A stretch of DNA of 64,000 nucleotides, taken from the NCBI GenBank assembly GCA_016705235.1, contig JADIYP010000005.1, positions 190,067 through 254,066 of the forward strand, read 5' to 3'. This DNA comes from Candidatus Leptovillus affinis (GTDB lineage: Bacteria; Chloroflexota; Anaerolineae; Promineifilales; Promineifilaceae). Numbering within the stretch: the first letter of the stretch is position 1; each line of letters starts with the position of its first letter. Below are positions 1 through 64,000 of this stretch, piece by piece. The position numbers and the translations under genes were made by a program. The notes beneath the pieces are model-generated. The model was not told where the DNA came from and searched no databases. It was given only the letters and a program-made list of their open reading frames with translations.

Positions 1-1683
1 AGCGCCGCCAGGCAGCAGGTCGAAGTTGATATGGGTAATGGTGCTGTTGGTAACTACTGGCACGCGGTCGGACAGATGATGGAAAGGTTGATGATCGTAA
101 TATTGGCGAGCATACCCTAAAGGCAGGTTGTTACTGTCGTCTACGGCCACGCGATAATCGGCGGCCGGCAAAGCGGTGATGGTATAGACGCCGCTGGCAT
201 CCGTCCAGCCGCTTGCGCCAATCCAGCCGGTGTCGTATTCGTTGGCGTTAACGTGCAAATCGGGGATCGGCAGGCCGGTTGCGTTGTCTAAAACCCGGCC
301 GGTGATGACCCCGCCTATGTCAAGGGTGAAGTTGACGTTGGCATAGTCGTCATTGCCGGCCTGGAGGACAAAGGGGGTGGCGGCATTGGTGTCGCTGGTT
401 TCGTTGTAGTATTCAACGGCATAGACAGATGGCTGGTTGAGGCACCAGTTCCAATCGCCGCTGGCGCGGATTTTGTAGCTGCCGTAGGGGAGGCCGTCGA
501 GGATGTAACGGCCGTTTGCATCTGTGCATGTACCCGCTCCGCCTTGCTCGATGTCGACGCCGATGTTGGGCAAAGGTGTCACGCCGTCGGCCGCGTACAC
601 CGTGCCGGTGATGCGCCCGCCGGGTTGAAGGATGACCGTGACGCTGACGGTTCCGGCGCCAACGATGGGCAAGCGTTGGGCATCGTTTTCATTGAATTGC
701 CCGTCGTACCATTGGTCGGCCCAGGGGTAGGGTGCGTTGACCGAAAGCGTGTAGTTGTCGTCGGGAAGGCCGCCCAGGTAGAAACGGCCGTCGCCGAGGA
801 CATAGGTGTCGCCATACTGCTGTTGGTGGGGATATGGCGTACGCGACCCAATGCCATAAACCCAGGCAGGCGTAACGCCATCATCTTCAAAGACGAAGCC
901 CTGAATAATGCCATAGGGCGGCGTGGTAATTTCTCCGGCAGCGGGTTGGTCGCCGATAATTTCCACATAACCCACGAAGGTGGTATCGCCAATGGCGGCG
1001 GAATCCATGTTATAGATCATGCTTTCGCCAGGGGCCAGCAAGAAAGGACCGTCAGAGCCATCATACTGGCCGTTCAGCCAGAAGAAATCGAGAAAATAAC
1101 TCATGGCGGCCGCGCCGGTATTGGTGAAGATGAACGTGGAGGAAAAAGCCTCGGGGTAGCCAGTGGCGCGATGCAGAGGCTGTAGGGTCAGTGTGTACAG
1201 GCCGGTGGTGGCCAGGGGGGCGTGGTTGGTGATTTGTGGTTCGTAACTTGTCGTCCGAACGTCGCGCTCCATCGTCGGCATTGGTTCGGGGTTCACTGTT
1301 GTCGGAGTCCGGTTTGTGGCATAGGGATTACGGTGTACGGTGTATACGTTACGGCCGTCGGTCAGGTCGCGCTGCCGCCACCAATCAATGGGCAGGTAAT
1401 CGGAGGGAGGACGGATAGGCATATTGCGCTCTGGCAAGGTAAACAAATCAGTGGCGTCCTGAGTTTCTGGAGTTATAGATTGTTCGACAGGGCTGGTGGT
1501 TCTATCGAGAGGGACAGGTAGAAAAGTAAGTTGAGAAGGGTTGTCGGGAACGGCCGTTCCTGGCGCCGATTCTCGCGCAGGCGAGACAATGACCAGTGTC
1601 TGACCATGAGCAAATGACAATAGCATCGATAAAGCCAACAAGGAAAAACCAAGGGAAAATAGAAGAATAGTAACACGGCGCAT
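1..1683 (-). CDS. Secreted protein with repeated carboxypeptidase-regulatory-like (Ig-like beta-sandwich) domains; 3' end runs off the window
   Basis: Absent from the ORF track because it has no stop in the window. My translation of the minus strand from ATG 1683..1681 stays open to base 1 (561 codons). It starts with a signal peptide, MRRVTILLFSLGFSLLALSMLLSFAHG. Repeats follow, such as GRITGTVYAADGVTPLPNIGVDIE..DANGRYILDGLPYGSYKIRAS and GVITGRVLDNATGLPIPDLHVNANE..DASGVYTITALPAADYRVAV. The plus-strand ORFs 544..1185 and 1222..1521 are shadows of this gene. Confidence 0.75.
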   Translation of the reverse strand, partial: MRRVTILLFSLGFSLLALSMLLSFAHGQTLVIVSPARESAPGTAVPDNPSQLTFLPVPLDRTTSPVEQSITPETQDATDLFTLPERNMPIRPPSDYLPIDWWRQRDLTDGRNVYTVHRNPYATNRTPTTVNPEPMPTMERDVRTTSYEPQITNHAPLATTGLYTLTLQPLHRATGYPEAFSSTFIFTNTGAAAMSYFLDFFWLNGQYDGSDGPFLLAPGESMIYNMDSAAIGDTTFVGYVEIIGDQPAAGEITTPPYGIIQGFVFEDDGVTPAWVYGIGSRTPYPHQQQYGDTYVLGDGRFYLGGLPDDNYTLSVNAPYPWADQWYDGQFNENDAQRLPIVGAGTVSVTVILQPGGRITGTVYAADGVTPLPNIGVDIEQGGAGTCTDANGRYILDGLPYGSYKIRASGDWNWCLNQPSVYAVEYYNETSDTNAATPFVLQAGNDDYANVNFTLDIGGVITGRVLDNATGLPIPDLHVNANEYDTGWIGASGWTDASGVYTITALPAADYRVAVDDSNNLPLGYARQYYDHQPFHHLSDRVPVVTNSTITHINFDLLPGGA

Positions 1684-2031
1684 GGATAATCCACCTTTAG
1701 GTAAAGAACCGATGTTGCTTTGCCAATATAAAATTTTTAAACACCAATTTTGGGGCTTTTTAGGGGGGGCAAGCAGCCACTCTCGTCTGTGTTAGAGAGG
1801 TCGGGCTCCCAGTGTTGTCACTATAGATCGCGGAAACAATTAACAGCCAGTGATGAATGTCATCTTAAGGCGATGACAAATGTAAGGAAAATGAGGATTT
1901 GGAAGTCAGGTTTCAGAGTCTCGAACGGTGGGGAACTGGAACATTAATCGCCTGAGGTTAGCTGGATGAGTTCCCAAAATCTTTTATTACGAGAGACGTT
2001 ATGATCGCGTTAAAGCAATTGTAAAAAAGCC

Positions 2032-2140
2032 CTAGCAGTCTGTCGGAGAACCTCTTTTTGTAGCCGGGGTATCCTTACCCCGCCTCTGGAAGACGCGGTA
2101 AGAAACCGCGGCTACGGGTACTTTTCCGACAAACTGCTAG
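2032..2140 (+). repeat. 109-bp foldback (MITE-like) element, copy A
   Basis: The termini CTAGCAGTCTGTCGGAGAA ... TTCCGACAAACTGCTAG are inverted repeats, and the two arms are near-complementary along their whole length. Near-identical copies lie at 7254..7362 (inverted) and 27021..27126 (direct). Confidence 0.85.
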
Positions 2141-2251
2141 TATCTCAACTTCTTCATAATACGGTCAGCCGCACTTATGCCGAATACTTCTATCAAAACC
2201 ACGGGTATTGTCAGGATACCACTCGCCGTAGGCGAGCGTCGATATGGCCTG

Positions 2252-5200
2252 TTAGCGCAAAATCATGGGCAAAAACTGTAGCGGTCCTGCTGCTTTGCAG
2301 CCGCCCACAGAGGTACTACCCAGCGTGCGCGGGGCGACATAGAGGAGGGCGCCATTGGAAAAAGTCACCCATCGCGGCGTGCCGGTGGCATTATACGCAG
2401 TGCATGTGCGATTCCCTGTCATAGGGTCAATGAAGACAGCATAGGTCGGAATGTTTGCCGTCACTGTTGTATCTACTTGGCCGACGGCATTCAAGGTGTG
2501 GAGCCAATGATAGGTATGCGCGGTTGTTTCGCCAGCTTCCTGAGCGCCGTCCGCCACGTAGTTTGGCGCATTGGCCCAACGAGCCAGTGCAGAAGCCGGG
2601 TCGGCGAACGATTCATATTGCCACAAAATATCATGCCAGTGCCCTTCAGCGCCCGGGGCGGCGTAAAGTGCGTTGAGATTGCGAATCACATAATCAGGCC
2701 GGTGTCCGAGATACAGCGAACTGCCCGTCAGAGGCAGAAAATTGATGCCGTGAATCTCTTCAGGGTTGGCCGTCCACCATGTGGCGTAGGCGTTGCCGTG
2801 TCCCCAAAGAATGCCGGTCGTCTCAAAGGGATAAGGTGTGGGGAAAACTTCTTCATCCACATCAAACCAATACTGCTCAATGGCTTGCTGTTCGGTGGTA
2901 TAGATAAATATGCCCGCATCGCGCATTGCCTCGTTGCCTATGGCCGATCCCCATTGAATCATGCCCGCGGCGAAATTCATCGCCTCTGAACTAGACTCTT
3001 GATTATTCCCCGCGCCAAATGCTTGATGCCCGGCCGCCCAACTATGCCCTGCATAAGCATCGAAGTGACGTAAATAGGGGAAGCGGGTATCTGTGCGCTC
3101 CCAATTGGCGGCATCCCGTACCAATAATTCGATACTGCCCTCATAGTTAGCCGCCCATGCCGGGTCATACTGCGCGATTGTCGCCGCCGTCATCACGTAG
3201 TAGCCCCAATGAAAATTGTGGTCGTTAATCTGGCTGTCGGCGCCAAAGCCACTGGGATACCCTTGCAGCACATTCCAGTTAGTATCCAAATAGAAGAGAT
3301 GGGGAATTTGTCCATCGAACCAATCTTCCATGGTTCGTTTGAGATAATTCAGGAAGCTGTCCCGTTCGGTTATCATCCCTTGTTGGTGCGCAAGATGAGC
3401 AAGTTGGGCAAGACGATTGAAATTTTTCCCTTCCCAATATGTTTCGCGTGTGTCGGTGGTGTAGTCATAGTTGCCGCTGGGGTCGTACATATCCTGAATA
3501 TATGCTCGTAGTTGGGCATCCGTGTACCCATCGCGGTTCTCAATTGCCAGATCGGGCAAGGCAGGTATTACCCCGCCAAACTGCATCTGCGTGGTAAACG
3601 CATCTGCCTCATAAAGTCGCATCTCTCCCCGCGAGGTGGTGTAACTTAGCCCCGTATTGGTGGGCGCGTTGGCCAGATTTAGCCATTGGTGCCGGTAGAG
3701 CGCGATGAGCGGTAGAGGCGAAAGCGTGCCGCCAGACTCTTTGGCCTCCGTGGTGAGTTGGAAATTAGTAGTGACTTGTTGGGTGGTCCCGTCCACGTTG
3801 TAATCAACGCGCGTGTGGGTGACAAAGTTGTAGGCATGTTGGCGAAACAACTCTAATGTGCTGGCGTTGTTATCTGGCAGAGCGGCTACCGCCAGGTAAT
3901 TGGCTCCGGTGGGCGCATTTAGCGTAATGTTCAGGCCATCTTGCGTCCATGTAGAGCCTGTGGGAGCAAAGAGGGCGTAGCGCGAGCCAAAATTGTTGCT
4001 GGCCGTAAAGGCGAAGACCTCTCCGTCGTTCACGATATCCAGAGGCGTAGCCACCAGCTTAATGACGTAAGCGCCGCCTGTCTTTGTAAAGAAGACATAG
4101 GGTAAGCCGTGGCCGAAAGTGGCGGAAAGGGAGTTGACGCCATCGTCCCAAAAAGCCGTTACGGTCCAATCGGAGTAGTCATCAACGCGGGTATTTGGGG
4201 CGTTCAGGCCGGCCACGGTTACCTTGAGATGCTCTGCCCCAGGGCCGGGCAGCAGATAGTTGGCGTAACCAGTTATCGCTCCGGTAGGCGCGGTGTTCGT
4301 GCCCGCCTGAAGCTCCCGTGTGTAGCTCATGCGTAAACCATCTGGTCGCGCTTGCATGGAGAAGGGGTGGGGGTGCATGATTTGGGAATAGGGTTCACGG
4401 GGCGGAGCCGATGCCGCGCCTTGGTTCCAATCCCAGATGAGCGAACTCCACCAATCGTTGGTTTGCAGGGGGCCGTTGTAGCTGCTTGTGATCTTGGGGG
4501 TTGCTGGACTATAGCCGGGGTTATCTACGGCCGGCCAGTAGGTGACTGAGGTTTCACCGGCGGGGAGGAGGGTTGTATAACAGCCGACACCGGGAAGGGC
4601 AACGGCCGTATCAGGCACACCGAGACAACTCACAGATGCCGGGGTGGGAATGGCTGTGGGAAGTGGCGTTGCCGAAGGAATGGGTGTAATCGTGGGTGTT
4701 TGGTAAACCGTTGGCGAGGGCGTGGGGGTGATTGTGGGGGAAGATGTCGGGGTTGGCGTGTCACAACTGCCGGTGCTTATATTGGTAAAGGGCAGGACTA
4801 ACCTTGATTGCTGCCCTTCGCTGCTCGTAGCTGAGGTGCGGACATCACTCGGCGCTCCGCCGATGGCATTCCAGAGATGAATTTGAATGATGCCATTGGT
4901 CAGGTTGCTGTAACTGCCTACGGCCGTTTGGATGCCCCCAGAGTTGGTATGAGTATAGGTTTCCCAATCCACAATGGGATTGGTGGCAAAGTAGTTATAC
5001 GTTTCAACGCGGTCAGCCGAGCCGTTGCCGTCGAAGTCATAGCGAATTTCGGCATGGATGCCATTGCCAACGGCCGTGCCGGCATCGACAAAGAGCGCAA
5101 ATTGCGTCGGCTGATTGGCGTAAGTACCGCTCACTCCTGTAATTTGATAGACAAGATGAGCGCCATTACTGGCTTGAGGCATTGTGTCTTTGTCGGCCAA

Positions 5201-5422
5201 AGTTCCCCCAACAAACGCCAAATCGGCGTTCACCCCAACAGACGCGCCATCTATCAGATAAAGTGTGTTGCCGGTTATGTCACACGCACCAGATGTGTGG
5301 AGGGGCGTAGATGTAAACGCGGATTGGGTGATAGATAGAATCAGGGGGAGGAGAAAGATAATTAGGGCGAGGGGAAACAGGAGGGATGAAGAATGCGCCG
5401 GCATTTTAAGAGACAATTTCAT
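2252..5422 (-). CDS. Glycoside hydrolase family 81 endo-beta-1,3-glucanase (secreted, with N-terminal accessory domain and Pro/Thr linker)
   Basis: 1056-aa ORF with an N-terminal signal/TM segment (LLFPLALIIFLLPLILS). GH81-type motifs are present: TNDWWSSL, SQINDHNFHWGYYVMTAATIAQYDPAW and RHFDAYAGHSWAAG...NNQESSSEAMNFAAG. Confidence 0.85.
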   Translation of the reverse strand: MKLSLKMPAHSSSLLFPLALIIFLLPLILSITQSAFTSTPLHTSGACDITGNTLYLIDGASVGVNADLAFVGGTLADKDTMPQASNGAHLVYQITGVSGTYANQPTQFALFVDAGTAVGNGIHAEIRYDFDGNGSADRVETYNYFATNPIVDWETYTHTNSGGIQTAVGSYSNLTNGIIQIHLWNAIGGAPSDVRTSATSSEGQQSRLVLPFTNISTGSCDTPTPTSSPTITPTPSPTVYQTPTITPIPSATPLPTAIPTPASVSCLGVPDTAVALPGVGCYTTLLPAGETSVTYWPAVDNPGYSPATPKITSSYNGPLQTNDWWSSLIWDWNQGAASAPPREPYSQIMHPHPFSMQARPDGLRMSYTRELQAGTNTAPTGAITGYANYLLPGPGAEHLKVTVAGLNAPNTRVDDYSDWTVTAFWDDGVNSLSATFGHGLPYVFFTKTGGAYVIKLVATPLDIVNDGEVFAFTASNNFGSRYALFAPTGSTWTQDGLNITLNAPTGANYLAVAALPDNNASTLELFRQHAYNFVTHTRVDYNVDGTTQQVTTNFQLTTEAKESGGTLSPLPLIALYRHQWLNLANAPTNTGLSYTTSRGEMRLYEADAFTTQMQFGGVIPALPDLAIENRDGYTDAQLRAYIQDMYDPSGNYDYTTDTRETYWEGKNFNRLAQLAHLAHQQGMITERDSFLNYLKRTMEDWFDGQIPHLFYLDTNWNVLQGYPSGFGADSQINDHNFHWGYYVMTAATIAQYDPAWAANYEGSIELLVRDAANWERTDTRFPYLRHFDAYAGHSWAAGHQAFGAGNNQESSSEAMNFAAGMIQWGSAIGNEAMRDAGIFIYTTEQQAIEQYWFDVDEEVFPTPYPFETTGILWGHGNAYATWWTANPEEIHGINFLPLTGSSLYLGHRPDYVIRNLNALYAAPGAEGHWHDILWQYESFADPASALARWANAPNYVADGAQEAGETTAHTYHWLHTLNAVGQVDTTVTANIPTYAVFIDPMTGNRTCTAYNATGTPRWVTFSNGALLYVAPRTLGSTSVGGCKAAGPLQFLPMILR

Positions 5423-5437
5423 GGGAATATCTCGCTT

Positions 5438-5453
5438 CTGAAAACGATTTCAG
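5438..5453. promoter_or_regulatory. LacI/CcpA-type operator-like palindrome CTGAAAACGATTTCAG, 16 nt upstream of the GH81 start
   Basis: Near-perfect TGAAA-N-CG-N-TTTCA palindrome read directly in the sequence. A second copy lies at 5589..5602. Confidence 0.45.
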
Positions 5454-5588
5454 AAAAATTGAAGAATAGTGGAGAAAATTTCAGTTAATGATACGGCAAT
5501 CAGGCATTCTGTCAACGAAATCGACAAAATGATACCGAAATGGCGATATTTGTTTCATTTTTTAGATTATTTTAGGGGTTTTTAGTGT

Positions 5589-5602
5589 TGAAATCGATTT
5601 CA
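5589..5602. promoter_or_regulatory. LacI/CcpA-type operator-like perfect palindrome TGAAATCGATTTCA
   Basis: Perfect 14-bp palindrome in the AT-rich GH32-GH81 intergenic region. Confidence 0.45.
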
Positions 5603-5717
5603 GAAGTGAATCAACAAAGTTATTGTTGGCCCATCTCCACTGGGGTAGAGCAGCCCTGACGATAAAAGTAGAGCTAAGACACGCTCGGCAAAATGAGGAG
5701 TCTATCGTTGCAGCAAA

Positions 5718-7232
5718 CTATGTGGGCGGAGTAATGGGGGGCGAATTGAAAACGGCCGTTTTCAATTCAAACACCTCTAACGAGTTCAAATGAACAGCGG
5801 CCCCTTCCGTGAAAATATCAAATTCTATGCGGCTTTCATGCGGAAACAGCCGTTCGCTAAAACAAATCAGCCCATCGCTGGCAAATACTTCAACCATGGA
5901 ACGATCGACAAAAATATGCAGGCGCAAACGGCCGTGATGCAAAGGAAGCTCAGTCTGGTGTACGCCGGGGAAATCCGCATGGAAATAAACCTGCCCCGCC
6001 TGGCGGCGGTCCGTATATAAGATTTGTTTTTGCGGGTCATAACCTATTGTCATGGCATTTTCGTGACCAGACAGTACCCGAACGCCAAAACAATCCGCCT
6101 TTACCACACCCTCAAATTCAGCCATGATCTCTAGCGTGGTTCCTTTGATAATAGGATGAAAAGGGGCATCCGGTTGAATAGTCGCGTTGGTCCAAATCCA
6201 GCGAGTATGACGCAGCCGCTTGAGTTCGGAAACAGGCTGTTGAATCAGGCGAATACCGGCATCCGTTTTCACCAGCTCCAGCTCTCGCGGAATACTCAAG
6301 TCTCCACGCCAGGCAGACGTGGGAATAGCAGCCGCATAACGCCAATTATTCATCCAGGCCAACCAGATACGACGGCCGTCCGGCGCATCATGCCATGATT
6401 GGGCCGCGTAAAAATCTGCGCCAAAATCGGCCCAAAACACACAATCGCCTGGCTGGTCGCAGGTGAATGTATGGCCATCAAACGTCCCGATAAAATATCT
6501 CGTGCCGCTTCTGCCCCCCGGCATTCTGTTGTCGAGGCCAATAGCTAACACCCAACGGCTTTCGGAACAACCCGCCACCGGCAGTTGAAACAAATCGGGC
6601 GTCTCCCACAAACCGGTTGCGGCGCTTTGTGGATGGCTGAAACGGCCGTTTTCCTGCCAATCAATCAGATTATCCGAGGTGTAAAACAATATCTGATCGT
6701 TAGCGGCCAGCGACATGACCCAATGGCCCGCACCCTCCTCCGCTTGATACCAGATCACTTTTGGGTCTCGGAAATCACGCAAATGCGCCGGCGTAGGAAT
6801 GATGGGATTGCCCGCGTACTTTGTCCAGGAACGGCCGTTGTCTGTACTATAAGCCAGACTCTGACTTTGATCCCTCGTGTCAGGGTGATGGTGGGTAAAA
6901 AACAAAATCATCGCCTCCTCACCAAAACCCGCGCGATTGTGCCAATCAATGACCCCACTGCCCGAAAAAATATACCCCAATTCATCAGGAAACAAGGCGA
7001 TGGGTAAATGCTGCCAATTCACCAAATCTCTACTGACCGCATGGCCCCAATGCATCGGCCCCCAGACCGTGTCATCCGGGTAAAACTGGTAAAACAGATG
7101 GTACTCCCCAGCATAAAACACCAGGCCATTCGGGTCATTCAGCCACCCCTTCCGCGGCGTGAAGTGAAATTGTGGGCGGAACGGCTCACTCAGCACAAGC
7201 GCCGGCGATGTAGATATGTCATCTCTGGCCAT
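5718..7232 (-). CDS. Glycoside hydrolase family 32 (beta-fructofuranosidase / sucrose-6-phosphate hydrolase / levanase type)
   Basis: FHFTPRKGWLNDPNGLVFYAGEYHLFYQFYP matches the WMNDPNG catalytic box. Also present are FRDPKV (the RDP motif) and WETPDLF (the EC-type acid/base context). Confidence 0.9.
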   Translation of the reverse strand: MARDDISTSPALVLSEPFRPQFHFTPRKGWLNDPNGLVFYAGEYHLFYQFYPDDTVWGPMHWGHAVSRDLVNWQHLPIALFPDELGYIFSGSGVIDWHNRAGFGEEAMILFFTHHHPDTRDQSQSLAYSTDNGRSWTKYAGNPIIPTPAHLRDFRDPKVIWYQAEEGAGHWVMSLAANDQILFYTSDNLIDWQENGRFSHPQSAATGLWETPDLFQLPVAGCSESRWVLAIGLDNRMPGGRSGTRYFIGTFDGHTFTCDQPGDCVFWADFGADFYAAQSWHDAPDGRRIWLAWMNNWRYAAAIPTSAWRGDLSIPRELELVKTDAGIRLIQQPVSELKRLRHTRWIWTNATIQPDAPFHPIIKGTTLEIMAEFEGVVKADCFGVRVLSGHENAMTIGYDPQKQILYTDRRQAGQVYFHADFPGVHQTELPLHHGRLRLHIFVDRSMVEVFASDGLICFSERLFPHESRIEFDIFTEGAAVHLNSLEVFELKTAVFNSPPITPPT

Positions 7233-7253
7233 GAATCTCCTTCATCGGTGTTT

Positions 7254-7362
7254 CTAGCAGTTTGTCGGAAAAGTACCCATAGCCGCGGTTTCTTACCGCG
7301 TCTTCCAGAGGCGGGGTAAGGATACCCCGGCTACAAAAAGAGGTTCTCCGACAGACTGCTAG
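7254..7362 (-). repeat. 109-bp foldback (MITE-like) element, copy B (inverted relative to copy A)
   Basis: Reverse complement of 2032..2140 with about one mismatch. It begins 22 nt upstream of the GH32 start codon. Confidence 0.85.
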
Positions 7363-7674
7363 GGTCTGTATAGTTCCTTCAATCCGGTTCTTTAGGATTT
7401 CGTGGGGTATCGCCCAATGTAGGGGCGGGTCTTGTACCCGCCCAGACGAGGGCGACCACAAGGATCACCCCTATATCGGGTGTCAACCCCCTGAATTCCC
7501 AAAGAACCGTCAATCCTTAATTTGCAATCCATCGGACAATTCGCTTACCCATAGTACTAATAGGCTATATTCTCCTTCTCGTTACGCCCTGACACAGGCC
7601 TCATTTCTACGTCTCCTTCACGAAGTCAATCTCCTAAGTGGATACAATGAACCTGTGAGTTGCCATAAACGTGG

Positions 7675-10600
7675 ATGCGCGAAATCTTACCCCACAAACC
7701 CGGCCATTCTATGCATTTTGGTGGCCCTGTTGTGAACGCGAGTGCTTTGCTCCTGTCGGCGCTTACAGGAATCATCATGACCCTATCTTCTCCCACCAAA
7801 GCAGTCACACGAATACGCATCTATGGGACGCTGTTTGTCTTGATGGCGGTGGCGCGCTACTTGCTGCCGCCCGATGCCTGGCAGGGCAACCTGACGCGCC
7901 ACATGGCGCTGGAATTTATGGCCGCCATGCTGGCCGGTTTTGTGGGGATGTTGGCGTTGGTGCGCTATTTCACGCGCCGCGACAACGTGTTTTTGTTCAT
8001 TGGCGTTGGCTTTGTAGGAGCTGGGCTGTTGGATGGCTTGCATGTGCTGGCCATCTATCCGCATCTGGCTGATATTTTGCCCTGGCTAGAGTTTGCGCCG
8101 CGCTGGATTTGGAACACGTCACCGACGTTTCTTTCGATTTTGATATTTGGCAGTTGGCTGACGTGGCGGCGGGAAGTGGAAACGGGGTGGTACGGCCGTA
8201 TGACCGGCCGCCGCCTATTTATCCTCATTTTCAGCCTCACGCTGGTCAACCTGCTGCTGTTTGTATTGGTAGCTCAAAGCGAAGCCGCGCCCACGCTGCC
8301 CCTGGCGCGCGTCGAACTGTTTATCTCCACCACGTTTTACCTCTGGGCGCTGGTTAATTATCTGGCCAAAGGCCATTGGCAGCACGACGCCTTTGAGCAT
8401 TGGCTGGTCGTGGCCTTGCTTCTCAGCTTCTCCGGCCAGATGTTTTTCATGTTTTCCTCCGTCGCATTGTTCGACGCCTTCTTCGAAGTCGCTCTGGCCT
8501 TGAAGCTGGTGGGTTATTTTTGCGTGCTGGTCGGGTTGATGGGCAGTATTGTCATTATCTTTCGACAGGCGGCCGGCAGCGCCGCCCAATTACAGCAGGC
8601 CAATGATTTATTGCAACAAGAGATAGCCGAACGTCAACGGGCGGAACGGGCCGAGTATGAGCAGCGCCGTCTGGCCGAAGCGCTGCGCGAAGTGGGCAAC
8701 GCCCTCAGCGCTACCCTGGATTTTGACCAATTGTTGGAGCGGCTGCTGGACCAGATTGCCCACGTCGTGCCCTATGACACGGCCAATGTGATGTTGCTGC
8801 GCGGCGCGGAAGTGGACATTGTGTGTACGCGGGGATACGGCCGTTCCCAAACCCCGCTCATCAACCACTTTGCCCTCGTCGAGATGCCCAGCTTGCAGCA
8901 AATGGCCCAATCCCGCCAACCCCTTGTCATTCCCGACATCTCCGCCGATCCCGACTGGGTGCGCGCCGACGCATCGCCCCACGTGCGCTCCTGGGCGGGC
9001 ATTCCCATCGCCGTGCAGCAAGAAGTGGTTGCCTTTCTGGCGCTAAATTACAGCCAGCCCAATTTTTACCAGCCGGCCCACGCCACGCGCCTGGCCGCGT
9101 TTGCCGGGCAGGCGGCCATCGCCATCCAAAACGCCCGCCTGTACAAAGCCCTCCAGCAGCGCGTCGCCGAATTAACCACCCTGAATCAGATCAGCCACGC
9201 CGTCACCTCATCGCTGGATTTGCAGACCACGCTGACCATTGTCACGGCGCAGGCTACGCGGCTGTTAGACGTGGATGCGACCTCGGTGGTGTTGTTGGAC
9301 CGGGAGCAGGGCGATTTGTGGTTTGCCGCCGCGTTTGGGCAGGCGGCCGAATTTGTGCGCGGCAAGCGGCTGGCGTTGGGCCAGGGTATTGTGGGCTGGG
9401 TAGTCGAGCATGGCCAACCGCTGCTGATCACCGACGCCAAGGCCGACCAGCGCCACTTTCCCAATTTTGACGAGGTGAGCAAATTTACAGCGCGCACACT
9501 TTTATGCGCGCCCCTGCAAGTAAAAGGGCAGACGATTGGCGCGATAGAATCCATCAACAAAGCCACCGGGCCATTTGACGAGGCCGACTTGCGCCTGCTG
9601 ACGCTGTTGGCCGGTCCGGCGGCGGCGGCCATTGAAAATGCGCGGTTGTACGAACAGGCGCGGCGCGAGATTGAGGAACGGCTGCGGGCGGAGGCGGCCT
9701 TGCAGGCAGAGCGCGCCCAACTGGCGCAGCATGTGGCGGAGCGCACCGCCGACCTGAGCGCGGCGAATGCCGAACTGGCGCGTGCCAACCGGTTGAAGGA
9801 TGAATTTTTGGCGTCGATGAGCCATGAACTGCGCACGCCGCTGAATGCGCTGTTGGGCATCGGCGAGGCGCTGCAAGAGGGCGTGTATGGCACGCTAAAC
9901 AACAACCAGAGCCGGTCGCTGCGCAGCATTGAAGAAAGCGGCCGTCATCTGCTGAATTTGATCAACGATATTTTGGACCTGTCCAAGATTGAGGCCGGCA
10001 AGCTGGCTTTAGAGCCGGGACCGGTGTCGGTGCGGGAGGTGTGCCAGGCGAGTTTGCGTTTTATCCGGCAAGAGGCGCACAAGAAGGCATTGCTGGTTGA
10101 TTTGTCTGTGGACCCGGTCGTAACCACGATTTGGGCCGATGAGCGGCGGTTGAAGCAGATTTTGGTGAATTTGTTGAGTAATGCGGTGAAGTTTACGGCC
10201 GTTGGCGGCCACATTGGTCTGGAGGTGCAGGGCGACGCGGCGCAGCGGGCAGTCTGTTTTGTGGTGTGGGACCAAGGCATTGGCATTGCCCCGGAAGACA
10301 TGCAAAAGTTGTTTCGGCCGTTTGTGCAGCTAGACAGCCGCCTGTCGCGGGAATACAACGGCACCGGTCTGGGACTCTCGCTGGTGTATCGCATGGCTGA
10401 ACTGCATGGCGGCAGCGTTGGCCTGACCAGCGAGGTGGGGCGCGGCAGCCGGTTTACGGTGAGGCTGCCGTGGGATCCGGCGGATAAGCTGGGCCGGCCG
10501 GTAAACAAAACGGCGCAGTCGCCGACGGCCGTCCAGGCCACGGAGGGTAAACTCATTTTGTTGGCGGAGGATAACGAGATTTTTATTGAGACGGTGGGCG

Positions 10601-10908
10601 ATTATTTACGTGAGAAGGGTTATCGGTTATTGGTGGCGCGGAACGGCCGTGAAGCCATCGAGCAGGCGGCTATGCTGCCGGATTTGGTTCTGATGGATAT
10701 TCAGATGCCGGAAATGGACGGGTTGCAGGCGATTAAACGGCTGCGAGCAGATGAGACAACGGCCGTTTTACCCATCATCGCCCTGACAGCCCTGGCAATG
10801 CCCGGCGACCGCGAACGCTGCCTGGCCGCCGGAGCCGACGCTTATTTGAGCAAGCCCCTCAGCCTGAAAGCTTTGCTGGCGGTGATTGAGATGTTTCCCA
10901 AAGCGTGA
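7675..10908 (+). CDS. Hybrid sensor histidine kinase (multi-TM N-terminus, two GAF-like regions, HisKA, HATPase_c, C-terminal receiver)
   Basis: H-box SHELRTPLNALLG. ATPase boxes LLSNAVKFT and GTGLGLS. C-terminal REC segment LILLAEDNEI...DLVLMDIQMPEMDG...SKPL. The exact start is uncertain because several in-frame Met codons are available. Confidence 0.9.
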   Translation: MREILPHKPGHSMHFGGPVVNASALLLSALTGIIMTLSSPTKAVTRIRIYGTLFVLMAVARYLLPPDAWQGNLTRHMALEFMAAMLAGFVGMLALVRYFTRRDNVFLFIGVGFVGAGLLDGLHVLAIYPHLADILPWLEFAPRWIWNTSPTFLSILIFGSWLTWRREVETGWYGRMTGRRLFILIFSLTLVNLLLFVLVAQSEAAPTLPLARVELFISTTFYLWALVNYLAKGHWQHDAFEHWLVVALLLSFSGQMFFMFSSVALFDAFFEVALALKLVGYFCVLVGLMGSIVIIFRQAAGSAAQLQQANDLLQQEIAERQRAERAEYEQRRLAEALREVGNALSATLDFDQLLERLLDQIAHVVPYDTANVMLLRGAEVDIVCTRGYGRSQTPLINHFALVEMPSLQQMAQSRQPLVIPDISADPDWVRADASPHVRSWAGIPIAVQQEVVAFLALNYSQPNFYQPAHATRLAAFAGQAAIAIQNARLYKALQQRVAELTTLNQISHAVTSSLDLQTTLTIVTAQATRLLDVDATSVVLLDREQGDLWFAAAFGQAAEFVRGKRLALGQGIVGWVVEHGQPLLITDAKADQRHFPNFDEVSKFTARTLLCAPLQVKGQTIGAIESINKATGPFDEADLRLLTLLAGPAAAAIENARLYEQARREIEERLRAEAALQAERAQLAQHVAERTADLSAANAELARANRLKDEFLASMSHELRTPLNALLGIGEALQEGVYGTLNNNQSRSLRSIEESGRHLLNLINDILDLSKIEAGKLALEPGPVSVREVCQASLRFIRQEAHKKALLVDLSVDPVVTTIWADERRLKQILVNLLSNAVKFTAVGGHIGLEVQGDAAQRAVCFVVWDQGIGIAPEDMQKLFRPFVQLDSRLSREYNGTGLGLSLVYRMAELHGGSVGLTSEVGRGSRFTVRLPWDPADKLGRPVNKTAQSPTAVQATEGKLILLAEDNEIFIETVGDYLREKGYRLLVARNGREAIEQAAMLPDLVLMDIQMPEMDGLQAIKRLRADETTAVLPIIALTALAMPGDRERCLAAGADAYLSKPLSLKALLAVIEMFPKA

Positions 10909-10956
10909 AGCGCATGGCGGACCACAATCGTCTTGCCGACTTTTGGGGTCTGTGTA

Positions 10957-12033
10957 ATGACAATGAACGAGCAACCGGTAATTTTGATTGTAGATGATGA
11001 TTTTACGGCGCGGCAGACGGCGGAAATGCTGCTGCTGCAAGAGGGGTATGCGCTGCATTTTGCGGCCAGCGGGCCAGAGGCGCTGCAACGCCTGCCGGAA
11101 ATAAACCCCGACGTGATTTTGTTGGATGTGATGATGCCAGGCATGGATGGGTTTGTGGTGTGCCGGGCATTGAAAACGGCCGTTGCCACCCAACACATTC
11201 CTGTTGTCCTGGTGACGGCGCTGGACAGCAAAGAAGATGTGGCGCGCGGCCTGGACGCCGGAGCCGACGACTTTATCCACAAGCCCGTGAACGGACTGGA
11301 ACTGCGTGCCCGCGTGCGGTCTATGCTGCGCATTAAGCAGCGCCACGATGAACTGCAAACGATGATGCGCCTGCGTCAGGATTTGTCGGACATGATCATC
11401 CACGATATTCGCAGCCCGCTGACGACCATTACGATGTACTGCGATTTATTGCAGCGTTATACGCCCCAACCCGAGGCGCAAGAGGCGCTGCACACCATCA
11501 CCGGCCAGGTGGTCCGGCTGAATGCGTACCTGACGGACATGCTGATGATGGCCAAGATGGAGCATGGCAAGCTGGTGCTGCTGCAAACGGCCGTTACCCT
11601 GAACGATCTGCTGCAAACGGCCTGCGACGCCTATCAGCCGCTGGCGGCGCAAAGGTCGGTGACGCTGGCTCTGGAAATGCCGTCGGAGCCACTGACCGCC
11701 AGCCTGGACGCAAATTTATGGCAGCGTGTGCTGGATAATTTGTTGTCTAATGCGCTGAAATTTTCGCCGGTAAACGGCCGTGTCACAGTGCAGTTACGGC
11801 CGTTACCCAACGCCCAATTTTGTGTGCAAGTCTGCGACGAAGGACCAGGCATTCTGCCGGAACACCGCGAGACAATTTTCGATAAATTCCAGATTGTGGC
11901 CGCCGGACAGCGCGAAGTGAAGCAGGTTGGGTTAGGGCTGGCTTTTTGTCGTCTGGTGGTAGAGGCGCATAACGGCCGTATCGCCGTCCACGCCAACGAC
12001 CCCCACGGCGCAATCTTCACAGTGGAAGCGTAG
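10957..12033 (+). CDS. Receiver-histidine kinase fusion (REC-HisKA-HATPase_c)
   Basis: REC segment ILIVDDD...DVILLDVMMPGMDG...HKPV, then H-box HDIRSPLTTI and ATPase boxes LLSNALKFSP and GLGLAF. I prefer the ATG at 10957 to the alternative start at 10933 used in the track. Confidence 0.85.
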   Translation: MTMNEQPVILIVDDDFTARQTAEMLLLQEGYALHFAASGPEALQRLPEINPDVILLDVMMPGMDGFVVCRALKTAVATQHIPVVLVTALDSKEDVARGLDAGADDFIHKPVNGLELRARVRSMLRIKQRHDELQTMMRLRQDLSDMIIHDIRSPLTTITMYCDLLQRYTPQPEAQEALHTITGQVVRLNAYLTDMLMMAKMEHGKLVLLQTAVTLNDLLQTACDAYQPLAAQRSVTLALEMPSEPLTASLDANLWQRVLDNLLSNALKFSPVNGRVTVQLRPLPNAQFCVQVCDEGPGILPEHRETIFDKFQIVAAGQREVKQVGLGLAFCRLVVEAHNGRIAVHANDPHGAIFTVEA

Positions 12034-12134
12034 AGCGAGAGGGTAGAGCGAGAGCGAGAGGAAAAAATAAGCATTCTTTTTCTACGCTCCGCACTCCCCA
12101 CTTCGCACTCCCCACTTTTTAGGAGGGCTTATAG

Positions 12135-12854
12135 ATGGCTCCAAACATATTATTGGTTGACGATGACACCGAATTGGTTCGCAGCTTGCGGTTGGTGCTG
12201 ACGCAAGATGGGTATGAAGTTCTGACGGCGCACAATGGGCTGGAAGGGCTGCAAACCGCCCACCAGATGCAGCCTGATCTGATTGTGCTGGATGTGAACA
12301 TGCCGTGGATGGACGGCCTGGAAGTTTGCCGCCGCCTGCGCCTGGACACCGACTCGGCGCTGCGCTTTGTACCCATCCTCTTTCTGACATCGCAAGACAG
12401 CGTGGATGACCATGTAACCGGCCTGGACGCCGGGGCCGATGATTATCTGGACAAGCCCTTTCAATCGAAAGAGTTAAAAGCGCGGGTGCGCGCGCTGCTG
12501 CGGCGGCGTGAAGCTGCCACAGCGCTGCCGGCTGCCGATACGCCAGAATTGACGGTGGGACCGTTGACGCTGCATTTGCAGGCGTGTTGGGTGCGCCGGG
12601 GCAGCGGCGAGGCGGTGCAGCTTACCCCGGCCGAGTTTGAGCTGTTGTACCACCTGATGACGCACCCGAAACGGCCGTTTTCCAGTGAGAACCTGTTGGA
12701 AGAAGTATGGGCCTACGCGCCTGGCACGGCCGATCCCAGTCTGGTGCGCTGGCACATCAAAAATCTACGCCTCAAGATAGAGCCAAACGCCAGCCAGCCG
12801 TCACTCATTCGCACGGTGTCTCGCCGGGGCTATATGTTGGTCCCGGAAGGATAA
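12135..12854 (+). CDS. OmpR/PhoB-family response regulator (REC + winged-helix DNA-binding domain)
   Basis: REC segment ILLVDDD...DLIVLDVNMPWMDG...DKPF. Winged-helix segment LTPAEFELLYHLM...VRWHIKNLRLKIE...IRTVSRRGY. Confidence 0.9.
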   Translation: MAPNILLVDDDTELVRSLRLVLTQDGYEVLTAHNGLEGLQTAHQMQPDLIVLDVNMPWMDGLEVCRRLRLDTDSALRFVPILFLTSQDSVDDHVTGLDAGADDYLDKPFQSKELKARVRALLRRREAATALPAADTPELTVGPLTLHLQACWVRRGSGEAVQLTPAEFELLYHLMTHPKRPFSSENLLEEVWAYAPGTADPSLVRWHIKNLRLKIEPNASQPSLIRTVSRRGYMLVPEG

Positions 12855-12880
12855 AGACCTATCAGATTTCGTAAGTCGGC

Positions 12881-12913
12881 CCTCACGCAAGCCTCACGCA
12901 AGCCTCGCGCCTG
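12881..12913 (+). promoter_or_regulatory. Three tandem 11-bp direct repeats (CCTCACGCAAG CCTCACGCAAG CCTCGCGCCTG) between the OmpR-type regulator and the archaellin gene; candidate response-regulator binding site
   Basis: Read directly in the sequence. The 11-bp period equals one helical turn, as is usual for OmpR/PhoB boxes. A second direct repeat, GCAGCGCA, occurs at 12970 and 12990. Confidence 0.3.
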
Positions 12914-13041
12914 GCCCACGCTCCGCAAGATAAGTCTGTTGTACAGTAAGTACATCGAACAAAAACGGTGCAGCGCAAAAATCGAATAAGCAGCGCACCG
13001 AGAAAAAAATCAACATTCATATCTTGCATAAGGAGCAAAAA

Positions 13042-13629
13042 ATGAACAGCAACAATTTTTGGAAGAAGTTGGGTCGGGATGAAAGCGGTATCACCGCTCT
13101 GGAAACAGCCATCATCTTGATCGCCTTTATCGTGGTAGCTTCGGTTTTTGCCTTTACCATCCTGTCAGCCGGTACATTCTCCACAGAACGTGGTAAAGAA
13201 GCCGTCTACTCCGGTTTAGGCGAGGTGCAGTCCTCAATGGAAGTCAAAGGCTCCCTCATCGCCACGGCCGCCGTTAGCGGCACCACCGCTGCAGAAATGG
13301 ACACGTTGGTCTTTACGGTCGGCAACGTTGTTGGCGGTGAACCGCTGGACCTGAATACAACGACTCCGGTGATGGTGGTCAATTACGTAGACTCGGCGCA
13401 GTTCGAGAATGACTTGCCCTGGAGCACGAACTGGATTGTGTCCCACGACGGTGACGAACTGTTGGATAAAGGCGAACTGGTAGAAATTACTCTGGACCTG
13501 AGCAGCCTGACCACTCCTCTGGGCATCAATACGCAGTTCTCGGTAGAAATGAAACCGCCCAAAGGCGCGGCGCTGAGCATCCAACGCACCACCCCGCCCT
13601 ACTTCGACCAGGTGATGGACCTGAAATAA
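13042..13629 (+). CDS. arlB: Archaellin (archaeal-type flagellin, class III signal peptide)
   Basis: N-terminus MNSNNFWKKLGRDESG/ITALETAIILIAFIVVASVFAFTILSAG. It closely resembles crenarchaeal archaellin N-termini of the form ...KGLAGLDTAIILIAFIITASVLAY. AAGGAG lies 6 nt before the ATG at 13042; the track begins at an upstream TTG at 13024. Confidence 0.8.
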   Translation: MNSNNFWKKLGRDESGITALETAIILIAFIVVASVFAFTILSAGTFSTERGKEAVYSGLGEVQSSMEVKGSLIATAAVSGTTAAEMDTLVFTVGNVVGGEPLDLNTTTPVMVVNYVDSAQFENDLPWSTNWIVSHDGDELLDKGELVEITLDLSSLTTPLGINTQFSVEMKPPKGAALSIQRTTPPYFDQVMDLK

Positions 13630-13713
13630 CAAATCACAAGTTGCCACATGAATGAACAGTTCAGCCGGGCTTATGAGTCCGGCTAAACTGTTGTCAGCAA
13701 TAGGAGCAGTCTG

Positions 13714-14268
13714 ATGGACATCGAACAAAGAGTGAAATCTCTGGAACAAGAAATGAAGATTTTGAAGAATCAGGTTCAAAAAACGTTATTGGACATTCAA
13801 GAACAAATTCTCGTTCATTACCATCCGGCGCTCCGTACAGAAGATGAATCGTACGACGAAATCAGTGCCCCGGCGCGGGGCGCGACCAGACCGGCGTACA
13901 GCAATGGGCAGCCGGCGGCGGATTTCGAGCCGAACCAGCCCACAGGGTTGAAGGTACGTCAGGTTTCTTTGGCCGATTTGCGCGAGACGACACGGCCGTT
14001 ACCCGAAAAACTCCCCGCCGCCGCCACGCCTCCCGCCGCCGCCGACCAGTCTTTTGCCGGTCTGGTAGATTGGGTTGGGGGCAGCGTAGCCAAGATTGGC
14101 GCCGAGCGAACCCGTAAGCTGCTGGACCTGCGCGCATCTTCCGGCGCGGTTCCCCCAGACGTATACGATACGTTGCAGCAGTTGATTGTGTTATGTGACG
14201 AGAATGAAGGGGCAGATGCGGCGGAAACGGCCGTTCTGCTGCAACAACTCGCCCAACTACTGAACTAA
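13714..14268 (+). CDS. Hypothetical coiled-coil protein in the archaellum cluster (possibly ArlC/D/E-like; speculative)
   Basis: N-terminal coiled coil MDIEQRVKSLEQEMKILKNQVQKTLLDIQEQIL, a Pro/Ala-rich linker and a C-terminal globular part. The functional suggestion rests on position only. Confidence 0.4.
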   Translation: MDIEQRVKSLEQEMKILKNQVQKTLLDIQEQILVHYHPALRTEDESYDEISAPARGATRPAYSNGQPAADFEPNQPTGLKVRQVSLADLRETTRPLPEKLPAAATPPAAADQSFAGLVDWVGGSVAKIGAERTRKLLDLRASSGAVPPDVYDTLQQLIVLCDENEGADAAETAVLLQQLAQLLN

Positions 14269-14331
14269 CCACCGACAGATTGGTCCCATTTATTCGCCGG
14301 GTCTAATCGCTACAAGTACCAGAGGCATCAC

Positions 14332-14841
14332 ATGGACAAAGCAATCATGACCACAATGCTCATCGTCATCAGTATGGTGATGGGAGTTCTCCTGTTTAAC
14401 GCCGCCTATCCGGCCATCATCGAAAGCAACGACGCCATGACCAGCATGACCAGCCGCGCCGACGAAAAGCTAAAAAGCCAGATCACCATCGTCCATTCCG
14501 TGGGCGAGCTAGACAGCAGCAGTTGGTGGCAAGACACCAACGGCGACGGCGATTTCGACGTATTTGCCTGGGTTAAGAATGTGGGCGAAACGCGCATTGT
14601 GGCTTTGGAACAAACCGATGTGTTTTTTGGTCCTGAAGGCGCATTTAACCGCATTCCGCATCAAAGCGTCGCCAGCGGTTACCCCTATTGGACCTGGCAG
14701 GTGGAAAACGGCGGCCAATGGACGCCAACGGCCACCTTAAAAATTACCATTCATTATGGCGTGCCTTTGGGAAGCGGCCGTTACTTCCTCAAGGTCATCA
14801 CTCCCAACGGCGTAGACGCCGAATACTTCTTCAGCATGTAA
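14332..14841 (+). CDS. ArlF/ArlG-like archaellum protein (single N-terminal TM helix plus beta-rich domain)
   Basis: N-terminus MDKAIMTTMLIVISMVMGVLLFNAAYP. Its size and its position right after the archaellin fit FlaF/FlaG-type proteins. Confidence 0.5.
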   Translation: MDKAIMTTMLIVISMVMGVLLFNAAYPAIIESNDAMTSMTSRADEKLKSQITIVHSVGELDSSSWWQDTNGDGDFDVFAWVKNVGETRIVALEQTDVFFGPEGAFNRIPHQSVASGYPYWTWQVENGGQWTPTATLKITIHYGVPLGSGRYFLKVITPNGVDAEYFFSM

Positions 14842-14868
14842 ATCTGTTGAAAAAGTGGGATAGCTTTT

Positions 14869-15396
14869 ATGGAAACCATACTGACTGCTTTTATTGTCCT
14901 GGCTCTCATCTTGTTTGCCAGCCTCACCATTTTCACCGGCTACCTGAACGCGCAAGACACGCTGCGCGCCTCCTGGCAAGAGATGCAGACCCGCCTGAGC
15001 GACCAGATGCACACCGACCTCACGCCCATCTTGGCGCAAACCAAAAGTTCTGGCGCGGTCATCGAGCTAACACTGCGCAACGACGGCGACACCCGCCTGG
15101 CCGATTTCGCCGATTGGGATGTCATCGTCGAATACTACACCCCGCCTGGCGACCTTGCGGTGGGCTGGTACAGCTACAACGTCGGCGAACCGGCCGCCGG
15201 TGAGTGGAGCGTGATTGGCATTTATATAGACGCGGCCACGGCCGAGGGCGAAGTGTTTGAACCCGGGATTCTGAATCCGGGCGAGGAAGTTTTGCTGCGT
15301 CTGCGCGCCTTGCCCCCGGTCGGACCAAGCACCACCAATATGTTGACCATTGCCGCCGAGAATGGCGTGAGCGCCAGTATGCAGTTTGTGCGTTGA
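14869..15396 (+). CDS. ArlF/ArlG-like archaellum protein (second paralogue)
   Basis: N-terminus METILTAFIVLALILFASLTIFTGYL, about 175 aa, with the same architecture as 14332..14841. Confidence 0.5.
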   Translation: METILTAFIVLALILFASLTIFTGYLNAQDTLRASWQEMQTRLSDQMHTDLTPILAQTKSSGAVIELTLRNDGDTRLADFADWDVIVEYYTPPGDLAVGWYSYNVGEPAAGEWSVIGIYIDAATAEGEVFEPGILNPGEEVLLRLRALPPVGPSTTNMLTIAAENGVSASMQFVR

Positions 15397-15495
15397 TTGC
15401 CAGGCGCCTGGTTCAGGCGCAAGGCAACCTTTTTTTAGACATCGTAACCGATGCCATTTATTAGCAGTTCTGGCAAGTTTAACCGAGGGAAAAGC

Positions 15496-15903
15496 ATGAT
15501 TCAATTATCACCACCAGCCCGCAAGTCGGACCCGATTGATCTGGCCTATGCCCGCGACATCGTAGATGGCGACCTGGAATTGTTGCAAGAGATCGTGACG
15601 CTCTTTTTGTTCGATTGTTCGTACCAGGTGGCGGCGCTGCAAGAAGCTGTAGCCTCAGGCAGTGGAAACGCTGTAACAGCCAAAGCCCACCGCCTGAAGT
15701 GCAGCCTGGGTAACATCGGCGGTTGGCAGGCGTATCAATTGGTCTGCGAGATGGAACTCATGGGCTTGAGGAATGATCTGAGCGGGGCAGATGAGTGTTT
15801 GTTCCACCTGACAGCCGCGATGGAAGACATTGTGGCTTTCTTTGCGCAGCCGAACTGGGCGGAACAGGCAGAAGATGGGGCGACGTTCGACGAGGCACAA
15901 TGA
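15496..15903 (+). CDS. HPt (histidine phosphotransfer) domain protein
   Basis: AKAHRLKCSLGNIG fits the HPt H-x-x-K-G/S motif within a four-helix-sized protein. The ATG at 15496 follows GAGGGA. The stop overlaps the next start (ATGA at 15900). Confidence 0.65.
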   Translation: MIQLSPPARKSDPIDLAYARDIVDGDLELLQEIVTLFLFDCSYQVAALQEAVASGSGNAVTAKAHRLKCSLGNIGGWQAYQLVCEMELMGLRNDLSGADECLFHLTAAMEDIVAFFAQPNWAEQAEDGATFDEAQ

Positions 15904-16325
15904 ACCATTCGCATCGCATCCTGGCAATAGATGATGATCCGCTGACGCTGCACATTGTAGAGCATGTGCTGCAAAAGCATGGGTATGAGGTATTTACGGC
16001 TGGTAACGGCCACGATGGCCTGGAATTGGCCCGTGTTCTAAAACCCGACCTGGTGATTTTGGACATTATGATGCCGGGGTTGGATGGCTTTCAGGTGTGC
16101 CGCAAGCTGCGCGAAAACCCGGAAACGGCCGTTATCACCGTCCTCATGCTCACAGCCCGTGGCGCCATAGACAAACCGGTCAGCGACCCGGTGGATTTTG
16201 CCCAGCGGGTGCGCGACCAGCTTAACGGCTACCACGTGGGCGCATCCGATTTTCTGACCAAGCCGGTTAAAGCGGCCGTTCTGGTGGAAAGAGTGCGCTC
16301 GTTAATCTGGAGCGGTAGGAATTAA
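15900..16325 (+). CDS. CheY-like single-domain response regulator
   Basis: RILAIDDDPLTL...DLVILDIMMPGLDG...TKPV. Confidence 0.85.
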   Translation: MNHSHRILAIDDDPLTLHIVEHVLQKHGYEVFTAGNGHDGLELARVLKPDLVILDIMMPGLDGFQVCRKLRENPETAVITVLMLTARGAIDKPVSDPVDFAQRVRDQLNGYHVGASDFLTKPVKAAVLVERVRSLIWSGRN

Positions 16326-16326
16326 A

Positions 16327-17385
16327 ATGGCACAGAAGATTTTGGTCATTGAAGATGATGTGCAGATGTTGGCATGGACCCAAGGCCTCCTGGAAGACGA
16401 AGGCTACGATGTGCTGGTGGCTATTGACGATGGGGCAGGATTAAAAACGGCCGTGTCCGAAAAACCCGATCTCATCCTGCTAGACATTTTTTTGCCCGGC
16501 ATGGACGGCGAAGAAGTCGCCCGCTATTTACGCGCCGACCCCGAAACGGCCGAAATCCCCCTCATCATGCTCGCCAACGACAGCCAGCTAGACAGCCTCA
16601 CCATCGGCCACGAATCTCCCGTAGACGATTACCTCATCAAGCCCTTCGATGCCGTTACACTGGTCACTAAAATCCTGCCCTACCTGGGTCGCAAAGGACC
16701 GCAAAAAAGCGTCATTTCCTCCGGCAACGGCGAATTAGACAGCAAAATGGGCGGCGGCATTCCCTTAGGCTCTCTCACCCTTGTCGAAGGCAGTTCTGGG
16801 GCCGGCAAATCCGTCCTTTCGCAGCAAATGATATTTGGCTCCCTAAACGACAGCTTCACCCTATCGCTGTTTACCAGCGAAAACAGCGTCAGAAGCCTGG
16901 TGAAACAAATGCGCAGCCTGGACCTGGATATTCTGGACTATTTGCTCCTGGGCAAAATCCGTGTTTACCCGATGGAACTATCCCGTTTAGGCAACACAGC
17001 CCCCCGACTGCTGCTTCAGGCCATGAGCCAGGAAACCAGCCGCGACATGATCATCGTCGATTCGTTGACGCTGGCTATTGGCCAATCCACCCTCGAAGAA
17101 GTATTGGGGTTTTTTGAGGAATGCAAGCGGCTTTGCGCGCGCGGCAGCAGCATCATCCTCATCTTACATTCCCACGCGCTCAACAGTGAATTGTTGGTGC
17201 GCATCCGCTCATTGTGCGACGCGCATTTGCAGCTTCGCACCGAAGAAGTAGGCAAAAAACTGGTTAAAACGTTGGAAGTAACCAAAGTTCGTGGCGCGGA
17301 CAAAACCACCGGCAATATCGTCAGCTTTGAAGTGGAACCCGGATGGGGTATGCGCGTCATCCCGGTAAGCAAAGTGAAGGGATAG
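16327..17385 (+). CDS. arlH: Receiver domain fused to ArlH/FlaH (KaiC/RecA-like archaellum ATPase)
   Basis: Residues 1 to about 125 form a REC domain: KILVIEDD...DLILLDIFLPGMDG...IKPF. The C-terminal part is ISSGNGELDSKMGGGIPLGSLTLVEGSSGAGKSVLSQQMIFGS...FTSENSVRSLVKQMRSLDLDI, matching the FlaH consensus and including a Walker A motif. Confidence 0.8.
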   Translation: MAQKILVIEDDVQMLAWTQGLLEDEGYDVLVAIDDGAGLKTAVSEKPDLILLDIFLPGMDGEEVARYLRADPETAEIPLIMLANDSQLDSLTIGHESPVDDYLIKPFDAVTLVTKILPYLGRKGPQKSVISSGNGELDSKMGGGIPLGSLTLVEGSSGAGKSVLSQQMIFGSLNDSFTLSLFTSENSVRSLVKQMRSLDLDILDYLLLGKIRVYPMELSRLGNTAPRLLLQAMSQETSRDMIIVDSLTLAIGQSTLEEVLGFFEECKRLCARGSSIILILHSHALNSELLVRIRSLCDAHLQLRTEEVGKKLVKTLEVTKVRGADKTTGNIVSFEVEPGWGMRVIPVSKVKG

Positions 17386-17481
17386 TCACGTAGTCTAGTA
17401 GTCAAGTAGTCTGGTAGCCATGACTACTCGACTAGACAACTACTCGACTAAACGACTACTCGGCTAAGCGGCTAAAAAATT

Positions 17482-19239
17482 ATGTCTCAATCAGTCCTTC
17501 CTTTCCCATTTCAAACAGGTGGCGCGCAGTGCAACCACGGTGTGGGATGCAGCCTGCAAATGGTGCTGCCGCCGCCGCTGCGCGACGCTTGCGAACGGGC
17601 AGATTTCCTGGCGGATTATTTGCACCAGGTTCCGTTGGGCGACATCGGGATTCCCGTGTATTACCCCACGCTTTCACGCAAGCTGCAACTGTTGGAACGA
17701 CGCAACCTCATTTATCCTATTGACGGCGGTTTGTTTGTCCACATTTACCCCGACGCTGTCGCGGCCCGCGACCATTATGTCTCCATAGAACCAACTGTAA
17801 TGGTGAATCTGGATGAGGTGATGCTGAAGATTGACGAGCGTCTGGTGGAATGGGCCGAAGACATTGGGGAGGTAGTAGACGAAGAAGAAAAGAAGCAGAT
17901 GCTGCTAAAGTTACTTGACCAAATTTGCACAACGGAACTGCCACAGGCTAATGGCAGTGGGAACGGGAACGGGAACGGCCGTACCCCATCCGCCAAAGCC
18001 GCCGCCAGAAAAAGCAAAACCGACCCCATTTACGTTACCGCGCAGCAACTGGAAGGCGTGCGTTACCGCGTCCTGCGCGACAAAGTTGGGCTTGGGCCAC
18101 TACAGCCGCTGCTGCTGGACCCCTACATAGAAGACATCAGTTGCAGCGGCGTCGGGGCCATCTTCGTTGAACACAAAATCTTCAAAAGCCTGCAAACCAC
18201 CATCAACTTCGAGACCCTGGACCAACTCGACGATTTCGCCGTCTGGCTGGGCGAATGGATCAAAAGCCCGGTGACTGTGCGCAACCCCATCGTGGATGCC
18301 GTGTTGCCGGATGGGTCACGTATTAACATTGTGTACGGCCGTGAGATCTCCAAACGCGGCAGCAACTTCACCATCCGCAAGTTCGGCGGTTCCACCACCA
18401 GCATCATGGAACTTATCGAATACGGCACGCTGGATTACACCATGGCCGCCTACCTTTCGCTCATCATGGAGGAGGGGATGAACGTCTTTGTTGTCGGGGC
18501 CACAGCCTCCGGCAAAACGACGACGTTGAACGCCATCAACACCTTCATTTTGCCGGAAGCCAAAATCATCACCATCGAAGACACCCCTGAAGTGATGGTT
18601 CCCCACAAAAACTGGATTCGGGAAGTCACCCGCGATATGGGGCGCGAGTCCGCAGGGGGCAGCGTGGGCATGTTCGATCTACTCAGAGCGGCGCTGCGGC
18701 AGCGGCCGGATCGCATCATCATCGGTGAAATTCGTGGCGAAGAAGGACGCATCGCCTTTCAGGCCATGCAAACCGGTCATGGCGTCATGTCTACCTTTCA
18801 CGCCGCCTCAGTGGAAAAACTGATCCAACGTCTCACCGGCGACCCCATCAACGTGCCCAAAACTTATATAGACAACCTCAACGTCGCCGTGGTGCAATCG
18901 GCCGTGCGCCTGGCCGACAAAAAAATGGCCCGCCGCATCCTTAGCATCAATGAAATCATCGGCTATGACCCTTATACAGAAAGTTTCTCCTTTCTGGAAA
19001 CTTTTCGCTGGAATCCGGCCAATGACACATTCGAGTTTCCCGGCTATATGAACAGCTTCTTGCTGGAAGAGCGCATTGCTATGCGGCGCGGCATTCCGCC
19101 CCAAAAGCGCAAAATGATTTATACCGAATTGAAACGCCGGGCAACCGTTTTTCAACGGCTGCATAAAGAAAAAGGAGTGCGTGGTTTTGATGACTTCTTC
19201 CAAATCCTTGCCGAAGCCCATCGCCAAAAGCTCTTATAA
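17482..19239 (+). CDS. arlI: ArlI/FlaI-type secretion-superfamily ATPase (archaellum motor/assembly ATPase)
   Basis: Walker A GATASGKTTTLNAI, Walker B DRIIIGEIRG, a His box TGHGVMSTFHA and an N-terminal FlaI-like region NLIYPIDGGLFVHIY...YVSIEP. Confidence 0.85.
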   Translation: MSQSVLPFPFQTGGAQCNHGVGCSLQMVLPPPLRDACERADFLADYLHQVPLGDIGIPVYYPTLSRKLQLLERRNLIYPIDGGLFVHIYPDAVAARDHYVSIEPTVMVNLDEVMLKIDERLVEWAEDIGEVVDEEEKKQMLLKLLDQICTTELPQANGSGNGNGNGRTPSAKAAARKSKTDPIYVTAQQLEGVRYRVLRDKVGLGPLQPLLLDPYIEDISCSGVGAIFVEHKIFKSLQTTINFETLDQLDDFAVWLGEWIKSPVTVRNPIVDAVLPDGSRINIVYGREISKRGSNFTIRKFGGSTTSIMELIEYGTLDYTMAAYLSLIMEEGMNVFVVGATASGKTTTLNAINTFILPEAKIITIEDTPEVMVPHKNWIREVTRDMGRESAGGSVGMFDLLRAALRQRPDRIIIGEIRGEEGRIAFQAMQTGHGVMSTFHAASVEKLIQRLTGDPINVPKTYIDNLNVAVVQSAVRLADKKMARRILSINEIIGYDPYTESFSFLETFRWNPANDTFEFPGYMNSFLLEERIAMRRGIPPQKRKMIYTELKRRATVFQRLHKEKGVRGFDDFFQILAEAHRQKLL

Positions 19240-20680
19240 ATTTAAGAACATCACGGCTTTTGACCAGTTTTACCAGTTGACCTACATGTCGGCTACGGCC
19301 GCTGCCGGCATCTCGCGCAGCAAAACGTTTGAAATGGCGGCGGAATCCGGTTCGCCGGCGGCCAATTATTTTATCGCCATCAATTTGCTGGTGAATGAAC
19401 TCCGTTTCGACTACCCGGAAGCGTGCCGCACGGTGGCCGATAAAGCGCCCTCGGACGAGATCAAAAGTTTCCTGCTGCGCCTGTCCGACGCGATGCGGTC
19501 TGGCGAGCCGTTGCCCGCTTTTCTGGCCCGCGAAGCGGCGGTGCAGGCGAATGTGTACGATAACGCCTACGAACGCGATCTGGAATCGCTGAAAAAATGG
19601 TCGGATGCGTTTTCTTCGATTGTGGTTTCGGTGGCCCTGATTGTGATCATTAATTTGGTATCGACGATGATTTATTCGATGGGCACGGGCATGATTACCG
19701 GGTTGGTGATAACGGCCGTGATCATGGGTTTCTTTGGCGCCTGGATTCTCTCCCGCGCTGCTCCACAAGAAGAGATGACCATTCCCTCGGCCATAGGGTC
19801 AGACGGCCAGCGGCGTACCCTGCAATTAAGCCGTATTATCATCCCCACGGCCGTTCTCCTCGGCGGTGTTTTGGCATTTCTCGGGTTTAGCCAGGTATGG
19901 GTACTGGTAGCCGTATCGGCCGTGCTGCTGCCTCTGGGCATCGTCAGCTCGCGGGCCGACGCGGAAATCACCAAAAAAGACGCCGAAATCAGTTCGTTTT
20001 TACGCTCGGTAGGCGGCATGGCTACTTCCACCGGCACCACCCTCAAAGAAGCCATCACCAAAATAGACATCAGCTCCTTTCCCCGGCTTCAACCCGATGT
20101 AAAGCGGTTGGATACGCGCCTGCGTGCCCTGGTCAGCCCAACGGTTTGCTGGCAGCGCTTTGGCAACGAGACCGGCAGCCGCCTGATTCGGCAGGCTGTC
20201 GGCATTTTTTACGAAGCGGTACGCCTGGGCGGCGATCCGGAACAAGTGGGATTTCTTTGCTCAATGTTTGCGTCGCGCACCGCGATGCTGCGCGCAAAAA
20301 GGCGCACGGTAGTCAGCACGTTTACCTGGCTAACGCTGGTTATGCATATCGTCGTCGCCGCGCTGATGGTATTTGTACTGCACATCATTCACAACTTCTT
20401 GCTCCTGATGCAATCGGCCATGACGGCGGATCAGGCGGCGTTGGCCTCGGAAAATCTGGCGATGCCGCTGGCTAATTTTAGCCCGCAGCAGATGCAGTTT
20501 CTGGACGCCATTACCATCATGATGGTGGTCTTGCTGGCGGTTATCAGCGCGATGGCCATCGTCGCCAGTGATGGCGGGTATAAATTTAAGCTCACGCTTT
20601 ACCTGGCGGTGCTGCTTTTTATGTCGGGCATTAGCTTCTGGATTGTGCCGCCTATGGTAGCGCAGTTGTTGACAATTTGA
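19181..20680 (+). CDS. arlJ: ArlJ/FlaJ-type polytopic membrane platform protein (T2SSF/TadC-like)
   Basis: About 500 aa with two T2SSF-like repeats and multiple TM helices, immediately after arlI. The start is ambiguous (GTG 19181 or ATG 19190). Confidence 0.75.
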   Translation: MVLMTSSKSLPKPIAKSSYKFKNITAFDQFYQLTYMSATAAAGISRSKTFEMAAESGSPAANYFIAINLLVNELRFDYPEACRTVADKAPSDEIKSFLLRLSDAMRSGEPLPAFLAREAAVQANVYDNAYERDLESLKKWSDAFSSIVVSVALIVIINLVSTMIYSMGTGMITGLVITAVIMGFFGAWILSRAAPQEEMTIPSAIGSDGQRRTLQLSRIIIPTAVLLGGVLAFLGFSQVWVLVAVSAVLLPLGIVSSRADAEITKKDAEISSFLRSVGGMATSTGTTLKEAITKIDISSFPRLQPDVKRLDTRLRALVSPTVCWQRFGNETGSRLIRQAVGIFYEAVRLGGDPEQVGFLCSMFASRTAMLRAKRRTVVSTFTWLTLVMHIVVAALMVFVLHIIHNFLLLMQSAMTADQAALASENLAMPLANFSPQQMQFLDAITIMMVVLLAVISAMAIVASDGGYKFKLTLYLAVLLFMSGISFWIVPPMVAQLLTI

Positions 20681-20760
20681 TCCTATTTAACAGATTTACA
20701 CCGATTTTCTGATGATTGAGGGTAACGATAAAGACCCCAAGGGTTTGCTTCCTTGAAAAT

Positions 20761-20793
20761 AGATTTGTCAAATCTTTAAGATTTGACAAATCT
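20761..20793. repeat. Double palindrome AGATTTGTCAAATCT-TTA-AGATTTGACAAATCT
   Basis: Read directly in the sequence. It belongs to a family with members at 26200, 37734 and 56461. Confidence 0.7.
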
Positions 20794-20836
20794 CAACCTT
20801 TTCATTCGTGGTGGTGGGTTAGACCACTCATGATGT

Positions 20837-21040
20837 CTCCTGGGAATATAAACCCTTGGGGTTTTGCCGGAGAAACCTGAACAGACCCCAAGGGTTTGCT
20901 CCTGGGAATTTGGAATATTTGGACACCAAACCCCTGGGGTTTTGCCGGAGAAACCTGAACAGACCCCAAGGGTTTGCTCCTGGGAATTTGGAATATTTGG
21001 ACACCAAACCCTTGGGGTCTTGCCGGAGAAACCTGAACAG
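20837..21040 (+). repeat. About 2.5 copies of a 78-bp tandem repeat, each unit carrying the inverted pair AAACCCTTGGGGT / ACCCCAAGGGTTT
   Basis: Units start at 20850, 20928 and 21006. A further ACCCCAAGGGTTTGCT lies at about 20736. The ORFs predicted here (20802..21176, 20856..21050, 20864..21223) are repeat artefacts. Confidence 0.85.
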
Positions 21041-21063
21041 TTACGATTAAGGAATGACGTATT

Positions 21064-22098
21064 ATGTCTAAATCCACACGGCCGTTTCGCCTTCTTCTTC
21101 CCCTGGTTTTTATCGGTGGGCTGCTGTTCGGCTGGCTGGTCATCGGCTGGTGGTTGTGGCCTATCCAGTGGGCCAACGTGGCCCCGGCGCAGCTATCGTC
21201 AGACCATCAGCGGATTTACGTAGCCATGGCCGCCGAAGCCTATGCCCTGACGGGTGACGTAGCCCAGGCGCAGTCGCGGTTGGCAACCTGGGACAACGCG
21301 ACACTGGCTGCCACCCTGACTTTGCTGATTCAGGAAACGACCGATCCTGTGGTCCGTGAGCGTTACATTGCATTGGGAGAAGCGCTGGCCATGCCGCAGG
21401 TAGACTTGAGTCTGATGGACGTGATTTTAGGGCAGAAAGCGATTCTGGTAACGGCCGTCGCCGCCGTTGGCCTCTTCTTGGCCGCTTTGGGGATGGCCTT
21501 GTTTCCTGTTTTGCAGCAGACCAGAGCGCGCCAACAGGAAGAGCTGCTTCTGTTGAACGGCGCCGAAGCGGGAACAGACATGGATGGAGATGAGCAAACG
21601 GCCGTTTCTTCCAGCAGCGCTGCCCGGCAAAACAACGGCGGAACCGAGACGGCCGCAAACGCTGGCCAGGGCAGCGCCCCTGACTCGGCGGCCAACACTA
21701 CCTCGCAAACAAACGCTGGCGACCAGGCAACCGCCGGTGGCGGCGGGACCGGACAGCCCGGCGCGGCCCAGGCCGCAGGCGGGAAACAGGCGCAGCAAAA
21801 CCCGGCCAACGCCGCCGCGCAGCCACCCGAACAGCAGGCAACGGCCGTGCAGAATCCGGCCAACGCCCCCGCGCCAGCCGCCAATCAGCCGCCGCCCGAA
21901 GAAACGGCCGAAAAACTACTCGCCGAAGCAACCGGCGATATTCAAGCCCTGCTCAACAGCATCTTCGACGAAGACGACAAGCTTGCCCATTACGATACAC
22001 TGCTGCACAACATGGGCGACGTTGATATGGTTCGATTGGCAGACCGCAGCGCCCAAATGCTGCGTCAACTGCGGCAAAAGAACCGGGAGACAGCCTGA
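21064..22098 (+). CDS. Hypothetical membrane protein with a long Ala/Gln/Pro/Asn-rich disordered region
   Basis: Two predicted TM helices (LLLPLVFIGGLLFGWLVIGWWLW and ILVTAVAAVGLFLAALGMALF), a low-complexity middle and a short conserved-looking C-terminus. No family recognised. Confidence 0.5.
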   Translation: MSKSTRPFRLLLPLVFIGGLLFGWLVIGWWLWPIQWANVAPAQLSSDHQRIYVAMAAEAYALTGDVAQAQSRLATWDNATLAATLTLLIQETTDPVVRERYIALGEALAMPQVDLSLMDVILGQKAILVTAVAAVGLFLAALGMALFPVLQQTRARQQEELLLLNGAEAGTDMDGDEQTAVSSSSAARQNNGGTETAANAGQGSAPDSAANTTSQTNAGDQATAGGGGTGQPGAAQAAGGKQAQQNPANAAAQPPEQQATAVQNPANAPAPAANQPPPEETAEKLLAEATGDIQALLNSIFDEDDKLAHYDTLLHNMGDVDMVRLADRSAQMLRQLRQKNRETA

Positions 22099-22099
22099 C

Positions 22100-22711
22100 A
22101 TGGACCTGCTATGGTTGATTTTGGGGTTTTTGTTGGGCTGGTTGTTGAACTGGCTGAGCGACTTTTTACCGTGCCGCCTGGCTAAAACGCCGCGCCCGGC
22201 CAATCTACGGGGACGCGCTGCTGGCTTGCCCTGGATGATAGGGGCGATGACGGCCGTGGCCTGTTATTACTTTGGCTTGCGCGGGCAATGGGTCTCTCTA
22301 GTCTTGTACGCATTTTTCTTGTTGATTGCCCTGATCGACGGCAAACACAGGTTGGTCCTGAACGTGCTGGTGTACCCGGCTATCGCCCTGACGCTGGTTT
22401 ATCATCTGGTCGCCGGGGGGCAGTCCTGGACGGCCGTATGGTTGGGCGGAGGCTTGGCCCTGGCTGCTTTTGTCCTGGCTGCCTGGCTGCGCCCCGGCGA
22501 TTTGGGCGGCGGCGACGTGAAACTGGCGGCGCTGATTGGCCTGATCTTCGGTTTCCCTGGTGTGTTGTGGCCGCTGCTGCTGGGTGTAGGGCTGGGTGGA
22601 TTGGCCGCCGCCTATTTGCTGCTGCGTGGATACGGCCGTCGCTATCACATCCCCTATGCTCCCTTTTTGTCCCTTGGCGTCTTTATCGCTCTTCTTTACA
22701 CCCCTCTCTAA
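22100..22711 (+). CDS. Peptidase A24 family prepilin/preflagellin peptidase
   Basis: MDLLWLILGFLLGWLLNWLSD..., a first Asp box LIALIDGKHRLV and a second Asp box GGGDVKLAALIGLIFG. The ATG at 22100 follows the upstream stop directly. The 5' part of track ORF 21584..22711 is an out-of-frame overlap with the upstream gene. Confidence 0.85.
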   Translation: MDLLWLILGFLLGWLLNWLSDFLPCRLAKTPRPANLRGRAAGLPWMIGAMTAVACYYFGLRGQWVSLVLYAFFLLIALIDGKHRLVLNVLVYPAIALTLVYHLVAGGQSWTAVWLGGGLALAAFVLAAWLRPGDLGGGDVKLAALIGLIFGFPGVLWPLLLGVGLGGLAAAYLLLRGYGRRYHIPYAPFLSLGVFIALLYTPL

Positions 22712-22816
22712 CGTGCAACAAACTCGCGTATCTTATCGCTTCCTACCCATAATATTCACGTTTATTTTCCGCTTTACGCGCTGATCTATTCATATAATGG
22801 TTAAACTTCCGCTAAT

Positions 22817-23021
22817 GAAGACAAACGTCTGGTTAGTCTTTAAGAAAACAATCAGGTAATGAACAGGTCATTCTGAGCGCAGTCTTCGGAGCAAAGAATC
22901 TCACTAACTCGGTCATTCCAAACAAATGGGATGCTTCGGCAGCCTCAGCACAGGCTCTCAGCATGACATATCTCTCGATTACCAGATTGATTTTTTAATC
23001 CACAAGCAGACGTTTGTCTTC
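22817..23021. repeat. About 205-bp foldback element bounded by a perfect 15-bp inverted repeat (GAAGACAAACGTCTG ... CAGACGTTTGTCTTC)
   Basis: Read directly in the sequence. The interior carries inverted GTCATTCTGAG / CTCAGCATGAC motifs. It lies in a noncoding gap of about 450 bp. Confidence 0.6.
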
Positions 23022-23160
23022 CGGGTCATTATGATTTGCGGTTGAATCCCTGGGAGCAGTAGGTGTTGCCAATCGTTGCAAAACGGCCTCCAGGCGAGCG
23101 TAGTTTGTGCGTGTTGTTTGCCAAAAGGCAAGACATAACAACTCAAGTGAAGTAACCATT

Positions 23161-23979
23161 ATGCGCGAATCTTCTTATGATTTAGACACCGTTCTGAGGG
23201 AACAAACGGCCACAAATTCCCGGCGTCCCATCATTTTGTGGTTAGTCGCCTTGGGATTACTGCTGCTGTTTGTGCCCTTGTACCTGGTAGCCACGGCCGT
23301 GCGCGCCGACACCCAACGTCTGGAGAGCGAATTAAGCCAGTTGCAAATGGCGGAGATGGGCGATCCGGGGGGCGATCCTACGATAAACGCCTTGCAAACC
23401 AGAGTAGCCGAAGCACAAACTGAGGCGGATAGTCTGGCCGCCATCCAGTCGAGCACAGGCGCGCAGCATGTGAATTGGCCGGCCGTAGTGGATGCCATCA
23501 AGACCGACGCCAATCAGATCACGTTGTTGGGCGTAGAACAGGCGGATAATCGCCTGACTATTTCAGGTGAAGCGGCTGATGATACGGCCGTTATCGCCTA
23601 TGCCCAGGAACTGGAAGCGTCCGGGCAGTTTGCGCGGATTGTGGTGCAGTCAATTACGCTGCTGCCTACACCGCAACCGGTCATTACGCCGACGTTGTCG
23701 CCCTCGCCTATTGCAACAACTGCGCCCTCACCAACCACGGTCGCAGCCACAGCAACAAGCGCCGGCCCGGTGACAAACCCAACGGCCGTGCCCACCATCA
23801 CCCCCACGCCCAATTTGCGCGACGCTTACGAGGTTGACGACAGCCAGGCTAAACCCATATTTGTCGGCGAAGTGCAGACCCGCAACTTCTACCCCCAGGG
23901 CGATGTGGACAACGCCTGGTTTTTGGCTAAGAACGGCCGTTTCTACACCATTGCCACCACCAACCTTTCCCCGGCGTAG
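23161..23979 (+). CDS. PilN-like membrane protein, 5' portion of a gene apparently interrupted by a -1 frameshift
   Basis: TM helix ILWLVALGLLLLFVPLYLVA, a coiled coil, and a PilN-like core ITLLGVEQADNRLTISGEAADDTAVIAYAQELEASGQFARIVVQSI. A Pro/Thr linker follows, then the start of a beta-domain whose paralogue (24240..24420) continues in the frame of the next ORF. Confidence 0.6.
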   Translation: MRESSYDLDTVLREQTATNSRRPIILWLVALGLLLLFVPLYLVATAVRADTQRLESELSQLQMAEMGDPGGDPTINALQTRVAEAQTEADSLAAIQSSTGAQHVNWPAVVDAIKTDANQITLLGVEQADNRLTISGEAADDTAVIAYAQELEASGQFARIVVQSITLLPTPQPVITPTLSPSPIATTAPSPTTVAATATSAGPVTNPTAVPTITPTPNLRDAYEVDDSQAKPIFVGEVQTRNFYPQGDVDNAWFLAKNGRFYTIATTNLSPA

Positions 23980-23984
23980 ACACC

Positions 23985-25073
23985 GTGCTCACTGTTATCA
24001 TCAATGGCCAGGAATACGTCAACGATGACCGGCAAGATGGAACCCTGGCCTCAGAAATTGGCGTCCAAAGCCTTGCCGGAGACGTGCAAGTCTTTATCCA
24101 GGTGACCAATCGCGGGCAGTTTGGGCCACAGATGGGCTATCAGCTTTTTGTGCAGGAAATGGTTCCTACGCCTGGTCCTACAGCTACCCAAACGCTGCCG
24201 CCGCCCACCGCCCAGCCAGACCCCACCAGCACCCCAGACTTGCGCGATGCGTTTGAACCCGATGAAACCACTCCGACCGTTATCCTGGTAGGCGAGACGC
24301 AAACGCGCAATTTCTTCCCTCAGGGAGACCAGGACAACGCCAGTTTTATCACCAAGGGCGGGCGTTTTTACCAGGTTGCCACGTCGAACCTGGCGCTGGG
24401 CGTAGATACGTTTCTACGCGTGACGCTAGATGGCGCTCAATGGGAAAACGACGATTATGCCCCGGCGGGCACAGGCAACTTTGCCTCGTCGGTTTGTTTT
24501 CCGGCGGCGTCGGTAGACGGCACGGCCGTTGCCAACATCACCAACAAAATGCAGCAGTTCAGCCCCAGCGCTGCCTACAACATCGCCGTTTTGGAAGTGC
24601 CGGCCCTAAGCCTGAATCTGGACCAACTGGCTTTTGGTCCGGCCGCCGCCGGCGGGGCCAACCCGCCCAACCAATCTGTGCAAATCTTTGGCGACAGTAC
24701 GTTGAGCTGGTCGGCCGTTACCAGCGCGCCCTGGCTGCAAATCAGCCCCAATCAGGGCGGCGCGCCCAGCCTGATGGATGTAACGGCGAACATTACCGGG
24801 CTACCGCAAGGCACATATGAAGGAACCATCACCTTTTCCTGGGCTTCCTTATGCCGCCGCGAAGTGAAAGTGACGTTGCAGGTTGATCCTCCGGCGGTTA
24901 GTAACAATCAGACCGGACAGGAAAATGGGCTGGTTTTGGCGATGGGGCGAGTGGGAGAAACGGCCGTTTCCCGTCGCCTCATCCTGGCGAAGCAAATCGC
25001 CCAACCCCTAACCAGCGCTGTCCCGCTGAACACCGTCGCTTTTGTCATCATTGTCGAATTGCAGGGGCAGTAA
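23985..25073 (+). CDS. 3' portion of the same PilN-like gene: two pre-peptidase-C-terminal-like domains and a BACON-like domain
   Basis: Frame B reads ...PGVDTVLTVIINGQEYVNDD directly across the frame-A stop, paralleling ALGVDTFLRVTLDGAQWENDD further on. The C-terminal LSWSAVTSAPWLQISPNQGGAPSLMDVTANITGLPQGTYEGTITF is BACON-like. Confidence 0.55.
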   Translation: MLTVIINGQEYVNDDRQDGTLASEIGVQSLAGDVQVFIQVTNRGQFGPQMGYQLFVQEMVPTPGPTATQTLPPPTAQPDPTSTPDLRDAFEPDETTPTVILVGETQTRNFFPQGDQDNASFITKGGRFYQVATSNLALGVDTFLRVTLDGAQWENDDYAPAGTGNFASSVCFPAASVDGTAVANITNKMQQFSPSAAYNIAVLEVPALSLNLDQLAFGPAAAGGANPPNQSVQIFGDSTLSWSAVTSAPWLQISPNQGGAPSLMDVTANITGLPQGTYEGTITFSWASLCRREVKVTLQVDPPAVSNNQTGQENGLVLAMGRVGETAVSRRLILAKQIAQPLTSAVPLNTVAFVIIVELQGQ

Positions 25074-25095
25074 CCAGGCAGCGAGTACAAAACCT

Positions 25096-26103
25096 ATGGA
25101 CGTTTTATACGATATACGCGACACGATCCGCCGCAACATGTTATCTGTTTTGGCAATTGCTTTTATCGCCATTACCGTGGTGTGGTTTGGCTATTTCCTC
25201 TCCACCAATGTCTTGCCCCGTTGGGCGGCCCGGCAGGAATTGGCCGCGCAAGTATTAGCCATGCAGCAAACCACCCACCAGGGCGAACAGGCGCAACAAG
25301 ATTCGACCGCCGCGCTGCAAGCACAACTGGCCGATTCCCAGACAAAACTCAACGCAACAACCGGCGCCTTCCTTAGCGAAGCTCAGGCGGCTGCCATTTT
25401 GGACAGCCTTTACCGTTACGCGGCCAGCAGCAGCGTCACCATTACCGGTTTGCAGGCCCAATCTGCGGCCGAGCCGGTTGCCCCCGATGCTTTGTACAGC
25501 GTTCAGTCGTTCGCTGTGCAAATGACCGGGCCTGTGCTGCAATTGTTGGATTTTCTCGGCCGTTTTCAGGAGACCACCTGGCCTGGCGTATCCTTGAAAG
25601 ATGTTAAGCTTGCTCAGGGGGAAGGACAATCCACGCTGGACATGAGTCTGGCTCTTTATACGTCGCCTCTTGCCACCGGCGCAGCCCTTGAAGCAGCGCC
25701 GTTTATGGAAATATCACCCAGCGGCGCAAATGCAACGGCCGTTACTGGCGCATCGGCGGCCATCAGTACCGTGCCAGCCGCTGACCTGACAGCGCTGGTT
25801 AACAGCCTCTACGAACCCTGGATGGCTGAAAACTGGCCTGAAGCGATCCGCATTTTAGAGCAGATTTTGCTCCAAACGCCTGACGATTTTGATATGCAAA
25901 CACGGCTGTATGCGGCTTATCTTTACCAGGCTTACCAGCTTTACGCCGCCCAGCAGCCAGAAGAAGCCATAGCCGCCCTCAAGCGCGCCCTTGAGCTTCG
26001 CCCGGACGGCCAGGAAGCCATCACCGCTTTGCAACGGTTGAATAATGGGCTGCCACTAGACGAATCTGGTTCTTTAGGAACTCAGGGGGTTGACAGCCCC
26101 TGA
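25096..26103 (+). CDS. PilO-like membrane protein with C-terminal TPR repeats
   Basis: TM helix LSVLAIAFIAITVVWFGYFL, a coiled coil, a PilO-like core FAVQMTGPVLQLLDFLGRFQETTWPGVSLKDVKL and a TPR-like tail WPEAIRILEQIL...EEAIAALKRALELRPD. Confidence 0.5.
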   Translation: MDVLYDIRDTIRRNMLSVLAIAFIAITVVWFGYFLSTNVLPRWAARQELAAQVLAMQQTTHQGEQAQQDSTAALQAQLADSQTKLNATTGAFLSEAQAAAILDSLYRYAASSSVTITGLQAQSAAEPVAPDALYSVQSFAVQMTGPVLQLLDFLGRFQETTWPGVSLKDVKLAQGEGQSTLDMSLALYTSPLATGAALEAAPFMEISPSGANATAVTGASAAISTVPAADLTALVNSLYEPWMAENWPEAIRILEQILLQTPDDFDMQTRLYAAYLYQAYQLYAAQQPEEAIAALKRALELRPDGQEAITALQRLNNGLPLDESGSLGTQGVDSP

Positions 26104-26159
26104 TGCGTGATACGTGATGCGTGACCAGAGAGGTTTCACGCATCACGTATCACGCATCA
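26101..26159 (+). terminator. Perfect 24-bp-stem hairpin overlapping the stop codon (TGATGCGTGATACGTGATGCGTGA / TCACGCATCACGTATCACGCATCA)
   Basis: Read directly in the sequence. The loop is CCAGAGAGGTT and there is no U-tract. Confidence 0.55.
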
Positions 26160-26405
26160 GACCAAACCCCATGAAATCCCAAAGACCCACGAATCTTAAA
26201 GATTGGACCAATCTGCGCCACGTCATTTTTATTTTTAGGTGGTAAGGGAGCATCTTCTCACTATTTCAGGGTGTCGTAGTCTGGGAAGCGGGCCGCCTCC
26301 ATGGCCGCCGCCCAACTATCAATTGTTCATGCGGGCGCAGATTGGCGGCAAATGGGCGTTACGGCCGTTTGATTAAAGCCTGTCGTCGGGTTAGCCAGCC
26401 AGAAT

Positions 26406-26993
26406 TCAAAGCACATCGTTACAAAAGCGGTGAAACTCGCAATCCACGCAGCGAGCGGGTGTGTCGGGCGGGGCGGGTAGCTGCTGCGCCTGGGCGATGG
26501 CGGCCATTTGTGTCAACGCTTTGTCTAGTTGGCGCTGGAGATGGGCGGTGAACGGAACCGGCACAGCTTCGCGGTTGGGGATGAGGTAGAGGAAGCCGCG
26601 TTGGACGGGTTTGTCGGGGTGGAGTGTTTGCAAGAGACGGCCGTAAGCCAGCACCTGCATCTTAAAATGCGCCCCCACCTTCTTGGAATCCTTGTAATCT
26701 ACGGGGATTCGCTCCGCCTCCGTCTCGATGAGCATATCCAGCACCCCCGACAACTTCAGATCTGCCGACAGCAGCGGCACGTTAAACGAGCGTTCGCCAC
26801 TTGCCAGCCCATAAGTCCGCAACTGCCGCCGCTTCTCCCGCTCCTCCGCCTGGATGTGGGATTGGATGCCCGCCTCCATTTTATAGGTGATGGGGCGCAC
26901 ATCCGGCAGCACTGTCTGGTAATACAAAATGCGCGGGCAGTACACGTATTGCTTCAGGTCAATCACGCGGAAGGTGAAGGGGTCTTGGTCCAT
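26406..26993 (-). CDS. cas4: CRISPR-associated exonuclease Cas4
   Basis: N-terminal Cys (YVYCPRILYY), RecB-type motifs (DML...VDYKDSKK) and a C-terminal Cys cluster CVDCEFHRFC. Confidence 0.9.
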   Translation of the reverse strand: MDQDPFTFRVIDLKQYVYCPRILYYQTVLPDVRPITYKMEAGIQSHIQAEEREKRRQLRTYGLASGERSFNVPLLSADLKLSGVLDMLIETEAERIPVDYKDSKKVGAHFKMQVLAYGRLLQTLHPDKPVQRGFLYLIPNREAVPVPFTAHLQRQLDKALTQMAAIAQAQQLPAPPDTPARCVDCEFHRFCNDVL

Positions 26994-27020
26994 AGTTTGG
27001 TAGTCCTGTAGTTTGATGGT

Positions 27021-27126
27021 CTAGCAGTCTGTCGGAGAACCTCTTTTTGTAGCCGGGGTATCCTTACCCCGCCTCTGGAAGACGGTAAGAAACCGCGGCT
27101 ACGGGTACTTTCCGACAAACTGCTAG
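27021..27126 (+). repeat. Foldback (MITE-like) element, copy C (106 bp), inserted between cas2 and cas4
   Basis: Same sequence as 2032..2140 with 3 nt deleted. It is flanked on both sides by GTAGTC-word low-complexity sequence. Confidence 0.85.
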
Positions 27127-27215
27127 TAGTCTTGTAGTCTTGTAGTCGGGTAGTCGAATTGTCTGGTCGTGTGGCAAAAGCTATCCACCTCTTCCTATCA
27201 ACTCCCAACTCCCTA

Positions 27216-27458
27216 CTACCCACTATTCTCCATCCGATTCGCCCAATCCTTGCCGCAAATAGGGATGAGTTGGATGTTGCCTTCCTGCTTGCCCAGCAGG
27301 TCGGTGACTTTGCGGAAGAGTTCTTCCTGATAGTTGCGCGAGATGTCGCCACAAAAGGCGCTGTACTGGATGCGATCCAAACCGTAATCCAGGCAAGCAT
27401 CGGCGATTTTGGCGCGGATACGGTCGTCCACAATGTCGTAGATGAGCAGGCAGCGCAT
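27216..27458 (-). CDS. cas2: CRISPR-associated endoribonuclease Cas2
   Basis: MRCLLIYDIVDDRIRAKIADACLDYGLDRIQYSAFCGDIS... is a classic Cas2 N-terminus. The start is placed at the internal ATG at 27458; the track ORF extends into a repeat hairpin. Confidence 0.85.
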   Translation of the reverse strand: MRCLLIYDIVDDRIRAKIADACLDYGLDRIQYSAFCGDISRNYQEELFRKVTDLLGKQEGNIQLIPICGKDWANRMENSG

Positions 27459-27542
27459 GGGAATTTCGGATTTTTGATTTCGGATTTCGGATGGGGGGAT
27501 ATGCCGAAATCCCAAATCCCAAATCCGAAATCCTGAATCGTT

Positions 27543-28586
27543 TCACCAACTGGCGAGAAAGGGCGTGTAGGCGTCACGCTCGTTGCGGACGTAGGTGGCG
27601 ATGGTGCGGGCCTGCATCTGGATAATTGTGCGCAAGGGATAGCGCTTGTCGGCATATTTTTCCGGCGTTTCGAGCCGCGTCAGGATTTTTTCGGCCAGAA
27701 AGCGGCGAGTTTTCTCGGTGAGAAAGCCCTGTTCGTCCTGCTCGATTTTGACGCCTTTGTTGACCAGTCCCAGCACGGTGCGATCTACGGCCGGAGCGCG
27801 AAACTCCTCGATGAAATCCAGCGCCAGGCTGGGCTTGCCGGGCCGGTCGGTGTGGACGTAGCCGCCGTAGGGGTCCAATCCGGCCAGAACAACAGCGCGT
27901 TCGATCTGGCTGTAGAGGATGCCATAGCCGTAGTTGAGGGCGCTGTTAAAGGGGTCGCGGGCGCCGCGTCCTTCACGGCCGTTCCATTCCCATCCTTCCG
28001 GCAGCAGCAGCTTGATACCCCGCCAATACTTCTGCGCGGCGCGTCCTTCGATGGAGAGCAGCGGGCCGCGCACGTCGTCTATGTGGTAATGCTCGCGGGG
28101 GGCCAGAAAGTCCAGGGCGCAGAGTTCTTCCATGTGGTCGAGGATTTCCCCGGCCAGCCAGTGAAGGTCGCGGTGCAGGTCGGGATCGGTCTCCTTGCGA
28201 TATTTGGCGGCGTATTTGAGCAGGGTGGCCTGGTTCTGGATTTTGCCACCGGCGAAGGCGAGGGCCAGGTGGATGGCGCGCAGGTCGTTGTAGGCCGTTA
28301 GTTGGGCGCGGCGGGTGAGGACGGTGCCGGTGAGACCGGCGCTGTAGAGGCTGGCATAGGGGTTGCCGGTGCCACTGAGGAAGTGGATGGGGATGCCCTG
28401 GTCGGTGCAGGCGCGGATGGCGTCGGCGGAGATGGAGACGCCGTTGTTGGCAATGGTGACGGTTTCGAGGTGGAGCAGAGGGGCCTGGGCCAGGGTTTCT
28501 TTACCCTGGGTGATTTTGAGGCGGCCCTGGTATTTACCGACGTGGCTGCCGAACTGGTCGGCGATGAGGTGTTGGATAATGGGCAT
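27543..28586 (-). CDS. cas1: CRISPR-associated endonuclease Cas1
   Basis: DPFNSALNYGYGILYSQIERAVVLAGLDPYGGYVHTDRPGKPSLALDFIEEFR is the Cas1 catalytic core. Confidence 0.95.
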   Translation of the reverse strand: MPIIQHLIADQFGSHVGKYQGRLKITQGKETLAQAPLLHLETVTIANNGVSISADAIRACTDQGIPIHFLSGTGNPYASLYSAGLTGTVLTRRAQLTAYNDLRAIHLALAFAGGKIQNQATLLKYAAKYRKETDPDLHRDLHWLAGEILDHMEELCALDFLAPREHYHIDDVRGPLLSIEGRAAQKYWRGIKLLLPEGWEWNGREGRGARDPFNSALNYGYGILYSQIERAVVLAGLDPYGGYVHTDRPGKPSLALDFIEEFRAPAVDRTVLGLVNKGVKIEQDEQGFLTEKTRRFLAEKILTRLETPEKYADKRYPLRTIIQMQARTIATYVRNERDAYTPFLASW

Positions 28587-28610
28587 AGGGAACTCCGAAT
28601 GGTGAATTAC

Positions 28611-28650
28611 TAATCGTCAATCGTTAATTGTCAATCGTCAATTGCTAATG
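28611..28650. promoter_or_regulatory. Tandem TCAATCGT / TCAATTG words in the divergent cas1 / HTH-gene promoter region; candidate operator
   Basis: TAATCGTCAATCGTTAATTGTCAATCGTCAATTGCTAATG, read directly in the sequence. No binding protein has been demonstrated. Confidence 0.25.
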
Positions 28651-28677
28651 GGGGTAGGGTAGCAGACGGCCGTTTGA

Positions 28678-28989
<312 letters not shown>

Positions 28990-28997
28990 TGGTGAAC

Positions 28998-29300
28998 ATG
29001 AACGTGCAAACGATACAAATCTCACCCCACGCTCGTCTACGGATGGCACAACGGAATGTGTCGGACGCCCAGATTTTGTTTATACTTACACATGGTCACG
29101 CGGTACACTGTGCCGGAGCCATTCTCGTCACCTTACGTCAAAAAGACATTCCTAAATCAGAGCGGGCAAAGGATACTTTTGCCCGTTTAGAAGGGGTAAC
29201 GGTTGTGATGAATCGATCAGCGCCAGTTGTGCAAACGGTATGGCGGAATCGCCGTCATGGGCTGCGCCACATTCGCCAGAAACCCCGTTATTCCTGTTAA
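28998..29300 (+). CDS. DUF4258-like protein (putative toxin)
   Basis: ISPHARLRMAQRNVSDAQILFILTHG resembles the DUF4258 H-x-x-x-R-M-x-x-R-x-I motif. The ATG at 28998 overlaps the upstream gene end. Confidence 0.5.
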   Translation: MNVQTIQISPHARLRMAQRNVSDAQILFILTHGHAVHCAGAILVTLRQKDIPKSERAKDTFARLEGVTVVMNRSAPVVQTVWRNRRHGLRHIRQKPRYSC

Positions 29301-29404
29301 CCATTTGGGCATTTTGGGAGAAGCAACAAACTTTCTCCGAAAATGCCCTTTTGTGTTTCCATTTCTGACAATCTGGTCAGGTACACTGTTGTTGGAGGTT
29401 TGCT

Positions 29405-29638
29405 ATGAGTAAAGGTTTAGCCAGAGCCGAACGATTGCGCCAATTAGAGAAGAAGTATTTGTATGGTGCGTTCAACGACGAAGAAATGGCAGCGGCGATG
29501 GGCGTCGAAAGCCGAATTACCATCTACAAAGACCGTCAGTTGTTGCTGAAGAACGGTGTGCCTTTTGTGGAGACAGAACGAGGCCGCTGGAAGATTGATC
29601 GCCAAAAATACGTCTCGGAACTGCGGGTGAATGCATGA
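29405..29638 (+). CDS. HTH N-terminal fragment of a WYL-type regulator (split or frameshifted)
   Basis: EEMAAAMGVESRITIYKDRQLLLKNGVPF is HTH-like. The ORF ends at 29638 and overlaps the WYL ORF by 8 nt in another frame. Confidence 0.55.
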   Translation: MSKGLARAERLRQLEKKYLYGAFNDEEMAAAMGVESRITIYKDRQLLLKNGVPFVETERGRWKIDRQKYVSELRVNA

Positions 29639-30428
29639 AGCGGCGATGTTGTATCTGATGGCGCGTAAAGCGGCCCGGCAGACGCATGCACCCAATCCTC
29701 ATCTAGTCAATGTCTTGCGGACAATTGCCTTGAAGTTGCACCAACCCTTGATGGATCGGCTGATTACGGCGACAGATTTTATTCCCCAGGCAGAGGGGGC
29801 ATTGGAAGAAACGGCCGTTCTGGAAAAAATCGTCACCTGTTGGGTAGAGCAGCGCAAAGTCAGCATTCGTTACCGGGGGCTACAGTCGCAAAAGTCAACG
29901 GTTCACCTGGTCAGCCCTTATTTGCTGGAACCGTCGTTGTGGGGCGAAGGGATTTACCTGGTGGGCTATAGTGAAAAGCTGAACCGGATTGTGCCTTTCA
30001 AGTTAAATCGTATCGAAAAAGCGGCCGACACCACACAACCCATCATTGCATCGGACTCATTCAACGAACAGGAGTTTGTGCGCAACGTGTGGAGCATTTG
30101 GGATGGCGACGGAGAGTTGGTGACGGTGAAGCTGCGATTTCGGGGGGAAACGGCCGTGCGTCGGGTGCTAGAGAGTGTGTGGCATCCGAACCAGGCGGAA
30201 CCGGAGCGGCTGCCGAACGGGGATTTGATCTGGTCTACGCAGGTGGCGGAGTGGCGGGAGATGCTGCCGTGGATATGCGGGTGGGGGGCGGATTGCGAGG
30301 TGTTGGAACCGGTGACTTTGCGTGAAACGCTCATGGGGGAGGCAAAGGCTATGGCTGAACAATACGGCTGGTTTGTCAACAAGCAAGCCAATTCATCCAT
30401 AAGCGCGGCGTCTGATTTTTTTGGATGA
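29631..30428 (+). CDS. WYL-domain protein (C-terminal part of a CRISPR-associated HTH-WYL regulator)
   Basis: VSIRYRGLQSQKSTVHLVSPYLLEPSLWGEGIYLVGYSEKLNRIVPFKLNRIEKA is a WYL domain. It is followed by a WCX-like C-terminal region. Confidence 0.75.
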   Translation: MHEAAMLYLMARKAARQTHAPNPHLVNVLRTIALKLHQPLMDRLITATDFIPQAEGALEETAVLEKIVTCWVEQRKVSIRYRGLQSQKSTVHLVSPYLLEPSLWGEGIYLVGYSEKLNRIVPFKLNRIEKAADTTQPIIASDSFNEQEFVRNVWSIWDGDGELVTVKLRFRGETAVRRVLESVWHPNQAEPERLPNGDLIWSTQVAEWREMLPWICGWGADCEVLEPVTLRETLMGEAKAMAEQYGWFVNKQANSSISAASDFFG

Positions 30429-30434
30429 TGGCGA

Positions 30435-30794
30435 TCATTTTGCCGATTTCACGCGAATTTTGCGATCTGTGACCACGACAAGACAACCAGACCACTGCGC
30501 TACCGCTTCGCTGGTGAAGATCACTTCAACTTTCTGGATCAACTGTCGGCGAGTGGGGTTGTTGAGACGGAGCAACAAAACACCATGATGTGTACCGGGC
30601 TTGAAGTGCTGAACATTCGAGAAATCAAGGTCTTGGGTGATCAAAAAGCGATTCTCTGCTTGAGCCGCCTGCCAAACCTGATCATCATCCGCCCCGTCAA
30701 GATTTTCTTCCGGGACCGTTTCGGCATCATGCCCAAGCTGGCGCAGCATAACCGCCAATTCAACCGGCAGATTTTCATCCAGCTTGATCTGCAT
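30435..30794 (-). CDS. DUF5615 / Mut7-C-like PIN-fold putative toxin
   Basis: MQIKLDENLPVELAVMLRQLGHDAETV...DDDQVWQAAQAENRFLITQDLDF. Confidence 0.7.
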   Translation of the reverse strand: MQIKLDENLPVELAVMLRQLGHDAETVPEENLDGADDDQVWQAAQAENRFLITQDLDFSNVQHFKPGTHHGVLLLRLNNPTRRQLIQKVEVIFTSEAVAQWSGCLVVVTDRKIRVKSAK

Positions 30795-30796
30795 GG

Positions 30797-31030
30797 TTAT
30801 ACCGCCAGAACCATCGCTGGTATATCTTCGGCCGCAGAGTCAGCCGCAAAGGCAATCAAGGCCCAGATCGCTTCTTCAGTCAGTGTGGGAAAGCTGTGCA
30901 GAATGTCTTCCACACGGTCGCCTTCGGCCAGACTGCCTAAGATGGTGCGGATGGGGATACGGGTGCCTTTGACAACGGCCGTTCCGCCACAGATTTTAGG
31001 GTCGCGCACAATATAGTTTGTATAGTCCAT
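30797..31030 (-). CDS. DUF433 putative antitoxin
   Basis: IVRDPKICGGTAVVKGTRIPIRTILGSLAEGDRVEDILHSFPTLTEEAIWALIAFA. It lies 2 nt upstream of the DUF5615 gene. Confidence 0.75.
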   Translation of the reverse strand: MDYTNYIVRDPKICGGTAVVKGTRIPIRTILGSLAEGDRVEDILHSFPTLTEEAIWALIAFAADSAAEDIPAMVLAV

Positions 31031-31066
31031 ACGCTTAGTATAGCGGAAACAGGATACAGGTGGAAG

Positions 31067-33544
31067 ATGTCAAAACCGTATGTCTATCAACAGCAAGTTC
31101 AAGAAGCTCTGTTGCAAGGTCAAAATATCATCCTGCAAGCACCCACCGGGGCCGGCAAAACCCGCGCCGCGCTAACCCCATTTCTGGATACATTTTGGGA
31201 TGCGTCAGCCAGTGTCTTTCCTAAAAAGTGCGTTTACATTGTGCCCATGCGTGTCCTGGCAAATCAATTCACCGAAGAGGTACGCAAAAAAGCAGCGCGA
31301 TACGAACGTATCTATAAACGCCAACTTAACGTGGGACGACAAACTGGCGAATATAGGGAAGACCCCGAATTTCGCGCCGCCATTACCTTTGCCACCATTG
31401 ATCAGGTGTTGAGCAGTTGGCTGATGCACCCGTACAGCCTGTCGGCGCGGAAGGGAAACCTGAATACTGGCGCGTTTGTCGGTAGTTACCTAATTTTTGA
31501 TGAGTTCCACCTTTTCGATCCCGATTCTATGCTGCCAACAACGCTACATATGCTGAAAACCCTAAAAGGCGTAAGCCCTTTTGTGTTGATGACGGCGACC
31601 TTTTCTCAGGAAATGTTGCAAGAACTGGCGCAGGAATTGGGGGCAACGGCCGTTCTCCTTTCGCCCGACGATCTACAAAAGATCCCTTCGCAGCACAAAA
31701 CGCGCACCTTCCATACGGTAGACCGGCCTTTGGTAGGTGACGATGACGTATTCATTGACCAGATTGTGGCTGCGCACCTGGCACAAGAATCAGATGACCA
31801 GCGGTCTCTGGTGGTGTGTAACCAGGTAGAACGAGCGCAACGTGTGTATCAGGCATTGACGCGACATCCTGACCTGACCGATGTTACCGTGCGCCTGCTG
31901 CACAGCCGCTTTTTGCGTGCAGACCGGCAAAAGATTGAGGCAGAAATCCGGCGCGAGTTCAATAAAGAGCGGGCACAGCATACGCAGCGCAGCATGATTT
32001 TGGTAGGTACACAGGTAGTGGAAGTAGGATTGGATATGAGCAGCCGCGCTTTACATACGGAACTGGCTCCGGCAGCGGCCGTTTTGCAGCGGGCGGGGCG
32101 ATGTGCGCGGTATGAAGGGGAAGAAGGCCATGTGTATGTCTACCGCCTAGAACCGGAAAGTTATGCGCCGTACCACAACCGTTATGCCGCTGAACAATGC
32201 GACCTGACCTGGGAATGGCTGCAAACCCATCAAGACCACCACCTTTCTTTCCAGGATGAACAAGCCCTCATCAACCATGCCCACACGCCATCAGACCGTA
32301 ATATCCTCAAAGGACTAAAAGCAGGTGAACTGGACCATGAACGTGAAATCTACGTAATCTGGCGCGGTGATGGCAATCGTGGCGAGGCGCAAAAGCTGAT
32401 ACGCAACATTCAGGCAGTGTCCATTGTTGTTCACCCTGAACCAGACAAACTGGTTTCTGCGCCTTTCAAAGTTGAGAGCTTCTCCCTTTTTCCCGGCACG
32501 TTACATGGCAAATTCAAGGAGTGGCAAAAACACAATAATGCTACCGATGAATTTTTCGATGAAGGCCATTTAGAATGGTTGATCCGAAGGCTTGAGGAGC
32601 TGCCGGACAGTGAAGAAGACGCGCAAGGAAATCAGGTGGTGCGTTATGGTTTCAAAGATGTAACATCGTCGGCTGCTTTGCATGGGCCGCTGTTTGCTGT
32701 TAATCCAGCGTTGGTCGGTTATACGCCGGAGATGGGATTAACTTTATATCCGGGAGCGCCGTATACATGTTCAACGCCAGAGCAAGACAAAGGCGCAGCA
32801 GCGCAAAGTCCGGCACATAGTTCCAGGTTAGAAAGCTACTGTCGGCATATCGAACTGGTACATGAAGCCTTTCGGGATGATTTTTTACGGCCGTTAGCCC
32901 AAAGCGCCGTTCGCCTGGAAAAGGCATTTAGCTGGTCGCCAGGCATTATCGCCGAAACAGCCCATCTGGTTATTTGCCTGCATGACGTGGGCAAACTCAA
33001 CAACCAGTGGCAGCAGTGGGTGCGGAACTGGCAAAAACAAACGGGGCAGGTATATGAAAAAGATGGCGTTTACGCCCATTGGGACGGAGATGGTTCGGAA
33101 ACCCACCGGACGCTGGAACGAAAGCTAAAAAGGCAGCGCCCCCACCACGCGATTGAAGGGGCCATCGCCAGTATTCCTTTGCTGGAGGCTGTTATTCCCG
33201 AAAGCTGCGAACCACTTCTTCGAGCGGCGTTCACGGCCGTTGCCCGCCATCATACCACCTTTGCCAGCGAGGCAAGCAATTATCGCTTGATCCCTACGTA
33301 TCGGGCAGAGATAGACAAGACGCTGCAATTGCCACAAGTGCCGGTTACTTTATTCACAAAATGCCAGGGCGTGCCAATTGAAGATCGCATTGAGGCGAAT
33401 TTGCCTTTACAAAGAGAATTACAGGAGAACTATTTTATTCGTGAGACGAATCAGGAAGATATGTGCAGCTATATGCTTTTGGTGCGGGCTTTGCGTCTGG
33501 CCGACCAAAAAGGGACGGAACGCGGTTCACGGGACGCGAGTTAA
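31067..33544 (+). CDS. cas3: Cas3 helicase with a C-terminal HD nuclease domain
   Basis: Motif I ILQAPTGAGKTRAAL and motif II LIFDEFHLFD, with helicase C motifs. The HD-type residues lie only near the C-terminus (LVICLHDVGKLNNQW, ...RHHTTF). Confidence 0.85.
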   Translation: MSKPYVYQQQVQEALLQGQNIILQAPTGAGKTRAALTPFLDTFWDASASVFPKKCVYIVPMRVLANQFTEEVRKKAARYERIYKRQLNVGRQTGEYREDPEFRAAITFATIDQVLSSWLMHPYSLSARKGNLNTGAFVGSYLIFDEFHLFDPDSMLPTTLHMLKTLKGVSPFVLMTATFSQEMLQELAQELGATAVLLSPDDLQKIPSQHKTRTFHTVDRPLVGDDDVFIDQIVAAHLAQESDDQRSLVVCNQVERAQRVYQALTRHPDLTDVTVRLLHSRFLRADRQKIEAEIRREFNKERAQHTQRSMILVGTQVVEVGLDMSSRALHTELAPAAAVLQRAGRCARYEGEEGHVYVYRLEPESYAPYHNRYAAEQCDLTWEWLQTHQDHHLSFQDEQALINHAHTPSDRNILKGLKAGELDHEREIYVIWRGDGNRGEAQKLIRNIQAVSIVVHPEPDKLVSAPFKVESFSLFPGTLHGKFKEWQKHNNATDEFFDEGHLEWLIRRLEELPDSEEDAQGNQVVRYGFKDVTSSAALHGPLFAVNPALVGYTPEMGLTLYPGAPYTCSTPEQDKGAAAQSPAHSSRLESYCRHIELVHEAFRDDFLRPLAQSAVRLEKAFSWSPGIIAETAHLVICLHDVGKLNNQWQQWVRNWQKQTGQVYEKDGVYAHWDGDGSETHRTLERKLKRQRPHHAIEGAIASIPLLEAVIPESCEPLLRAAFTAVARHHTTFASEASNYRLIPTYRAEIDKTLQLPQVPVTLFTKCQGVPIEDRIEANLPLQRELQENYFIRETNQEDMCSYMLLVRALRLADQKGTERGSRDAS

Positions 33545-33931
33545 GCCAGCCATTTGCTCAATATGATGATCGAAAGAGAAAACGGCCGTTACCCCCATTT
33601 GCTGCGCCAGCGCCAACAAAGAGCAATCGGGGTAGCTCCAATCCTTATCGGCGTAACGGCTAAAAAGCGACCAGATGACTTGACGCATGTCATCGGTCAA
33701 AGGAACAAGCTGAAATTGGGCGCTTGCCTGAATGCTTTCACCCAATTGAATCGCTTGCCTGCTGCCCAAACGCGCCTTAATCAGCGTCATAGTTTCGGCA
33801 AAGATGAATTCTGGGATGAAGAAAACAGCCTCTCTGTTAGCCAGGGCAAACTGTTTGGCGACCGGATGAAACCTATCTTTGGCGTTCAACAGCGCCAGAA
33901 ACGCGCCAGAATCAATAATGAATTGGGGCAT
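33527..33931 (-). CDS. vapC: PIN-domain toxin VapC
   Basis: MPQFIIDSGAFLALLNAKDRFH...FSFDHHIEQM is PIN-type. It overlaps the cas3 3' end by 18 nt on the opposite strand. Confidence 0.8.
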   Translation of the reverse strand: MPQFIIDSGAFLALLNAKDRFHPVAKQFALANREAVFFIPEFIFAETMTLIKARLGSRQAIQLGESIQASAQFQLVPLTDDMRQVIWSLFSRYADKDWSYPDCSLLALAQQMGVTAVFSFDHHIEQMAGLTRVP

Positions 33932-33933
33932 AA

Positions 33934-34260
33934 TTATGACGACTTGTTGTTGATCCGCACGGCCTGCCCGTCACTACCCCGACGATACCTTTGGGGCGCA
34001 ATTTCCCAGGCGTGCAACTCCTGCGCTTCCGCGCTCATCATGTCCGCCAACAAATATAAATCTGGGTCCTGGCTGACAGGAATGCCATCAATCAACGGTT
34101 TTTCGCTGCTGAATGCACCAATGAGATCAAAAACGGGATCGGTTATCTCTACCTCACTGCGCTCAATGTGCAGCCGAACCCGCGTCCGGTTGGGCAGTTT
34201 AAGCGGGGTTAACGGCCGTAATACCCCATTTTCATATACGGCCGTAATTATTTCGCTCAT
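33934..34260 (-). CDS. Antitoxin (AF2212/DUF104-like N-terminus) paired with VapC
   Basis: MSEIITAVYENGVLRPLTPLKLPNRTRVRLHIE. It lies 2 nt upstream of vapC. I prefer the ATG at 34260 to the one at 34284. Confidence 0.7.
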   Translation of the reverse strand: MSEIITAVYENGVLRPLTPLKLPNRTRVRLHIERSEVEITDPVFDLIGAFSSEKPLIDGIPVSQDPDLYLLADMMSAEAQELHAWEIAPQRYRRGSDGQAVRINNKSS

Positions 34261-34344
34261 GATCTGTCTCCCGTTCCATAACATCCAGTACTCTCTAATG
34301 AGTCTGATTCCATATTCTGGAATTAACGTTATGAAAACAATAAT

Positions 34345-34368
34345 GTTTCAGTAATCTCTGGCGATTCT
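34345..34368 (-). repeat. Orphan CRISPR half-repeat (24 nt identical to the 3' two-thirds of the repeat, minus-strand orientation)
   Basis: The plus strand reads GTTTCAGTAATCTCTGGCGATTCT, the reverse complement of AGAATCGCCAGAGATTACTGAAAC. It lies 5' of the vapB-like gene on the minus strand and about 45 nt upstream of the putative Cascade promoter on the plus strand. Confidence 0.9.
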
Positions 34369-34410
34369 GCTTCTACAACACAGACTTAACGTACAAGAGC
34401 ATTGTATCGC

Positions 34411-34439
34411 TTGACAGGAAAAAGGCAATCGTTTATTCT
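34411..34439 (+). promoter_or_regulatory. Sigma70-like promoter candidate for the cas8-cas7-cas5 operon (TTGACA - 17 nt - TATTCT)
   Basis: Read directly in the AT-rich gap upstream of cas8. Not validated. Confidence 0.3.
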
Positions 34440-34468
34440 TTCATCATCACTTTAATATAAAAACTATA

Positions 34469-34711
34469 ATGGGAAAAAAATTAAACGATATGAGCGAAAT
34501 TTTACAAGAACACGATGTCTGTCAATCATATGAAACGCTTGTTGAATCCATTTATCAATCACGAATAACGCTTAACGAATTGGTGAGCGCCGATTTAACA
34601 TTGCACCCACCGATTATTATATACATTATGCGGGATGTTCGTGGCTGTGTAAAGTCGCTTATGCCTTATCTGGAGCAACTTTCAGCGCACATGGAGGATG
34701 CGTATGAGTAA
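34469..34711 (+). CDS. Hypothetical small protein upstream of and overlapping the cas8-like gene
   Basis: 80-aa ORF that looks more AT-rich by eye than its neighbours, has no clear Shine-Dalgarno and matches no family I recognise. It may not be expressed. Confidence 0.25.
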   Translation: MGKKLNDMSEILQEHDVCQSYETLVESIYQSRITLNELVSADLTLHPPIIIYIMRDVRGCVKSLMPYLEQLSAHMEDAYE

Positions 34712-36530
34712 CAACCATTTTATCATAGACAAAATCACGGGTACGTTCGCAGATGATTTGCTCGCTGCCGGTTTCATGGCTGTGTTAGATAACCTGTATC
34801 GTCGGCAGGTCGGCATAGCCAATATGACACAAGTGGATTGTGGTCATTATTATCAGATAATGGCCGATGCGCCGTTAGACTTGGAAAAGGTGCAGCGCGA
34901 GGCTGAATTTTTTATCGGCGCAAGATTCCTGCGTACCGAGGGCAATAAAGACAAATTGCCAACCGGCTTACCCGAAGCATACTTTGTGGATTACAAAGAA
35001 AAACGGGATGAGCGCAACGCTTTTTTCGATGCCCTGAACACTTTAGAAAAAACGGTGAGTAAGGCGTATTGGCGCGGCGACGAAGAGGTGCTGGCTTATT
35101 TGCCCACACCCCCTGATCGCCACTACGACATTTACCGGATGATGAACAGCCCAACAACGCTCATTGGCTACACGCGGCTGGTGAATCAGTGGGTGCAGGT
35201 GGGGGAAAGCGGCCGTACCGGTGACGTGTGTTACCTGTTGTGCCAGATGTTCAGCAGCGATGCAGACGGCCGTTATCAGCCCAACGATGTGGCAGCGGCC
35301 GTCGCCGCCTGGAAAGACATTGCCAAAACCGAGCAATGGCCGCTAAATGACACAATCACAACCGCCAGCCAGGTTCTCAATCCGGCGCAAGGCAAAGGCG
35401 TCAACCGTCCTAAGCCGGATGGGGTATCTCCCACAAATCTATCTGGCTTTTGGTTGTTAGAGTGGCTTAAACTGGTCGGCTTTTACCAGATCGGGTTAAC
35501 GGCCGTGCTGCGCGACAGTAGCGACCGCAAAACCTATGTCCCCGCCGCCGGACGCATGACCATCCGCACCCGCGAGCAGATCGACATCCGCTTTCGTAAC
35601 CTTACCCGCGCCAACGAAAGCGCCACCCGCGCCGACATCCTCACCGTGCTGCAATACCTTAGAGCATTCATCCGCGTTACCAGGGAAGCCCAAGAGCAGC
35701 CCGACATGCCCCAACTGCGCTTTAGCCGCCACCGTTCGGTCCGCCCCGCCGACTTCATTCATGGCTTCCACGTCGCCTTTTATAAGAATTTGGGTAACGC
35801 GGCGGCCGTCATGAACATGGCCTTTCTTAATTTGCCCGGTTGGGTACAAATCCATAATGCGGACGAAGCCCAACAATTTCTGGACATTTTGGACGAACAC
35901 GCCGGCATCGTCCGGCAGTTTGCCGAAAACAAAGGCGACGAACTTGATCTCCTCGGCCAATACCGTGACTTCGTTGTCGCCGACAATCTGGACCCATTTT
36001 TTGAATTCAATACTGCCTACAGCAGTTGGCTAATCAGCGCCGGGGAGAAGCCAGGCTTCCCACCGCGTAAATTTTCCACCCACAATTTAAGGAGGTTACT
36101 TGTGAGCGTACAACATGATTTAAGTGACATTGTAGAATCGCCCGGTTTCATTAATATTGCTCGCGCTATTCGTGAAAGCACAGTTCGGGCACAGTACCGT
36201 AAGAACCAAAAGAATGATAAACGGTACACCGTTCGCTACGGTTTGGGGCGTGATTTGGTGCGCAAAGCGTATCACCGCGAAGAATTTGTCGCCGCTCTTA
36301 GCGAATTCTTGCTGACTTATAACGCTGAAAATGCTCAGGTTTTAGAGCGTTATCCAAAAGACAAATACCCCCAATATAAATATCGGTGGGATGTTCAGAC
36401 GGGCGACATTAAAGATATTTTGTCTCTAATAGACAAGTATTCCAATCCCCCCGATCTTATCGCCAAACTACTGGTGGCTTATGGGTATGCAAGTGATTAT
36501 CAAGCCAAAAGCGAGGAGGAAGCCGAATGA
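34704..36530 (+). CDS. Cas8-like large Cascade subunit (positional call; possibly Cmx8/DevT/Cst1-like)
   Basis: About 608 aa, the first gene of the effector operon, immediately before the cas7 and cas5 genes. GGAGG lies 6 nt before the ATG at 34704. I can name no diagnostic motif. Confidence 0.55.
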   Translation: MSNNHFIIDKITGTFADDLLAAGFMAVLDNLYRRQVGIANMTQVDCGHYYQIMADAPLDLEKVQREAEFFIGARFLRTEGNKDKLPTGLPEAYFVDYKEKRDERNAFFDALNTLEKTVSKAYWRGDEEVLAYLPTPPDRHYDIYRMMNSPTTLIGYTRLVNQWVQVGESGRTGDVCYLLCQMFSSDADGRYQPNDVAAAVAAWKDIAKTEQWPLNDTITTASQVLNPAQGKGVNRPKPDGVSPTNLSGFWLLEWLKLVGFYQIGLTAVLRDSSDRKTYVPAAGRMTIRTREQIDIRFRNLTRANESATRADILTVLQYLRAFIRVTREAQEQPDMPQLRFSRHRSVRPADFIHGFHVAFYKNLGNAAAVMNMAFLNLPGWVQIHNADEAQQFLDILDEHAGIVRQFAENKGDELDLLGQYRDFVVADNLDPFFEFNTAYSSWLISAGEKPGFPPRKFSTHNLRRLLVSVQHDLSDIVESPGFINIARAIRESTVRAQYRKNQKNDKRYTVRYGLGRDLVRKAYHREEFVAALSEFLLTYNAENAQVLERYPKDKYPQYKYRWDVQTGDIKDILSLIDKYSNPPDLIAKLLVAYGYASDYQAKSEEEAE

Positions 36531-36739
36531 AACGCACGGCCGTTTCCTCCAGCAATCTCGCTTCAGTTGGTTACGATCCCGCCAGCCAATCTCTGGAAAT
36601 CGAGTTTACAACGGGTCGGGTTTATGAATACTTTGATGTTCCCCAACAAACCTATGACAAGTTGATGGCGGCTGAGTCACACGGCCGTTACTTCAATGCC
36701 TATATTCGTGACAATTACCATTACACAAGAATTCGATAA
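36527..36739 (+). CDS. KTSC-domain protein embedded in the Cascade operon
   Basis: SSNLASVGYDPASQSLEIEFTTGRVYEYFDVPQQTYDKLMAAESHGRYFNAYIRDNYHYTRI matches the KTSC (lysyl-tRNA synthetase C-terminal-like) domain pattern. Its start overlaps the cas8 stop (ATGA). Confidence 0.75.
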   Translation: MKRTAVSSSNLASVGYDPASQSLEIEFTTGRVYEYFDVPQQTYDKLMAAESHGRYFNAYIRDNYHYTRIR

Positions 36740-36751
36740 GGAGAACTAACC

Positions 36752-37729
36752 GTGTCCATTTATTCCATTTCCCTCTCTGCCCAACTCACCCTGGATATGC
36801 ACAGCCTCAACAACGAAGGCGGCGAAGGCAACCAGATTCAAACCCGCATGGTCAACATCGTGGATGGCAACGGCCGTTTGCAAAACGTCAATGCCATCTC
36901 CGGCGACATGATTAAGCACATCCTGGCCGAGCATCTGCACCGCATTGCTACCGCCAACGGCCTGCCCCTATGCGCCGGTTGTAAAACCTTTAATGCCAAC
37001 CGCATCAGCGCCGATGAAAGCTACATGGCCGCCATCGCCAACATGAACGACGCCGACTCGTTAACATTGATGCTGGAAACATGCGCTATGGATGATATGC
37101 TGGGCAACCTGATCACGGCCGGTTCCAAATCTTTGCCGCGCAAATCGGTGGTTGAGTTTGGATGGGTGGTCGGTTTGCCCGAACTGACCCGTTCCGATAG
37201 CTATTTTCACGTCAAGTATTCCAACGAACGGGGAAAAGCTGAACGAGATGCCCAAAAAGGCGAAGAATCACGCGGGGCAAATTTGGGGCAAGCCATCTTC
37301 CATCGGCCGGCCAACAGCGGCGTGTACGCCCTGGTTGCTACCATCGAAGCGGCGCGTATTGGCTTCAACGACATTACGCAGAAATATGTGTTAGATGAAG
37401 CCCAACGACAGGCGCGATTGAAAGCCTTGCTCGAAGCCCTTCTCTACACCCTCATGGAACCGGCCGGAGCCATGCGCGGCACTCAAGCCCCCCACATCGT
37501 AGACGTGGCCGGGGTGATCACCGTCAGCCAAAACGTCATTCCCGCGCCCACCCTCAGCCCGCTCAAAGGAGGGTACGATCAGGAATTAACCGACCTGTGC
37601 GCGACGCTGAACAGCATTCGGCCCAACGCTCTGGCAGCCCACTCCTTCAGTTCAATGAACGGCTACGCCCAAACCGTGCGCGACCTCATCCAAAGTGCCA
37701 CGCCGTACACGTTGCAATATGCAGGTTGA
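36752..37729 (+). CDS. cas7: Cas7 backbone subunit, DevR/Cst2/Csa2 type
   Basis: SISLSAQLTLDMHSLNNEGGEGNQIQTRMVNIVDGNGRLQNVNAISGDMIKHILAEHL is the DevR-family signature. A GTG start follows AAGGAG. Confidence 0.85.
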   Translation: MSIYSISLSAQLTLDMHSLNNEGGEGNQIQTRMVNIVDGNGRLQNVNAISGDMIKHILAEHLHRIATANGLPLCAGCKTFNANRISADESYMAAIANMNDADSLTLMLETCAMDDMLGNLITAGSKSLPRKSVVEFGWVVGLPELTRSDSYFHVKYSNERGKAERDAQKGEESRGANLGQAIFHRPANSGVYALVATIEAARIGFNDITQKYVLDEAQRQARLKALLEALLYTLMEPAGAMRGTQAPHIVDVAGVITVSQNVIPAPTLSPLKGGYDQELTDLCATLNSIRPNALAAHSFSSMNGYAQTVRDLIQSATPYTLQYAG

Positions 37730-37733
37730 AGCA

Positions 37734-37766
37734 AGATTGGTTCAATCTTTAAGATTGAACCAATCT
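37734..37766. repeat. Double palindrome AGATTGGTTCAATCT-TTA-AGATTGAACCAATCT between cas7 and cas5
   Basis: Read directly in the sequence. Same family as 20761, 26200 and 56461. Confidence 0.7.
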
Positions 37767-37794
37767 CCCGACCTGCCCATGCGAGTGAATAACC

Positions 37795-38484
37795 ATGATA
37801 TGGATACAAGCAATTTACCAGCCGACCACCCTGTTTAGCTTACGGCCGTCCTGGACAACCTCATCCGGGGGTAAAAGTCTGCTGCTGCCGTCGCCTTACG
37901 CGCTGAAAACGGCCGTTCTCGACGCCGCCATTCGCACCAGTGGTTTGGGGCAAGCCGAGCAAGCCTGGCCCTGGATACGCGACATGGGCATCGGCGTGCA
38001 ACTACCGCCACAAATCGTCGTCACCAACCTGTTCGCCAAAATTCTGCGCCTGCGCCGCAATCCGGCTACACCCGGTTCTGCTGATGTTGGCCCTTTCCAG
38101 AAAACCATCGCCTATCGCGAATATGTCTACCATCCACAACCGATCACCCTGGCTTTTGCTGTCCCCGATGGTCAGGCGGCGCAGCTTGGCGATTGGCTGG
38201 CGCAAATTAGCTATCTGGGCAAGCGCGGCGGCTTTGTGCAACTGTTGGCCCCTCCTATACCCCTGGCCGATAGCGCTGGCTTTGTGTTATTGACAGCCGA
38301 CGTTACCAGCTTCCCCCTCAATGGCCTGGTACAACAGCTAGACGATTGTGATCCGAAGATGAAATTTGTGGAGGCGAACATTTACGACAGCAAAAAGCCA
38401 AAGCGGGTGGTGCGGCATGTGGTCTTACCCTACCGGCTGGCAAAATCCAGCCGCGCCTATTCCCTCTACCAACACACCGGCTAA
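37795..38484 (+). CDS. cas5: Cas5-like Cascade subunit
   Basis: 229 aa, directly after cas7. The N-terminus FSLRPSWTTSSGGKSLLLPSPYALKTAVLDAAIR fits the Cas5 RAMP N-terminal pattern. The call is mainly positional. Confidence 0.55.
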   Translation: MIWIQAIYQPTTLFSLRPSWTTSSGGKSLLLPSPYALKTAVLDAAIRTSGLGQAEQAWPWIRDMGIGVQLPPQIVVTNLFAKILRLRRNPATPGSADVGPFQKTIAYREYVYHPQPITLAFAVPDGQAAQLGDWLAQISYLGKRGGFVQLLAPPIPLADSAGFVLLTADVTSFPLNGLVQQLDDCDPKMKFVEANIYDSKKPKRVVRHVVLPYRLAKSSRAYSLYQHTG

Positions 38485-38544
38485 ACAAAACGGCCGTTGG
38501 TTGCCCTCACCAACGGCCGTTACCATACAACCTGCCAATGAAAA

Positions 38545-38847
38545 CTAAACCGTCTCATGCACAAGCACATCCCGCTCAATTTGCGCGCCCACCTCATCTT
38601 GCGCCACGTCCAGATCGTAGTCAAGTTGCAGGCCAAGCCAGAATTGCGCCGATGTGCCAAAAAATCGCGCTAAACGCAAAGCCGTATCGGCCGTAATCCG
38701 TCGCCGACCATGAATGATCTCATTAATCCGTCGCGTCGGCACACGCATCGCCAGAGCGAGTTTGTTCTGGCTAATATCCATTGGCAGCAAAAATTCTTCC
38801 AACAAGACTTCACCCGGATGTAATGGAGGTATTTTATTATTCGCCAT
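38545..38847 (-). CDS. higA: HigA antitoxin (XRE-family HTH)
   Basis: HPGEVLLEEFLLPMDISQNKLALAMRVPTRRINEIIHGRRRITADTALRLARFFGTSAQFWLGLQLDYDL. Confidence 0.85.
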   Translation of the reverse strand: MANNKIPPLHPGEVLLEEFLLPMDISQNKLALAMRVPTRRINEIIHGRRRITADTALRLARFFGTSAQFWLGLQLDYDLDVAQDEVGAQIERDVLVHETV

Positions 38848-38899
38848 TTCAGCACCTTCTTAAGCTAATTGTGCTGAAACACAGGTTAATACTATCAGT

Positions 38900-38922
38900 G
38901 TTTCAGTAATCTCTGGCGATTC
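38900..38922 (-). repeat. Orphan CRISPR half-repeat (23 nt identical to the 3' part of the repeat, minus-strand orientation) between higB and higA
   Basis: The plus strand reads GTTTCAGTAATCTCTGGCGATTC. Adjacent CTGAAACAC (38873..38881) can pair with GTGTTTCAG (38898..38906). Confidence 0.9.
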
Positions 38923-38956
38923 AAGCTGACTCGAAATGAATCAACTAGACACTGAT

Positions 38957-39238
38957 TTAATGATAATCAACAATTTCTACAGCATGGGCATCACCATCGC
39001 GCCATTCAAAACAGATTCGCCATTGTTGATTGACCCGAATGCTATATTGGCCCGCTCGATCACCATGCAATTGCTCCAATCGGTTACTCGGCGGTATGCG
39101 CAAATCGTCCAAAGAGACCGCCCGATTGAGCATACGAAGTTTCCGAAATGCGCGTTGTTGAATATCTTGAGGCAGCTTACGAGAAAATTCTCGATGAAAA
39201 ATCCTTTCTGCTTCCCGATCCCGAAAGTTGCGAATCAT
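38957..39238 (-). CDS. higB: HigB toxin (RelE/ParE superfamily, plasmid maintenance killer type)
   Basis: MIRNFRDREAERIF...LDDLRIPPSNRLEQLHGDRAGQYSIRVNQQWRICFEWRDGDAHAVEIVDYH. Confidence 0.85.
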   Translation of the reverse strand: MIRNFRDREAERIFHREFSRKLPQDIQQRAFRKLRMLNRAVSLDDLRIPPSNRLEQLHGDRAGQYSIRVNQQWRICFEWRDGDAHAVEIVDYH

Positions 39239-39330
39239 GATTGTACCTCATTCACCCAATTGTATAACCTTGCGCGTTAAACGCAAAGTGTTATATTAGG
39301 GACGAGATTATTTCCAGCAAATCAACCAAC

Positions 39331-40359
39331 ATGACCAACCTACAACTCACCCACCTTCGCTTCGACTGCACCGCCACCACACCCATCAAAATGGGCAGCC
39401 ATTACGCCGGTAACAACCTGCGCAACGCCCTCGCCAACGTCATGCGCCGCGCCACCTGCCCCGAATACCGCACCAATCGCCCGCCCGAACCCGCCCACGC
39501 AGCCACCTGCCCCGCCTGCTGGCTGCTCTCGGCCAACCTCGACCCTGGCACCGTCATCCGCGCCTACGCCGTCGCGCCACCCCTCCCGCCCCGCAGCTAC
39601 CTCCAAGCCGGTGAGCGCTTCAGCTTCGCCCTCACCCTCTTCGGCGACGGCTTCCACTACCTGCCCTACGTCGTCCTGGCCGCCAACGAGGCCGGACAAA
39701 GCGAAGGCATTGGCCCAGGCCGGCGCGAAGGGCTGGGCCGATTTGCCGTGGACAGGATAACGGCCGTAGACCCCCTGCGCGGCGACATGCAATCTTGCCT
39801 GGCCCCCGGCGACGCCTTCGTGACTGTACCCAATCTGTTTGTAGACGAAACGGCCGTGCGCCACATCAGCCAGATGCACCACCAAGCCCTCAACGGCCGT
39901 CATCTCACCCTTCACTTCCTCACCCCCACGCGGCTGGAAGAGAAAGGGCAGCTCTACAAACTGCCTGATTTCTCCGTCCTCTTCCGGCGCTTGCTCTACC
40001 GCATAGACGAATTGGGCCGCCAGTTTGCCGGGCAAGAGCGGCGCGATCCAGCCGAGGTGGCCCATCTTCACGCCCTGGCCGACAGCGTGCGCCTGGTAGA
40101 TGCGCAAACCGACTGGCAAGAAATGTGGGTCTACTCCGGGCGCAAGGGCGAGAAAACGCCCTTGAGCGGCTTTACCGGCACGGCCGTCTACCGCAGCGAC
40201 GATTGGACCGAGCTGCTGCCCTGGCTGGTATGGGGTCAGGCGACCCACGTCGGAAAATCAGTTGTCAAGGGCAACGGCGTCTACGAATTAGGGGGTGGAA
40301 ACTGGCCTCCCTACTGGGATTGGCTGCGCGCCGACCACCTGTGGGAAGCTGCGACCTGA
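39331..40359 (+). CDS. cas6: Cas6-like crRNA endoribonuclease (large, MYXAN/Cmx6-like)
   Basis: It lies immediately upstream of the array leader. The C-terminal glycine-rich loop HVGKSVVKGNGVY fits the Cas6 G-h-G-x5-G-h-G pattern. It has a Cys-rich insert, CPEY...CPACW. Confidence 0.6.
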   Translation: MTNLQLTHLRFDCTATTPIKMGSHYAGNNLRNALANVMRRATCPEYRTNRPPEPAHAATCPACWLLSANLDPGTVIRAYAVAPPLPPRSYLQAGERFSFALTLFGDGFHYLPYVVLAANEAGQSEGIGPGRREGLGRFAVDRITAVDPLRGDMQSCLAPGDAFVTVPNLFVDETAVRHISQMHHQALNGRHLTLHFLTPTRLEEKGQLYKLPDFSVLFRRLLYRIDELGRQFAGQERRDPAEVAHLHALADSVRLVDAQTDWQEMWVYSGRKGEKTPLSGFTGTAVYRSDDWTELLPWLVWGQATHVGKSVVKGNGVYELGGGNWPPYWDWLRADHLWEAAT

Positions 40360-40531
40360 CCGTCGCAAATCCCCCCTGTTTTGGCGCAAAAACCGATTTG
40401 CGAAAAACGCTCGTTAACAACCACATATTCGGCGAAATTAAGATAAAATAGACCTGCTATAATGGCCTGTAACGGTTAAAACGGCCGTTACAGGCCAAAT
40501 ATGAACCATTAACAATAAAAAACGCGGGCGG
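40360..40531 (+). promoter_or_regulatory. CRISPR leader
   Basis: A 172-nt AT-rich segment between cas6 and the first repeat. TATAAT lies at 40458..40463, followed by the 12-bp inverted repeat GGCCTGTAACGG / CCGTTACAGGCC. Confidence 0.55.
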
Positions 40532-42947
40532 GTCGCCCCACCAGAGAATCGCCAGAGATTACTGAAACACTCGGCCCCAGAGATGCCAGAGATGCACGGT
40601 CGCCCCACCAGAGAATCGCCAGAGATTACTGAAACACTTCTGCCCGGCAGCCATTGCCATGTGCTGTAGCGGACGGTCGCCCCACCAGAGAATCGCCAGA
40701 GATTACTGAAACACAACATGAGGCTTACGGCCGTCAGCTTTCGCTGACATTGGTCGCCCCACCAGAGAATCGCCAGAGATTACTGAAACGCCGTCCGGGT
40801 GGCCCCCCAGAGAATCGCCAGAGATTACTGGAATTGCGGACTCCTGTGAGTTCCCTGCGGTCGCCCCACCAGAGAATCGCCAGAGATTACTGAAACATCT
40901 CCCCAGACGCTCGAATAGTTTCCCTGACCAGGGTCGCCCCACCAGAGAATCGCCAGAGATTACTGAAAACCCCGGGGGGTGAGCGGGGGGAGGGCGCGGG
41001 GGGTCGCCCCACCAGAGAATCGCCAGAGATTACTGAAACACGCGAATCGGCGACCAGCCGCCGACCATCGGGTCGCCCCACCAGAGAATCGCCAGAGATT
41101 ACTCACACGCGCGGGGCGAGGGTCGCCCCACCAGAGAATCGCCAGAGATTACTGAAACTACTTTGGTTTTTCTTCTTGCTTTGGTTGCAGGTCGCCCCAC
41201 CAGAGAATCGCCAGAGATTACTGAAGGGGACCAGAGAATCGCCAGAGATTACTGAAACTGGTGGGTGATGATTGTTGTGTTCATCTCCATGGGCTGGTCG
41301 CCCCACCAGAGAATCGCCAGAGATTACTGAAACACCTGGCAGCCATCGCTTATCGTGTCTGGTTTGGGTCGCCCCACCAGAGAATCGCCAGAGATTACTG
41401 AAACAGACAAAACCCAGGGCCTGTCGCCCCACCAGAGAATGCCAGAGATACGAAAACAAGGTCGCCGCCCCACCAGAGAATCGCCAGAGATTACTGAAAC
41501 ACCGCCTGGCAGCCATCGTGCGCGGCGGGTCGCCCCACCAGAGAATCGCCAGAGATTACTGAAACGACGTCATACGCTGGAACGACAAAGGCAAATTGTA
41601 GGTCGCCCCACCAGAGAATCGCCAGAGATTACTGAAACAGTGTAGTCTAGTGTCGGCCAGCTTTTGCGCGTCGGTCGCCCCACCAGAGAATCGCCAGAGA
41701 TTACTGAAAACGGATTGCAGCATGCGGCACGCACCGTTCCCGCTGGGTCGCCCCACCAGAGAATCGCCAGAGATTACTGAAACGCTGACCACGCACTTTG
41801 CGCCGATATCGTCGAGGTCGCCCCACCAGAGAATCGCCAGAGATTACTGAAACGCCGGCGGGGTGGGTTGGCTGGGCTGCGCTTAGAAGGTCGCCCCACC
41901 AGAGAATCGCCAGAGATTACTGAAACTGGAGCTTAATTTTATATCGGCCGGCCAGCCGTTGGGTCGCCCCACCAGAGAATCGCCAGAGATTACTGAAACT
42001 CTGGAGGTCGCCTCCCGGCCACAGAGCAAAGGAGGAGGTCGCCCCACCAGAGAATCGCCAGAGATTACTGAAACACAATAAGAGGGGCGACTGGCAATTT
42101 TACGTGCCGCGTCGCCCCACCAGAGAATCGCCAGAGATTACTGAAACCGACTTTGACGGCATCCATTTTGACGGCTCGCCAAGGTCGCCCCACCAGAGAA
42201 TCGCCAGAGATTACTGAAACGTAACCGAAGCCATAGAAACCAACACACCCAGAAGTCGCCCCACCAGAGAATCGCCAGAGATTACTGAAACAGATAACGT
42301 CAGGCATGTGGCAGGCCGGGCACCAGGTCGCCCCACCAGAGAATCGCCAGAGATTACTGAAACAGAATCATAGCGCCGCAGCCGCCCAGCAGCATGGCCG
42401 TCGCCCCACCAGAGAATCGCCAGAGATTACTGAAACATTTGGTCTTAATCGTTTTGGCGAACTGGCCAAAGTCGCCCCACCAGAGAATCGCCAGAGATTA
42501 CTGAAACACCAGTGGCAAGGGTACGATCTTTGGCTGGTCGATACGTCGCCCCACCAGAGAATCGCCAGAGATTACTGAAACGGCACGCCCGGCCCCATTG
42601 GTGGAGCTGGTAGCACAGTCGCCCCACCAGAGAATCGCCAGAGATTACTGAAACACGAAAATCTACTGCTCTAAATCGTGCCGAGTTGCTATAGTCGCCC
42701 CACCAGAGAATCGCCAGAGATTACTGAAACATGTGTGGCTTAAATACAGCCTAGGGTCTGTCCATTGTCGCCCCACCAGAGAATCGCCAGAGATTACTGA
42801 AACGTTACACTCCCCATCGCCCACCATCGTTAACGAAAGTCGCCCCACCAGAGAATCGCCAGAGATTACTGAAACCGCAGCTTGCAACCGACCTTGACGA
42901 ACTGGCAACAGTCGCCCCACCAGAGAATCGCCAGAGATTACAGTGTT
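40532..42947 (+). CRISPR. CRISPR array with about 36 repeat units of 37 nt (GTCGCCCCACCAGAGAATCGCCAGAGATTACTGAAAC); spacers mostly 32-40 nt
   Basis: I delimited every unit by hand. 27 units are canonical and about 9 are variant, partial or degenerate. Most variants fall between 40801 and 41500; the terminal unit at 42911 has a degenerate 3' end. Orientation is inferred from the 3' ...GAAAC and from the leader position. All track ORFs within 40438..43124 are artefacts. Confidence 0.95.
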
Positions 42948-43378
42948 TGATATCGAACGAAACAGTTTGCCCAAATTCTTCTGGCAACCATGCCCGCAGG
43001 CGCTGCACTTGACCATCGAGAAGATTCTGCAACGCTTCATTCGGCAAATCGGCCAGAACACGGCTGAAATGTCGGGAAGTCGGCAAGCTGGATTGGACGT
43101 CAGAGCCAAAGGGATGGCGCCCATCCGGGATGAGCGGAAAGCCAGCCGCCCAAACCAGGGTTGGATAGGCAGCCAGGAAGCGGCGTAACTGCGTCTTGGC
43201 GTTAATTATTGCTCTTTATCAGTCCAACCTGCTACAATGATCCCTGTCCTGGGGGGTCAACGGTGGCAGATATTCGGTATCCCCAGACACAAATTTCAAA
43301 CGGAACCGCTCCATAAATTCTTACTTCGTCAGGTTTTGCCACTTTTTTAATTCTGGAAATGTGTTGTTTACTTGACCT

Positions 43379-46117
43379 ATGCCCACTCCAATTTTAGCCA
43401 CCAAACTCTATATCCCCCCACCTCGTCCCAGCATTGTCCCGCGCCCCCGCCTGATCAATCGGCTGAACACCGGGCTGGCAATGGGTGGCAAACTGACGCT
43501 CATCTCCGCTTCTGCCGGCTTTGGCAAGACCACCCTGGTCGGCGAATGGATTGCCCATTGTGATAAGAAAGTGGCCTGGCTGTCGCTAGATGAAGGGGAC
43601 AGCGATCCGATGCGCTTCATCACTTACCTGGTAACAGCCTTACAGACTGTCAAGGCGGGATTTGGCGAAGGGCTGTTGACGGTACTCCAATCCCCTCAGC
43701 CGCCGCAAGCCGAAACCATTTTGACCACCTTGCTCAACGAAATTTCCGTCATCCCCGATCATTTTCTCCTCATCCTCGATGATTACCACGAGATCGATTC
43801 TCAACCAGTAAACCAATCCCTGACCTTCCTCGTCGAACACCAGCCGCCACAGATGCACCTGGTCATCCTCACCCGTGAAGATCCACCGCTACACCTATCC
43901 CGGTTACGCGCTCGTGGCCAACTGACTGAGTTACGCGCCGCCGATTTGCGTTTCACCCCCGCCGAGGCCGCTGAATTTCTCAACCTGATGATGGGACTAA
44001 ATCTCTCCGTAGAAGACATCGCTGCATTGGAAACTCGTACCGAAGGTTGGATCGCCGGCCTACAATTGGCTGCGCTTTCCATGCAGGGTAACAAGGATGT
44101 CTCCGGGTTCATTCGAGAATTCGCCGGAAACCACCGGTACATTGTGGACTATCTGGTCGAAGAGGTTTTGCAAAATCAGCCCGAACCTATCCGCAGATTC
44201 CTACTCCAAACTGCCATTCTCGACCGGTTGAATGGGTCGCTGTGTGATGCCGTCACCGGCAAAGAGGAAGGTGGCGCACGCTTGGAAGCCTTGCAACGAG
44301 GCAACTTCTTTATCATTCCGCTGGATGACAAGCGCAACTGGTATCGCTATCACCATTTTTTTGCCGATGTTCTTCGGATGCACTTAATGGTGGAGCAACC
44401 GGCTGAGGTCGCTGCCCTACACCAACGAGCGAGCGAGTGGTACGAGCACAATGGTTCACCGGACAATGCGATCCGCCATGCGCTGGCCGCCGAGGATTTC
44501 GTGCGATCTGCGAACCTGATCGAGTTGACCATACCCGCCATGAACATTAGCCGGCAGTTTGCCACGATGCTAGGCTGGCTAAAGGCACTACCCGACGAAC
44601 TTGTCCACGTCAGTCCTGTACTCAGTACTGAGTATGCCTTGGCGGCAATGTCTTGTGGCGAGAACGAGGACGTAGAATCCCGACTGCGGGATGCAGAACG
44701 GTGGTTACATAAGACAGCCGACACACGCGAACAACTGGAATCTCAGGGTGCGGGGATGGTCGTGGTGAACAAAGAGGAATTTCGCCGCGTGCCGGGATTG
44801 ATCGCCCTTATCCGTGCCGGCCAAGCCCTGGCTCGGGGTGATATGCCTGAGACCGTAAAAAACGCTCGGCGGGTACTCGATCTCGCGCCTGAGAATGACT
44901 ATTTGATGCTGGGTGGGGCAGCCTCGCAATTGGGACTCGCCGCGTGGACGAGCGGGGATCTCGACGACGCCCGCCGGATGAGTGCCGATGGCATGGCGAA
45001 TATTCGGCTAGCCGGGTACATCTCTCCCGCCATCGGCGGCGCCATTGTCCTGGCGGATATACAGATTGCGCAAGGCTGTCTTCAGGAGGCAATGACCACC
45101 TATGAGCGGGGATTGCAGTGGGCGACGAAGCCGGGTGCGCCAGTGCTGCAAGGCGCGGCGGATATGCACGTGGGCATGAGTACCCTTCACCGTGAGTTTA
45201 ACGATCTGAAAACTGCCACGCAGCACCTGCATACAAGCCAGACTTTGGGAGAGCTTGCCGGTTTACCGCAAAACCCATATCGTTGGTGTGCGGCGATGGC
45301 CCGCATATGGGAGGCTCAAGGCGATCTGGATGGCGCGCTCGACCTGCTCGACCAGGCCGAGCGTTTATACAATAGTAACTTTTCCCCGAATGTGCGTCCG
45401 ATCGCGACACGGAAGACACGGGTGTGGACAGCCCAGGGCCGGTTGGGCGAAGCTCTGGGTTGGGCACGGCAGCAAGGACTGTCTGTTGAAAACGAACTTC
45501 ACTACCTGCGCGAGTTCGATCACATCACCCTGGTCAGGGTACTGCTGGCCTGTTATCAGCAAGACATCGAAGATATTTCCATTGTTGAAGTAGTGGGCCT
45601 ATTGGAGCGTCTGCTAAAACATGCGGAAGAGGGCAGGAGGAAGGGCAGTGCGATTGAAATTCTGACATTGCAAGCACTTGCTTATCATGCTCAAGGCGAT
45701 CTCGCTGCTGCTCTCTTCTCATTACAGCGTGCGCTTATGCTGGCCGAGCCAGAAGGCTACGTCCGCATGTTCCTTGACGAAGGCTCAAGCATGAGGCAAC
45801 TGCTTCACGAAGCTTCCGTGCGTGAAATCATGCCAGATTACACGGACAAGCTATTGGCAGCATTTGAAGCTGAGAAACAGAAAGGCGGCGACAAACCTTC
45901 TCTACCCCATGCCCAGCCCCTTATTGACCCATTGAGCCAACGCGAGTTAGAAATCCTGAAGTTGATTGCCCAGGGACTCTCCAATCGTGCGATTGGCAAG
46001 CGGCTGTTCCTCGCTCTGGACACAATCAAAGGGCATAACCGCAAAATTTTTGACAAACTGCAAGTCCAAAGCCGTACCGAAGCCATCGCCCGTGCCCGCG
46101 AGCTTGGTTTGTTGTAA
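43379..46117 (+). CDS. MalT/LuxR-family large ATP-dependent transcriptional regulator (copy 1)
   Basis: N-terminal P-loop ISASAGFGKTTLV, a long TPR-like middle, and a C-terminal LuxR HTH LSQRELEILKLIAQGLSNRAIGKRLFLALDTIKGHNRKIFDKLQV. Confidence 0.9.
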   Translation: MPTPILATKLYIPPPRPSIVPRPRLINRLNTGLAMGGKLTLISASAGFGKTTLVGEWIAHCDKKVAWLSLDEGDSDPMRFITYLVTALQTVKAGFGEGLLTVLQSPQPPQAETILTTLLNEISVIPDHFLLILDDYHEIDSQPVNQSLTFLVEHQPPQMHLVILTREDPPLHLSRLRARGQLTELRAADLRFTPAEAAEFLNLMMGLNLSVEDIAALETRTEGWIAGLQLAALSMQGNKDVSGFIREFAGNHRYIVDYLVEEVLQNQPEPIRRFLLQTAILDRLNGSLCDAVTGKEEGGARLEALQRGNFFIIPLDDKRNWYRYHHFFADVLRMHLMVEQPAEVAALHQRASEWYEHNGSPDNAIRHALAAEDFVRSANLIELTIPAMNISRQFATMLGWLKALPDELVHVSPVLSTEYALAAMSCGENEDVESRLRDAERWLHKTADTREQLESQGAGMVVVNKEEFRRVPGLIALIRAGQALARGDMPETVKNARRVLDLAPENDYLMLGGAASQLGLAAWTSGDLDDARRMSADGMANIRLAGYISPAIGGAIVLADIQIAQGCLQEAMTTYERGLQWATKPGAPVLQGAADMHVGMSTLHREFNDLKTATQHLHTSQTLGELAGLPQNPYRWCAAMARIWEAQGDLDGALDLLDQAERLYNSNFSPNVRPIATRKTRVWTAQGRLGEALGWARQQGLSVENELHYLREFDHITLVRVLLACYQQDIEDISIVEVVGLLERLLKHAEEGRRKGSAIEILTLQALAYHAQGDLAAALFSLQRALMLAEPEGYVRMFLDEGSSMRQLLHEASVREIMPDYTDKLLAAFEAEKQKGGDKPSLPHAQPLIDPLSQRELEILKLIAQGLSNRAIGKRLFLALDTIKGHNRKIFDKLQVQSRTEAIARARELGLL

Positions 46118-46294
46118 GACTCAATTTTCCCCAATACTTTCCCTCAATAACCAAAAACAACACCTCTAACCAACACTAAAGTGTCTGTTCGTTAACACTA
46201 TGTGGGGGCTATTATCTTTGTACATTCCCGTACAAAGATCGGGACCATGAGCAAGTGGCATGTGGTGTAACGGCCGTTCCAATACAGGTACAAG

Positions 46295-46558
46295 GTGATG
46301 TCAAACGAACTCAAACCCAAACCAACTCCCAATCAAACCATGATCTATCAGATCAAGATTAAGGGCCATCTAGCTCGTGAATGGACAGACTGGTTTGAGG
46401 GCCTGACCATCACGCTGGAAGAGGACGGCAATACGCTTTTAACCGGTCCTGTACTTGACCAGGCCGCGTTGCATGGTTTGCTCAAAAAAGTACGTGATTT
46501 GGGAATGCCATTGGTCTCTGTCAGCCCAGTCCAATTCGATGAAACTCATCCATATTAA
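46295..46558 (+). CDS. Small conserved hypothetical protein (paralogue of 51563..51802)
   Basis: YQIKIKGHLAREWTDWFEGLTITLEEDGNTLLTGPVLDQAALHGLLKKVRDLGMPLVSV compares with YQIRVEGHLLPQWMDWFDGLTITLEENGDTILTGLVVDQANLHGLLKKVRDLGMPLVSV in the paralogue. Confidence 0.7.
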   Translation: MMSNELKPKPTPNQTMIYQIKIKGHLAREWTDWFEGLTITLEEDGNTLLTGPVLDQAALHGLLKKVRDLGMPLVSVSPVQFDETHPY

Positions 46559-46572
46559 ACGAGGAGATAAAA

Positions 46573-47289
46573 ATGAATTCAATCAATAAGACCGCAAGGA
46601 GAGCAGGGTTTCTATATTTCATTTACATGCTAACTCATATCATAAGTGATGTGTGGCGCGATAGCTTTATTGTGCCTGGGGATACTGCTGCAACAGCCAA
46701 TAACATCATGGCTCATGAAGGGTTGTTCACTATCACTGCTGTAGGTGATCCACTCTCTGCTGCACTTTTCTTTTTAGCCGCCTGGGCTCTCTTTGTTTTA
46801 CTCAAACCGGTTAATAAAAACCTTGCCCTCCTATTTTTGTTATTAAACCTGGCTGGCGCCGTAATCCAGTGTGTGAGTGCAATTAATCTATTTGCTGCTC
46901 TGTTGCTTATGAATGGTCCTGATTACTTGAACGTGTTCCAGGTGGCTCAATTGCAATCTCTGGCAATGTTCTTCCTTGATTTACGCGAAAAAGGGTTTAT
47001 GGTTGCCCAACTATTTTATGGCGCCTGGCTCTTTCCGCTGGGCTACTTAATCTTCAAGTCGGGCTTCCTTCCCAAAATTTTGGGTATCATACTGATGGTT
47101 CATTGTTTTACCTGGTTGTTGACCTTCTTTCAGTCTTTCCTCTTCCCAGGCTTCATGGCCATCACCTATGTAAGCTATCCACTTGGCTTCATTGCGGAAT
47201 TTGGGCTTACTTTGTGGCTCTTGGTCATGGGTGCAAAAGAGCAGAAAACAGCATCAGTTGAATTTAACCACCCATCACAAGGAGAATAA
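46573..47289 (+). CDS. Polytopic membrane protein, DUF4386-like
   Basis: ARRAGFLYFIYMLTHIISD...GDTAATANNIMAHEGLF plus about 6 TM helices. Confidence 0.55.
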   Translation: MNSINKTARRAGFLYFIYMLTHIISDVWRDSFIVPGDTAATANNIMAHEGLFTITAVGDPLSAALFFLAAWALFVLLKPVNKNLALLFLLLNLAGAVIQCVSAINLFAALLLMNGPDYLNVFQVAQLQSLAMFFLDLREKGFMVAQLFYGAWLFPLGYLIFKSGFLPKILGIILMVHCFTWLLTFFQSFLFPGFMAITYVSYPLGFIAEFGLTLWLLVMGAKEQKTASVEFNHPSQGE

Positions 47290-47748
47290 ATGTTAAAAAA
47301 AGGTTCAACACTCCTTTCAATATGGTGCGGCATCAACTTTATCCTTGCCTTTATCATATTATGCTACGTAATCGTTCTCAAACAGAACTCCCCGATTCTG
47401 CAAGTAGCGTCATTTTCAGAGGCTGAAATTGCGGGGCTTAGCGCCAAAGTCATCGCCGCGCTCAATTGTTTTACGATCCTGTACAATTCCTGCGCGCTGA
47501 TGGTTTCCGTGCTAACGTGGCCGCTCATCCGCAAAAACCTGGTCGCCGGCGAAAGATCGGCTTTCTGGATGCTGGCTTTCGTGATTGGTTTTATCGAAGT
47601 GATGGCATTTCTCGCTTCTTCCTACATCGGGCATGGACGCTGGCAGGTGAACGTCCTTCAGAGCATCCTTTACATTGTAGGTATTGGCTTGTGTGCATAT
47701 CCCATGCTCAAGATAAACCACAGACTGCAAGGTCAAACAATAAGATAG
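47290..47748 (+). CDS. Hypothetical membrane protein
   Basis: 152 aa with about 4 TM helices. Its start abuts the upstream stop. Confidence 0.55.
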   Translation: MLKKGSTLLSIWCGINFILAFIILCYVIVLKQNSPILQVASFSEAEIAGLSAKVIAALNCFTILYNSCALMVSVLTWPLIRKNLVAGERSAFWMLAFVIGFIEVMAFLASSYIGHGRWQVNVLQSILYIVGIGLCAYPMLKINHRLQGQTIR

Positions 47749-47763
47749 GAAAAGAGTACAAAC

Positions 47764-48738
47764 ATGAAAGCGATTGTCTGCACGAAATATGGTTCGCCAG
47801 ATGTTCTTCAACTCCAGGAGGTGGAAAACCCTTCTCCGAAAGATGATGAAGTGTTGATCAAAATTCATGCGGCATCCATCAATTCGCGTGACTGGCGCAT
47901 GATGCGAGCAAATCCGTTTTTTATCCGCCTGATGCCGGGAGGCTTTCTTCAACCCAAAAACAAGATACTCGGTGGCGATGTTGCCGGGCGGATCGAGGCG
48001 GTTGGCAGGTACGTCAAGCAATTCAAGCCAGGCGATGAGGTTTTTGGGTACCTGCCCAGTGCAACCGGCCGTGGCACTTTTGCCGAATATGTCTGCGCCA
48101 ATGAAAATGCAATCACACTGAAGCCCGCCAACCTGACATTTGAGCAGGCTGCGGCTGTACCACTAGCGGCGCTGACTGCCTTACAGGGATTACGCGACAA
48201 TGGGCACATCCAATCAGGGCAAAAAGTTTTGATCAATGGCGCCTCTGGTGGTGTGGGAACGTTTGCCGTGCAGATTGCCAAAGCGTTCGGGGCGGAAGTC
48301 ACAGCGGTATGCAGCACAAGGAATCTGGACATGGCGCACTCGATTGGGGCAGACCATACCATCGACTACACCAAAGAAGATTTTACCCGAAATGGTCAAC
48401 AGTATGATCTGATTCTAGCTGTGAATGGGTATCATCCGATTTCAGAGTATCTGCATGCATTAAGCCCTGAGGGAATCTATGTCGTCGCTGGCGGTTCCAT
48501 GTTCCAACTCTTCCAGGCTGCGCTTCAAGGACGGAAAACTTCAAAGACAACCAGGCAGAAAACGTATGTCGTGTCGCTGGTACAAAATCAAAAAGATCTG
48601 GTCTTTATGCAAAACTTACTTGAATCCGGCAAGGTCGTGCCAGTGATCGATGGCTGTTATCCGTTGAGCAAGGCGGCTGAAGCTCTCTGGTATTTTGAGA
48701 AAGAACATGCCCAAGGGAAAGTGATCATCACGGTATGA
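47764..48738 (+). CDS. NAD(P)H-dependent quinone oxidoreductase / zinc-type alcohol dehydrogenase-like (MDR superfamily), copy 1
   Basis: MKAIVCTKYGSPDVLQL...GDEVFGY...VLINGASGGVGTFAVQIAKAFGAEVTAVCS. Confidence 0.85.
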   Translation: MKAIVCTKYGSPDVLQLQEVENPSPKDDEVLIKIHAASINSRDWRMMRANPFFIRLMPGGFLQPKNKILGGDVAGRIEAVGRYVKQFKPGDEVFGYLPSATGRGTFAEYVCANENAITLKPANLTFEQAAAVPLAALTALQGLRDNGHIQSGQKVLINGASGGVGTFAVQIAKAFGAEVTAVCSTRNLDMAHSIGADHTIDYTKEDFTRNGQQYDLILAVNGYHPISEYLHALSPEGIYVVAGGSMFQLFQAALQGRKTSKTTRQKTYVVSLVQNQKDLVFMQNLLESGKVVPVIDGCYPLSKAAEALWYFEKEHAQGKVIITV

Positions 48739-48803
48739 TGCGAAGGGTTTCGATCTTCGTTGGGAGGCTTTTTGAATCGTGAGGCGTGTTTTATAATGGT
48801 CCT

Positions 48804-51488
48804 ATGTCCACTCCGATTTTAGCCACCAAACTGTATATTCCCCCACCCCGTCCCAGCATTGTCCCGCGCCCCCGCCTGATCAATCGGCTGAACACCGGGC
48901 TGGCAATGGGTGGCAAACTGACGCTCATCTCCGCTTCGGCCGGCTTTGGCAAGACCACAATGGTTAGCGAATGGCTTGCCCATTGTGGGAGACCGGTTGC
49001 CTGGCTGTCGCTGGATGAAGGGGACAGCGATCCCACGCGCTTTCTGGTTTACCTCGTTGCAGCATTGCAGACAATTGCGCCAAAGATTGGCGTCAGCGTG
49101 TTGGCGGCACTCCAATCGCCGCAACCACCGCCAACCGAAACGATTCTGATAACCTTGCTCAATGAAATTACCACCATCTCGGACAATTTCATCCTCGTTC
49201 TTGACGACTACCACGTCATTGATTCTAAACCGGTTGACAACGCCCTGACCTTTCTCATTGACCACCAGCCGCAGCAGATGCACCTGGTTATCGCCACCCG
49301 CGAAGACCCATCTCTGTCCCTGCCCCGGTTACGCGCCCGCGGCCAACTGACCGAGATGCGCGCTGCCGACTTACGTTTCACCCCTGCCGAGGCCGCTGAA
49401 TTTCTCAACCAGATGATGGGCCTGAACCTTTCAACGGAAGACATCACCGCACTGGCAACCCGTACCGAAGGTTGGATCGCTGGCCTGCAATTAGCCGCCC
49501 TCTCCATGCAGGGGCGCTCAGATACCGCCAGGTTCATCAAATCTTTCACTGGCAGCCACCATTTCGTACTCGACTATCTGGTCGAAGAAGTTTTGCAACA
49601 GCAGTCCGACCGAATTCAGAATTTTTTGTTGCGCACCTCCATCCTCGACCGCATGTGCGGTCTCCTTTGTGATGCTGTTCTGCTCGACTCTCCTGCAGCC
49701 GGACAAGAGACCCTGGAATATCTCGAACGTGCGAACCTGTTCATTGTCCCTTTGGATAACGAACGGCGTTGGTATCGTTATCACCACTTATTCGGCGATT
49801 TATTGCGCCAGCGTCTCGGCGCTCCCCCGGCGCTCGCCGAGTATCACTGCCGCGCCAGTCAATGGCACGAAGCCAACGGTGACCTATCCGAAGCATTTCA
49901 TCACGCCTTGTCCGCCGCAGATTTCGAGCGGGCAGCACGCCTGGCCGAAGCCGCCTGGCCGGTCGCGGAAGAGTCTTTCCAATCTGCTGCCTGGCTTGTC
50001 TGGGTGAACCAATTGCCCGAAGGAGTCGTCCGCTCGAGGCCAGAGTTGTGTTTCCAGGCCGGCCGGGCGTATTCAGACACCGGGGATCCCAAAACGAGCG
50101 AGATTCACCTGCAAAATGCCGAGCGCGCTCTGGCCGTAGCGCCCGACCAGTCCAGGTTTGCTATCCTGCCGGGTAACATTGCCTTGACCCGCGCTTATAA
50201 CGCCCAGGTACAGGGAAATTTGATGGACGCCGTCAAATTCGCTGAACTGGCACTGCAACTTATTCCCGAGGACGACATCTATCACCGCGCCCAAGCCGTG
50301 ATCACATTGGAATTCACCCACTGGGCAAGCGGCGACTTGGATTCTTCCCTCCATGCCATCCGCGCCTGGATGGCGGATATGCACAAAGTGGGCAACCCGA
50401 TCTTTGTGATTGCCAGCGCCTTTGCCGAAGCTGACTTGCTGGTTGCGTTGGGACGTCTGCACGAAGCCATTCGCGCCTACCAGCAGGCTTTACAGCTTGC
50501 CGCCGAACATGGCGCGGAAGCGCAGCAGATTACCGCTCATCATCACCTGGGACTGGCGCTGATTTATCACGAGTTGGGCGACTCTGAGTCCACGGCCGTG
50601 CATTTGCAAACCGCTGCCGACCTCGGCAAGCACACCACCCTGGTGGACTGGCTCCATCGCTGGAAACTGGCCCAGGCCCGGTTCAAAGAATCGGCCGGGG
50701 AATGGGACGCCGCGCTTGAACTGCTCGACGAAGCCAAACGGAACCACGTCAAAAACCCGGTTCCCATCACCCGCCCGGTCGAAGCGCTCAAAACGCGAAT
50801 CTATCTCAAACAGGAGCGGCTGGACAAAGCGCAAGAGTGGGCACAGGAGTGGGCCCAAGAGTGGGGGAATTCGACCACCAACGAGGTCAGTTACCTCACA
50901 GAGTTTGACCTGCTAACCCTGGCGCGGGTGCGACTGGCGGAGGGTTCTTTTGCCGGGGTGGACGAGTTGCTGGAACGCCTGCGAATCCTGGCGGAAGCGC
51001 AAAAGCGGCAGGGCAGTGTGTTAGAAATCCTGCTCACCGAGGTACTTGCCCATCAGGCGCAAGGTCACGCCCCACAGGCTCTCGCGGCGCTGGAACGCGC
51101 CTTGACCCTGGCGAAACCAGAAGGCTATCGGCGAACGTTTGTGGATGAAGGCGAAGCAATGCGGCTGCTGATTGCAGATTTTCGCTTGACGATTAGCCGA
51201 CAGCCCCATCCACTGCTCACCTACGCCGACAAACTCCTGGCCGCATTTGGCTCGCCGGCCGATTCCTCCACCGCCACTCCCCCATCTCCGCTGCTTGATG
51301 CCCTGACCCCCCGTGAACTCGAAATCTTACGCCTCGTCGCCCAGGGACTTTCCAATACCGAAATCAGCCAGCGGTTATACCTGGCGCTCAGCACGGTCAA
51401 GGGACACAACCTGCGGATTTTTAACAAATTCCAGGCACAGAACCGCACCGAGGCCGTTGCTCGCGCCCGTGAGTTAGGTCTGCTGTAA
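48804..51488 (+). CDS. MalT/LuxR-family large ATP-dependent transcriptional regulator (copy 2)
   Basis: Same architecture as copy 1. The first 50 or so residues are almost identical to copy 1 (MSTPILATKLYIPPPRPSIVPRPRLINRLNTGLAMGGKLTLISASAGFGKTT). The C-terminal LuxR HTH is LTPRELEILRLVAQGLSNTEISQRLYLALSTVKGHNLRIFNKF. Confidence 0.9.
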   Translation: MSTPILATKLYIPPPRPSIVPRPRLINRLNTGLAMGGKLTLISASAGFGKTTMVSEWLAHCGRPVAWLSLDEGDSDPTRFLVYLVAALQTIAPKIGVSVLAALQSPQPPPTETILITLLNEITTISDNFILVLDDYHVIDSKPVDNALTFLIDHQPQQMHLVIATREDPSLSLPRLRARGQLTEMRAADLRFTPAEAAEFLNQMMGLNLSTEDITALATRTEGWIAGLQLAALSMQGRSDTARFIKSFTGSHHFVLDYLVEEVLQQQSDRIQNFLLRTSILDRMCGLLCDAVLLDSPAAGQETLEYLERANLFIVPLDNERRWYRYHHLFGDLLRQRLGAPPALAEYHCRASQWHEANGDLSEAFHHALSAADFERAARLAEAAWPVAEESFQSAAWLVWVNQLPEGVVRSRPELCFQAGRAYSDTGDPKTSEIHLQNAERALAVAPDQSRFAILPGNIALTRAYNAQVQGNLMDAVKFAELALQLIPEDDIYHRAQAVITLEFTHWASGDLDSSLHAIRAWMADMHKVGNPIFVIASAFAEADLLVALGRLHEAIRAYQQALQLAAEHGAEAQQITAHHHLGLALIYHELGDSESTAVHLQTAADLGKHTTLVDWLHRWKLAQARFKESAGEWDAALELLDEAKRNHVKNPVPITRPVEALKTRIYLKQERLDKAQEWAQEWAQEWGNSTTNEVSYLTEFDLLTLARVRLAEGSFAGVDELLERLRILAEAQKRQGSVLEILLTEVLAHQAQGHAPQALAALERALTLAKPEGYRRTFVDEGEAMRLLIADFRLTISRQPHPLLTYADKLLAAFGSPADSSTATPPSPLLDALTPRELEILRLVAQGLSNTEISQRLYLALSTVKGHNLRIFNKFQAQNRTEAVARARELGLL

Positions 51489-51562
51489 TTTTCCAAACAA
51501 TACTGCAAAACAATACTTTAGTTGCTACCGGGCAATACCATCCTGCCGGTATATTTGCGTTC

Positions 51563-51802
51563 ATGAAACCAACGGAAACACATCCCACTGGCTACCAAAT
51601 CCGGGTCGAAGGCCACCTTCTCCCGCAATGGATGGACTGGTTCGACGGCCTGACCATCACGCTAGAAGAGAATGGCGACACGATTCTAACCGGTCTGGTG
51701 GTTGATCAGGCGAATTTGCATGGTTTGCTAAAAAAGGTGCGTGATCTGGGTATGCCTTTGGTTTCGGTTGTTCAAGTCAAATACGCTGAAACGCATCACT
51801 AA
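51563..51802 (+). CDS. Small conserved hypothetical protein (paralogue of 46295..46558)
   Basis: See 46295..46558. Confidence 0.7.
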   Translation: MKPTETHPTGYQIRVEGHLLPQWMDWFDGLTITLEENGDTILTGLVVDQANLHGLLKKVRDLGMPLVSVVQVKYAETHH

Positions 51803-51821
51803 CATTCAAAAATGGAGAAAA

Positions 51822-52232
51822 ATGAATACAAACGTAAATCCTACTAAAAAGATCGACACGAAAGTTCTGCTCTCGACTCTGTGGATCGTTATCATGATCA
51901 ACATGTTGAAAGCGGACATCCTTTCACTGAACATTCCCGGCGCAGCGGAAGAAGTGGCGAAAACCTCAGTTAGCTCAGGCGCATCCATTCCCCAATTGAT
52001 GTTGATCGGCGCGATCATGGGGCAACTCGGTATTGCTATGATCATCCTATCCCGCGTGTTGAAGTACGGAATCAATCGTTGGGCCAATATCGTTGTGAGC
52101 CTCGTCACCATTGCCTATATTTGGGGCGGCGCAGCGTCATATCCCCACTACATTTTCATTGCCACGGTCGAGACCTTTTGCCTGCTGCTCATTATTTGGA
52201 TTGCCTGGAAATGGCGCACTCTCGAAGCCTGA
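51822..52232 (+). CDS. Hypothetical membrane protein
   Basis: MNTNVNPTKKIDTKVLLSTLWIVIMINMLKADIL... with about 4 TM helices. I prefer the ATG at 51822 to the overlapping upstream start in the track. Confidence 0.55.
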   Translation: MNTNVNPTKKIDTKVLLSTLWIVIMINMLKADILSLNIPGAAEEVAKTSVSSGASIPQLMLIGAIMGQLGIAMIILSRVLKYGINRWANIVVSLVTIAYIWGGAASYPHYIFIATVETFCLLLIIWIAWKWRTLEA

Positions 52233-52261
52233 AAAAAACGAATACGAATAGGAGAAAACTC

Positions 52262-53221
52262 ATGAAAGCGATTGTTCAAAACGACTACGGTTCATCCGAT
52301 GTTCTCAAACTGGCTGAGGTTGCCCGGCCGGCGATGAAAGATAACCAGGTATTGGTTCGCGTCAGGGCTGTTTCCATCAATGCCGGAGATGTGTTCGCTG
52401 TGCGGGGCGAGCCTTGGCCGATCCGCTTGGCAGCCGGGTTTCCCAAACCGAAAAATTATGTCCCGGGCCAGGATGTGGCCGGGGTGGTGGAGGCGGTTGG
52501 TTCCAATGTGACGGAGTTCCACCCTGGCGACGAGGTGTATGCCGCTTGCAGTGGCGCGCTTGCCGAATATGCGAGCGTGGCTGAAGATAAATTGGCGCTC
52601 AAACCCGCCAACCTCACGTTCGAGCAAGCCGCAGCCATCCCGACCGGTGCGATTACCGCCCTGAAAGGCTTGCGTGATGTCGGGAAGTTACAACCGGGGC
52701 AGAAGGTGTTGATCAATGGGGCGTCGGGAGGGGTGGGCACGTTTGCCGTGCAAATTGCCAAAGCGCTCGGCGCCGAAGTGACCGGCGTATGCAGCACACG
52801 AAATGTGGACATGGTGCGCTCCCTCGGCGCGGACGACGTTGTGGATTACACCCAGAAGGACTTCACGCAAAACGGCCGTCGCTACGACCTGATCCTGGAC
52901 AATGTCGCCAGCCATTCGTTTTCAGATATGATGCGCGTCCTCACCCCACAGGGCTTGCTCGTTCCCAACAGCGGTCACGGCGGCATGGGCTACGTGTTCA
53001 AGGCGTTTGTGCTCTCGCCATTCCGGCGTCAATTGGGGAGCATGTACCTGGCTGTGCCGAAAGGCGACGACCTGACACAGTTAAAGGAATGGATCGAAAC
53101 CGGGCAGGTCAAGCCGGTCATTGAACGAACCTACCCGCTGTCTGAAGCGCCTGAGGCATTCCGCTATCTGGAAAAAGAACACGCCCGGAGCAAAGTGGTC
53201 ATCACGGTGACAGAATTTTGA
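52262..53221 (+). CDS. NAD(P)H-dependent quinone oxidoreductase-like (MDR superfamily), copy 2
   Basis: MKAIVQNDYGSSDVLKL...GDEVYAA...VLINGASGGVGTFAVQIAKALGAEVTGVCS. The ATG lies at 52262. Confidence 0.85.
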   Translation: MKAIVQNDYGSSDVLKLAEVARPAMKDNQVLVRVRAVSINAGDVFAVRGEPWPIRLAAGFPKPKNYVPGQDVAGVVEAVGSNVTEFHPGDEVYAACSGALAEYASVAEDKLALKPANLTFEQAAAIPTGAITALKGLRDVGKLQPGQKVLINGASGGVGTFAVQIAKALGAEVTGVCSTRNVDMVRSLGADDVVDYTQKDFTQNGRRYDLILDNVASHSFSDMMRVLTPQGLLVPNSGHGGMGYVFKAFVLSPFRRQLGSMYLAVPKGDDLTQLKEWIETGQVKPVIERTYPLSEAPEAFRYLEKEHARSKVVITVTEF

Positions 53222-53680
53222 TGTTGACGCCGATTTTCTGCAGAAATACAGACCGCCCGCCAATTAGCACAATCTTTTTGCGAACTTGTGCGCGAGCGAG
53301 CAGCGGATAAGTTGGATCACTGGTTTGTCCCCAAATAAGTTATATAGGAAATCCATACGCCGCTTCCAGCAGATATTCCAGAGTTAGGATTTGCGAATGA
53401 CGATTACCGATCACCGGCATGAAGCGGTTGGTTGACCGGGATTTTAGCGCTGTGACTGTGGTTCCTTTGATAACAAACACCCTATCGGCTTTTCTATGCC
53501 GTGATAAATATTCCGCGCCTTTCACAGGCTGGTCATGCCAGGCCCATGACCCCCGAATATGACTTTCGGCACATCCAATCGGGCGATTTCCCAGCTATCC
53601 TTCAAGCATATTGATAGCTCTTGCACAGCGGCAAACAATCACTTCGTTGTGCAATATTTAAAGGTTTGGAGGGTTATAAC

Positions 53681-54199
53681 ATGAACGAAAAGAAAACGAA
53701 TGGCGTGATCGGCGGCATCATCCTGATTGGGATCGGGCTGGTGGCTTTGTTAGGGCAATTTGTGGATATTCAGGTAGGCGAAATGATCGGCCTCTTGATT
53801 TTGCCGGTTTTGGGTTTGATTTTTCTGGTGTGGGGAATCGCGGCGCGTAATGCCGGCCCCATGATTCCCGGCGGTATCCTGAGCGGTTTGGGACTGGGCA
53901 TCATTTTGGTGGAAAAGATTTCCTGGCCGAAGGGCATGGATGAGGGCGGCGCGTTTATGCTGGCTTTTGCGTTGGGGTGGGCGTTGATTACGGTGTTAAC
54001 GGCCGTTTTCACCCCCAAAGTTCACTGGTGGCCACTCATCCCCGGCGGCATCATCGCCTTTATTGGTTTGGCGGTACTCTTTGGCGGCGTCTTCTTAAAG
54101 ACATTGAGCCTGATGAACCTGGTCTGGCCGGTGCTGCTCATCATCTTGGGTTTGTCCGTTATTTACAATGCCCGCAAGGCAAAAGAAAAATCTGCCTGA
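53681..54199 (+). CDS. Hypothetical membrane protein (about 5 TM helices)
   Basis: MNEKKTNGVIGGIILIGIGLVALLGQ.... The ATG at 53681 follows GGAGGG. Confidence 0.55.
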   Translation: MNEKKTNGVIGGIILIGIGLVALLGQFVDIQVGEMIGLLILPVLGLIFLVWGIAARNAGPMIPGGILSGLGLGIILVEKISWPKGMDEGGAFMLAFALGWALITVLTAVFTPKVHWWPLIPGGIIAFIGLAVLFGGVFLKTLSLMNLVWPVLLIILGLSVIYNARKAKEKSA

Positions 54200-54560
54200 T
54201 AACCTTGCCCGCCATTTCTCAATAGCGAGACTTTTTGCACGGCCTCTTGTACCCCAACAAGAGGCCGTTTTTTTTGTCCCGAAATACATTAACAAAATAT
54301 AAGCAATGTGTTGACAAAACATAGACAAGCCGTTACTATGTGTTCATGTACGCACAAAACGCACAGGAAAAATCCAGATAAAGGAGAGAATTAGTTTACT
54401 TCAGACAACTAAACCTGTAAAAAACCTTTGCGCTTTTCATCGCTCTACCTACCATCACCTTGTTAATCGTTTTTACGGTCACTAACTCTAAAATATCCCA
54501 ACGACCCGGCCGTACTTTGTCCATATCATGTTTTTAATAAAAATTAGGAGATACAAAAAA

Positions 54561-55517
54561 ATGAGTCGTTTCGCAAAAAGTTTACTGTTGGTGTTGTTAG
54601 CCGTTTTTGTGGCCTTGCCCGTGGTAAAGGCTGAAGAACAAAAAACCATTGTCGAGATTGCCGTTGGGGACGGCCGTTTCGATACCCTCGTCGCTGCTGT
54701 GGTGGCCGCTGATCTGGCCGACGCGCTTTCCGCTGGCGAATGGACTGTTTTTGCCCCAACCGACGCCGCTTTCGCCAAATTAGGTCTGGACGCTGACAAT
54801 ATCGCCGACGCTTTCTCTAAATCTGAATTGACCGACATTTTGCTTTACCATGTTCTGACCAGCGAAGTAACCTCCGCCAAAGCCAAGACCATGCTGGGCG
54901 ACATCACCATGGCCAATGGTCAGCTTGCCGGCCTGAAGTACTTTGATGGTTCCCTGTGGGTTAATGACGATTCCAAAGTAATCATTGCCGATGTCGATGC
55001 CTCGAATGGTGTTATCCATGCCGTCGACACCGTGATTTTGCCCCCCTGGCCGCGCTCGGCCGATGGTTCTGGCGACGCCGCTCCGGCCGCGCCTGCCGGT
55101 GGCAGCATTGTCGACATCGCTGTGAATGACGGCCGTTTCACCACATTGGTTGCCGCTGTCGTGGCCGCCGACCTGGGTGATGCACTCTCTGGTGGGGAAT
55201 GGACGGTCTTCGCTCCGACCGATGCCGCTTTCGCCAAACTCGGCCTGAACGCCGACAATATCGCCGACGCCTTCACCAAGGCCGAACTGACCGACATCCT
55301 GCTTTACCACGCTCTGGGCAGTGAAGTGACCTCCGCTAAAGCCAAAACTTTGCTCGGCGATGTCACCATGGCCAACGGCCAAAAAGCTGGCCTGAAATAC
55401 TTCGACGGCTCTCTGTGGGTCAACGATGATTCCCGCGTCATCATCCCCGACATCATCGCCAGCAACGGCGTTGTCCATGTCGTCGACACCGTCATCCTCG
55501 GCCCCTGGCCGCGCTAG
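54561..55517 (+). CDS. Secreted protein with two fasciclin (FAS1) domains
   Basis: Signal peptide MSRFAKSLLLVLLAVFVALPVVKA. Two repeats have the form IV(E/D)IAV(G/N)DGRF(D/T)TLVAAVVAADL...WTVFAPTDAAFAKLG...ILLYH...VHAVDTVILPPWPR. Confidence 0.9.
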   Translation: MSRFAKSLLLVLLAVFVALPVVKAEEQKTIVEIAVGDGRFDTLVAAVVAADLADALSAGEWTVFAPTDAAFAKLGLDADNIADAFSKSELTDILLYHVLTSEVTSAKAKTMLGDITMANGQLAGLKYFDGSLWVNDDSKVIIADVDASNGVIHAVDTVILPPWPRSADGSGDAAPAAPAGGSIVDIAVNDGRFTTLVAAVVAADLGDALSGGEWTVFAPTDAAFAKLGLNADNIADAFTKAELTDILLYHALGSEVTSAKAKTLLGDVTMANGQKAGLKYFDGSLWVNDDSRVIIPDIIASNGVVHVVDTVILGPWPR

Positions 55518-55639
55518 TTCAGACGAATTTAGCAACAAATTAAGCTTCTCTCCTTTTGACAAAGGCCCGGCTCAACAGAGCCGGGCCTTTTTTCATGTAT
55601 ACTTGCCCCGAATCTTTTTGTCACAGAGGAAATTGCAAT

Positions 55640-56443
55640 ATGCCACCACGCATTCAATTGATTGCGCTAGATTTGGACGGGACTTTGCTCTGCGAGGATG
55701 GTTCCGTTTCGGCGCGTAATGTACAGGCCATCCAAACGGCCGTCGCCCAAAACATCCAGGTCATCCTGGCCACCGGCAAAACCCGCGCATCGGCCATCGC
55801 CGTGCTGGGCCAATTGGGCCTGCAAACGCCCGGCGTGTTTACCCAGGGATTGGTCATCCACAATGCCGATGGCTCTGTGCGCCACGAAACGGTTCTGGAC
55901 CGGGAAACGGCCGTGCGCGCCATCACCTTCGCCCTCCAACACCAACTGCCGCACCTCGCCTACTGCACAGCCCGCATTGTCGCTCCCTACGACCATGCCT
56001 ACGGCCGTTTGCTGCAAAAAAAATACCACGAGCCGCTGCCCGAAGTCATCGGCCCCTTTCTGGACCAGATCGACGATCTGCACATCAACAAGTTCCTGAT
56101 CAGCGACGAAGCCCACAACGACGCCACCCGCGCCCGCCTGACCGACTTGATGGGCGATAGGGCGACTGTCACCCAGGCCGTGCCGGGTTACATCGAGATT
56201 CTGCCGCCCGGCGCATCCAAAGGGCGCGGCGTGCGGCGGCTTTTGGCCGACATGGGCGTTTCCCCGGCGGCCATGCTGGCCATTGGCGACGGCGAAAACG
56301 ACCTGGAGATGCTGCAAATGGCCGGCGTTGGCGTGGCGATGGGCAATGCGAGAACGGCCGTTAAAGCCATCGCCGATTATGTGACCGCCGACAACAACCA
56401 CAGCGGCGTGGCTGAAGCTATCGAGCGTTTTGCCCTGTCATGA
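55640..56443 (+). CDS. Cof-type HAD-IIB family hydrolase
   Basis: IALDLDGTLL (motif I), ATGK, ASKG and IGDGENDLEML (motif IV). The ATG at 55640 follows AGAGGA. Confidence 0.85.
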   Translation: MPPRIQLIALDLDGTLLCEDGSVSARNVQAIQTAVAQNIQVILATGKTRASAIAVLGQLGLQTPGVFTQGLVIHNADGSVRHETVLDRETAVRAITFALQHQLPHLAYCTARIVAPYDHAYGRLLQKKYHEPLPEVIGPFLDQIDDLHINKFLISDEAHNDATRARLTDLMGDRATVTQAVPGYIEILPPGASKGRGVRRLLADMGVSPAAMLAIGDGENDLEMLQMAGVGVAMGNARTAVKAIADYVTADNNHSGVAEAIERFALS

Positions 56444-56460
56444 CAAAGCATAGTCCAGCC

Positions 56461-56493
56461 AGATTGGACCAATCTCCCAGACTGGTCCAATCT
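56461..56493. repeat. Double palindrome AGATTGGACCAATCT-CCC-AGACTGGTCCAATCT between convergent genes
   Basis: Read directly in the sequence. Same family as 20761, 26200 and 37734. Confidence 0.7.
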
Positions 56494-56505
56494 AAAAGAG
56501 AAACT

Positions 56506-57501
56506 TTAGGCCCGACCCAAAACGGCCGCCAGTAAAGCCATGCGAATATACATGCCGTTCTGCACCTGACGGAAGTAAGCGGCGCGGGGGTCTTTATCCA
56601 CGTTGTAGTGGATTTCGCCCACACGCGGCAGGGGATGCATGACCACCATTTTGTCTTTGGCTTTTTCCAGCAGTTCGGTGGTAATTTCGTAGTAGTTTTT
56701 CACCTCTTCATACTGCGCCAGATCGGAGAAGCGTTCTTTTTGCACGCGGGTCACATACAGGACATCGGCGTTTTTAATGACGTCGGCAACGTCGTGGGTT
56801 TCGCGCACATCGACGCCCGCGTCGATGACATGGTTCATGGTGTTCAGCGGCAGGCGCAAAATCTCCGGCGAGACAAAACGCAGGCTGACATCGAAGTGCA
56901 GCAGCAGTTTGGTGAGAGATTGAACGGTACGGCCGTAGCGCAAATCGCCCACCATGGCCACCTTCAACCCATCTACCCGCCCCAATTCTTCGCGGATGGT
57001 GAACAGGTCGAGCAGCGCCTGGGTGGGATGTTCGCCGGGACCGTCGCCGGCGTTCAGCACGGGGACGCTGGCATAATCGGCGGCCAATTTGGCCGAACCG
57101 ATTTCCGGGTGGCGCAAGACGATGGCGTCGGCGTACTGTTCCAGCGTGCGCACGGTGTCGGCCAGGGTTTCGCCTTTGCTGACAGAGCTAAACTGCACGC
57201 CCTGGGTAATCGGGATTACGCTGCCGCCCAGCCGTTCCATGGCGGCGATGAAGGAGGAGCTGGTGCGGGTAGACGGTTCGTAGAACAGACAGGCCAGGAC
57301 GTAGCCTTTCAGCAAGTCTGCGCTGCCGACGCGCTGCACCATCTCGCGCATTTCGCGGGCGCGGCTGAAAATAAAGGACAATGTATCGCGGTCGAATTGA
57401 TCGACGGATAAGATGTCCTGGCCGGTCAGGCCGTTGCTGTTGGCCACTTTTTGGGTCATCGCGTCCAGGTTGAATAGGGGGGTTAATTCTTGATCTGACA
57501 T
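56506..57501 (-). CDS. pyrB: Aspartate carbamoyltransferase catalytic subunit
   Basis: [12 protein letters not shown] (carbamoyl-phosphate binding STRTR-type motif), HPTQALLD-like [10 protein letters not shown], and HPLPRVGEI. Confidence 0.9.
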
Positions 57502-57561
57502 GTTTTTCTCCTAAAAATGTTGTGAAAAGTAATTTTAACTGTTTGATTTGTGTGCCAGGGT

Positions 57562-58623
<1,062 letters not shown>

Positions 58624-59133
58624 AAAATATGTCCTGCCGATGATGATGGTCTGTTGCACACTGAGGCTGCCTTTTTGGGGTTGGGCGATGGCTGAGTTGC
58701 CAGTCTCAGGCAAAAAAAAGCCCGACCCCTAAAAGGATCAGGCTATTTATCGTTTGCGTTTGGCAATGGCAAAATAAAAATTTTATCTTGGTAGTTCCAG
58801 GTGAATTCGAGCATCTGATTGAGTCTCCTACTGCTTAGATTACACACCGGGAAGTTATCCTAACATAGTTGCCAGAAATTGCAAAATGGGAACCATGGGG
58901 GATTGAGGTTCAGATAGGTCGCTTGCCGGTCGAACAGCCAAAGTGACAATTGAATGAAGCTCCATAGTTGTGAGGGCGTTACCTGGTGGACCTTGTAGAC
59001 CGCCGACTTCCCCAAAAATTGTCAAGATGAAATGTGTCATATAATATATGTAACAAATGTCACTAATATACTGCATCGCTTGCCAGATGTTCTAATGTAA
59101 CTATAATTTGGACTAATTAGGTCCACAATAATT

Positions 59134-59637
59134 ATGTTTCAAATTAGTCGACGTGTAGATTATGCCATGCGAGTCATGGTTGAATTGGGACAACGGGAAG
59201 CGGGGGCTATCGTGTCGACGCGAGAGATTTCCCGGCGTACGGCCGTTCCCAAAGCCTTCTTGCACAAAATAACAACCGATCTGGTAAAATCTTCACTGGT
59301 AAGCACTTCTTCTGGTCCAATGGGTGGGTTAGCCCTGGCCCAGCCCTCATCTGAGATAACCGTTTTACAGATAATAGAAGCCATTGAAGGCCCAATCTGC
59401 ATCAACGTCTGCCTGGTTCGCCCACACGAATGTCCTCGAGACATGGTCTGCCCGGTGCATGGCTTGTGGGGGCGTTTGCAAACCGCTCTAGTGGCAGAAT
59501 TACAAAGCGTGACGCTAGAACATTTGGCTGCGGAAGCAAAAAATCTCAAACAGCATCCGCAGCGCCCAAGTTATGTTTCCTATCTTTTCGCGGAAACAAA
59601 TGAGCAAGCAGTAACCATGGGTGGAATTCGTCAATGA
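59134..59637 (+). CDS. Rrf2-family transcriptional regulator (Cys-containing, probably Fe-S or redox sensing)
   Basis: MFQISRRVDYAMRVMVELG...EISRRTAVPKAFLHKITTDLVKSSLV, with a Cys cluster CINVC...C...C. Confidence 0.85.
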   Translation: MFQISRRVDYAMRVMVELGQREAGAIVSTREISRRTAVPKAFLHKITTDLVKSSLVSTSSGPMGGLALAQPSSEITVLQIIEAIEGPICINVCLVRPHECPRDMVCPVHGLWGRLQTALVAELQSVTLEHLAAEAKNLKQHPQRPSYVSYLFAETNEQAVTMGGIRQ

Positions 59638-60356
59638 GCGCCTCAGGCGATTTAATCATAAAACCGCAACAGCCCGGCAAAAAGAAGGGCATTGGTCTAA
59701 ATTTCCCGACCATCATGTTCTCTGTGTTGGGGTTGTTGACGTTGGGTCTCTTTGCTTTTGTCACCATCCGGCCCATTCAGGTGCTGCCACGAATCACATT
59801 GGCTCCAGGCTATTCCCTCATCGACGCCAATGGCGATGCAGTCACGAATGAAGATTTCCGTGGCAGTTTAGTTCTTTATAATTTTACCTATCTGAATTGT
59901 GAAACCCCCTGCCTGGAAACAACCGGGGTTATGCAAGAACTACAGGCGCGCCTCGACGAGATAGATACCGGTGGGATTCCAGTTCAATTGGTCACCATAT
60001 CCTTTGACCCGGAACGTGACACGCCATCGGCAATGAAAGCCGCGGCAACCCAATTGGGCGTCGATTCGGAAGCCTGGACATTTATGACGGGAACGCCAGA
60101 ACGGTTGAAATGGGTCATTGGCGGTGGGTTTGGCGTCTATTATGAGGAACGAAATCCCGGTGAATTTGTTTTTAGTCCGGCGTTTATGCTTGTTGATGGC
60201 GCTGGCGTGCTACGAGGGGAATACTGGACAGAAGCCCCGGAGACAGACCGCATTTTAAGAGATTTTCGCCTGGTGGCCGAGGAAGTAAAAAATCGTCAGG
60301 GCGTGGCAAATTACGCCTATGACGCAGCCCATTTATTTTTGTGTTATCCTCGTTAG
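59634..60356 (+). CDS. SCO1/SenC-family thioredoxin-fold copper chaperone (variant CxxxC = CETPC)
   Basis: FRGSLVLYNFTYLNCETPC...LVTISFDPERDTP, with an N-terminal TM helix. Confidence 0.75.
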   Translation: MSASGDLIIKPQQPGKKKGIGLNFPTIMFSVLGLLTLGLFAFVTIRPIQVLPRITLAPGYSLIDANGDAVTNEDFRGSLVLYNFTYLNCETPCLETTGVMQELQARLDEIDTGGIPVQLVTISFDPERDTPSAMKAAATQLGVDSEAWTFMTGTPERLKWVIGGGFGVYYEERNPGEFVFSPAFMLVDGAGVLRGEYWTEAPETDRILRDFRLVAEEVKNRQGVANYAYDAAHLFLCYPR

Positions 60357-60372
60357 CCATCAAGACTCGCAC

Positions 60373-61128
60373 ATGATGGCAAGGAAGACCGCATGGGTGG
60401 TTTTTCTGGCCTCATTAGTTTGCAGGAATGGAATAAACATGTCAGCAACAACTGATACACCAGAATCGGAAAATGGAACACTTTCCATCCCGACCAGCGC
60501 CAAGAAATTAACGTCCGGCAAATTGACCTTGCTGGCTGTTGTGGGTTTGTTGTTCGGGCTGACGGCCGGTTGGATTTTGATTCGCCTTAATCAGGGACTT
60601 CCTATCATTGGGCCGCGGCAATTTCATGGACTGCTCATAGAGTCGCCGCCGCCTTTGTCGGATTTTACGTTGGGAGCAACAACCGGCGAGTCAATGAGTT
60701 TGCGTGATTTTCGGGGGAAAGTGGTTTTGCTCTATTTCGGCTACACATTTTGTCCTGATGTTTGCCCGGCGACGATGGTCGAAATGAAGCGGATGATGAG
60801 TGAATTAGGGCGTGACGCAGAAGACGTGCAGGTAATTATGATTTCTGTCGATCCACAGCGCGACACGTTGGATAAGTTGGGGGAGTATGTCACACGGTTC
60901 CATCCGTCGTTTATTGGGATGACTGGTGATGAGAGTGAATTATTGGGTATCACGACGCAGTTAGGGATCTATTATGCTAAGCACGAAGGTACGCCGGCGA
61001 CTGGCTACCTGATGGATCATACAGCGAGTGTGAGTGTGATGGATCAAGACGGCCGTTTACGCCTCGTATTTCCCTTTGGTACAACCGGAGAAGATATGGC
61101 CACCGACGTGCGATATCTGCTCCATTAA
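60373..61128 (+). CDS. SCO1/SenC-family copper chaperone (canonical CPDVCP)
   Basis: FRGKVVLLYFGYTFCPDVCPATM...ISVDPQRDT...HTASVSVMD. The start may instead be the ATG at 60439. Confidence 0.85.
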   Translation: MMARKTAWVVFLASLVCRNGINMSATTDTPESENGTLSIPTSAKKLTSGKLTLLAVVGLLFGLTAGWILIRLNQGLPIIGPRQFHGLLIESPPPLSDFTLGATTGESMSLRDFRGKVVLLYFGYTFCPDVCPATMVEMKRMMSELGRDAEDVQVIMISVDPQRDTLDKLGEYVTRFHPSFIGMTGDESELLGITTQLGIYYAKHEGTPATGYLMDHTASVSVMDQDGRLRLVFPFGTTGEDMATDVRYLLH

Positions 61129-61166
61129 TCAATTTTGCAGCATAGTAAAATTTAAGGAGGTTTTGG

Positions 61167-61298
61167 ATGGAAAAGAAGAAGTACAAAGTCCCCCAGGGCA
61201 CCGTAGCGATCATGATCATCTTTATTTTGCTCATCATCGCGTTGTGGGGTAGCGCGTATCTCACGATGCTCTCTCGAGGAGTGACCATTACGCCATGA
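61167..61298 (+). CDS. cbaD: ba3-type cytochrome c oxidase subunit IIa (43 aa; absent from the ORF track)
   Basis: MEKKKYKVPQGTVAIMIIFILLIIALWGSAYLTMLSRGVTITP. It has a single TM helix and resembles the Thermus subunit IIa (MEEKPKGALAVILVLTLTILVFWLGVYAVFFARG). AAGGAGG lies upstream, and the stop overlaps the next start (ATGA). Confidence 0.7.
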   Translation: MEKKKYKVPQGTVAIMIIFILLIIALWGSAYLTMLSRGVTITP

Positions 61299-61780
61299 TC
61301 CACGTAGACCGCAGCGAGAAAATTTACATCATCATCAGTGTGGCTTTGATTGCCGTGTTCTTTGTTGCCGTTGCCGTCAGCAGCTTTGTTTATGGCATCC
61401 AAGTGCCGCTCCCCGAAAGCAGAGTTGATCCACGCACCATTGCCACTCCTGCACCGGGCAACTTCTTTGGTGAACCAGGCCTCTATGAAGTCGGCCCAGG
61501 CAAGTACAATGCCTACATCATGTCCCAGATCTGGTCTTTTACTCCGCGTGAAATAACAGTTCCGGTTGGCTCTACTGTCACCTTCTATGTCACCAGCAAG
61601 GATGTGCAGCACGGTTTTCGCATCAACGAGACCAATGTTAACATGCAAATTGTTCCGGGTGAAGTTTCCAAACTGACTGTCACTTTCGACGAAGCAAGAG
61701 AATATGATTATATCTGCCATGAGTATTGTGGCGTCGGACACCAAACAATGGCCGGTAAAATCATTGTAACCGAGCAATAA
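61295..61780 (+). CDS. cbaB: ba3-type cytochrome c oxidase subunit II (CuA)
   Basis: One TM helix, a cupredoxin domain and the CuA motif CHEYCGVGHQTM. Confidence 0.9.
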   Translation: MIHVDRSEKIYIIISVALIAVFFVAVAVSSFVYGIQVPLPESRVDPRTIATPAPGNFFGEPGLYEVGPGKYNAYIMSQIWSFTPREITVPVGSTVTFYVTSKDVQHGFRINETNVNMQIVPGEVSKLTVTFDEAREYDYICHEYCGVGHQTMAGKIIVTEQ

Positions 61781-61805
61781 CGCAGGAGAGGAGAAAAAGA
61801 CAGAC

Positions 61806-63440
61806 ATGTTTGCACGAGAAAATAAATTAACCGCCTGGCACCTGGGTGTGGCCATGATTGCCCTTTTTATCGGCGGCTTTTTTGGCCCGCTGCAAAAGTT
61901 GGAATATGTTGGCGTCAACCTCTATTCCACTTTAAATAAAATCGGCATCGCTAGCTATTATCAGGGTCTTACCCTCCATGCCGTCCTCAACGCGTTGGTG
62001 TGGACAACCTTTTTTATTGTCGGCTTCTTCACTTTTACCATCACCCGAAGCCTGAATAAAGAACTAACCATGCCCAAACTGAATGCGGTCGGGTTGATCA
62101 CCATGATTATCGGGTTAATCATGGCGGCCATTCCGATTCTCATGAATTTGGCCACGGTTTTGTTCACTTTCTACCCACCCATGAAGGCCAACCCGTTCTT
62201 TTACATCGGCCTGGTTTTAGTAGTTGTAGGCTCGTGGATTTGTGGTTGGGGATTTTATCTTACTTACTTTGCCTGGCGGAAAGAAAACCCCGGTGTGCAA
62301 ACCCCTATTATTGCCCTGGGTTCGCTTATTACCATGGTACTTTGGCAGATCGCTACATTGGGCGTGGCGACTGAACTCCTCGTCATGGTTATTCCCTGGT
62401 CTTTTGGCCTGGTAGAAGGTATCGATCCCCAATTGGCCCGCACATTCTTCTGGTTCACTGGTCACCCGCTGGTCTACTTTTGGCTGCTGCCGGCTTACGT
62501 TTCCTGGTACGGCATGATGCCCAAACAAGCGGGCGGGAAGTTGTTTAGCGAACCGTTGGCTCGTTTGGTTTTCTGGCTGTTCCTGGCGCTGTCGGTTCCG
62601 GTTGGTTTGCATCATCAATACCTTGACCCTGGCGTGCCCGCAGGTTGGAAATTCCTGCACGGATTACTCACCTATTCCCTGTTCCTTCCCAGCATGTTGA
62701 CGGCCTTTAACGTAGTTGCCTCGCTGGAAATTGGGGGACGGAACAATGGTGGTACCGGATTGTTGGGTTGGGTGCGCGCGCTGCCCTGGGGCGACCCTTC
62801 ATACGCAGCGCAAAATTTGGCCATGATTTTGTTTGTGTTTGGTGGCATTGGCGGCCTGACAAATTCCTCTTACAACCTGAATCTGGTTATTCACAACACC
62901 AGTTGGGTACCTGGCCATTTCCATCTGACGGTTGGTTCGGCCGTGACCCTGACATTCTTTGGTATTTTGTACTGGCTCGTGCCCAAATTGAGCGGAAAAC
63001 CTTTGTGGAACCGTAAAGTCGCTTTGGTTCAGGCCTGGACATGGTTTGCCGGCATGTTGTTGATGGGTAATGGCTTGCACATTTTGGGTCTTAATTTTGG
63101 CGTGCCTCGCCGTACAATGGTTGGTGTAGCGGCCTATGCATCTGATGCCTGGAACCCAATGCTTATTGAAGCGGCGATTGGCGGTATTATCTTGGGCATT
63201 AGCGGTTTGCTGTTTTATTCGAATATGATTGGTACTGTTTTATCGAAGAAACGGCTAGAAGCGCCAATTGAAATGCCAGTGGCAGAAGCGTATGATGAGC
63301 ACCCGGCTCCAGCCTGGCTGGACAATTGGAAGCCCTGGCTGGCCATCACCGTGGTCTTGATCGTCGTAGCTTACGGCCCGATTTTGTTTGATATGATTGC
63401 CAACGCCAACATGACCTCGCCTGGTTTTAAGGTGTGGTAG
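61806..63440 (+). CDS. cbaA: ba3-type (B-family) cytochrome c oxidase subunit I
   Basis: Long collinear similarity to Thermus CbaA: YYQGLTLHAVLNA, TVLFTFYPP, IPWSFGLVEGIDPQLARTFFWFTGHPLVYFWLLPAY, MPKQAGGKLFSEP, VGLHHQ and HNTSWVPGHFHLTVGS. Confidence 0.95.
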   Translation: MFARENKLTAWHLGVAMIALFIGGFFGPLQKLEYVGVNLYSTLNKIGIASYYQGLTLHAVLNALVWTTFFIVGFFTFTITRSLNKELTMPKLNAVGLITMIIGLIMAAIPILMNLATVLFTFYPPMKANPFFYIGLVLVVVGSWICGWGFYLTYFAWRKENPGVQTPIIALGSLITMVLWQIATLGVATELLVMVIPWSFGLVEGIDPQLARTFFWFTGHPLVYFWLLPAYVSWYGMMPKQAGGKLFSEPLARLVFWLFLALSVPVGLHHQYLDPGVPAGWKFLHGLLTYSLFLPSMLTAFNVVASLEIGGRNNGGTGLLGWVRALPWGDPSYAAQNLAMILFVFGGIGGLTNSSYNLNLVIHNTSWVPGHFHLTVGSAVTLTFFGILYWLVPKLSGKPLWNRKVALVQAWTWFAGMLLMGNGLHILGLNFGVPRRTMVGVAAYASDAWNPMLIEAAIGGIILGISGLLFYSNMIGTVLSKKRLEAPIEMPVAEAYDEHPAPAWLDNWKPWLAITVVLIVVAYGPILFDMIANANMTSPGFKVW

Positions 63441-63719
63441 GGTTAGATTTATAAGTTAGAGACAGAGGTTTTCGCCTGGTAAGCAAGGTGCAGACCCGCG
63501 AGGGGATGGCTACCACCGACCTTTGTGTTGCGGTATAATCTCTGTCTTCTTAATAATTCGAATAGGCATCGAACAAATTAATCAGCCATGGGTGTCATGG
63601 ACTGGAGGGGGGAAGCCTGTTTAACAAGCCTCTTCTCCTGGCTAAGCCTTGGTTGGCGTTAAGCAATTTGGTTTGTTTGTATTGCCATTCAAAGTTTATG
63701 TTAAATGGAGGTAGAATCA

Positions 63720-64000
63720 ATGCGTAAGTTTTTGATGATTTTGGTTTTGGTTTTGGCTTTGTCACTGGTATTGGCTGCTTGTGGCGGCGGTGGTGAAGCG
63801 AGTAGTGAAACAGCTTCGGTTGGCGTTGTTGGCAATCCGGCCCGTGGACAAAAACTGTATGAGCAAACCACGATTGGTACGGCGAGTGCGCCAGGTTGTG
63901 TGACCTGCCATTCTATGGAACCAGATGTTGTGTTGGTTGGCCCATCACATGCGGGTGTTGGCACCCGCGCTGCGACGTATGTTGCAGGCATGTCGGCCGA
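63720..64000 (+). CDS. Lipoprotein cytochrome c (partial, runs off the window)
   Basis: Absent from the track because it has no stop. GGAGG lies 8 nt before the ATG at 63720. MRKFLMILVLVLALSLVLAAC is a lipobox, and the haem motif CVTCH is present. Confidence 0.75.
   Translation, partial: MRKFLMILVLVLALSLVLAACGGGGEASSETASVGVVGNPARGQKLYEQTTIGTASAPGCVTCHSMEPDVVLVGPSHAGVGTRAATYVAGMSA

Follow-up and report, generated by a model that had tools for sequence, protein, structure and literature searches.

A HIP-type iterated palindrome in a second phylum, the Chloroflexota

In the genome of a wastewater Chloroflexota bacterium, the 8-base palindrome ACGGCCGT recurs about once per 600 bases, which raises the question of what creates so many copies of a single word and keeps them in place. 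We addressed this question in a 64-kb stretch of that genome (the window, which denotes the whole stretch analysed) and in related genomes. An original prediction, made from the letters alone, had counted ∼90 copies by eye, expected only a few at random and proposed a HIP-like element.

Abundance of the octamer and its imprint on coding sequence

The exact count is 94 copies per 64 kb (1.47 per kb, and 1.8 per kb in resident DNA; Table 1). Dinucleotide shuffles gave an expectation of 1.3 copies (100 shuffles, maximum 6) and an order-3 Markov model one of 3.3, corresponding to enrichments of 72-fold and 29-fold respectively; the earlier count by eye was close to the mark. ACGGCCGT is the commonest octamer of the window and ranks above the words of the CRISPR repeat; the cyanobacterial HIP1 word, GCGATCGC, showed no enrichment in the window. 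The single copy within the CRISPR array, which had been placed in the spacer at 40713-40752, was located at 40727-40734, and a comparison of the spacers with all loci under study yielded no match. In the species collection the CRISPR repeat had no exact hit and the sensor kinase no identical one; exact protein matches led instead to the MAGs GCA_963852495.1, GCA_016713795.1, GCA_017991125.1 and GCA_017998535.1 as the source.

The hexamer CGGCCG at the centre of the octamer, a classical type II methyltransferase and restriction site (EagI/XmaIII class), occurs 153 times in the window, 94 times with A...T flanks. The sequence around ACGGCCGT is random beyond ±1 nt, and AACGGCCGTT accounts for 28 of the 94 copies. 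Many copies had been described as extended palindromes. This holds for extension of the arms by 1 bp, which was seen 30 times versus 17 expected, but was overstated otherwise: longer extension is at chance level, AAACGGCCGTTT occurs five times in the window and the 14-mer cited as an example only once. Among one-off variants of ACGGCCGT, 30 of 36 differ at position 1 or 8; outer variants are in excess (29 vs 11 expected), and inner, core-breaking variants are depleted (5 vs 17.5 expected). One-off deviations from HIP1 are likewise biased to the outer bases (Elhai, 2015, PMC4390886).

Most copies, about 85 (85-86), lie in coding sequence, and nine are non-coding or at gene edges, with densities of 1.54 per kb in coding and 1.0 per kb in non-coding DNA. 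As anticipated from the letters, the word is read in all three frames, encoding Thr-Ala-Val (TAV) 42 times, x-Gly-Arg (which includes NGR) 35 times and Arg-Pro (RP) eight times, and it also occurs between genes. TAV and NGR are the two most over-represented tripeptides (44 vs 8 and 18 vs 2.7 expected). In resident genes, ACGGCCGT encodes 41 of 41 TAV and 34 of 36 x-Gly-Arg, as opposed to the ∼12% and ∼5% that background codon usage would give; in the acquired block described below, it encodes one of three TAV and one of three x-Gly-Arg. ACGGCCGT overrides protein coding, in that nearly every compatible TAV or x-Gly-Arg site is used and these tripeptides are raised 5- to 7-fold.

The original prediction had named an observed/expected ratio near 1, or an enrichment due to codon and dipeptide usage, as the outcomes that would speak against it. 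Neither was found, because the enrichment survives both shuffling of synonymous codons and shuffling of codon order, which left 10 ± 3 and 1.7 copies, respectively, in place of the 86 present in coding sequence. The word does contain the preferred Ala and Gly codons, GCC and GGC, but for Thr and Arg its codons are non-preferred: ACG makes up 26% of Thr codons and CGT 16% of Arg codons, and yet they are used at all 42 and all 35 in-frame sites, respectively; moreover, non-coding DNA also carries the word at ∼1 per kb, and it is found across genomes of 43 to 60% GC. We therefore reject codon bias, which is contradicted by the shuffles and the codon-site counts, and regard it as next to impossible that codon, dipeptide or amino-acid usage, or general base composition, produces the abundance as a side effect. 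We propose that ACGGCCGT is maintained chromosome-wide, at ∼1.5 to 4 sites per kb, by a process directed at the DNA rather than at the proteins it encodes.

Table 1. Positions of the octamer and of associated features in the window.
Feature	Position	Strand	Remarks
ACGGCCGT, copies 1-20 (starts)	508, 784, 1351, 1550, 4602, 4920, 5070, 5752, 5928, 6372, 6642, 6831, 8192, 8837, 10195, 10525, 10643, 10759, 11176, 11587		Exact match
ACGGCCGT, copies 21-40 (starts)	11774, 11796, 11972, 12671, 13992, 14227, 16125, 16447, 17975, 18335, 19712, 19847, 21078, 21451, 21598, 21841, 22250, 22430, 22632, 23293		Exact match
ACGGCCGT, copies 41-60 (starts)	23584, 23782, 23933, 24522, 24960, 25735, 26361, 26637, 27975, 28666, 28964, 29811, 30150, 30975, 31646, 32887, 33233, 33582, 34212, 34238		Exact match
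ACGGCCGT, copies 61-78 (starts)	35266, 35499, 36536, 36681, 36870, 37842, 37909, 38490, 38513, 39760, 39850, 39893, 40180, 40481, 40727, 46270, 50592, 52872		Exact match
ACGGCCGT, copies 79-94 (starts)	53999, 54670, 55129, 55736, 55907, 56001, 56354, 56929, 57580, 57607, 57670, 57832, 57845, 58454, 59239, 61049		Exact match
26-nt perfect palindrome GAATTGAAAACGGCCGTTTTCAATTC	5743..5768	.	Centred on a ACGGCCGT copy; 3' end of GH32 gene; sole long extension in the window
14-mer GAAACGGCCGTTTC	24957..24970	.	Cited in the original prediction; sole copy in the window
CRISPR array, 37-nt repeat GTCGCCCCACCAGAGAATCGCCAGAGATTACTGAAAC	40533..42943	+	Repeat without ACGGCCGT
ACGGCCGT-depleted block	42944..53300	+	Two paralogous LuxR/MalT-regulator plus oxidoreductase modules (Pfam)
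Module 1	43379..48738	+	LuxR/MalT regulator 43379-46117, orf87, DUF4386, orf152, Zn-dependent oxidoreductase 47764-48738
Module 2	48786..53221	+	LuxR/MalT regulator, DUF6326, Zn-dependent oxidoreductase; ACGGCCGT at 50592 and 52872

Clade distribution, conserved positions and an acquired block

In Chloroflexota of the Promineifilales/Ardenticatenales type, no palindrome ranks above ACGGCCGT, at 0.5 to 4 per kb, in the genomes of at least 40 species, represented by ∼43 assemblies with GC contents of 43 to 60%. The mobile elements of this clade and a tailed phage with a portal gene carry 2 to 4 copies per kb. Other Anaerolineae do not have the word, and CGGCCG is not enriched outside the clade. 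The description of the element as lineage-specific is thus correct in that it is confined to one clade, but that lineage is not a single genome: it comprises at least 40 species plus their phages. Exceptions within the clade are L219, L223 and L210. Where the A...T flanks are weak, clade members still show a 3- to 10-fold enrichment of CGGCCG; sister lineages have the variant words CACGGCCGTG and GCGGCCGC or mixed flanks, as in Ca. Hadersleviella. The CGGCCG core is the invariant part of the word, and the flanking bases vary by lineage.

The sites are conserved in position. In three bands of divergence, ACGGCCGT was retained at 97%, 81% and 42% of positions, compared with 52%, 17% and 7% for all octamers. 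Likewise, in 10 independent species pairs 105 of 166 sites (63%) were common to both species, as against 25% of flanking octamers; these counts use related genomes, and the independent-pair design reduces pseudo-replication without removing it. Polymorphism within species at the bases of the octamer was not significantly reduced (2 vs 5.5 expected). A sequencing artefact was rejected, because the word is in frame, is conserved and is found in MAGs from many independent studies.

The distribution in the window has one conspicuous gap. The block at 42944-53300 holds 3 copies versus 17.6 expected (P = 2.5e-5), and the interval from 43.2 to 53.3 kb holds 3 versus 17.1 expected (Poisson P = 4e-5); the three starts that the original prediction had given for this interval, 46270, 50592 and 52872, were exactly right. 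The regulators of the two modules in the block are 52% identical. The genes of module 1 are free of ACGGCCGT, its one copy (46270) being intergenic, and contain just one CGGCCG. The closest relatives of its 912-aa regulator (62-83% identity) are all found in Anaerolineae genomes without ACGGCCGT, and a syntenic module with 64-85% amino-acid identity is present in L413, L406, L417 and L407, with no ACGGCCGT per ∼18 kb. In contrast, genomes of the clade have regulator paralogues of 44-46% identity at best (44% in the sister species). Because the close syntenic relatives are all in genomes without the word, we conclude that module 1 was acquired horizontally from an Anaerolineae lineage that does not have ACGGCCGT. 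The donor of the acquired block is a related lineage without the octamer.

In module 2, the copy at 52872 reads AAC GGC CGT, and octamer-free homologues read AAT GGA CGG or AAT GGG CGG, all encoding Asn-Gly-Arg; the copy thus arose by synonymous recoding. DNA recently acquired from outside the clade is still without the word and is gaining copies by point substitutions. The block had been called compositionally foreign. It is foreign, since the genomes of its relatives are without the octamer, but its tetranucleotide usage is ordinary: with the motif masked, the 43-53 kb block was no outlier.

Candidate mechanisms

As the best explanation, to which we assign a probability of about 0.5, ACGGCCGT is a HIP-type iterated palindrome whose core is read by a clade-specific factor, probably an orphan methyltransferase, and whose sites are kept by a process at the DNA level. 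The factor would recognize the CGGCCG core inside the cell and, by analogy with CGATCG in cyanobacterial HIP1, would most likely be an orphan DNA methyltransferase specific for CGGCCG (or ACGGCCGT). Sites could arise and persist through a methylation-directed bias of mismatch repair or recombination, in which near-matches are turned into complete sites as in Elhai's ratchet model; alternatively, selection may create and keep them for a methylation-dependent function in recombination or self-DNA marking. Phages and plasmid-like elements carry ACGGCCGT at host density or above, so the process is probably not confined to incoming DNA but affects whatever DNA is replicated in the cell. Against this explanation stand the non-significant result for polymorphism within the species and the finding that the non-conserved orthologous partners of ACGGCCGT sites differ at 3 to 5 of the 8 positions, which a pure one-step ratchet alone does not predict.

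To find a partner of the word, the window and further clade DNA were searched. Pfam annotation of ∼50 window proteins revealed no methyltransferase, no Vsr-like or MutH-like nuclease and no other candidate reader, and the left flank of the window held no methyltransferase. The original prediction had suggested a possible link to a restriction-modification, repair or recombination system, but neither the window nor ∼1 Mb of DNA from the clade contained a gene for such a partner. A methyltransferase search of 913 kb of clade DNA (phmmer with an M.HhaI query, plus motif regular expressions) gave no candidate; its hits were limited to part of a type IIG/BREX-like N6 enzyme, one RNA methylase and ORFs judged spurious. 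The same search gave no cognate methyltransferase in octamer-rich viral and mobile-element loci; the viral ones contained an N6_Mtase fragment beside ParB and two DPPY/SPPY ORFs without a Pfam match. In two viral scans for ACGGCCGT within 30 nt of back-translated P-C-Q-x-F, C5 methyltransferases occurred solely in octamer-poor contigs. As these searches covered a small fraction of any one genome, the absence of a methyltransferase is uninformative, and since no cognate enzyme was found, the mechanism is one that we infer. Methyltransferases for this site do exist, as metagenome bins listed without taxonomy, in which the number of sites is ordinary, show CGGCCG methylation (4mC, 5mC; Nanomotif supplement); the Lake Biwa metaepigenome paper and the Nanomotif text contain nothing on this clade, and no report in the searchable literature describes ACGGCCGT or CGGCCG as an iterated palindrome or connects either with Chloroflexi.

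Of the other explanations, the one that survives best is a signal of the DNA-uptake-sequence type, in which a competence receptor would favour clade DNA carrying the word, and uptake plus recombination would spread it by molecular drive. The Neisseria DUS and Pasteurellaceae USS also occur at ∼1 per kb, are found within genes, where they influence the encoded peptides, are specific to clades whose lineages have their own 'dialects', and are missing from foreign DNA. ACGGCCGT matches this picture with its density of 1 to 4 per kb both inside and outside coding sequence, its imprint on peptides, its conserved positions and its absence from DNA of outside origin, and the constant core with lineage-specific flanks may be likened to such dialects. 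A role in uptake has been put forward for HIP1 itself (bioRxiv 10.64898/2026.06.24.733823), and methylated HIP1 raises natural transformation (bioRxiv 10.1101/2024.09.10.611283). However, DUS and USS are non-palindromic sequences of 9 to 12 nt, as opposed to an 8-base palindrome, and for them the uptake function was demonstrated experimentally. Inverted pairs of the DUS terminator type are not frequent: pairs within 30 nt (measured from start positions) are at chance level, with 5 versus ∼4 expected, and one long palindrome alone suggests such pairing. Moreover, the type IV-filament-like gene cluster of the window is archaellum-like, and an uptake signal does not readily explain why, unlike in the DUS and USS systems, the word is as dense as in the host or denser in a phage that forms virions and in elements resembling plasmids or phages. 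We consider this reading unlikely.

Improbable, too, is a Chi-type signal for recombination or self-DNA, which would modulate a helicase-nuclease such as RecBCD or AddAB, or another recombination enzyme, and thereby protect word-rich DNA and let it recombine efficiently, to the benefit also of phages and plasmids with the word. Known Chi sites are asymmetric, with a strand skew that follows replication and that a palindrome cannot have, and they are much less frequent (in E. coli, ∼1 per 4.5 kb); a saturation of codon opportunities as seen here is not known for Chi. The high density in mobile elements and phage would nevertheless fit a protective signal, and a Chi-like contribution was suggested in the work on HIP1 and transformation (bioRxiv 10.1101/2024.09.10.611283).

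The chances are just as slim that ACGGCCGT is the binding site of an abundant nucleoid-associated or chromosome-organizing protein, kept by selection on chromosome architecture. Positional conservation and a core that is constant across the clade agree with this idea, for which Xu et al. (2018, PMC5861425) argued in the case of HIP1 on the basis of its periodicity. In resident DNA, however, the spacing of ACGGCCGT is indistinguishable from random and fits an exponential distribution (CV 0.95, KS p = 0.40, over 64 kb, which is too short for a periodicity of tens of kb). In addition, the near-full use of compatible codon sites exceeds what spacing would need, and the presence in small phage genomes is not predicted.

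The palindromic form of the word and its core, a known restriction site, could suggest a REP- or MITE-like element, mobile or repeated and of miniature size, or a site that an active restriction enzyme cuts. Both are highly improbable and were rejected: outside ±1 nt the surrounding sequence is random, genes contain 85 of the 94 copies, in frame, and restriction targets of the EagI type are normally avoided, as CGGCCG is in L227, an Anaerolineaceae member outside the clade (3 vs 18 expected), whereas hosts, mobile elements and phage of the clade are enriched in it.

Comparison with HIP1 and implications

ACGGCCGT agrees with cyanobacterial HIP1 in every feature tested. HIP1 (GCGATCGC) and the alternate HIPs (PMC4390886, PMC5861425) are likewise GC-rich 8-bp palindromes, present at ∼1 per kb in coding and non-coding DNA, enriched tens of fold and not explained by codon usage; Xu et al. 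(2018, PMC5861425) give the enrichment of HIP1 as 15- to 300-fold. Both words nest a 6-bp palindrome recognized by type II methyltransferases (CGATCG in HIP1, CGGCCG in ACGGCCGT), deviate mostly at their first and last bases, keep their positions between genomes, occur clade-wide with sporadic loss or replacement by variants, and are depleted in horizontally acquired DNA. The HIP-like nature proposed at the outset is supported by the enrichment, the shuffles, the clade restriction, the positional conservation and the outer-base deviations.

The two are nevertheless distinct. HIP1 has a known cognate methyltransferase (slr0214/M.Ssp6803I; bioRxiv 10.1101/2024.09.10.611283), and none was found for ACGGCCGT in the ∼1 Mb searched. 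The outer bases are A/T in ACGGCCGT and G/C in HIP1, and ACGGCCGT contains no nested GATC and hence has no Dam-type partner. HIP1 proper was rejected, as the word is not GCGATCGC and the host clade belongs to the Chloroflexota (class Ardenticatenia in NCBI taxonomy), not to the cyanobacteria. Because both sequence and phylum differ, ACGGCCGT is a HIP-type element in a second phylum that arose independently of HIP1.

Very-short-patch repair offers a precedent in which a repair activity is linked to a methyltransferase: Bhagwat and McClelland are said to have found in 1992 that the E. coli Dcm/Vsr system raises its own CCWGG site and lowers one-off derivatives. Inner one-off variants of ACGGCCGT are depleted in a similar manner, but the effect in E. 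coli is well under 2-fold, compared with 29- to 72-fold here, and neither Vsr nor a C5 methyltransferase was found in the clade DNA searched (∼1 Mb).

For practical purposes, ACGGCCGT is a sharp host signature for contig binning. With its help, phages and plasmids can be attributed to filamentous Chloroflexota of wastewater, and it can delimit recently acquired DNA that general measures of composition miss, such as the regulator-oxidoreductase module.

The role of HIP1 has been an open question for ∼30 years, and all work on it has concerned one phylum. A second, independent HIP that differs in sequence but has the same nested architecture, conservation and pattern of deviations makes comparative tests across phyla possible, in which co-occurring gene families (methyltransferase, repair nuclease, competence and recombination proteins) can be compared in both; the three in-clade exceptions and Ca. 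Hadersleviella, with their weak or altered motifs, are natural knock-outs or variants for such comparison. More tentatively, and with the odds somewhat against it, ACGGCCGT may be the word of a clade-wide, methylation-dependent system of self-marking and recombination or repair that evolved independently of HIP1 and is powerful enough to rewrite proteins (TAV, NGR) in dozens of species as well as in their phages. If so, HIPs would be general, convergently evolved genome-wide signals rather than a cyanobacterial oddity.

Abundance and coding context of the octamer

A pattern search of the 64-kb window revealed 94 exact copies of ACGGCCGT, an eight-base palindrome with the core CGGCCG between A and T (the octamer), versus a mean of 1.3 (maximum 6) in dinucleotide-preserving shuffles and an expectation of 3.3 under an order-3 Markov model. 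It is the window's commonest octamer, outranking the words of the 33-unit CRISPR repeat, and its spacing in resident DNA, i.e. outside the depleted block treated below, is fitted by an exponential distribution. CGGCCG occurs 153 times, 94 of these with the A...T flanks. The 24 kinds of one-mismatch variant sum to 36 occurrences, and the mismatch falls at position 1 or 8 in 30 of them; in resident DNA, one-off variants with an intact core are enriched (29 versus 11 expected), while those with a broken core are depleted (5 versus 17.5). The original prediction that the palindrome is often extended proved overstated: AACGGCCGTT accounts for 28 of the 94 copies, AAACGGCCGTTT for five and GAAACGGCCGTTTC for one, and arms extending past one extra base pair are at chance level, with a single 26-nt exception (see the table).

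The octamer lies wholly within ORFs in 85 of 94 cases, as ACG GCC GTn (Thr-Ala-Val; 42 copies), nAC GGC CGT (x-Gly-Arg; 35) or nnA CGG CCG Tnn (Arg-Pro; 8). Codon bias can be rejected as its source. The enrichment outlasts the explanation by codon and dipeptide usage that the original prediction had named as its refutation, because 10 ± 3 copies remained when synonymous codons were shuffled within genes, and 1.7 when the order of codons was randomised, versus 86 observed in coding sequence. The imprint of the octamer extends to the proteome, where TAV (44 versus 8 expected; 3–10 for each of its other five permutations) and NGR (18 versus 2.7 expected) are the window's two most over-represented tripeptides. 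In resident genes, the octamer encodes 41 of 41 TAV and 34 of 36 (N/D/H/Y)-G-R; outside the octamer, ACG makes up 26% of Thr codons and CGT 16% of Arg codons. Compatible codon sites are essentially saturated with the octamer, a state that requires a strongly directional process acting on the DNA itself.

The depleted block and the surrounding genes

Only 3 octamers, versus about 17 expected (P about 3e-5), lie at 42.9–53.3 kb, a block of two LuxR/MalT-regulator and oxidoreductase modules that is not flagged by its general composition; the three copies predicted between 43.2 and 53.3 kb were recovered exactly. The foreign origin proposed for these modules is supported by relatives and synteny in octamer-free genomes and by synonymous recoding at one site. 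Relatives of the 912-aa regulator of module 1 at 62–83% identity occur only in Anaerolineae genomes with zero octamers in about 18 kb, and clade genomes, including the sister species (99% COX1 identity), carry only 44–46%-identical paralogues. Module 1 (regulator, orf87, DUF4386, orf152 and oxidoreductase) is syntenic in octamer-free genomes at 64–85% amino-acid identity. At position 52872, the window reads AAC GGC CGT versus AAT GGA CGG or AAT GGG CGG in octamer-free homologues, all encoding Asn-Gly-Arg; judged from these codons, this is an acquired gene caught during recoding to the octamer. The comparisons support a related lineage without the octamer as the putative donor of the block. The two LuxR/MalT paralogues are near-identical over their first ~50 residues and 52% identical as whole proteins, which a highly conserved motif at the N terminus or gene conversion between the two could explain.

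The window also carries glycosidases, two-component systems, pyrB/pyrC, a cytochrome oxidase operon, an archaellum-like cluster and a type I CRISPR-Cas locus, and some of its proteins are matched exactly in wastewater/environmental MAGs (GCA_963852495.1, GCA_016713795.1, GCA_017991125.1 and GCA_017998535.1). No methyltransferase or restriction gene was found within the 64 kb. The archaellum-like cluster, here in a Chloroflexota genome, encodes two flagellins of the archaeal type together with a FlaF-like protein. Its ATPases are KaiC/FlaH-like, with a fused receiver domain, and FlaI-like (T2SSE); it also contains a FlaJ-like T2SSF membrane protein as well as an A24 prepilin peptidase, and is flanked by response regulators and a hybrid sensor kinase. 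Several units of the CRISPR array are degenerate or truncated, and its spacers gave no match to the comparison loci collected here; the single octamer predicted within one spacer was found exactly there.

Coordinates of individual features in the window
Feature	Position (nt)	Description
Perfect palindrome GAATTGAAAACGGCCGTTTTCAATTC	5743-5768	26 nt, centred on an octamer copy, near the 3' end of a GH32 gene
Regulators of the archaellum-like region	7675-12854; 15795-17385
Archaellum-like cluster	13024-22711
Tandem repeat	20850-21040	78 bp, 2.4 copies, 97% matches; between archaellum-like genes and prepilin-peptidase gene
CRISPR array	40533-42943	37-nt repeat, about 33 units
Octamer-containing spacer	40713-40752
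Degenerate or truncated CRISPR units (examples)	near 40790-40834, 41085-41121, 41221-41258, 41420-41466
Module 1	43379-48738	CGGCCG n=1 in all
LuxR/MalT paralogues, N-terminal stretches	43379-43540; 48804-48965

Distribution, core and conservation

Scanning one genome per species (185,579 species) for two octamer copies within 30 nt yielded at least 119 loci. Among the matches listed, the octamer was the top octamer in about 45, at 1–4 per kb; all of these were Chloroflexota with a GC content of 43–60% (Ardenticatenaceae, Promineifilaceae, Ca. Leptofilum and further Anaerolineae), and the remaining matches listed, from actinomycetes of high GC content and from other bacteria, were chance pairs. 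At 80 orthologous loci of COX1, the gene for cytochrome oxidase subunit I, the octamer followed a phylogenetic gradient: it ranked first among palindromes (0.5–2.1 per kb) in nearly every genome whose COX1 identity was ≥ 71%, as well as in a few between 61% and 64%, with three exceptions inside the clade (L219, L223 and L210); other Anaerolineae in this set had 0 per kb. Counted by assembly prefix, at least 40 species-level genomes carry the octamer, and the carriers named in the NCBI taxonomy fall into the class Ardenticatenia, orders Promineifilales and Ardenticatenales. Outside the ACGGCCGT clade, CGCGCGCG occurs 28–32 times in about 19 kb at two loci of other Chloroflexota, including Ca. 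Aquidulcis (L245 and L241), and may be another hyper-abundant motif of a different lineage.

Clade members with a weak A...T-flanked octamer still showed 3- to 10-fold enrichment of CGGCCG. Two loci of Ca. Hadersleviella (danica; L087 and L141) had 47–56 copies of this hexamer per 8 kb versus 5 expected, a bare-hexamer density of 6–7 per kb, with mixed flanks; the preferred form was CACGGCCGTG in the clade locus L190, and GCGGCCGC, the NotI site, in L223 and L209. CGGCCG, a classical type II site, was not enriched in out-clade Anaerolineae. One Anaerolineaceae MAG among these (L227, GC 62%) avoided it, with 3 copies versus 18 expected from base composition, a pattern expected from an active EagI-type restriction system and the opposite of the clade's enrichment.

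In blastn alignments among 21 clade loci, retention of the octamer at its aligned position was 97% at ≥ 85% nucleotide identity, 81% at 75–85% and 42% at < 75%, versus 52%, 16–17% and 7% for all octamers in the same bands. When ten species pairs were compared, every genome being used once, 105 of 166 octamer sites present in either species were shared (63%), versus 25% for octamers at a distance of 9–24 nt and 23.5% for octamers overall. At unshared sites in the clade alignments, the partner mostly differed at 3–5 positions and one-off partners were rare. Within the species of the window, polymorphism at octamer bases fell below expectation (2 versus 5.5), but not significantly.

The octamer is not confined to chromosomes. 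In IMG/VR, the two-copy scan retrieved about 15 contigs in which it is the top octamer (2–4 per kb); they encode ParA, ParB, FtsK, an SLT transglycosylase, the anti-repressor Ant, a DnaC-like loader and an O-like initiator. A tailed-phage fragment with portal and head-morphogenesis genes (L555, IMG/VR UViG_3300020050_013867) carries 2.1 per kb, and the range for this fragment and the plasmid- or phage-like elements L301, L354 and L286 is 2–3.7 per kb. Thus, DNA replicating in these hosts has the octamer, chromosomal or not, and at such densities the word could link viruses and plasmids to hosts among these Chloroflexota.

Candidate mechanisms and likeness to HIP1

Collectively, these data show that a DNA-level, clade-specific and core-centred process creates and preserves the octamer. 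By analogy with HIP1, the highly iterated palindrome of cyanobacteria, we consider a methylation-linked mechanism most likely, with a probability of about one half: CGGCCG would be methylated in clade cells, comparable to the CGATCG of HIP1, and octamers would thereby be made and kept. A dedicated orphan methyltransferase methylates the inner CGATCG of HIP1, and methylated sites raise transformation and recombination (bioRxiv 10.1101/2024.09.10.611283); a methylation-directed repair ratchet was proposed by Elhai (PMC4390886). Methylation of CGGCCG itself, as 4mC or 5mC, was detected in metagenome bins (Nanomotif supplement). The main gap of the methylation model is that the searched clade, mobile-element and viral DNA yielded no cognate methyltransferase.

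Other roles are compatible with methylation rather than mutually exclusive with it. A DUS-like uptake signal is unlikely, and spread driven purely by uptake fits awkwardly with octamer-rich phages and mobile elements. We regard a Chi-like recombination or self signal as more doubtful still, and a site for a nucleoid protein as equally improbable. The octamers in replicating non-chromosomal DNA argue against an unprotected restriction target, which was rejected, as was a REP/MITE-type element.

The octamer resembles the HIP class in its abundance, in being independent of coding, in the conservation of its positions, in the bias of deviations towards the outer bases, in a clade-wide distribution that includes variants and in its depletion from acquired DNA, and thus agrees with it in every criterion that was testable; it differs from HIP1 itself solely in sequence and phylum. 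A full-text literature search retrieved no report of ACGGCCGT as an iterated palindrome or of any HIP in Chloroflexota, and the HIP literature found (e.g. PMC4390886) concerned cyanobacteria only. The real interest of ACGGCCGT is that the HIP problem gains a second, independent system.

What the first reader, a model, noticed from the sequence alone, without database searches (positions are those of the whole stretch)
7675..16325. Dedicated multi-step phosphorelay wrapped around the archaellum genes
**Seen in the sequence.**
- Upstream of arlB lie a hybrid HK (GAF-GAF-HisKA-HATPase-REC), a REC-HK and an OmpR-type regulator.
- Inside the cluster lie an HPt protein and a stand-alone CheY-like receiver, directly before the REC-ArlH gene.
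- Three tandem 11-bp repeats (12881..12913) and a 20-bp-spaced GCAGCGCA pair (12970 and 12990) sit between the OmpR gene and arlB.
- There are no cheA, cheW, MCP or cheF genes in the window.

**Inference.** Transcription of the archaellin may be controlled through OmpR boxes. Motor control may run through hybrid HK to HPt to REC/REC-ArlH. Both appear to be driven by two-component signalling rather than by a Che pathway.
Basis: partly seen in the sequence, partly recalled or inferred. Interest (0 to 1): 0.65.

Follow-up and report, generated by a model that had tools for sequence, protein, structure and literature searches.

The report
Phosphorelay wired into a bacterial archaellum
A Chloroflexota bacterium carries an archaeal-type swimming motor whose regulatory ATPase ArlH is fused to a phospho-receiver domain and sits beside its own phosphotransfer proteins, which suggests how bacteria steer this borrowed motor without the archaeal adaptor CheF.

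Summary
The window comes from an uncultured Anaerolineae (Ardenticatenaceae-like) bacterium with a complete archaellum operon.

The central element is a receiver (REC) domain fused to ArlH. This fusion occurs in at least 41 species-representative genomes and hundreds of metagenome proteins. It is not mentioned in the archaellum papers I could search.

Across 123 distinct archaellum loci:
- A stand-alone, fully canonical receiver lies directly upstream of arlH in 32 of 42 fused loci and 0 of 81 plain-ArlH loci.
- HPt domains, hybrid kinases and che genes also associate only with fused loci.

The window's HPt is orthologous to the C-terminal HPt of REC-HK-REC-HPt kinases. In sister lineages those kinases sit between a che cluster and REC-ArlH. 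"Instead of Che" is therefore a feature of this locus, not of the system.

Upstream of arlB there are four 11-bp-phased repeats and a -10-like block. Five species that also keep the OmpR-type gene conserve them. The GCAGCGCA pair is not conserved.

All phosphotransfer routes and DNA binding remain inferred.

Verdict: new variant of a known kind; interest about 0.7.

The parts
7675..10908 (+). Membrane hybrid histidine kinase: MASE3, GAF, GAF, HisKA (H717), HATPase_c, REC
   Evidence: Pfam. H-box and receiver residues. The same gene lies in the same place in L001, L084 and L166, and is frameshifted in L088.
10933..12033 (+). Soluble REC-HisKA-HATPase kinase (H157). The probable start is the ATG at 10957 or 10963.
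   Evidence: Pfam. Residues and start codons. Conserved between the hybrid kinase and the OmpR gene in L001, L084, L166 and L088.
12135..12854 (+). OmpR/PhoB-type response regulator (REC plus winged helix)
   Evidence: Pfam. Directly upstream of arlB in 7 of 31 fused loci against 1 of 57 plain loci.
12881..12924 (.). Four 11-bp-phased direct repeats (CCTCACGCAAG x2, CCTCGCGCCTG, GCCCACGCTCC). This is the candidate binding array of the OmpR-type regulator.
   Evidence: TRF. Unique in the window. The CTCAC/CTCGC/ACGCTC cores are invariant in five species while the rest of the spacer diverges.
12936..12950 (+). Conserved block GTTGTACAGTAAGTA with a -10-like TACAGT. This is the inferred core promoter of arlB, with no -35 consensus.
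   Evidence: Alignment A1. The sigma-70 consensus scan finds no full promoter. The promoter role is inferred.
12966..13000 (+). Leader hairpin that contains the two GCAGCGCA copies
   Evidence: Fold at z -2.3. The stem is kept by compensatory or wobble changes in L084 and L001 and is absent in L087 and L088. Weak evidence.
13042..13629 (+). Archaellin arlB (ATG at 13042 behind AAGGAG)
   Evidence: Pfam Arch_flagellin, E 4e-27. Start codon.
13714..14268 (+). ArlD/E-like switch-complex protein: N-terminal coiled coil, Pro-rich linker, C-terminal helical domain
   Evidence: The family is present in all arl loci, including Methanosarcinales. Five of 23 members hit PF04659 Arch_fla_DE; the window member itself has no hit. 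Sequence.
14332..14841 (+). ArlG-like stator protein, assigned by position and an N-terminal hydrophobic helix
   Evidence: Conserved position in all loci. No family hit. The published arlG-arlF order in Chloroflexota comes from PMC12488501.
14869..15396 (+). ArlF-like stator protein
   Evidence: Weak Pfam FlaF_Ig-like and Arch_flagellin hits. Weak NCBIfam ArlF hit.
15451..15903 (+). Stand-alone HPt phosphotransfer protein (alternative start ATG at 15496). The phospho-accepting His lies in AHRLK.
   Evidence: Pfam. Orthologous to the C-terminal HPt of REC-HK-REC-HPt kinases in sister loci, with the His invariant.
15900..16325 (+). Single-domain CheY-like receiver (D12/D13, D55, T85, K122) with an insert of roughly a dozen residues after beta4
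   Evidence: Pfam. All catalytic residues are invariant in the 24 intact orthologues. Translationally coupled to both neighbours. Found only next to fused arlH: 32 of 42 against 0 of 81.
16327..17385 (+). REC-ArlH fusion: a receiver (E9, D10, D11, D53, A83, K105) joined to a KaiC-like ArlH ATPase (Walker A 155-162, Walker B D245)
17482..19239 (+). ArlI motor and assembly ATPase
   Evidence: Pfam T2SSE, E 1e-40. 50-97% identical to ArlI in 80 loci.
19181..20680 (+). ArlJ membrane platform protein
   Evidence: Pfam T2SSF. Conserved synteny.
21064..25073 (+). Conserved downstream genes: o344 (21064-22098), prepilin peptidase A24 (22100-22711), PilN-like (23107-23979), o362 (23985-25073)
   Evidence: Pfam. 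Start codon of the peptidase. Same order in most Chloroflexota loci.

Best explanation
The window holds a bacterial (Anaerolineae) archaellum operon with two signalling modules built in.

**Motor module: HPt, REC and REC-ArlH (translationally coupled genes)**
- ArlH is the KaiC-like regulator of the ArlI motor ATPase. Here it carries its own receiver domain.
- Next to it lie a cognate single-domain receiver and an HPt protein.
- Phosphoryl groups reach HPt (H80). In this lineage the most likely source is the adjacent MASE3-GAF-GAF hybrid kinase (His717 to its own receiver Asp).
- HPt passes them to the stand-alone receiver (D55) and/or the ArlH receiver (D53).
- This changes ArlH oligomerisation or its engagement with ArlI, and so changes assembly or rotation of the archaellum.
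- The module replaces the archaeal CheY-CheF-ArlCDE route. CheF is absent.

**Transcription module: REC-HK and the OmpR/PhoB-type regulator**
- The regulator binds four 11-bp-phased direct repeats next to a -10-like element that lacks a -35.
- It activates arlB in the manner of a pho box.

**Shown:** domain content, catalytic residues, gene coupling, lineage-wide co-occurrence, conservation of the cis-element.

**Inferred:** every phosphotransfer step, the effect on the motor, DNA binding, and the promoter.
For: **Domains and residues**
- All domains score above the family cut-offs.
- The ArlH domain matches FlaH 4YDS by sequence (E 8e-31) and by fold (target-normalised TM-score 0.86). The Walker A and B motifs are invariant in 119 homologues.
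- Every phospho-site of a His-Asp-His-Asp relay is present in the window proteins.
- The HPt and REC genes overlap in ATGA, and the REC gene ends one base before the REC-arlH ATG.

**Spread of the fusion**
- 41 of 117 ArlH loci in species-representative genomes are fused.
- All but one of the 120 best-matching protein clusters carry the fusion.

**Co-occurrence across 123 distinct loci**
- A stand-alone receiver directly upstream of arlH: 32 of 42 fused, 0 of 81 plain (Fisher 4e-21, not corrected for phylogeny).
- HPt: 19 of 31 against 0 of 57.
- Kinases: 20 of 31 against 5 of 57.
- An OmpR-type gene before arlB: 7 of 31 against 1 of 57.

**Links to Che systems and to neighbouring kinases**
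- The window HPt aligns end to end with the HPt of REC-HK-REC-HPt kinases of sister loci.
- The HK-REC core of those kinases is the best match there to the window's hybrid kinase.
- Homologues of the REC gene lie inside che operons.

**cis-element**
- The repeats and the -10-like block are conserved in five species in which ArlI identity falls to 81%.
- The array occurs nowhere else in the window.

**Literature**
- The literature states that CheF is absent in Chloroflexota and that another coupling component is expected (PMC12488501).
Against: - No experiment exists.
- The acceptor Asp of the ArlH receiver is kept in only 69% of 119 family members. The conserved Thr is Ala in 82%. Phosphorylation of that domain therefore cannot be universal.
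- L087 and L088 have no HPt-like sequence within 10 kb. L088 keeps the hybrid kinase, REC-HK and the OmpR gene; in L087 only the OmpR gene is visible before the contig ends. Both keep the boxes. The kinase-to-HPt link is therefore not required.
- Several fused loci have no signalling gene nearby (L081, L121, L198).
- The co-occurrence statistics are not corrected for phylogeny.
- The NJ tree suggests that the fused loci are one or a few clades.
- No sigma-70 consensus promoter is detected upstream of arlB.
Confidence: 0.6

Rival explanations
1. Docking model. The receiver fused to ArlH is mainly a structural docking domain, not a phospho-acceptor. The phosphorelay ends on the stand-alone CheY-like receiver. 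In its phosphorylated form that receiver binds the ArlH receiver (receiver-receiver contact) and so acts on the motor. The fused domain would then play the part that CheF/ArlCDE or FliM play elsewhere.
For: - The stand-alone receiver keeps every catalytic residue in the 24 intact orthologues.
- The fused receiver lacks the acceptor Asp in 31% of 119 members and has Ala at the conserved Thr position in 82%.
- Loci whose fused receiver has lost the Asp (L002, L003, L114, L115, L089) still keep the stand-alone receiver, and some also keep the che and HPt genes.
- The stand-alone receiver occurs only beside fused arlH.
Against: - In the window and its nearest relatives the fused receiver has the acidic pocket, D53 and K105.
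- Ten fused loci lack an adjacent stand-alone receiver.
- No interaction model could be computed.
Confidence: 0.3
2. Che-fed model. The motor module of this organism is driven by a chemosensory (CheA) system encoded elsewhere in the genome, as in sister lineages. The adjacent hybrid kinase, REC-HK and OmpR genes control only transcription of arlB.
For: - In at least 14 sister loci MCP-CheA(REC)-CheB-REC-[REC-HK-REC-HPt]-REC-REC:ArlH form one array.
- An HPt-REC pair closes an F1-type che operon in L317.
- L088 keeps the kinase/OmpR set and L087 at least the OmpR gene, and neither has an HPt within 10 kb. The two modules are therefore separable.
Against: - There is no che gene in 64 kb.
- The window's hybrid kinase ends in a receiver that needs an HPt partner, and the only HPt in the window lies in the arl operon.
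- A preprint reports that most archaellum-bearing Chloroflexota lack an F1 CheA: 57 of 226 have one (10.64898/2026.05.11.724246).
Confidence: 0.3
3. Chance neighbourhood. The hybrid kinase, REC-HK and OmpR genes regulate something else, for example the divergently oriented GH32 and GH81 sugar-hydrolase genes, and the 11-bp repeat is incidental.
For: - Two-component genes are very common in Chloroflexota genomes. The preprint counts 51 additional response regulators in L. aerophila.
- GH32 and GH81 genes lie just upstream on the other strand.
Against: - The OmpR-arlB adjacency recurs in at least 8 species.
- The repeat array lies in the OmpR-arlB spacer and is conserved where everything around it has diverged.
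- The trio is co-oriented with the arl operon.
Confidence: 0.1

Closest known systems
Archaeal CheY-CheF-ArlCDE coupling of chemotaxis to the archaellum (Euryarchaeota)
   Same: A CheY-like single-domain receiver encoded with or near arl genes controls an ArlH/ArlI/ArlJ motor. An ArlD/E-like protein is retained. Sister loci have a full che cluster next to the motor genes.
   Different: No CheF is present (PMC12488501). The receiver is fused to ArlH itself. An HPt step and hybrid kinases are inserted. All of this occurs in a bacterium.
Branched His-Asp-His-Asp phosphorelays: hybrid kinase, then HPt, then two receivers (for example CckA-ChpT-CtrA/CpdR or RcsC-RcsD-RcsB; from my own knowledge)
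   Same: A hybrid kinase with a C-terminal receiver, a separate HPt with an HxxK motif, one single-domain receiver and one receiver with an output domain. All phospho-sites are present.
   Different: The output domain is a KaiC-like ATPase of a type-IV-filament rotary motor, not a DNA-binding or protease-adaptor domain. The partner assignment is inferred from gene neighbourhood only.
ArlH/FlaH of archaea (PDB 4YDS, 4WIA)
   Same: Single RecA/KaiC-like domain with invariant Walker A and B motifs, encoded directly upstream of arlI-arlJ. Target-normalised TM-score 0.86 to 4YDS.
   Different: There is an N-terminal receiver of about 120 residues joined by a short low-confidence linker. All archaeal and Dehalococcoidia ArlH in the arl loci sampled lack it.
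PhoB/OmpR-type activation from direct repeats with 11-bp phasing that replace the -35 element (pho box; from my own knowledge)
   Same: A winged-helix OmpR-family regulator is encoded next to the target. Four direct repeats lie at 11-bp phase just upstream of a -10-like element with no -35 consensus.
   Different: The repeat sequence (CTCACGCAAG) is unrelated to known boxes. Binding and the transcription start are untested. More distant relatives (L105, L117) have a different conserved spacer.
Che-type control of type IV pilus ATPases by CheY-like receivers (Pil-Chp PilG/PilH; cyanobacterial Pix/Tax systems; from my own knowledge)
   Same: Receivers fed by CheA-REC hybrid kinases act on a type-IV-filament motor. 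The sister loci use a CheA with a C-terminal receiver.
   Different: Here the receiver is covalently part of the motor regulator, and the filament rotates rather than extending and retracting.

Membership tests
ArlH/FlaH (archaellum KaiC-like ATPase) | Single RecA/KaiC-like domain with Walker A and Walker B motifs | tested here: met
   GSSGAGKS at 155-162 and D245 are invariant in 119 homologues. Pfam PF06745.
ArlH/FlaH (archaellum KaiC-like ATPase) | Curated family model score above cut-off | tested here: inconclusive
   NCBIfam FlaH subfamily PRK06067 scores 262 bits against a cut-off of 194 (met). The ArlH equivalog NF052589 scores 201.5 against a cut-off of 215 (just missed).
ArlH/FlaH (archaellum KaiC-like ATPase) | Fold and sequence closest to solved FlaH structures | tested here: met
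   4YDS: E 8e-31 over residues 129-349. Foldseek target-normalised TM-score 0.86, rmsd 2.4 Å.
ArlH/FlaH (archaellum KaiC-like ATPase) | Encoded directly upstream of arlI-arlJ in an arl operon | tested here: met
ArlH/FlaH (archaellum KaiC-like ATPase) | Autophosphorylation, hexamer formation and binding to ArlI | not testable with these tools
   These need biochemistry or a multimer prediction.
CheY-like receiver (REC) domain: the one fused to ArlH | Acidic pocket, phospho-acceptor Asp, conserved Thr/Ser, conserved Lys | tested here: inconclusive
   The window protein has E9, D10, D11, D53 and K105, but Ala at the Thr/Ser position. Across the family the Asp is kept in 69%.
CheY-like receiver (REC) domain: stand-alone gene 15900-16325 | Acidic pocket, phospho-acceptor Asp, conserved Thr, conserved Lys | tested here: met
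   DDD, D55, T85 and K122 are invariant in the 24 intact orthologues.
CheY proper (chemotaxis response regulator) | Embedded in a chemosensory gene cluster with CheA, CheW and MCP | tested here: not met
   There are no che genes in the window. The feature is met for orthologues in sister loci and for homologues in L317 and L318.
HPt phosphotransfer protein | Pfam Hpt above the gathering score and a conserved His in an HxxK(G) motif | tested here: met
   26.9 bits against a cut-off of 24.6. AHRLKC, with the His invariant in 18 homologues; the Gly position is Cys in the window clade.
HPt phosphotransfer protein | Four-helix-bundle fold | not tested
   No structure was predicted for this protein.
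Hybrid histidine kinase | HisKA H-box His, HATPase_c and a C-terminal receiver with Asp | tested here: met
OmpR/PhoB response regulators | Receiver plus Trans_reg_C winged helix | tested here: met
OmpR/PhoB response regulators | Binds direct repeats near its target promoter | not testable with these tools
   Candidate repeats exist and are conserved. Binding needs EMSA or footprinting.
Archaeal chemotaxis-archaellum adaptor system (CheF plus ArlCDE) | A CheF (PF04283) gene is present | tested here: not met
   None of the ORFs scanned has a CheF hit. The literature reports CheF absent in Chloroflexota.
Archaeal chemotaxis-archaellum adaptor system (CheF plus ArlCDE) | An ArlC/D/E protein is present | tested here: inconclusive
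   Five of 23 members of the o184 family hit Arch_fla_DE weakly (best E 4e-4). The window member has no hit.

The most novel reading that the evidence does not exclude
REC-ArlH is the missing coupling device of the bacterial archaellum.
- After the archaellum was transferred from archaea without CheF, Anaerolineae fused a receiver domain to the motor's KaiC-like regulator.
- Che systems or hybrid-kinase/HPt phosphorelays could then deliver phosphoryl groups, or a phosphorylated CheY-like partner, straight to the ArlH ring.
- This would switch ArlH oligomerisation or ArlI engagement, and with it assembly or rotation.
- The input kinase would be interchangeable: CheA-fed REC-HK-REC-HPt in some lineages, and a MASE3-GAF hybrid kinase with a split-off HPt in this one.
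Probability: 0.45. Interest if true: 0.8.

Novelty: new variant of a known kind. Interest (0 to 1): 0.7.

Why it matters
**The open question.** The only experimental study of a bacterial archaellum (PMC12488501) leaves open how signals reach the motor. CheF is absent, and "another protein component" is expected. A later preprint disputes that the lone receiver in the L. aerophila cluster is a CheY at all.

**What this locus and its relatives offer.**
- A concrete, testable candidate: a receiver fused to ArlH, always partnered with a canonical single-domain receiver, often with an HPt, and in many species directly downstream of a che cluster.
- A genomic argument that the disputed receiver family is che-linked.
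- An example of a horizontally acquired archaeal machine being rewired to bacterial signalling by domain fusion and exchange of input modules.
- A defined promoter element for studying archaellin regulation in bacteria.

Tried and rejected
1. **First locus search with REC-ArlH.** It was swamped by generic receiver hits and gave only three true loci. I replaced it with an ArlI search and an alignment-based search.
2. **Hidden receiver in plain-ArlH Aggregatilineales loci.** I suspected a degenerate receiver in the roughly 700-bp gap before arlH. I rejected this. The arlH ORFs are about 240 aa with no extension, and the gap is a longer ArlF with C-terminal repeats.
3. **GCAGCGCA pair as a regulator box.** I rejected this. 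It is not conserved in L001, L087 or L088, and the octamer is common in the window. A weak leader hairpin is the better reading.
4. **Sigma-70 consensus scan upstream of arlB.** It found nothing. The promoter assignment rests on conservation only.
5. **che genes elsewhere in this lineage.** I scanned species genomes with the CheA of L002. The scan missed even the known CheA genes of sister loci, so it is uninformative.
6. **L. aerophila ArlH.** I tried to learn whether it carries the receiver. It is not stated in the paper or its supplement and the protein was not among the listed homologues.
7. **More distant REC-KaiC/ArlH-like proteins (36-46% identity).** I examined them as possible further archaellum cases. 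The two contexts I checked are not arl loci, so they are paralogous signalling ATPases.
8. **HPt in the REC-only loci.** I searched by tblastn and found none.

Full report
**What is in the window**

On the + strand, 7.7-25 kb holds one co-oriented gene array. In order:
- a MASE3-GAF-GAF-HisKA-HATPase-REC hybrid kinase (7675-10908);
- a REC-HisKA-HATPase kinase (10933-12033);
- an OmpR/PhoB-type regulator (12135-12854);
- arlB (ATG at 13042);
- three small genes;
- an HPt protein (15451-15903);
- a single-domain receiver (15900-16325);
- REC-ArlH (16327-17385);
- ArlI, ArlJ, a conserved 344-aa protein, a prepilin peptidase, a PilN-like protein and a further conserved protein.

The first small gene belongs to a family of which 5 of 23 members hit Arch_fla_DE. 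The third gives weak ArlF hits. The order is therefore arlB-arlD/E-like-arlG-like-arlF, as published for Chloroflexota (PMC12488501).

The HPt stop overlaps the REC start (ATGA). The REC stop is one base before the REC-arlH ATG. These three genes are therefore translationally coupled.

The rest of the window has no CheA, CheW, MCP, CheB, CheR or CheF domain. It holds a type I CRISPR-Cas locus and housekeeping genes. The one addition is the MASE3 membrane domain.

**Source organism**

The closest loci are MAGs of Chloroflexota, Ardenticatenaceae-like, with ArlI 90-97% identical. This is therefore a bacterial archaellum of the kind described by Sivabalasarma et al..

**All phospho-sites are present**

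| Protein | Key residues |
|---|---|
| Hybrid kinase | H717 (HELRTP), receiver Asp |
| REC-HK | H157, full receiver |
| OmpR-type regulator | full receiver |
| HPt | H80 in AHRLK |
| Stand-alone REC | DDD, D55, T85, K122 |
| REC-ArlH | E9, D10, D11, D53, K105, with Ala at the Thr position |

The ArlH half is a genuine FlaH/ArlH:
- Walker A and B are invariant in 119 homologues.
- 4YDS matches at E 8e-31.
- The AlphaFold model has mean pLDDT 83, and its only segment below pLDDT 50 is the linker at 122-126.
- The Foldseek target-normalised TM-score to 4YDS is 0.86.
- NCBIfam FlaH scores above its cut-off.

**The fusion is a family, not a one-off**

- A protein search gave 1300 hits at E <= 1e-20. 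All but one of the best 120 are 350-384 aa with Response_reg plus the KaiC ATPase; the exception is a 272-aa protein without a Response_reg hit. The named sources are Anaerolineae or Chloroflexota.
- An alignment-based scan of species-representative genomes found 117 ArlH loci, 41 of them fused.
- I built local profiles from the window proteins and mapped domains on 160 fetched loci.
- The core order arlB-arlD/E-like-arlG-arlF-arlH-arlI-arlJ is shared with Methanosarcinales archaea.
- The receiver on ArlH occurs only in one part of the Anaerolineae. Aggregatilineales-type Anaerolineae, Dehalococcoidia and archaea have plain ArlH of about 240 aa.
- A rough NJ tree of ArlI places the fused loci in one or a few related clades.

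**Signalling genes follow the fusion**

Counts below are from 123 distinct loci with enough upstream sequence.

| Feature | Fused loci | Plain loci |
|---|---|---|
| Single-domain receiver directly before arlH | 32 of 42 | 0 of 81 |
| HPt within 7 kb | 19 of 31 | 0 of 57 |
| Histidine kinase | 20 of 31 | 5 of 57 |
| che genes | 14 of 31 | 1 of 57 |
| OmpR-type gene directly before arlB | 7 of 31 | 1 of 57 |

The Fisher test for the first row gives 4e-21. These counts are not corrected for shared ancestry and must be read as descriptive.

The upstream arrangements fall into four classes:
- MCP-CheA(REC)-REC:CheB-REC-[REC-HK-REC-HPt]-REC-REC:ArlH;
- stand-alone HPt-REC-REC:ArlH, as in the window, its three nearest relatives and L105/L183, or a hybrid kinase ending in HPt followed by REC (L117);
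- REC only;
- nothing.

**Origin of the window's HPt and kinase**

- The window HPt aligns over its whole length with the C-terminal HPt of the REC-HK-REC-HPt kinases, with the His invariant.
- The HK-REC core of those kinases is the best match in their loci to the C-terminal half of the window's hybrid kinase.
- The simplest reading is an exchange of input modules. A che-fed receiver input in sister lineages corresponds to a MASE3-GAF-GAF sensor input here, with the HPt as a separate gene.
- Homologues of the stand-alone receiver also lie inside che operons elsewhere, once preceded by a separate HPt.
- This receiver family is therefore che-associated by genomic context. That bears on the dispute over the L. 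aerophila "cheY", which occupies the same position between arlF and arlH.

**Limits of the relay model**

- The acceptor Asp of the fused receiver is kept in only 82 of 119 family members, and the conserved Thr is Ala in most.
- Loci that lost the Asp still keep the canonical stand-alone receiver, and some also keep che and HPt genes.
- A docking role for the fused domain is therefore a serious rival, at least in those lineages.
- L088 keeps the hybrid kinase, REC-HK and the OmpR gene; in L087 the contig ends just upstream of the OmpR gene. Both keep the boxes, and neither has an HPt-like sequence within 10 kb.
- The transcription module and the motor module are thus separable, and the kinase-to-HPt step is the weakest link.
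- In the window it remains the parsimonious pairing. The hybrid kinase ends in a receiver that needs an HPt, and the only HPt in 64 kb lies in the arl operon.

**The arlB upstream region**

- TRF finds the 11-bp repeat.
- Aligning the OmpR-arlB spacers of five species, with ArlI identity down to 81%, shows four 11-bp-phased units with invariant CTCAC/CTCGC/ACGCTC cores. A conserved GTTGTA(C/A)AGTA block follows, with a -10-like TA(C/A)AGT. The remaining spacer differs in length (194-344 bp) and sequence.
- The array is unique in the window.
- No -35 consensus is present.
- This is the layout of activator-dependent promoters of the PhoB type. That comparison rests on my own knowledge, and the promoter is inferred.
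- More distant relatives with an OmpR-type gene before arlB (L105, L117) share a different spacer motif with a clear TGCTATACT-type -10.
- The GCAGCGCA pair is exact only in the window and nearly so in L084. It lies in a weak hairpin whose stem is kept by compensatory or wobble changes in L084 and L001. It is not good evidence for a protein box.

**Literature**

The archaellum papers on Chloroflexota in the library mention a cheY homologue, the absence of CheF and the need for another coupling component. They do not mention a receiver on ArlH, an HPt or linked kinases. The title of a cited study states that ArlH autophosphorylation inhibits its oligomerisation and its interaction with ArlI. 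That gives a plausible point of action for a fused receiver.

**Wider family**

An exhaustive search of 50%-identity representatives found 56 REC-KaiC/ArlH-like architectures among the best 150. Most have fully canonical receivers. Relatives of one of these distant representatives (P0264; 36-46% identical to it, 39% to the window protein) are named as Dehalococcoidia or Chloroflexota proteins. The two contexts I inspected are not archaellum loci. The architecture therefore also exists as a free-standing signalling ATPase. Only the branch 54% or more identical to the window protein was seen in arl operons.

**Verdict**

- It is corrected on three points: che is not excluded and is ancestral or parallel; the second repeat is not a box; and the kinase-HPt pairing is uncertain.
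- The system is a new variant of known kinds (phosphorelay, CheY-type motor control, ArlH). Its domain fusion addresses a published open question.

Noticed in passing
window 26406-40359 and 41466-42941: A type I CRISPR-Cas locus (Cas4, Cas1, a WYL regulator, Cas3, Cas7/DevR, Cas6). It is followed by a CRISPR array of roughly 20 units with the 37-nt repeat GTCGCCCCACCAGAGAATCGCCAGAGATTACTGAAAC.
   Followed up: partly
window 17386-17481: The arlH-arlI spacer holds a 16-nt tandem repeat (2.8 copies). It folds into a long hairpin of -33 kcal/mol with z -4.1. In the close relative L001 this spacer is only about 15 nt. The element could be an RNA processing or stability site or a small insertion.
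   Followed up: partly
window 20734-21040: A 78-bp tandem repeat (2.4 copies) lies after arlJ. Each unit carries 13-bp inverted arms (AAACCCTTGGGGT...ACCCCAAGGGTTT). Seven of the nine matches to the arm in the window lie here. It may be a terminator or a REP-like element.
   Followed up: partly
L090, L091, L096-L098, L101, L102 (about 13.7-14.3 kb in the full-flank loci; 7.6-8.4 kb in L096 and L101): Aggregatilineales-type archaellum loci have plain ArlH. They carry a GAF-histidine kinase gene inserted between the conserved 344-aa gene and the prepilin peptidase. Their ArlF has a C-terminal repeat extension of about 200 aa.
   Followed up: partly
L003 10004-11794; L115 and L184 likewise: These loci have REC-ArlH and a second, plain ArlH in tandem. 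The fused copy has Gly in place of the acceptor Asp.
   Followed up: partly
L317 306-6721: An F1-like che operon (cheA-cheC-cheD-cheY-cheB-cheR) ends with a separate HPt gene and a receiver 47% identical to the window's stand-alone receiver. There are no arl genes within the 13.7 kb of the locus fetched.
   Followed up: no
L319 8525-11519; L320 10001-11149: More distant REC-KaiC/ArlH-like proteins of Chloroflexota lie outside archaellum loci. One sits between a REC-histidine kinase and a single receiver; the other is an orphan.
   Followed up: partly
L001 9154-9550; L089 7484-8800: Extra single-domain receiver genes lie in the arl operon. L001 has one before the HPt gene, and L089 has three in tandem before REC-arlH.
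   Followed up: no
window 43379-46117 and 48786-51488: Two large MalT/LuxR-type regulators (AAA_16, MalT TPR, GerE) flank zinc-dependent dehydrogenase genes.
   Followed up: no
window 2252-7232 (- strand): GH81 and GH32 glycoside hydrolase genes are oriented divergently from the hybrid kinase.
   Followed up: no

Follow-up and report, generated by a model that had tools for sequence, protein, structure and literature searches.

A predicted archaellum locus with a possible phosphorelay module in a wastewater Chloroflexota genome

The window analyzed here, a stretch of 64,000 nucleotides from Candidatus Leptovillus affinis, contains a co-directional gene cluster at positions 13042-22711 of the forward strand, the strand on which every gene given with coordinates below lies. 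The genes are arranged in the order ArlB, ArlD/E-like, ArlG, ArlF, Hpt, stand-alone receiver (REC), REC-ArlH, ArlI, ArlJ, a two-TM protein, and an A24 peptidase, followed downstream by a PilN-like gene and then a TPR gene. As judged from sequence, this is a complete and well-conserved archaeal-type swimming motor, an archaellum, in a wastewater Chloroflexota genome. All genes named in the original prediction were found in place and in the same direction. Its description of a tightly packed cluster with ATGA overlaps was only partly right, as there is one true ATGA overlap (Hpt/REC, 15900-15903); arlI and arlJ overlap by 50 nt, and the remaining junctions are 1-nt gaps or spacers of 27-383 nt. 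The order arlB-arlDE-arlG-arlF-arlH-arlI-arlJ was common to more than 70 related loci, including archaeal ones from Methanosarcinales (L053 and L057) and Methanoxibalbensis (L062). The flanks were bacterial, as had been described, with an OmpR-type regulator, two MalT/LuxR regulators, pyrB, an amidohydrolase, two SCO1 genes, and COX1; a type I CRISPR-Cas locus was found in addition.

The archaellin gene arlB (13042-13629) is preceded by an AAGGAG Shine-Dalgarno sequence. Its product matched Pfam Arch_flagellin above the cut-off (E=3.9e-27) and the N-terminal domain of NCBIfam TIGR02537, and it carries a class III signal peptide, for which cleavage is predicted after G16 (ESG|ITALETAIILIAF...). 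It also matched a cryo-EM archaellin, PDB 9i5h_C (E=6e-57), an entry that we take to be the Litorilinea aerophila filament. The deposited chain starts at query residue 17, in agreement with the ESG|ITALE cleavage site proposed earlier. The crenarchaeal look once ascribed to this archaellin reflects the arl2-type locus and not a crenarchaeal donor. The next ORF (13714-14268), unassigned in the original prediction, encodes a putative ArlD/E-like protein, assigned via profile-profile links only. The predicted cytoplasmic product starts with a coiled coil, continues with a variable linker, and ends in a helical domain; it has no TM segment and gave no direct Pfam or NCBIfam match. Its family profile matched those of archaeal genes at the equivalent position (hhalign probability 98.9%, E=1.4e-17), which themselves match Arch_fla_DE weakly, at or just under the cut-off. 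The gene that occupies this position in L. aerophila is named ArlDE.

The two stator genes had been predicted as ArlF/G-like, and both assignments agreed with solved structures. ArlG (14332-14841) consists of an N-terminal TM helix (hydrophobic segment at residues 4-22) and a beta-sandwich domain; its family profile matched the Sulfolobus acidocaldarius FlaG structure 5tug_A (E=5e-17), and the top Foldseek PDB match of its AF2 model (pLDDT 86) was FlaG 5tuh_B (E=4.6e-9, target TM-score 0.88). ArlF (14869-15396), with an N-terminal TM helix and an Ig-like domain, matched the S. acidocaldarius FlaF structure 4p94_A by family profile (E=3.6e-13), Pfam Arch_flagellin at 29.9 bits (cut-off 29.5), FlaF_Ig-like (5e-5), and NCBIfam ArlF (2.6e-4). 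At the other end of the cluster lies the 203-aa A24 prepilin (class III signal) peptidase (22100-22711; Pfam Peptidase_A24, E=5.6e-11). Its catalytic residues D80 and D139, the latter in a G-x-G-D motif, were invariant in 33 locus-linked homologues; Pfam returned no match to the N-terminal methyltransferase (DiS_P_DiS), and no PDB sequence match was found.

The motor genes follow the same pattern. The REC-ArlH fusion (16327-17385) is composed of a receiver (residues 1-120; Response_reg, 7e-19) and a KaiC-like ArlH ATPase (residues 125-352; KaiC ATPase, 3.4e-16). The ATPase domain, by homology a KaiC-like regulator, grouped with FlaH/ArlH, as had been predicted (NCBIfam NF004723 FlaH, 262 bits, cut-off 194; PDB FlaH 4yds, E=8e-31), and its Walker A and B motifs were invariant across 119 family members. 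ArlI (17482-19239), the motor and assembly ATPase, scored 646.9 bits against the FlaI equivalog NF058587 (cut-off 550). Some annotations place the start about 78 nt further downstream, and lengths of 561-587 aa are given in other assemblies. ArlJ (19190-20680), a polytopic membrane platform protein with about 7-8 hydrophobic segments, matched only ArlJ families in NCBIfam, the best being NF004703 at 356 bits, which falls short of the 570-bit equivalog cut-off. Pfam T2SSF was above cut-off in two stretches, and the arlJ start is the same as that called in loci L081-L084.

Such a gene set could instead encode a non-rotating archaeal-type type IV pilus (adhesion or bindosome-like) or a Tad/Flp pilus, with no swimming organelle. 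ArlI and ArlJ belong to superfamilies (T2SSE and T2SSF) common to Tad and archaeal pilus proteins, NCBI labels this very ArlI "Flp pilus assembly complex ATPase component TadA," and a PilN-like gene adjoins the cluster. However, ArlI scored only 198 bits against the bindosome ATPase and 167 bits against TadA, and among PDB chains, FlaI 4ii7 gave 420 bits vs 152 bits for CpaF, in line with the claim that ArlI is not Tad-like. The archaellum-specific ArlH, ArlF, and ArlG are all present, the filament protein fits solved archaellins rather than pilins, and L. aerophila, whose locus has the same layout, swims. A pilus is therefore very unlikely. Since each of the core parts fits archaellum families better, they were assigned to an archaellum and not to a Tad or type IV pilus system.

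Between arlF and arlH, the cluster contains genes for a possible phosphorelay. The Hpt protein (15496-15903, 135 aa; Pfam Hpt, 26.9 bits, cut-off 24.6) has its phosphorylatable His65 in the motif AHRLKCSLGNIGG, and this histidine was invariant in 14 of 14 Hpt sequences (the window and 13 related loci); the gene is called with an identical start in L081-L084. The stand-alone CheY-like receiver (15900-16325, 141 aa; Pfam Response_reg, 2.2e-25), which stands where L. aerophila has a receiver called "CheY," has D11-D13, D55, T85, and K121. Of 77 related loci, 22 carried the REC-ArlH fusion, which was also represented by at least 119 full-length protein clusters. An Hpt gene was present in 12 of the 22 fused loci and in none of the 55 unfused ones, and a stand-alone REC directly 5′ of arlH in 17 of 22 vs 0 of 55, counts drawn from phylogenetically non-independent loci. 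The insertion of Hpt, REC, and REC-ArlH is clade-specific. In the window, the REC-ArlH receiver retains the E9/D10/D11 acidic pocket, the acceptor D53, and K105. About 30% of REC-ArlH family members have Gly, Ser, or Ala in place of the acceptor Asp, and most members, the window protein among them, have Ala at the position of the conserved Thr/Ser switch residue, so this domain may act as a pseudo-receiver.

Further signaling genes lie upstream. An ORF at 7675-10908 encodes a hybrid sensor histidine kinase (MASE3-GAF-GAF-HisKA-HATPase-REC), its domains being those that Pfam assigns to the identical gene in L081-L084. This kinase may provide the input to the phosphorelay, to which it is linked by proximity only. 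It is followed by a REC-HisKA-HATPase_c histidine kinase (10933-12033; Pfam) and, immediately 5′ of arlB, by the OmpR-type response regulator (12135-12854; Pfam REC and Trans_reg_C; dN/dS 0.07-0.09), which could possibly control transcription of the operon. REC-containing genes upstream of the arl locus were conserved in L001, L003, L005, and L022.

The two-TM protein (21064-22098) is a conserved accessory protein that matched no Pfam or NCBIfam family. Two hydrophobic segments, the first of them N-terminal, enclose a small helical domain; a long low-complexity linker then leads to a conserved helical region at the C-terminal end. Only 15 homologues were found in the protein database, with all the named ones from Chloroflexota, and the gene was present in 17 of 22 REC-ArlH loci vs 4 of 55 others. 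Its AF2 model (mean pLDDT 56.7) was confident at residues 40-110 only, and its dN/dS was 0.28-0.31. Two spacers contain repeats. A long hairpin of 16-nt repeats (17383-17467, forward strand; TRF; RNA fold -36.3 kcal/mol, z=-3.8) lies between arlH and arlI, and a 78-nt tandem repeat of 2.4 copies with palindromic units (20850-21040, no strand assigned; TRF; fold z=-8.0) lies between arlJ and the two-TM gene. The motif of the latter was restricted to 20734-21018, and blastn alignments to L081, L082, and L083 were each in two halves overlapping at this repeat.

The original prediction found no PilA/PilB/PilC/PilM/PilQ set, a statement to be amended by the PilN-like gene just downstream (23161-25073), a membrane protein with C-terminal beta-rich/BACON-like domains (Pfam PilN, 1.1e-5; BACON_2, 5.4e-4). 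PilN/PilO also adjoin the published L. aerophila archaellum locus. Next to it is a membrane-anchored protein with C-terminal TPR repeats (25096-26103; Pfam TPR_14, 7e-7) and a hydrophobic segment at residues 29-57. In most Anaerolineae-type loci, the TPR gene follows the PilN-like one; it stands where L. aerophila has a PilO-like gene, a likeness of position only. In the window, a 1-nt deletion within a C5 run near 23969 breaks the PilN-like gene in two; this may reflect either an error in the homopolymer or a genuine lesion.

This frameshift would suit a silent or decaying relic that has lost its working motor in this lineage, as would the repeat-rich spacers, which could interrupt co-transcription, and the lack of any report of activated-sludge Chloroflexota swimming with archaella. 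However, L081 and L083 have an intact copy of the PilN-like gene (637 aa), L082 has a different 1-nt indel, and a change in a C-homopolymer that is missing from three sister assemblies is what would be expected of a sequencing error. All core ORFs are intact, and the catalytic motifs are invariant. Compared with loci L001 and L003, every gene had a dN/dS of 0.04-0.31, and all are under purifying selection; for arlB, G, F, H, I, and J, the values were 0.04-0.14, with dS up to about 1.0. L. aerophila, too, had been called non-motile before it was grown on soft agar. We therefore regard decay as unlikely.

Because the source is a metagenome-assembled genome, an archaeal fragment might have been fused to bacterial DNA as a chimera or placed in the same bin. 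A near-identical 19-kb contig is filed under Ca. Amarobacter glycogenicus/Dehalococcoidia, a different class, which shows that binning errors exist around this locus. Nevertheless, at least four further MAG assemblies from Chloroflexota had the same locus and flanks at 99.0-99.7% nucleotide identity, on contigs of 217-555 kb, where the locus is again bordered by GH32 and histidine kinases on the upstream side and by Cas4 on the downstream side. Two-component genes of bacterial type lie in among the genes of the operon, and GC content is uniform across the cluster with no anomaly. All but five of the 80 closest ArlI loci had Chloroflexota-type labels (two others were generic or doubtful), and the nearest archaeal ArlI among them was about 54% identical. 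An artifact of this kind is extremely improbable. Exact protein matches were labeled Chloroflexi, Chloroflexota, or Ca. Promineifilaceae, the last being the label of newer near-identical MAGs. The near-identical loci in several Chloroflexota MAGs, together with a published phylogeny on the origin of such loci, support a bacterial host and a horizontal origin, as the original prediction had proposed. An arl2-type archaellum operon, chromosomally resident in an activated-sludge Chloroflexota bacterium, is very probably the best explanation of the locus.

The original prediction also suspected that the mere presence of an archaellum here might not be new, and this was correct. Archaellum transfers across domains were published in 2023-2025, and archaellum machinery was reported in 243 Chloroflexota genomes, along with swimming L. 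aerophila and a 2.7 Å filament structure (Sivabalasarma et al. 2025, Nat Microbiol). The core gene set is therefore a further case of a known phenomenon.

By analogy with archaeal systems and L. aerophila, the A24 peptidase would cleave ArlB after Gly16, and ArlI and ArlJ would insert it into the filament and then rotate the filament by ATP hydrolysis. ArlF and ArlG, the periplasmic stator pair, would anchor the motor to the wall, and the PilN-like and TPR proteins may assist its passage through the bacterial envelope. The hybrid kinase upstream of arlB, Hpt, REC, and REC-ArlH could form a His-Asp-His-Asp phosphorelay, in which phosphorylation of the ArlH receiver might alter ArlH oligomerization or ArlI binding and thus switch assembly or rotation. 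In this model, the phosphorelay stands in for the archaeal CheY-CheF-ArlCDE link.

The predicted phosphorelay module wired into arlH is apparently the sole undescribed feature here. No mention of the Hpt, REC, and REC-ArlH insertion was found in the searchable literature, and within that literature, the view that the signaling fusions were unexplored still holds. CheF has been reported missing from Chloroflexota, with the coupling protein posed as an open question in the literature. The insertion may explain how the motor is controlled in these CheF-less bacteria.

The cluster at 13042-22711 consists of 11 co-directional genes called as ORFs on the + strand, with start sites set using upstream Shine-Dalgarno-like sequences and the gene calls in near-identical public contigs. 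The order is arlB (13042-13629), an ArlD/E-like gene (13714-14268), arlG (14332-14841), arlF (14869-15396), a gene for a histidine phosphotransfer protein (Hpt, 15496-15903), a single-domain receiver (REC) gene (15900-16325), arlH with a receiver domain fused to its N-terminus (REC-ArlH, 16327-17385), arlI (17482-19239), arlJ (19190-20680), a conserved gene for a two-TM accessory protein (the 21064 gene, 21064-22098) and an A24 peptidase gene (22100-22711). The ArlB protein matched Pfam Arch_flagellin with 96 bits (cut-off, 29.5), has a hydrophobic segment at residues 23-41 and aligned over its full mature length with the PDB archaellin chain 9i5h_C (E=6e-57). We take 9i5h to be the archaellum filament of Litorilinea aerophila, an identity that the database match itself does not give. 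The deposited chain starts exactly at residue 17 of our query, which supports the predicted cleavage of the class III signal after ESG.

A Tad/Flp pilus is one alternative for this cluster, as the ATPase, platform protein and A24 peptidase share distant homology with CpaF/TadA, TadB/C and TadV, and the Tad system itself has been proposed to descend from a pilus of archaea. ArlI passed the FlaI equivalog model NF058587 (646.9 bits; cut-off, 550) and matched Sulfolobus acidocaldarius FlaI (PDB 4ii7) with 420 bits (E=1e-124), compared to 152 bits for CpaF chains and 167 bits on the TadA model, which has a cut-off of 373. ArlH, ArlF and ArlG are present as well, and Tad systems are not known to have any of these or an archaellin. 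The Tad/Flp pilus was therefore rejected, and the FlaI-type ATPase of the original prediction was upheld. A type IVa pilus was also rejected, since ArlI scored 66-80 bits on the PilB and PilT models (cut-offs, 319-676) and the window ORFs scanned held a PilN-like domain only, with no PilM or PilQ. The C-terminal two thirds of REC-ArlH matched the FlaH model NF004723 (262 bits; cut-off, 194), and its best PDB match was FlaH 4yds (E=8e-31), identifying the KaiC-like ATPase as FlaH/ArlH, as had been proposed. Its score on the ArlH equivalog NF052589 was slightly under the cut-off (201.5 against 215), and its Walker A and B motifs are invariant. ArlJ matched ArlJ families alone in NCBIfam, the best with 356 bits (E=3e-106), without reaching their cut-offs of 570, 400 and 550. 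It scored above the cut-off for Pfam T2SSF and has about 7-8 hydrophobic segments; a sequence search of the PDB gave no match. Judged by sequence, the homology of ArlJ to archaellum platform proteins is clear.

Direct Pfam/NCBIfam searches of the 13714, 14332 and 21064 ORFs gave nothing useful, and single-sequence matches of the ArlF and ArlG proteins to the NCBIfam ArlF/ArlG models stayed below cut-off. For the two small single-TM proteins, family alignments were built from 64 (14332) and 41 (14869) syntenic homologues. When these profiles were compared to the PDB, the 14332 family matched S. acidocaldarius FlaG (5tug, E=5e-17) and the 14869 family matched S. acidocaldarius FlaF (4p94, E=3.6e-13). 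The 14332 protein was also modelled with AlphaFold from database homologues (pLDDT 86), and a Foldseek search of the PDB with this model gave FlaG for all of the top four matches, with target TM-scores of up to 0.88. Both proteins are thus ArlF/G-like, as originally predicted, and arlG followed by arlF is the order that the literature gives for the arl2 locus type. The 13714 family profile matched the archaeal genes that are flanked by arlB and arlG in Methanosarcinales and others (hhalign probability 98.9%, E=1.4e-17), and these archaeal counterparts matched Pfam Arch_fla_DE at or just under its cut-off (21.0 bits against 21). The product has no TM segment and combines a coiled coil with a DE-type domain. 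The authors of the L. aerophila study call the corresponding gene ArlDE. No separate ArlC was found at the locus.

The predicted A24 peptidase was recovered above the Pfam Peptidase_A24 cut-off (43 bits against 26.5) with both catalytic Asp residues, a pair that is invariant in 33 locus-linked homologues; a PDB sequence search gave no match. The 21064 protein has two TM segments and a long Ala/Gln/Pro-rich linker. It has only 15 homologues in the protein database, and the named ones are all from Chloroflexota. Its AF2 model is confident at residues 40-110 only, and with a mean pLDDT of 56.7 it is of too low confidence for a meaningful fold search. One NCBI record fuses the C-terminus of this protein to the peptidase as a 434-aa 'A24 family peptidase'. 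Among the related loci, those of the unfused Aggregatilineales-type clade (Aggregatilinea / Ca. Flexifilum; L008 8086-9243 and L023 8097-9236) have an ArlF that measures about 380 aa. The additional part of the L008 protein carries cadherin-like/Big_9 Ig domains at its C-terminus (Cadherin_3, E=1e-38), and this stator with an enlarged extracellular part may reflect adaptation to a bacterial envelope.

The original prediction described tight packing with ATGA overlaps. The packing is tight, but not throughout, and there is a single ATGA overlap, between the Hpt and receiver genes. Two junctions are 1-nt gaps, arlI runs 50 nt into arlJ, and the spacers measure 27-383 nt, two of them holding repeats (17383-17467 and 20850-21040). 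In the arlH-arlI spacer at 17383-17467, 16-nt direct repeats form two sets, TAGTCAAGTAGTCTAG and ACTACTCGACTAAACA, which are complementary to each other. RNA folding placed these repeats in one long hairpin (-36.3 kcal/mol, z=-3.8), which could serve attenuation, processing or protein binding within the operon. The 383-nt spacer 3' of arlJ contains 2.4 copies of a 78-nt tandem repeat at 20850-21040. Its units are palindromic (AAACCCTTGGGGT...ACCCCAAGGGTTT), the motif occurs in 20734-21018 and nowhere else in the window, and the repeat region is predicted to be very strongly structured (z=-8.0). The blastn alignments to three near-identical loci from other Chloroflexota MAG assemblies (L081, L082 and L083) were all interrupted, with overlap, at the 20734-21040 repeat. 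A scan for promoters and terminators gave counts at the level of shuffled sequence.

The bacterial host of the locus was examined through its relatives and its flanks. In a species-level genome collection, the 80 loci with the closest ArlI are labelled as Chloroflexota-type, except for 5 archaeal MAGs and 2 generic or doubtful entries. The nearest relatives of ArlI are from a Chloroflexota MAG (96% identity), an Ardenticatenaceae MAG (90%) and Ca. Trichofilum aggregatum (81%), and the nearest archaeal one, from Methanosarcinales, is at about 54% identity. The exact REC-ArlH protein is found on at least 23 public contigs. Four retrieved contigs (19-555 kb) are 99.0-99.7% identical to the window in nucleotide sequence over the cluster and both flanks, and GC content is flat over the cluster. 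Exact copies of the window ArlI, ArlB, GH32, Cas1, PyrB and COX1 are filed under Chloroflexi/Chloroflexota bacterium or Candidatus Promineifilaceae bacterium. Ca. Amarobacter glycogenicus (Tepidiformia) was considered as another possible host on the strength of one 19-kb contig with fragmentary proteins. It was rejected because exact window proteins lie on 200-555-kb contigs labelled Chloroflexi/Promineifilaceae and the closest ArlI relatives are Ardenticatenaceae-type; the 19-kb contig is a probable case of mis-binning. The locus is genuine rather than an artefact, and it resides in a bacterium.

The flanking genes are bacterial, in agreement with the original prediction, and encode GH32 and GH81 hydrolases, histidine kinases, an OmpR-type regulator, two MalT/LuxR regulators, PyrB, two SCO1 proteins and COX1. 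The expected absence of bacterial flagellar genes and of a PilA/PilB/PilC/PilM/PilQ set was also seen: the window ORFs scanned included no flagellar and no PilB, PilC, PilM or PilQ gene, the only pilus-type domain being the PilN-like one. No host markers turned up when the window was scanned for Rfam families and tRNAs. A type I CRISPR-Cas locus lies directly 3' of the archaellum neighbourhood, at 26406-42941. It encodes Cas4, Cas1, a WYL/WCX regulator, Cas3, a Cas7/DevR-Csa2 protein and Cas6, and its array (41466-42941) has about 20 units with the 37-nt repeat GTCGCCCCACCAGAGAATCGCCAGAGATTACTGAAAC. The two MalT-type proteins are 900-aa paralogues (AAA_16-TPR_MalT-GerE/LuxR; 43379-46117 and 48786-51488), each of which adjoins a zinc-dependent alcohol dehydrogenase-family gene (47764-48738 and 52079-53221).

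All genes are intact except the PilN-like gene downstream. Comparison with locus L001 (90% identical) and with L003, which is more distant, gave dN/dS values of 0.04-0.14 for arlB, arlG, arlF, arlH, arlI and arlJ and of 0.17-0.31 for the accessory genes. Since dS in this comparison reaches about 1, the purifying selection has been long-acting. Nucleotide-binding and catalytic motifs are conserved. The intact genes, the purifying selection and the retained motifs are indirect signs of a functional cluster. The PilN-like gene (23161-25073) is split into two ORFs by one C missing from a C5 run near 23969. It is intact (637 aa) in L081 and L083, and L082 has a different 1-nt indel near 24834. Because the C5-run deletion is absent from three sister assemblies, the frameshift is probably a homopolymer error of the kind typical of long-read MAGs.

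The original prediction allowed that an archaellum in Chloroflexota might not be new, and such systems were indeed published between 2023 and 2025. Archaellum genes of SAR202 Chloroflexota were reported in 2023, and the machinery was then found in 243 of 3,780 Chloroflexota genomes (Sivabalasarma et al., Nat Microbiol 2025, PMC12488501). On soft agar, L. aerophila expressed its archaellum genes, formed polar filaments of 11-12 nm and swam at about 10 μm/s (PMC12488501), and its filament was solved at 2.7 Å (Sivabalasarma et al. 2025, PMC12488501). Among Chloroflexota, the literature shows swimming by filament rotation for L. aerophila alone. The window shares with L. aerophila a Chloroflexota host, the order arlB-arlDE-arlG-arlF-(receiver)-arlH-arlI-arlJ with a single-domain receiver between arlF and arlH, and PilN/PilO-type genes nearby. 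A 2026 paper proposed that the neighbouring PilN/PilO help the archaellum through the bacterial envelope; no LysM domain was found by Pfam on the downstream proteins of the window. Relative to the published L. aerophila locus, the window also has an Hpt gene and the receiver-ArlH fusion; the L. aerophila papers are silent on an ArlH fusion, which that species may share. The L. aerophila ArlH gene adjoins FKZ61_RS14870. The A24 peptidase gene is two genes 3' of arlJ in the window, whereas the L. aerophila paper places the peptidase outside the locus (PMC12488501). Of the 77 related loci, 30 have an A24 peptidase gene within the neighbourhood.

The solved structures nearest to four of the components (5tug, 4p94, 4yds and 4ii7) come from S. 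acidocaldarius. Its operon, flaB-flaX-flaG-flaF-flaH-flaI-flaJ, is of the arl2 type and has arlG, F, H, I and J in the order seen in the window. The gene after arlB is ArlD/E-like in the window and encodes the membrane-anchored ArlX in S. acidocaldarius; the window also differs in the receiver domain on ArlH and in the bacterial envelope of its host. The crenarchaeal look noted in the original prediction is the arl2 signature and does not point to a crenarchaeal donor. The donors inferred for Chloroflexota are Methanotecta euryarchaea with arl2-type clusters (Sivabalasarma et al. 2025, PMC12488501).

The Hpt gene, the stand-alone receiver gene and the receiver part of REC-ArlH sit between arlF and the ArlH-coding part. 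The Hpt protein scored 26.9 bits (Pfam cut-off, 24.6), and its His65 is invariant. The stand-alone receiver has D11-13, D55, T85 and K121. The receiver of ArlH has E9, D10, D11, D53 and K105, and Ala at the Thr/Ser switch position. Co-occurrence was counted over the 77 related loci that hold arlH, which are not phylogenetically independent; 22 are fused and 55 unfused. An Hpt domain is nearby in 12/22 fused and 0/55 unfused loci, a receiver gene lies directly upstream of arlH in 17/22 and 0/55, and a 21064 homologue is present in 17/22 and 4/55, respectively. In the relatives, the Hpt domain commonly forms the C-terminal part of a large protein that also contains REC. The 22 fused loci all belong to Anaerolineae-type Chloroflexota, with none from Dehalococcoidia or archaea. 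They cluster in a neighbor-joining tree of ArlI with one unfused clade nested within; this crude tree (distance method, midpoint root, without a Tad outgroup) informs the clustering of fused loci only and not the origin of the transfer. Full-length REC-ArlH proteins form at least 119 clusters in the protein database, and the names given to them are limited to 'response regulator', 'FlaH' and 'ATPase domain-containing protein'. Neither the fusion nor the Hpt is mentioned in the archaellum papers examined or in the full-text literature searched, consistent with the original view that the signalling fusions are unexplored.

ArlH is known to regulate ArlI via its phosphorylation state, and the fused receiver is therefore a plausible handle on the motor. 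We propose that a hybrid kinase, for which the gene at 7675-10908 is a candidate, would pass phosphate to the Hpt and on to the receivers, with the relay ending at the receiver fused to ArlH. Phosphorylation of that receiver would act directly on the ArlH-ArlI motor interface, and the relay would replace the archaeal CheY-CheF-ArlCDE route. Euryarchaea reportedly use this route as their switch, and the window resembles it in the receiver-domain signal to the cytoplasmic face of the motor and in the presence of an ArlD/E-type protein. It differs in the covalent fusion of the receiver to ArlH and in the accompanying Hpt, which together suggest a phosphorelay and not CheA-CheY chemotaxis. No che genes were found in the window ORFs scanned. 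CheF is reported to be absent from Chloroflexota, and another coupling protein may exist (Sivabalasarma et al. 2025, PMC12488501). A 2026 preprint doubts that the L. aerophila receiver is CheY and finds Litorilinea genomes to be without a chemosensory system. Adjacency, co-occurrence and residue conservation make it possible, though in our judgment slightly more doubtful than probable, that one large Anaerolineae-type clade rewired its horizontally acquired archaellum to a two-component phosphorelay acting on ArlH. The receiver of ArlH may instead have a pseudo-receiver role, since about 30% of the REC-ArlH family members have lost the acceptor Asp.

The window cluster is a further, well-supported case of the published finding of a whole archaeal motility machine in a bacterium and adds no new principle; the REC-ArlH fusion and the proposed phosphorelay may be new. 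Public records list the identical ArlI (MBK6326930.1) as 'Flp pilus assembly complex ATPase component TadA', which is a mis-annotation. ArlB (MBK6326923.1), ArlG and the 21064 protein are annotated as 'hypothetical' and REC-ArlH as 'response regulator'. Owing to such wrong or empty annotation, the swimming potential of abundant activated-sludge Chloroflexota has been overlooked. The insertion of Hpt, receiver and REC-ArlH is a testable candidate for the control of an archaeal motor in a bacterium that has no CheF. If true, the relay would be a previously undescribed form of archaellum control and would answer the open point of the 2025 paper, how Chloroflexota without CheF couple signals to the motor.
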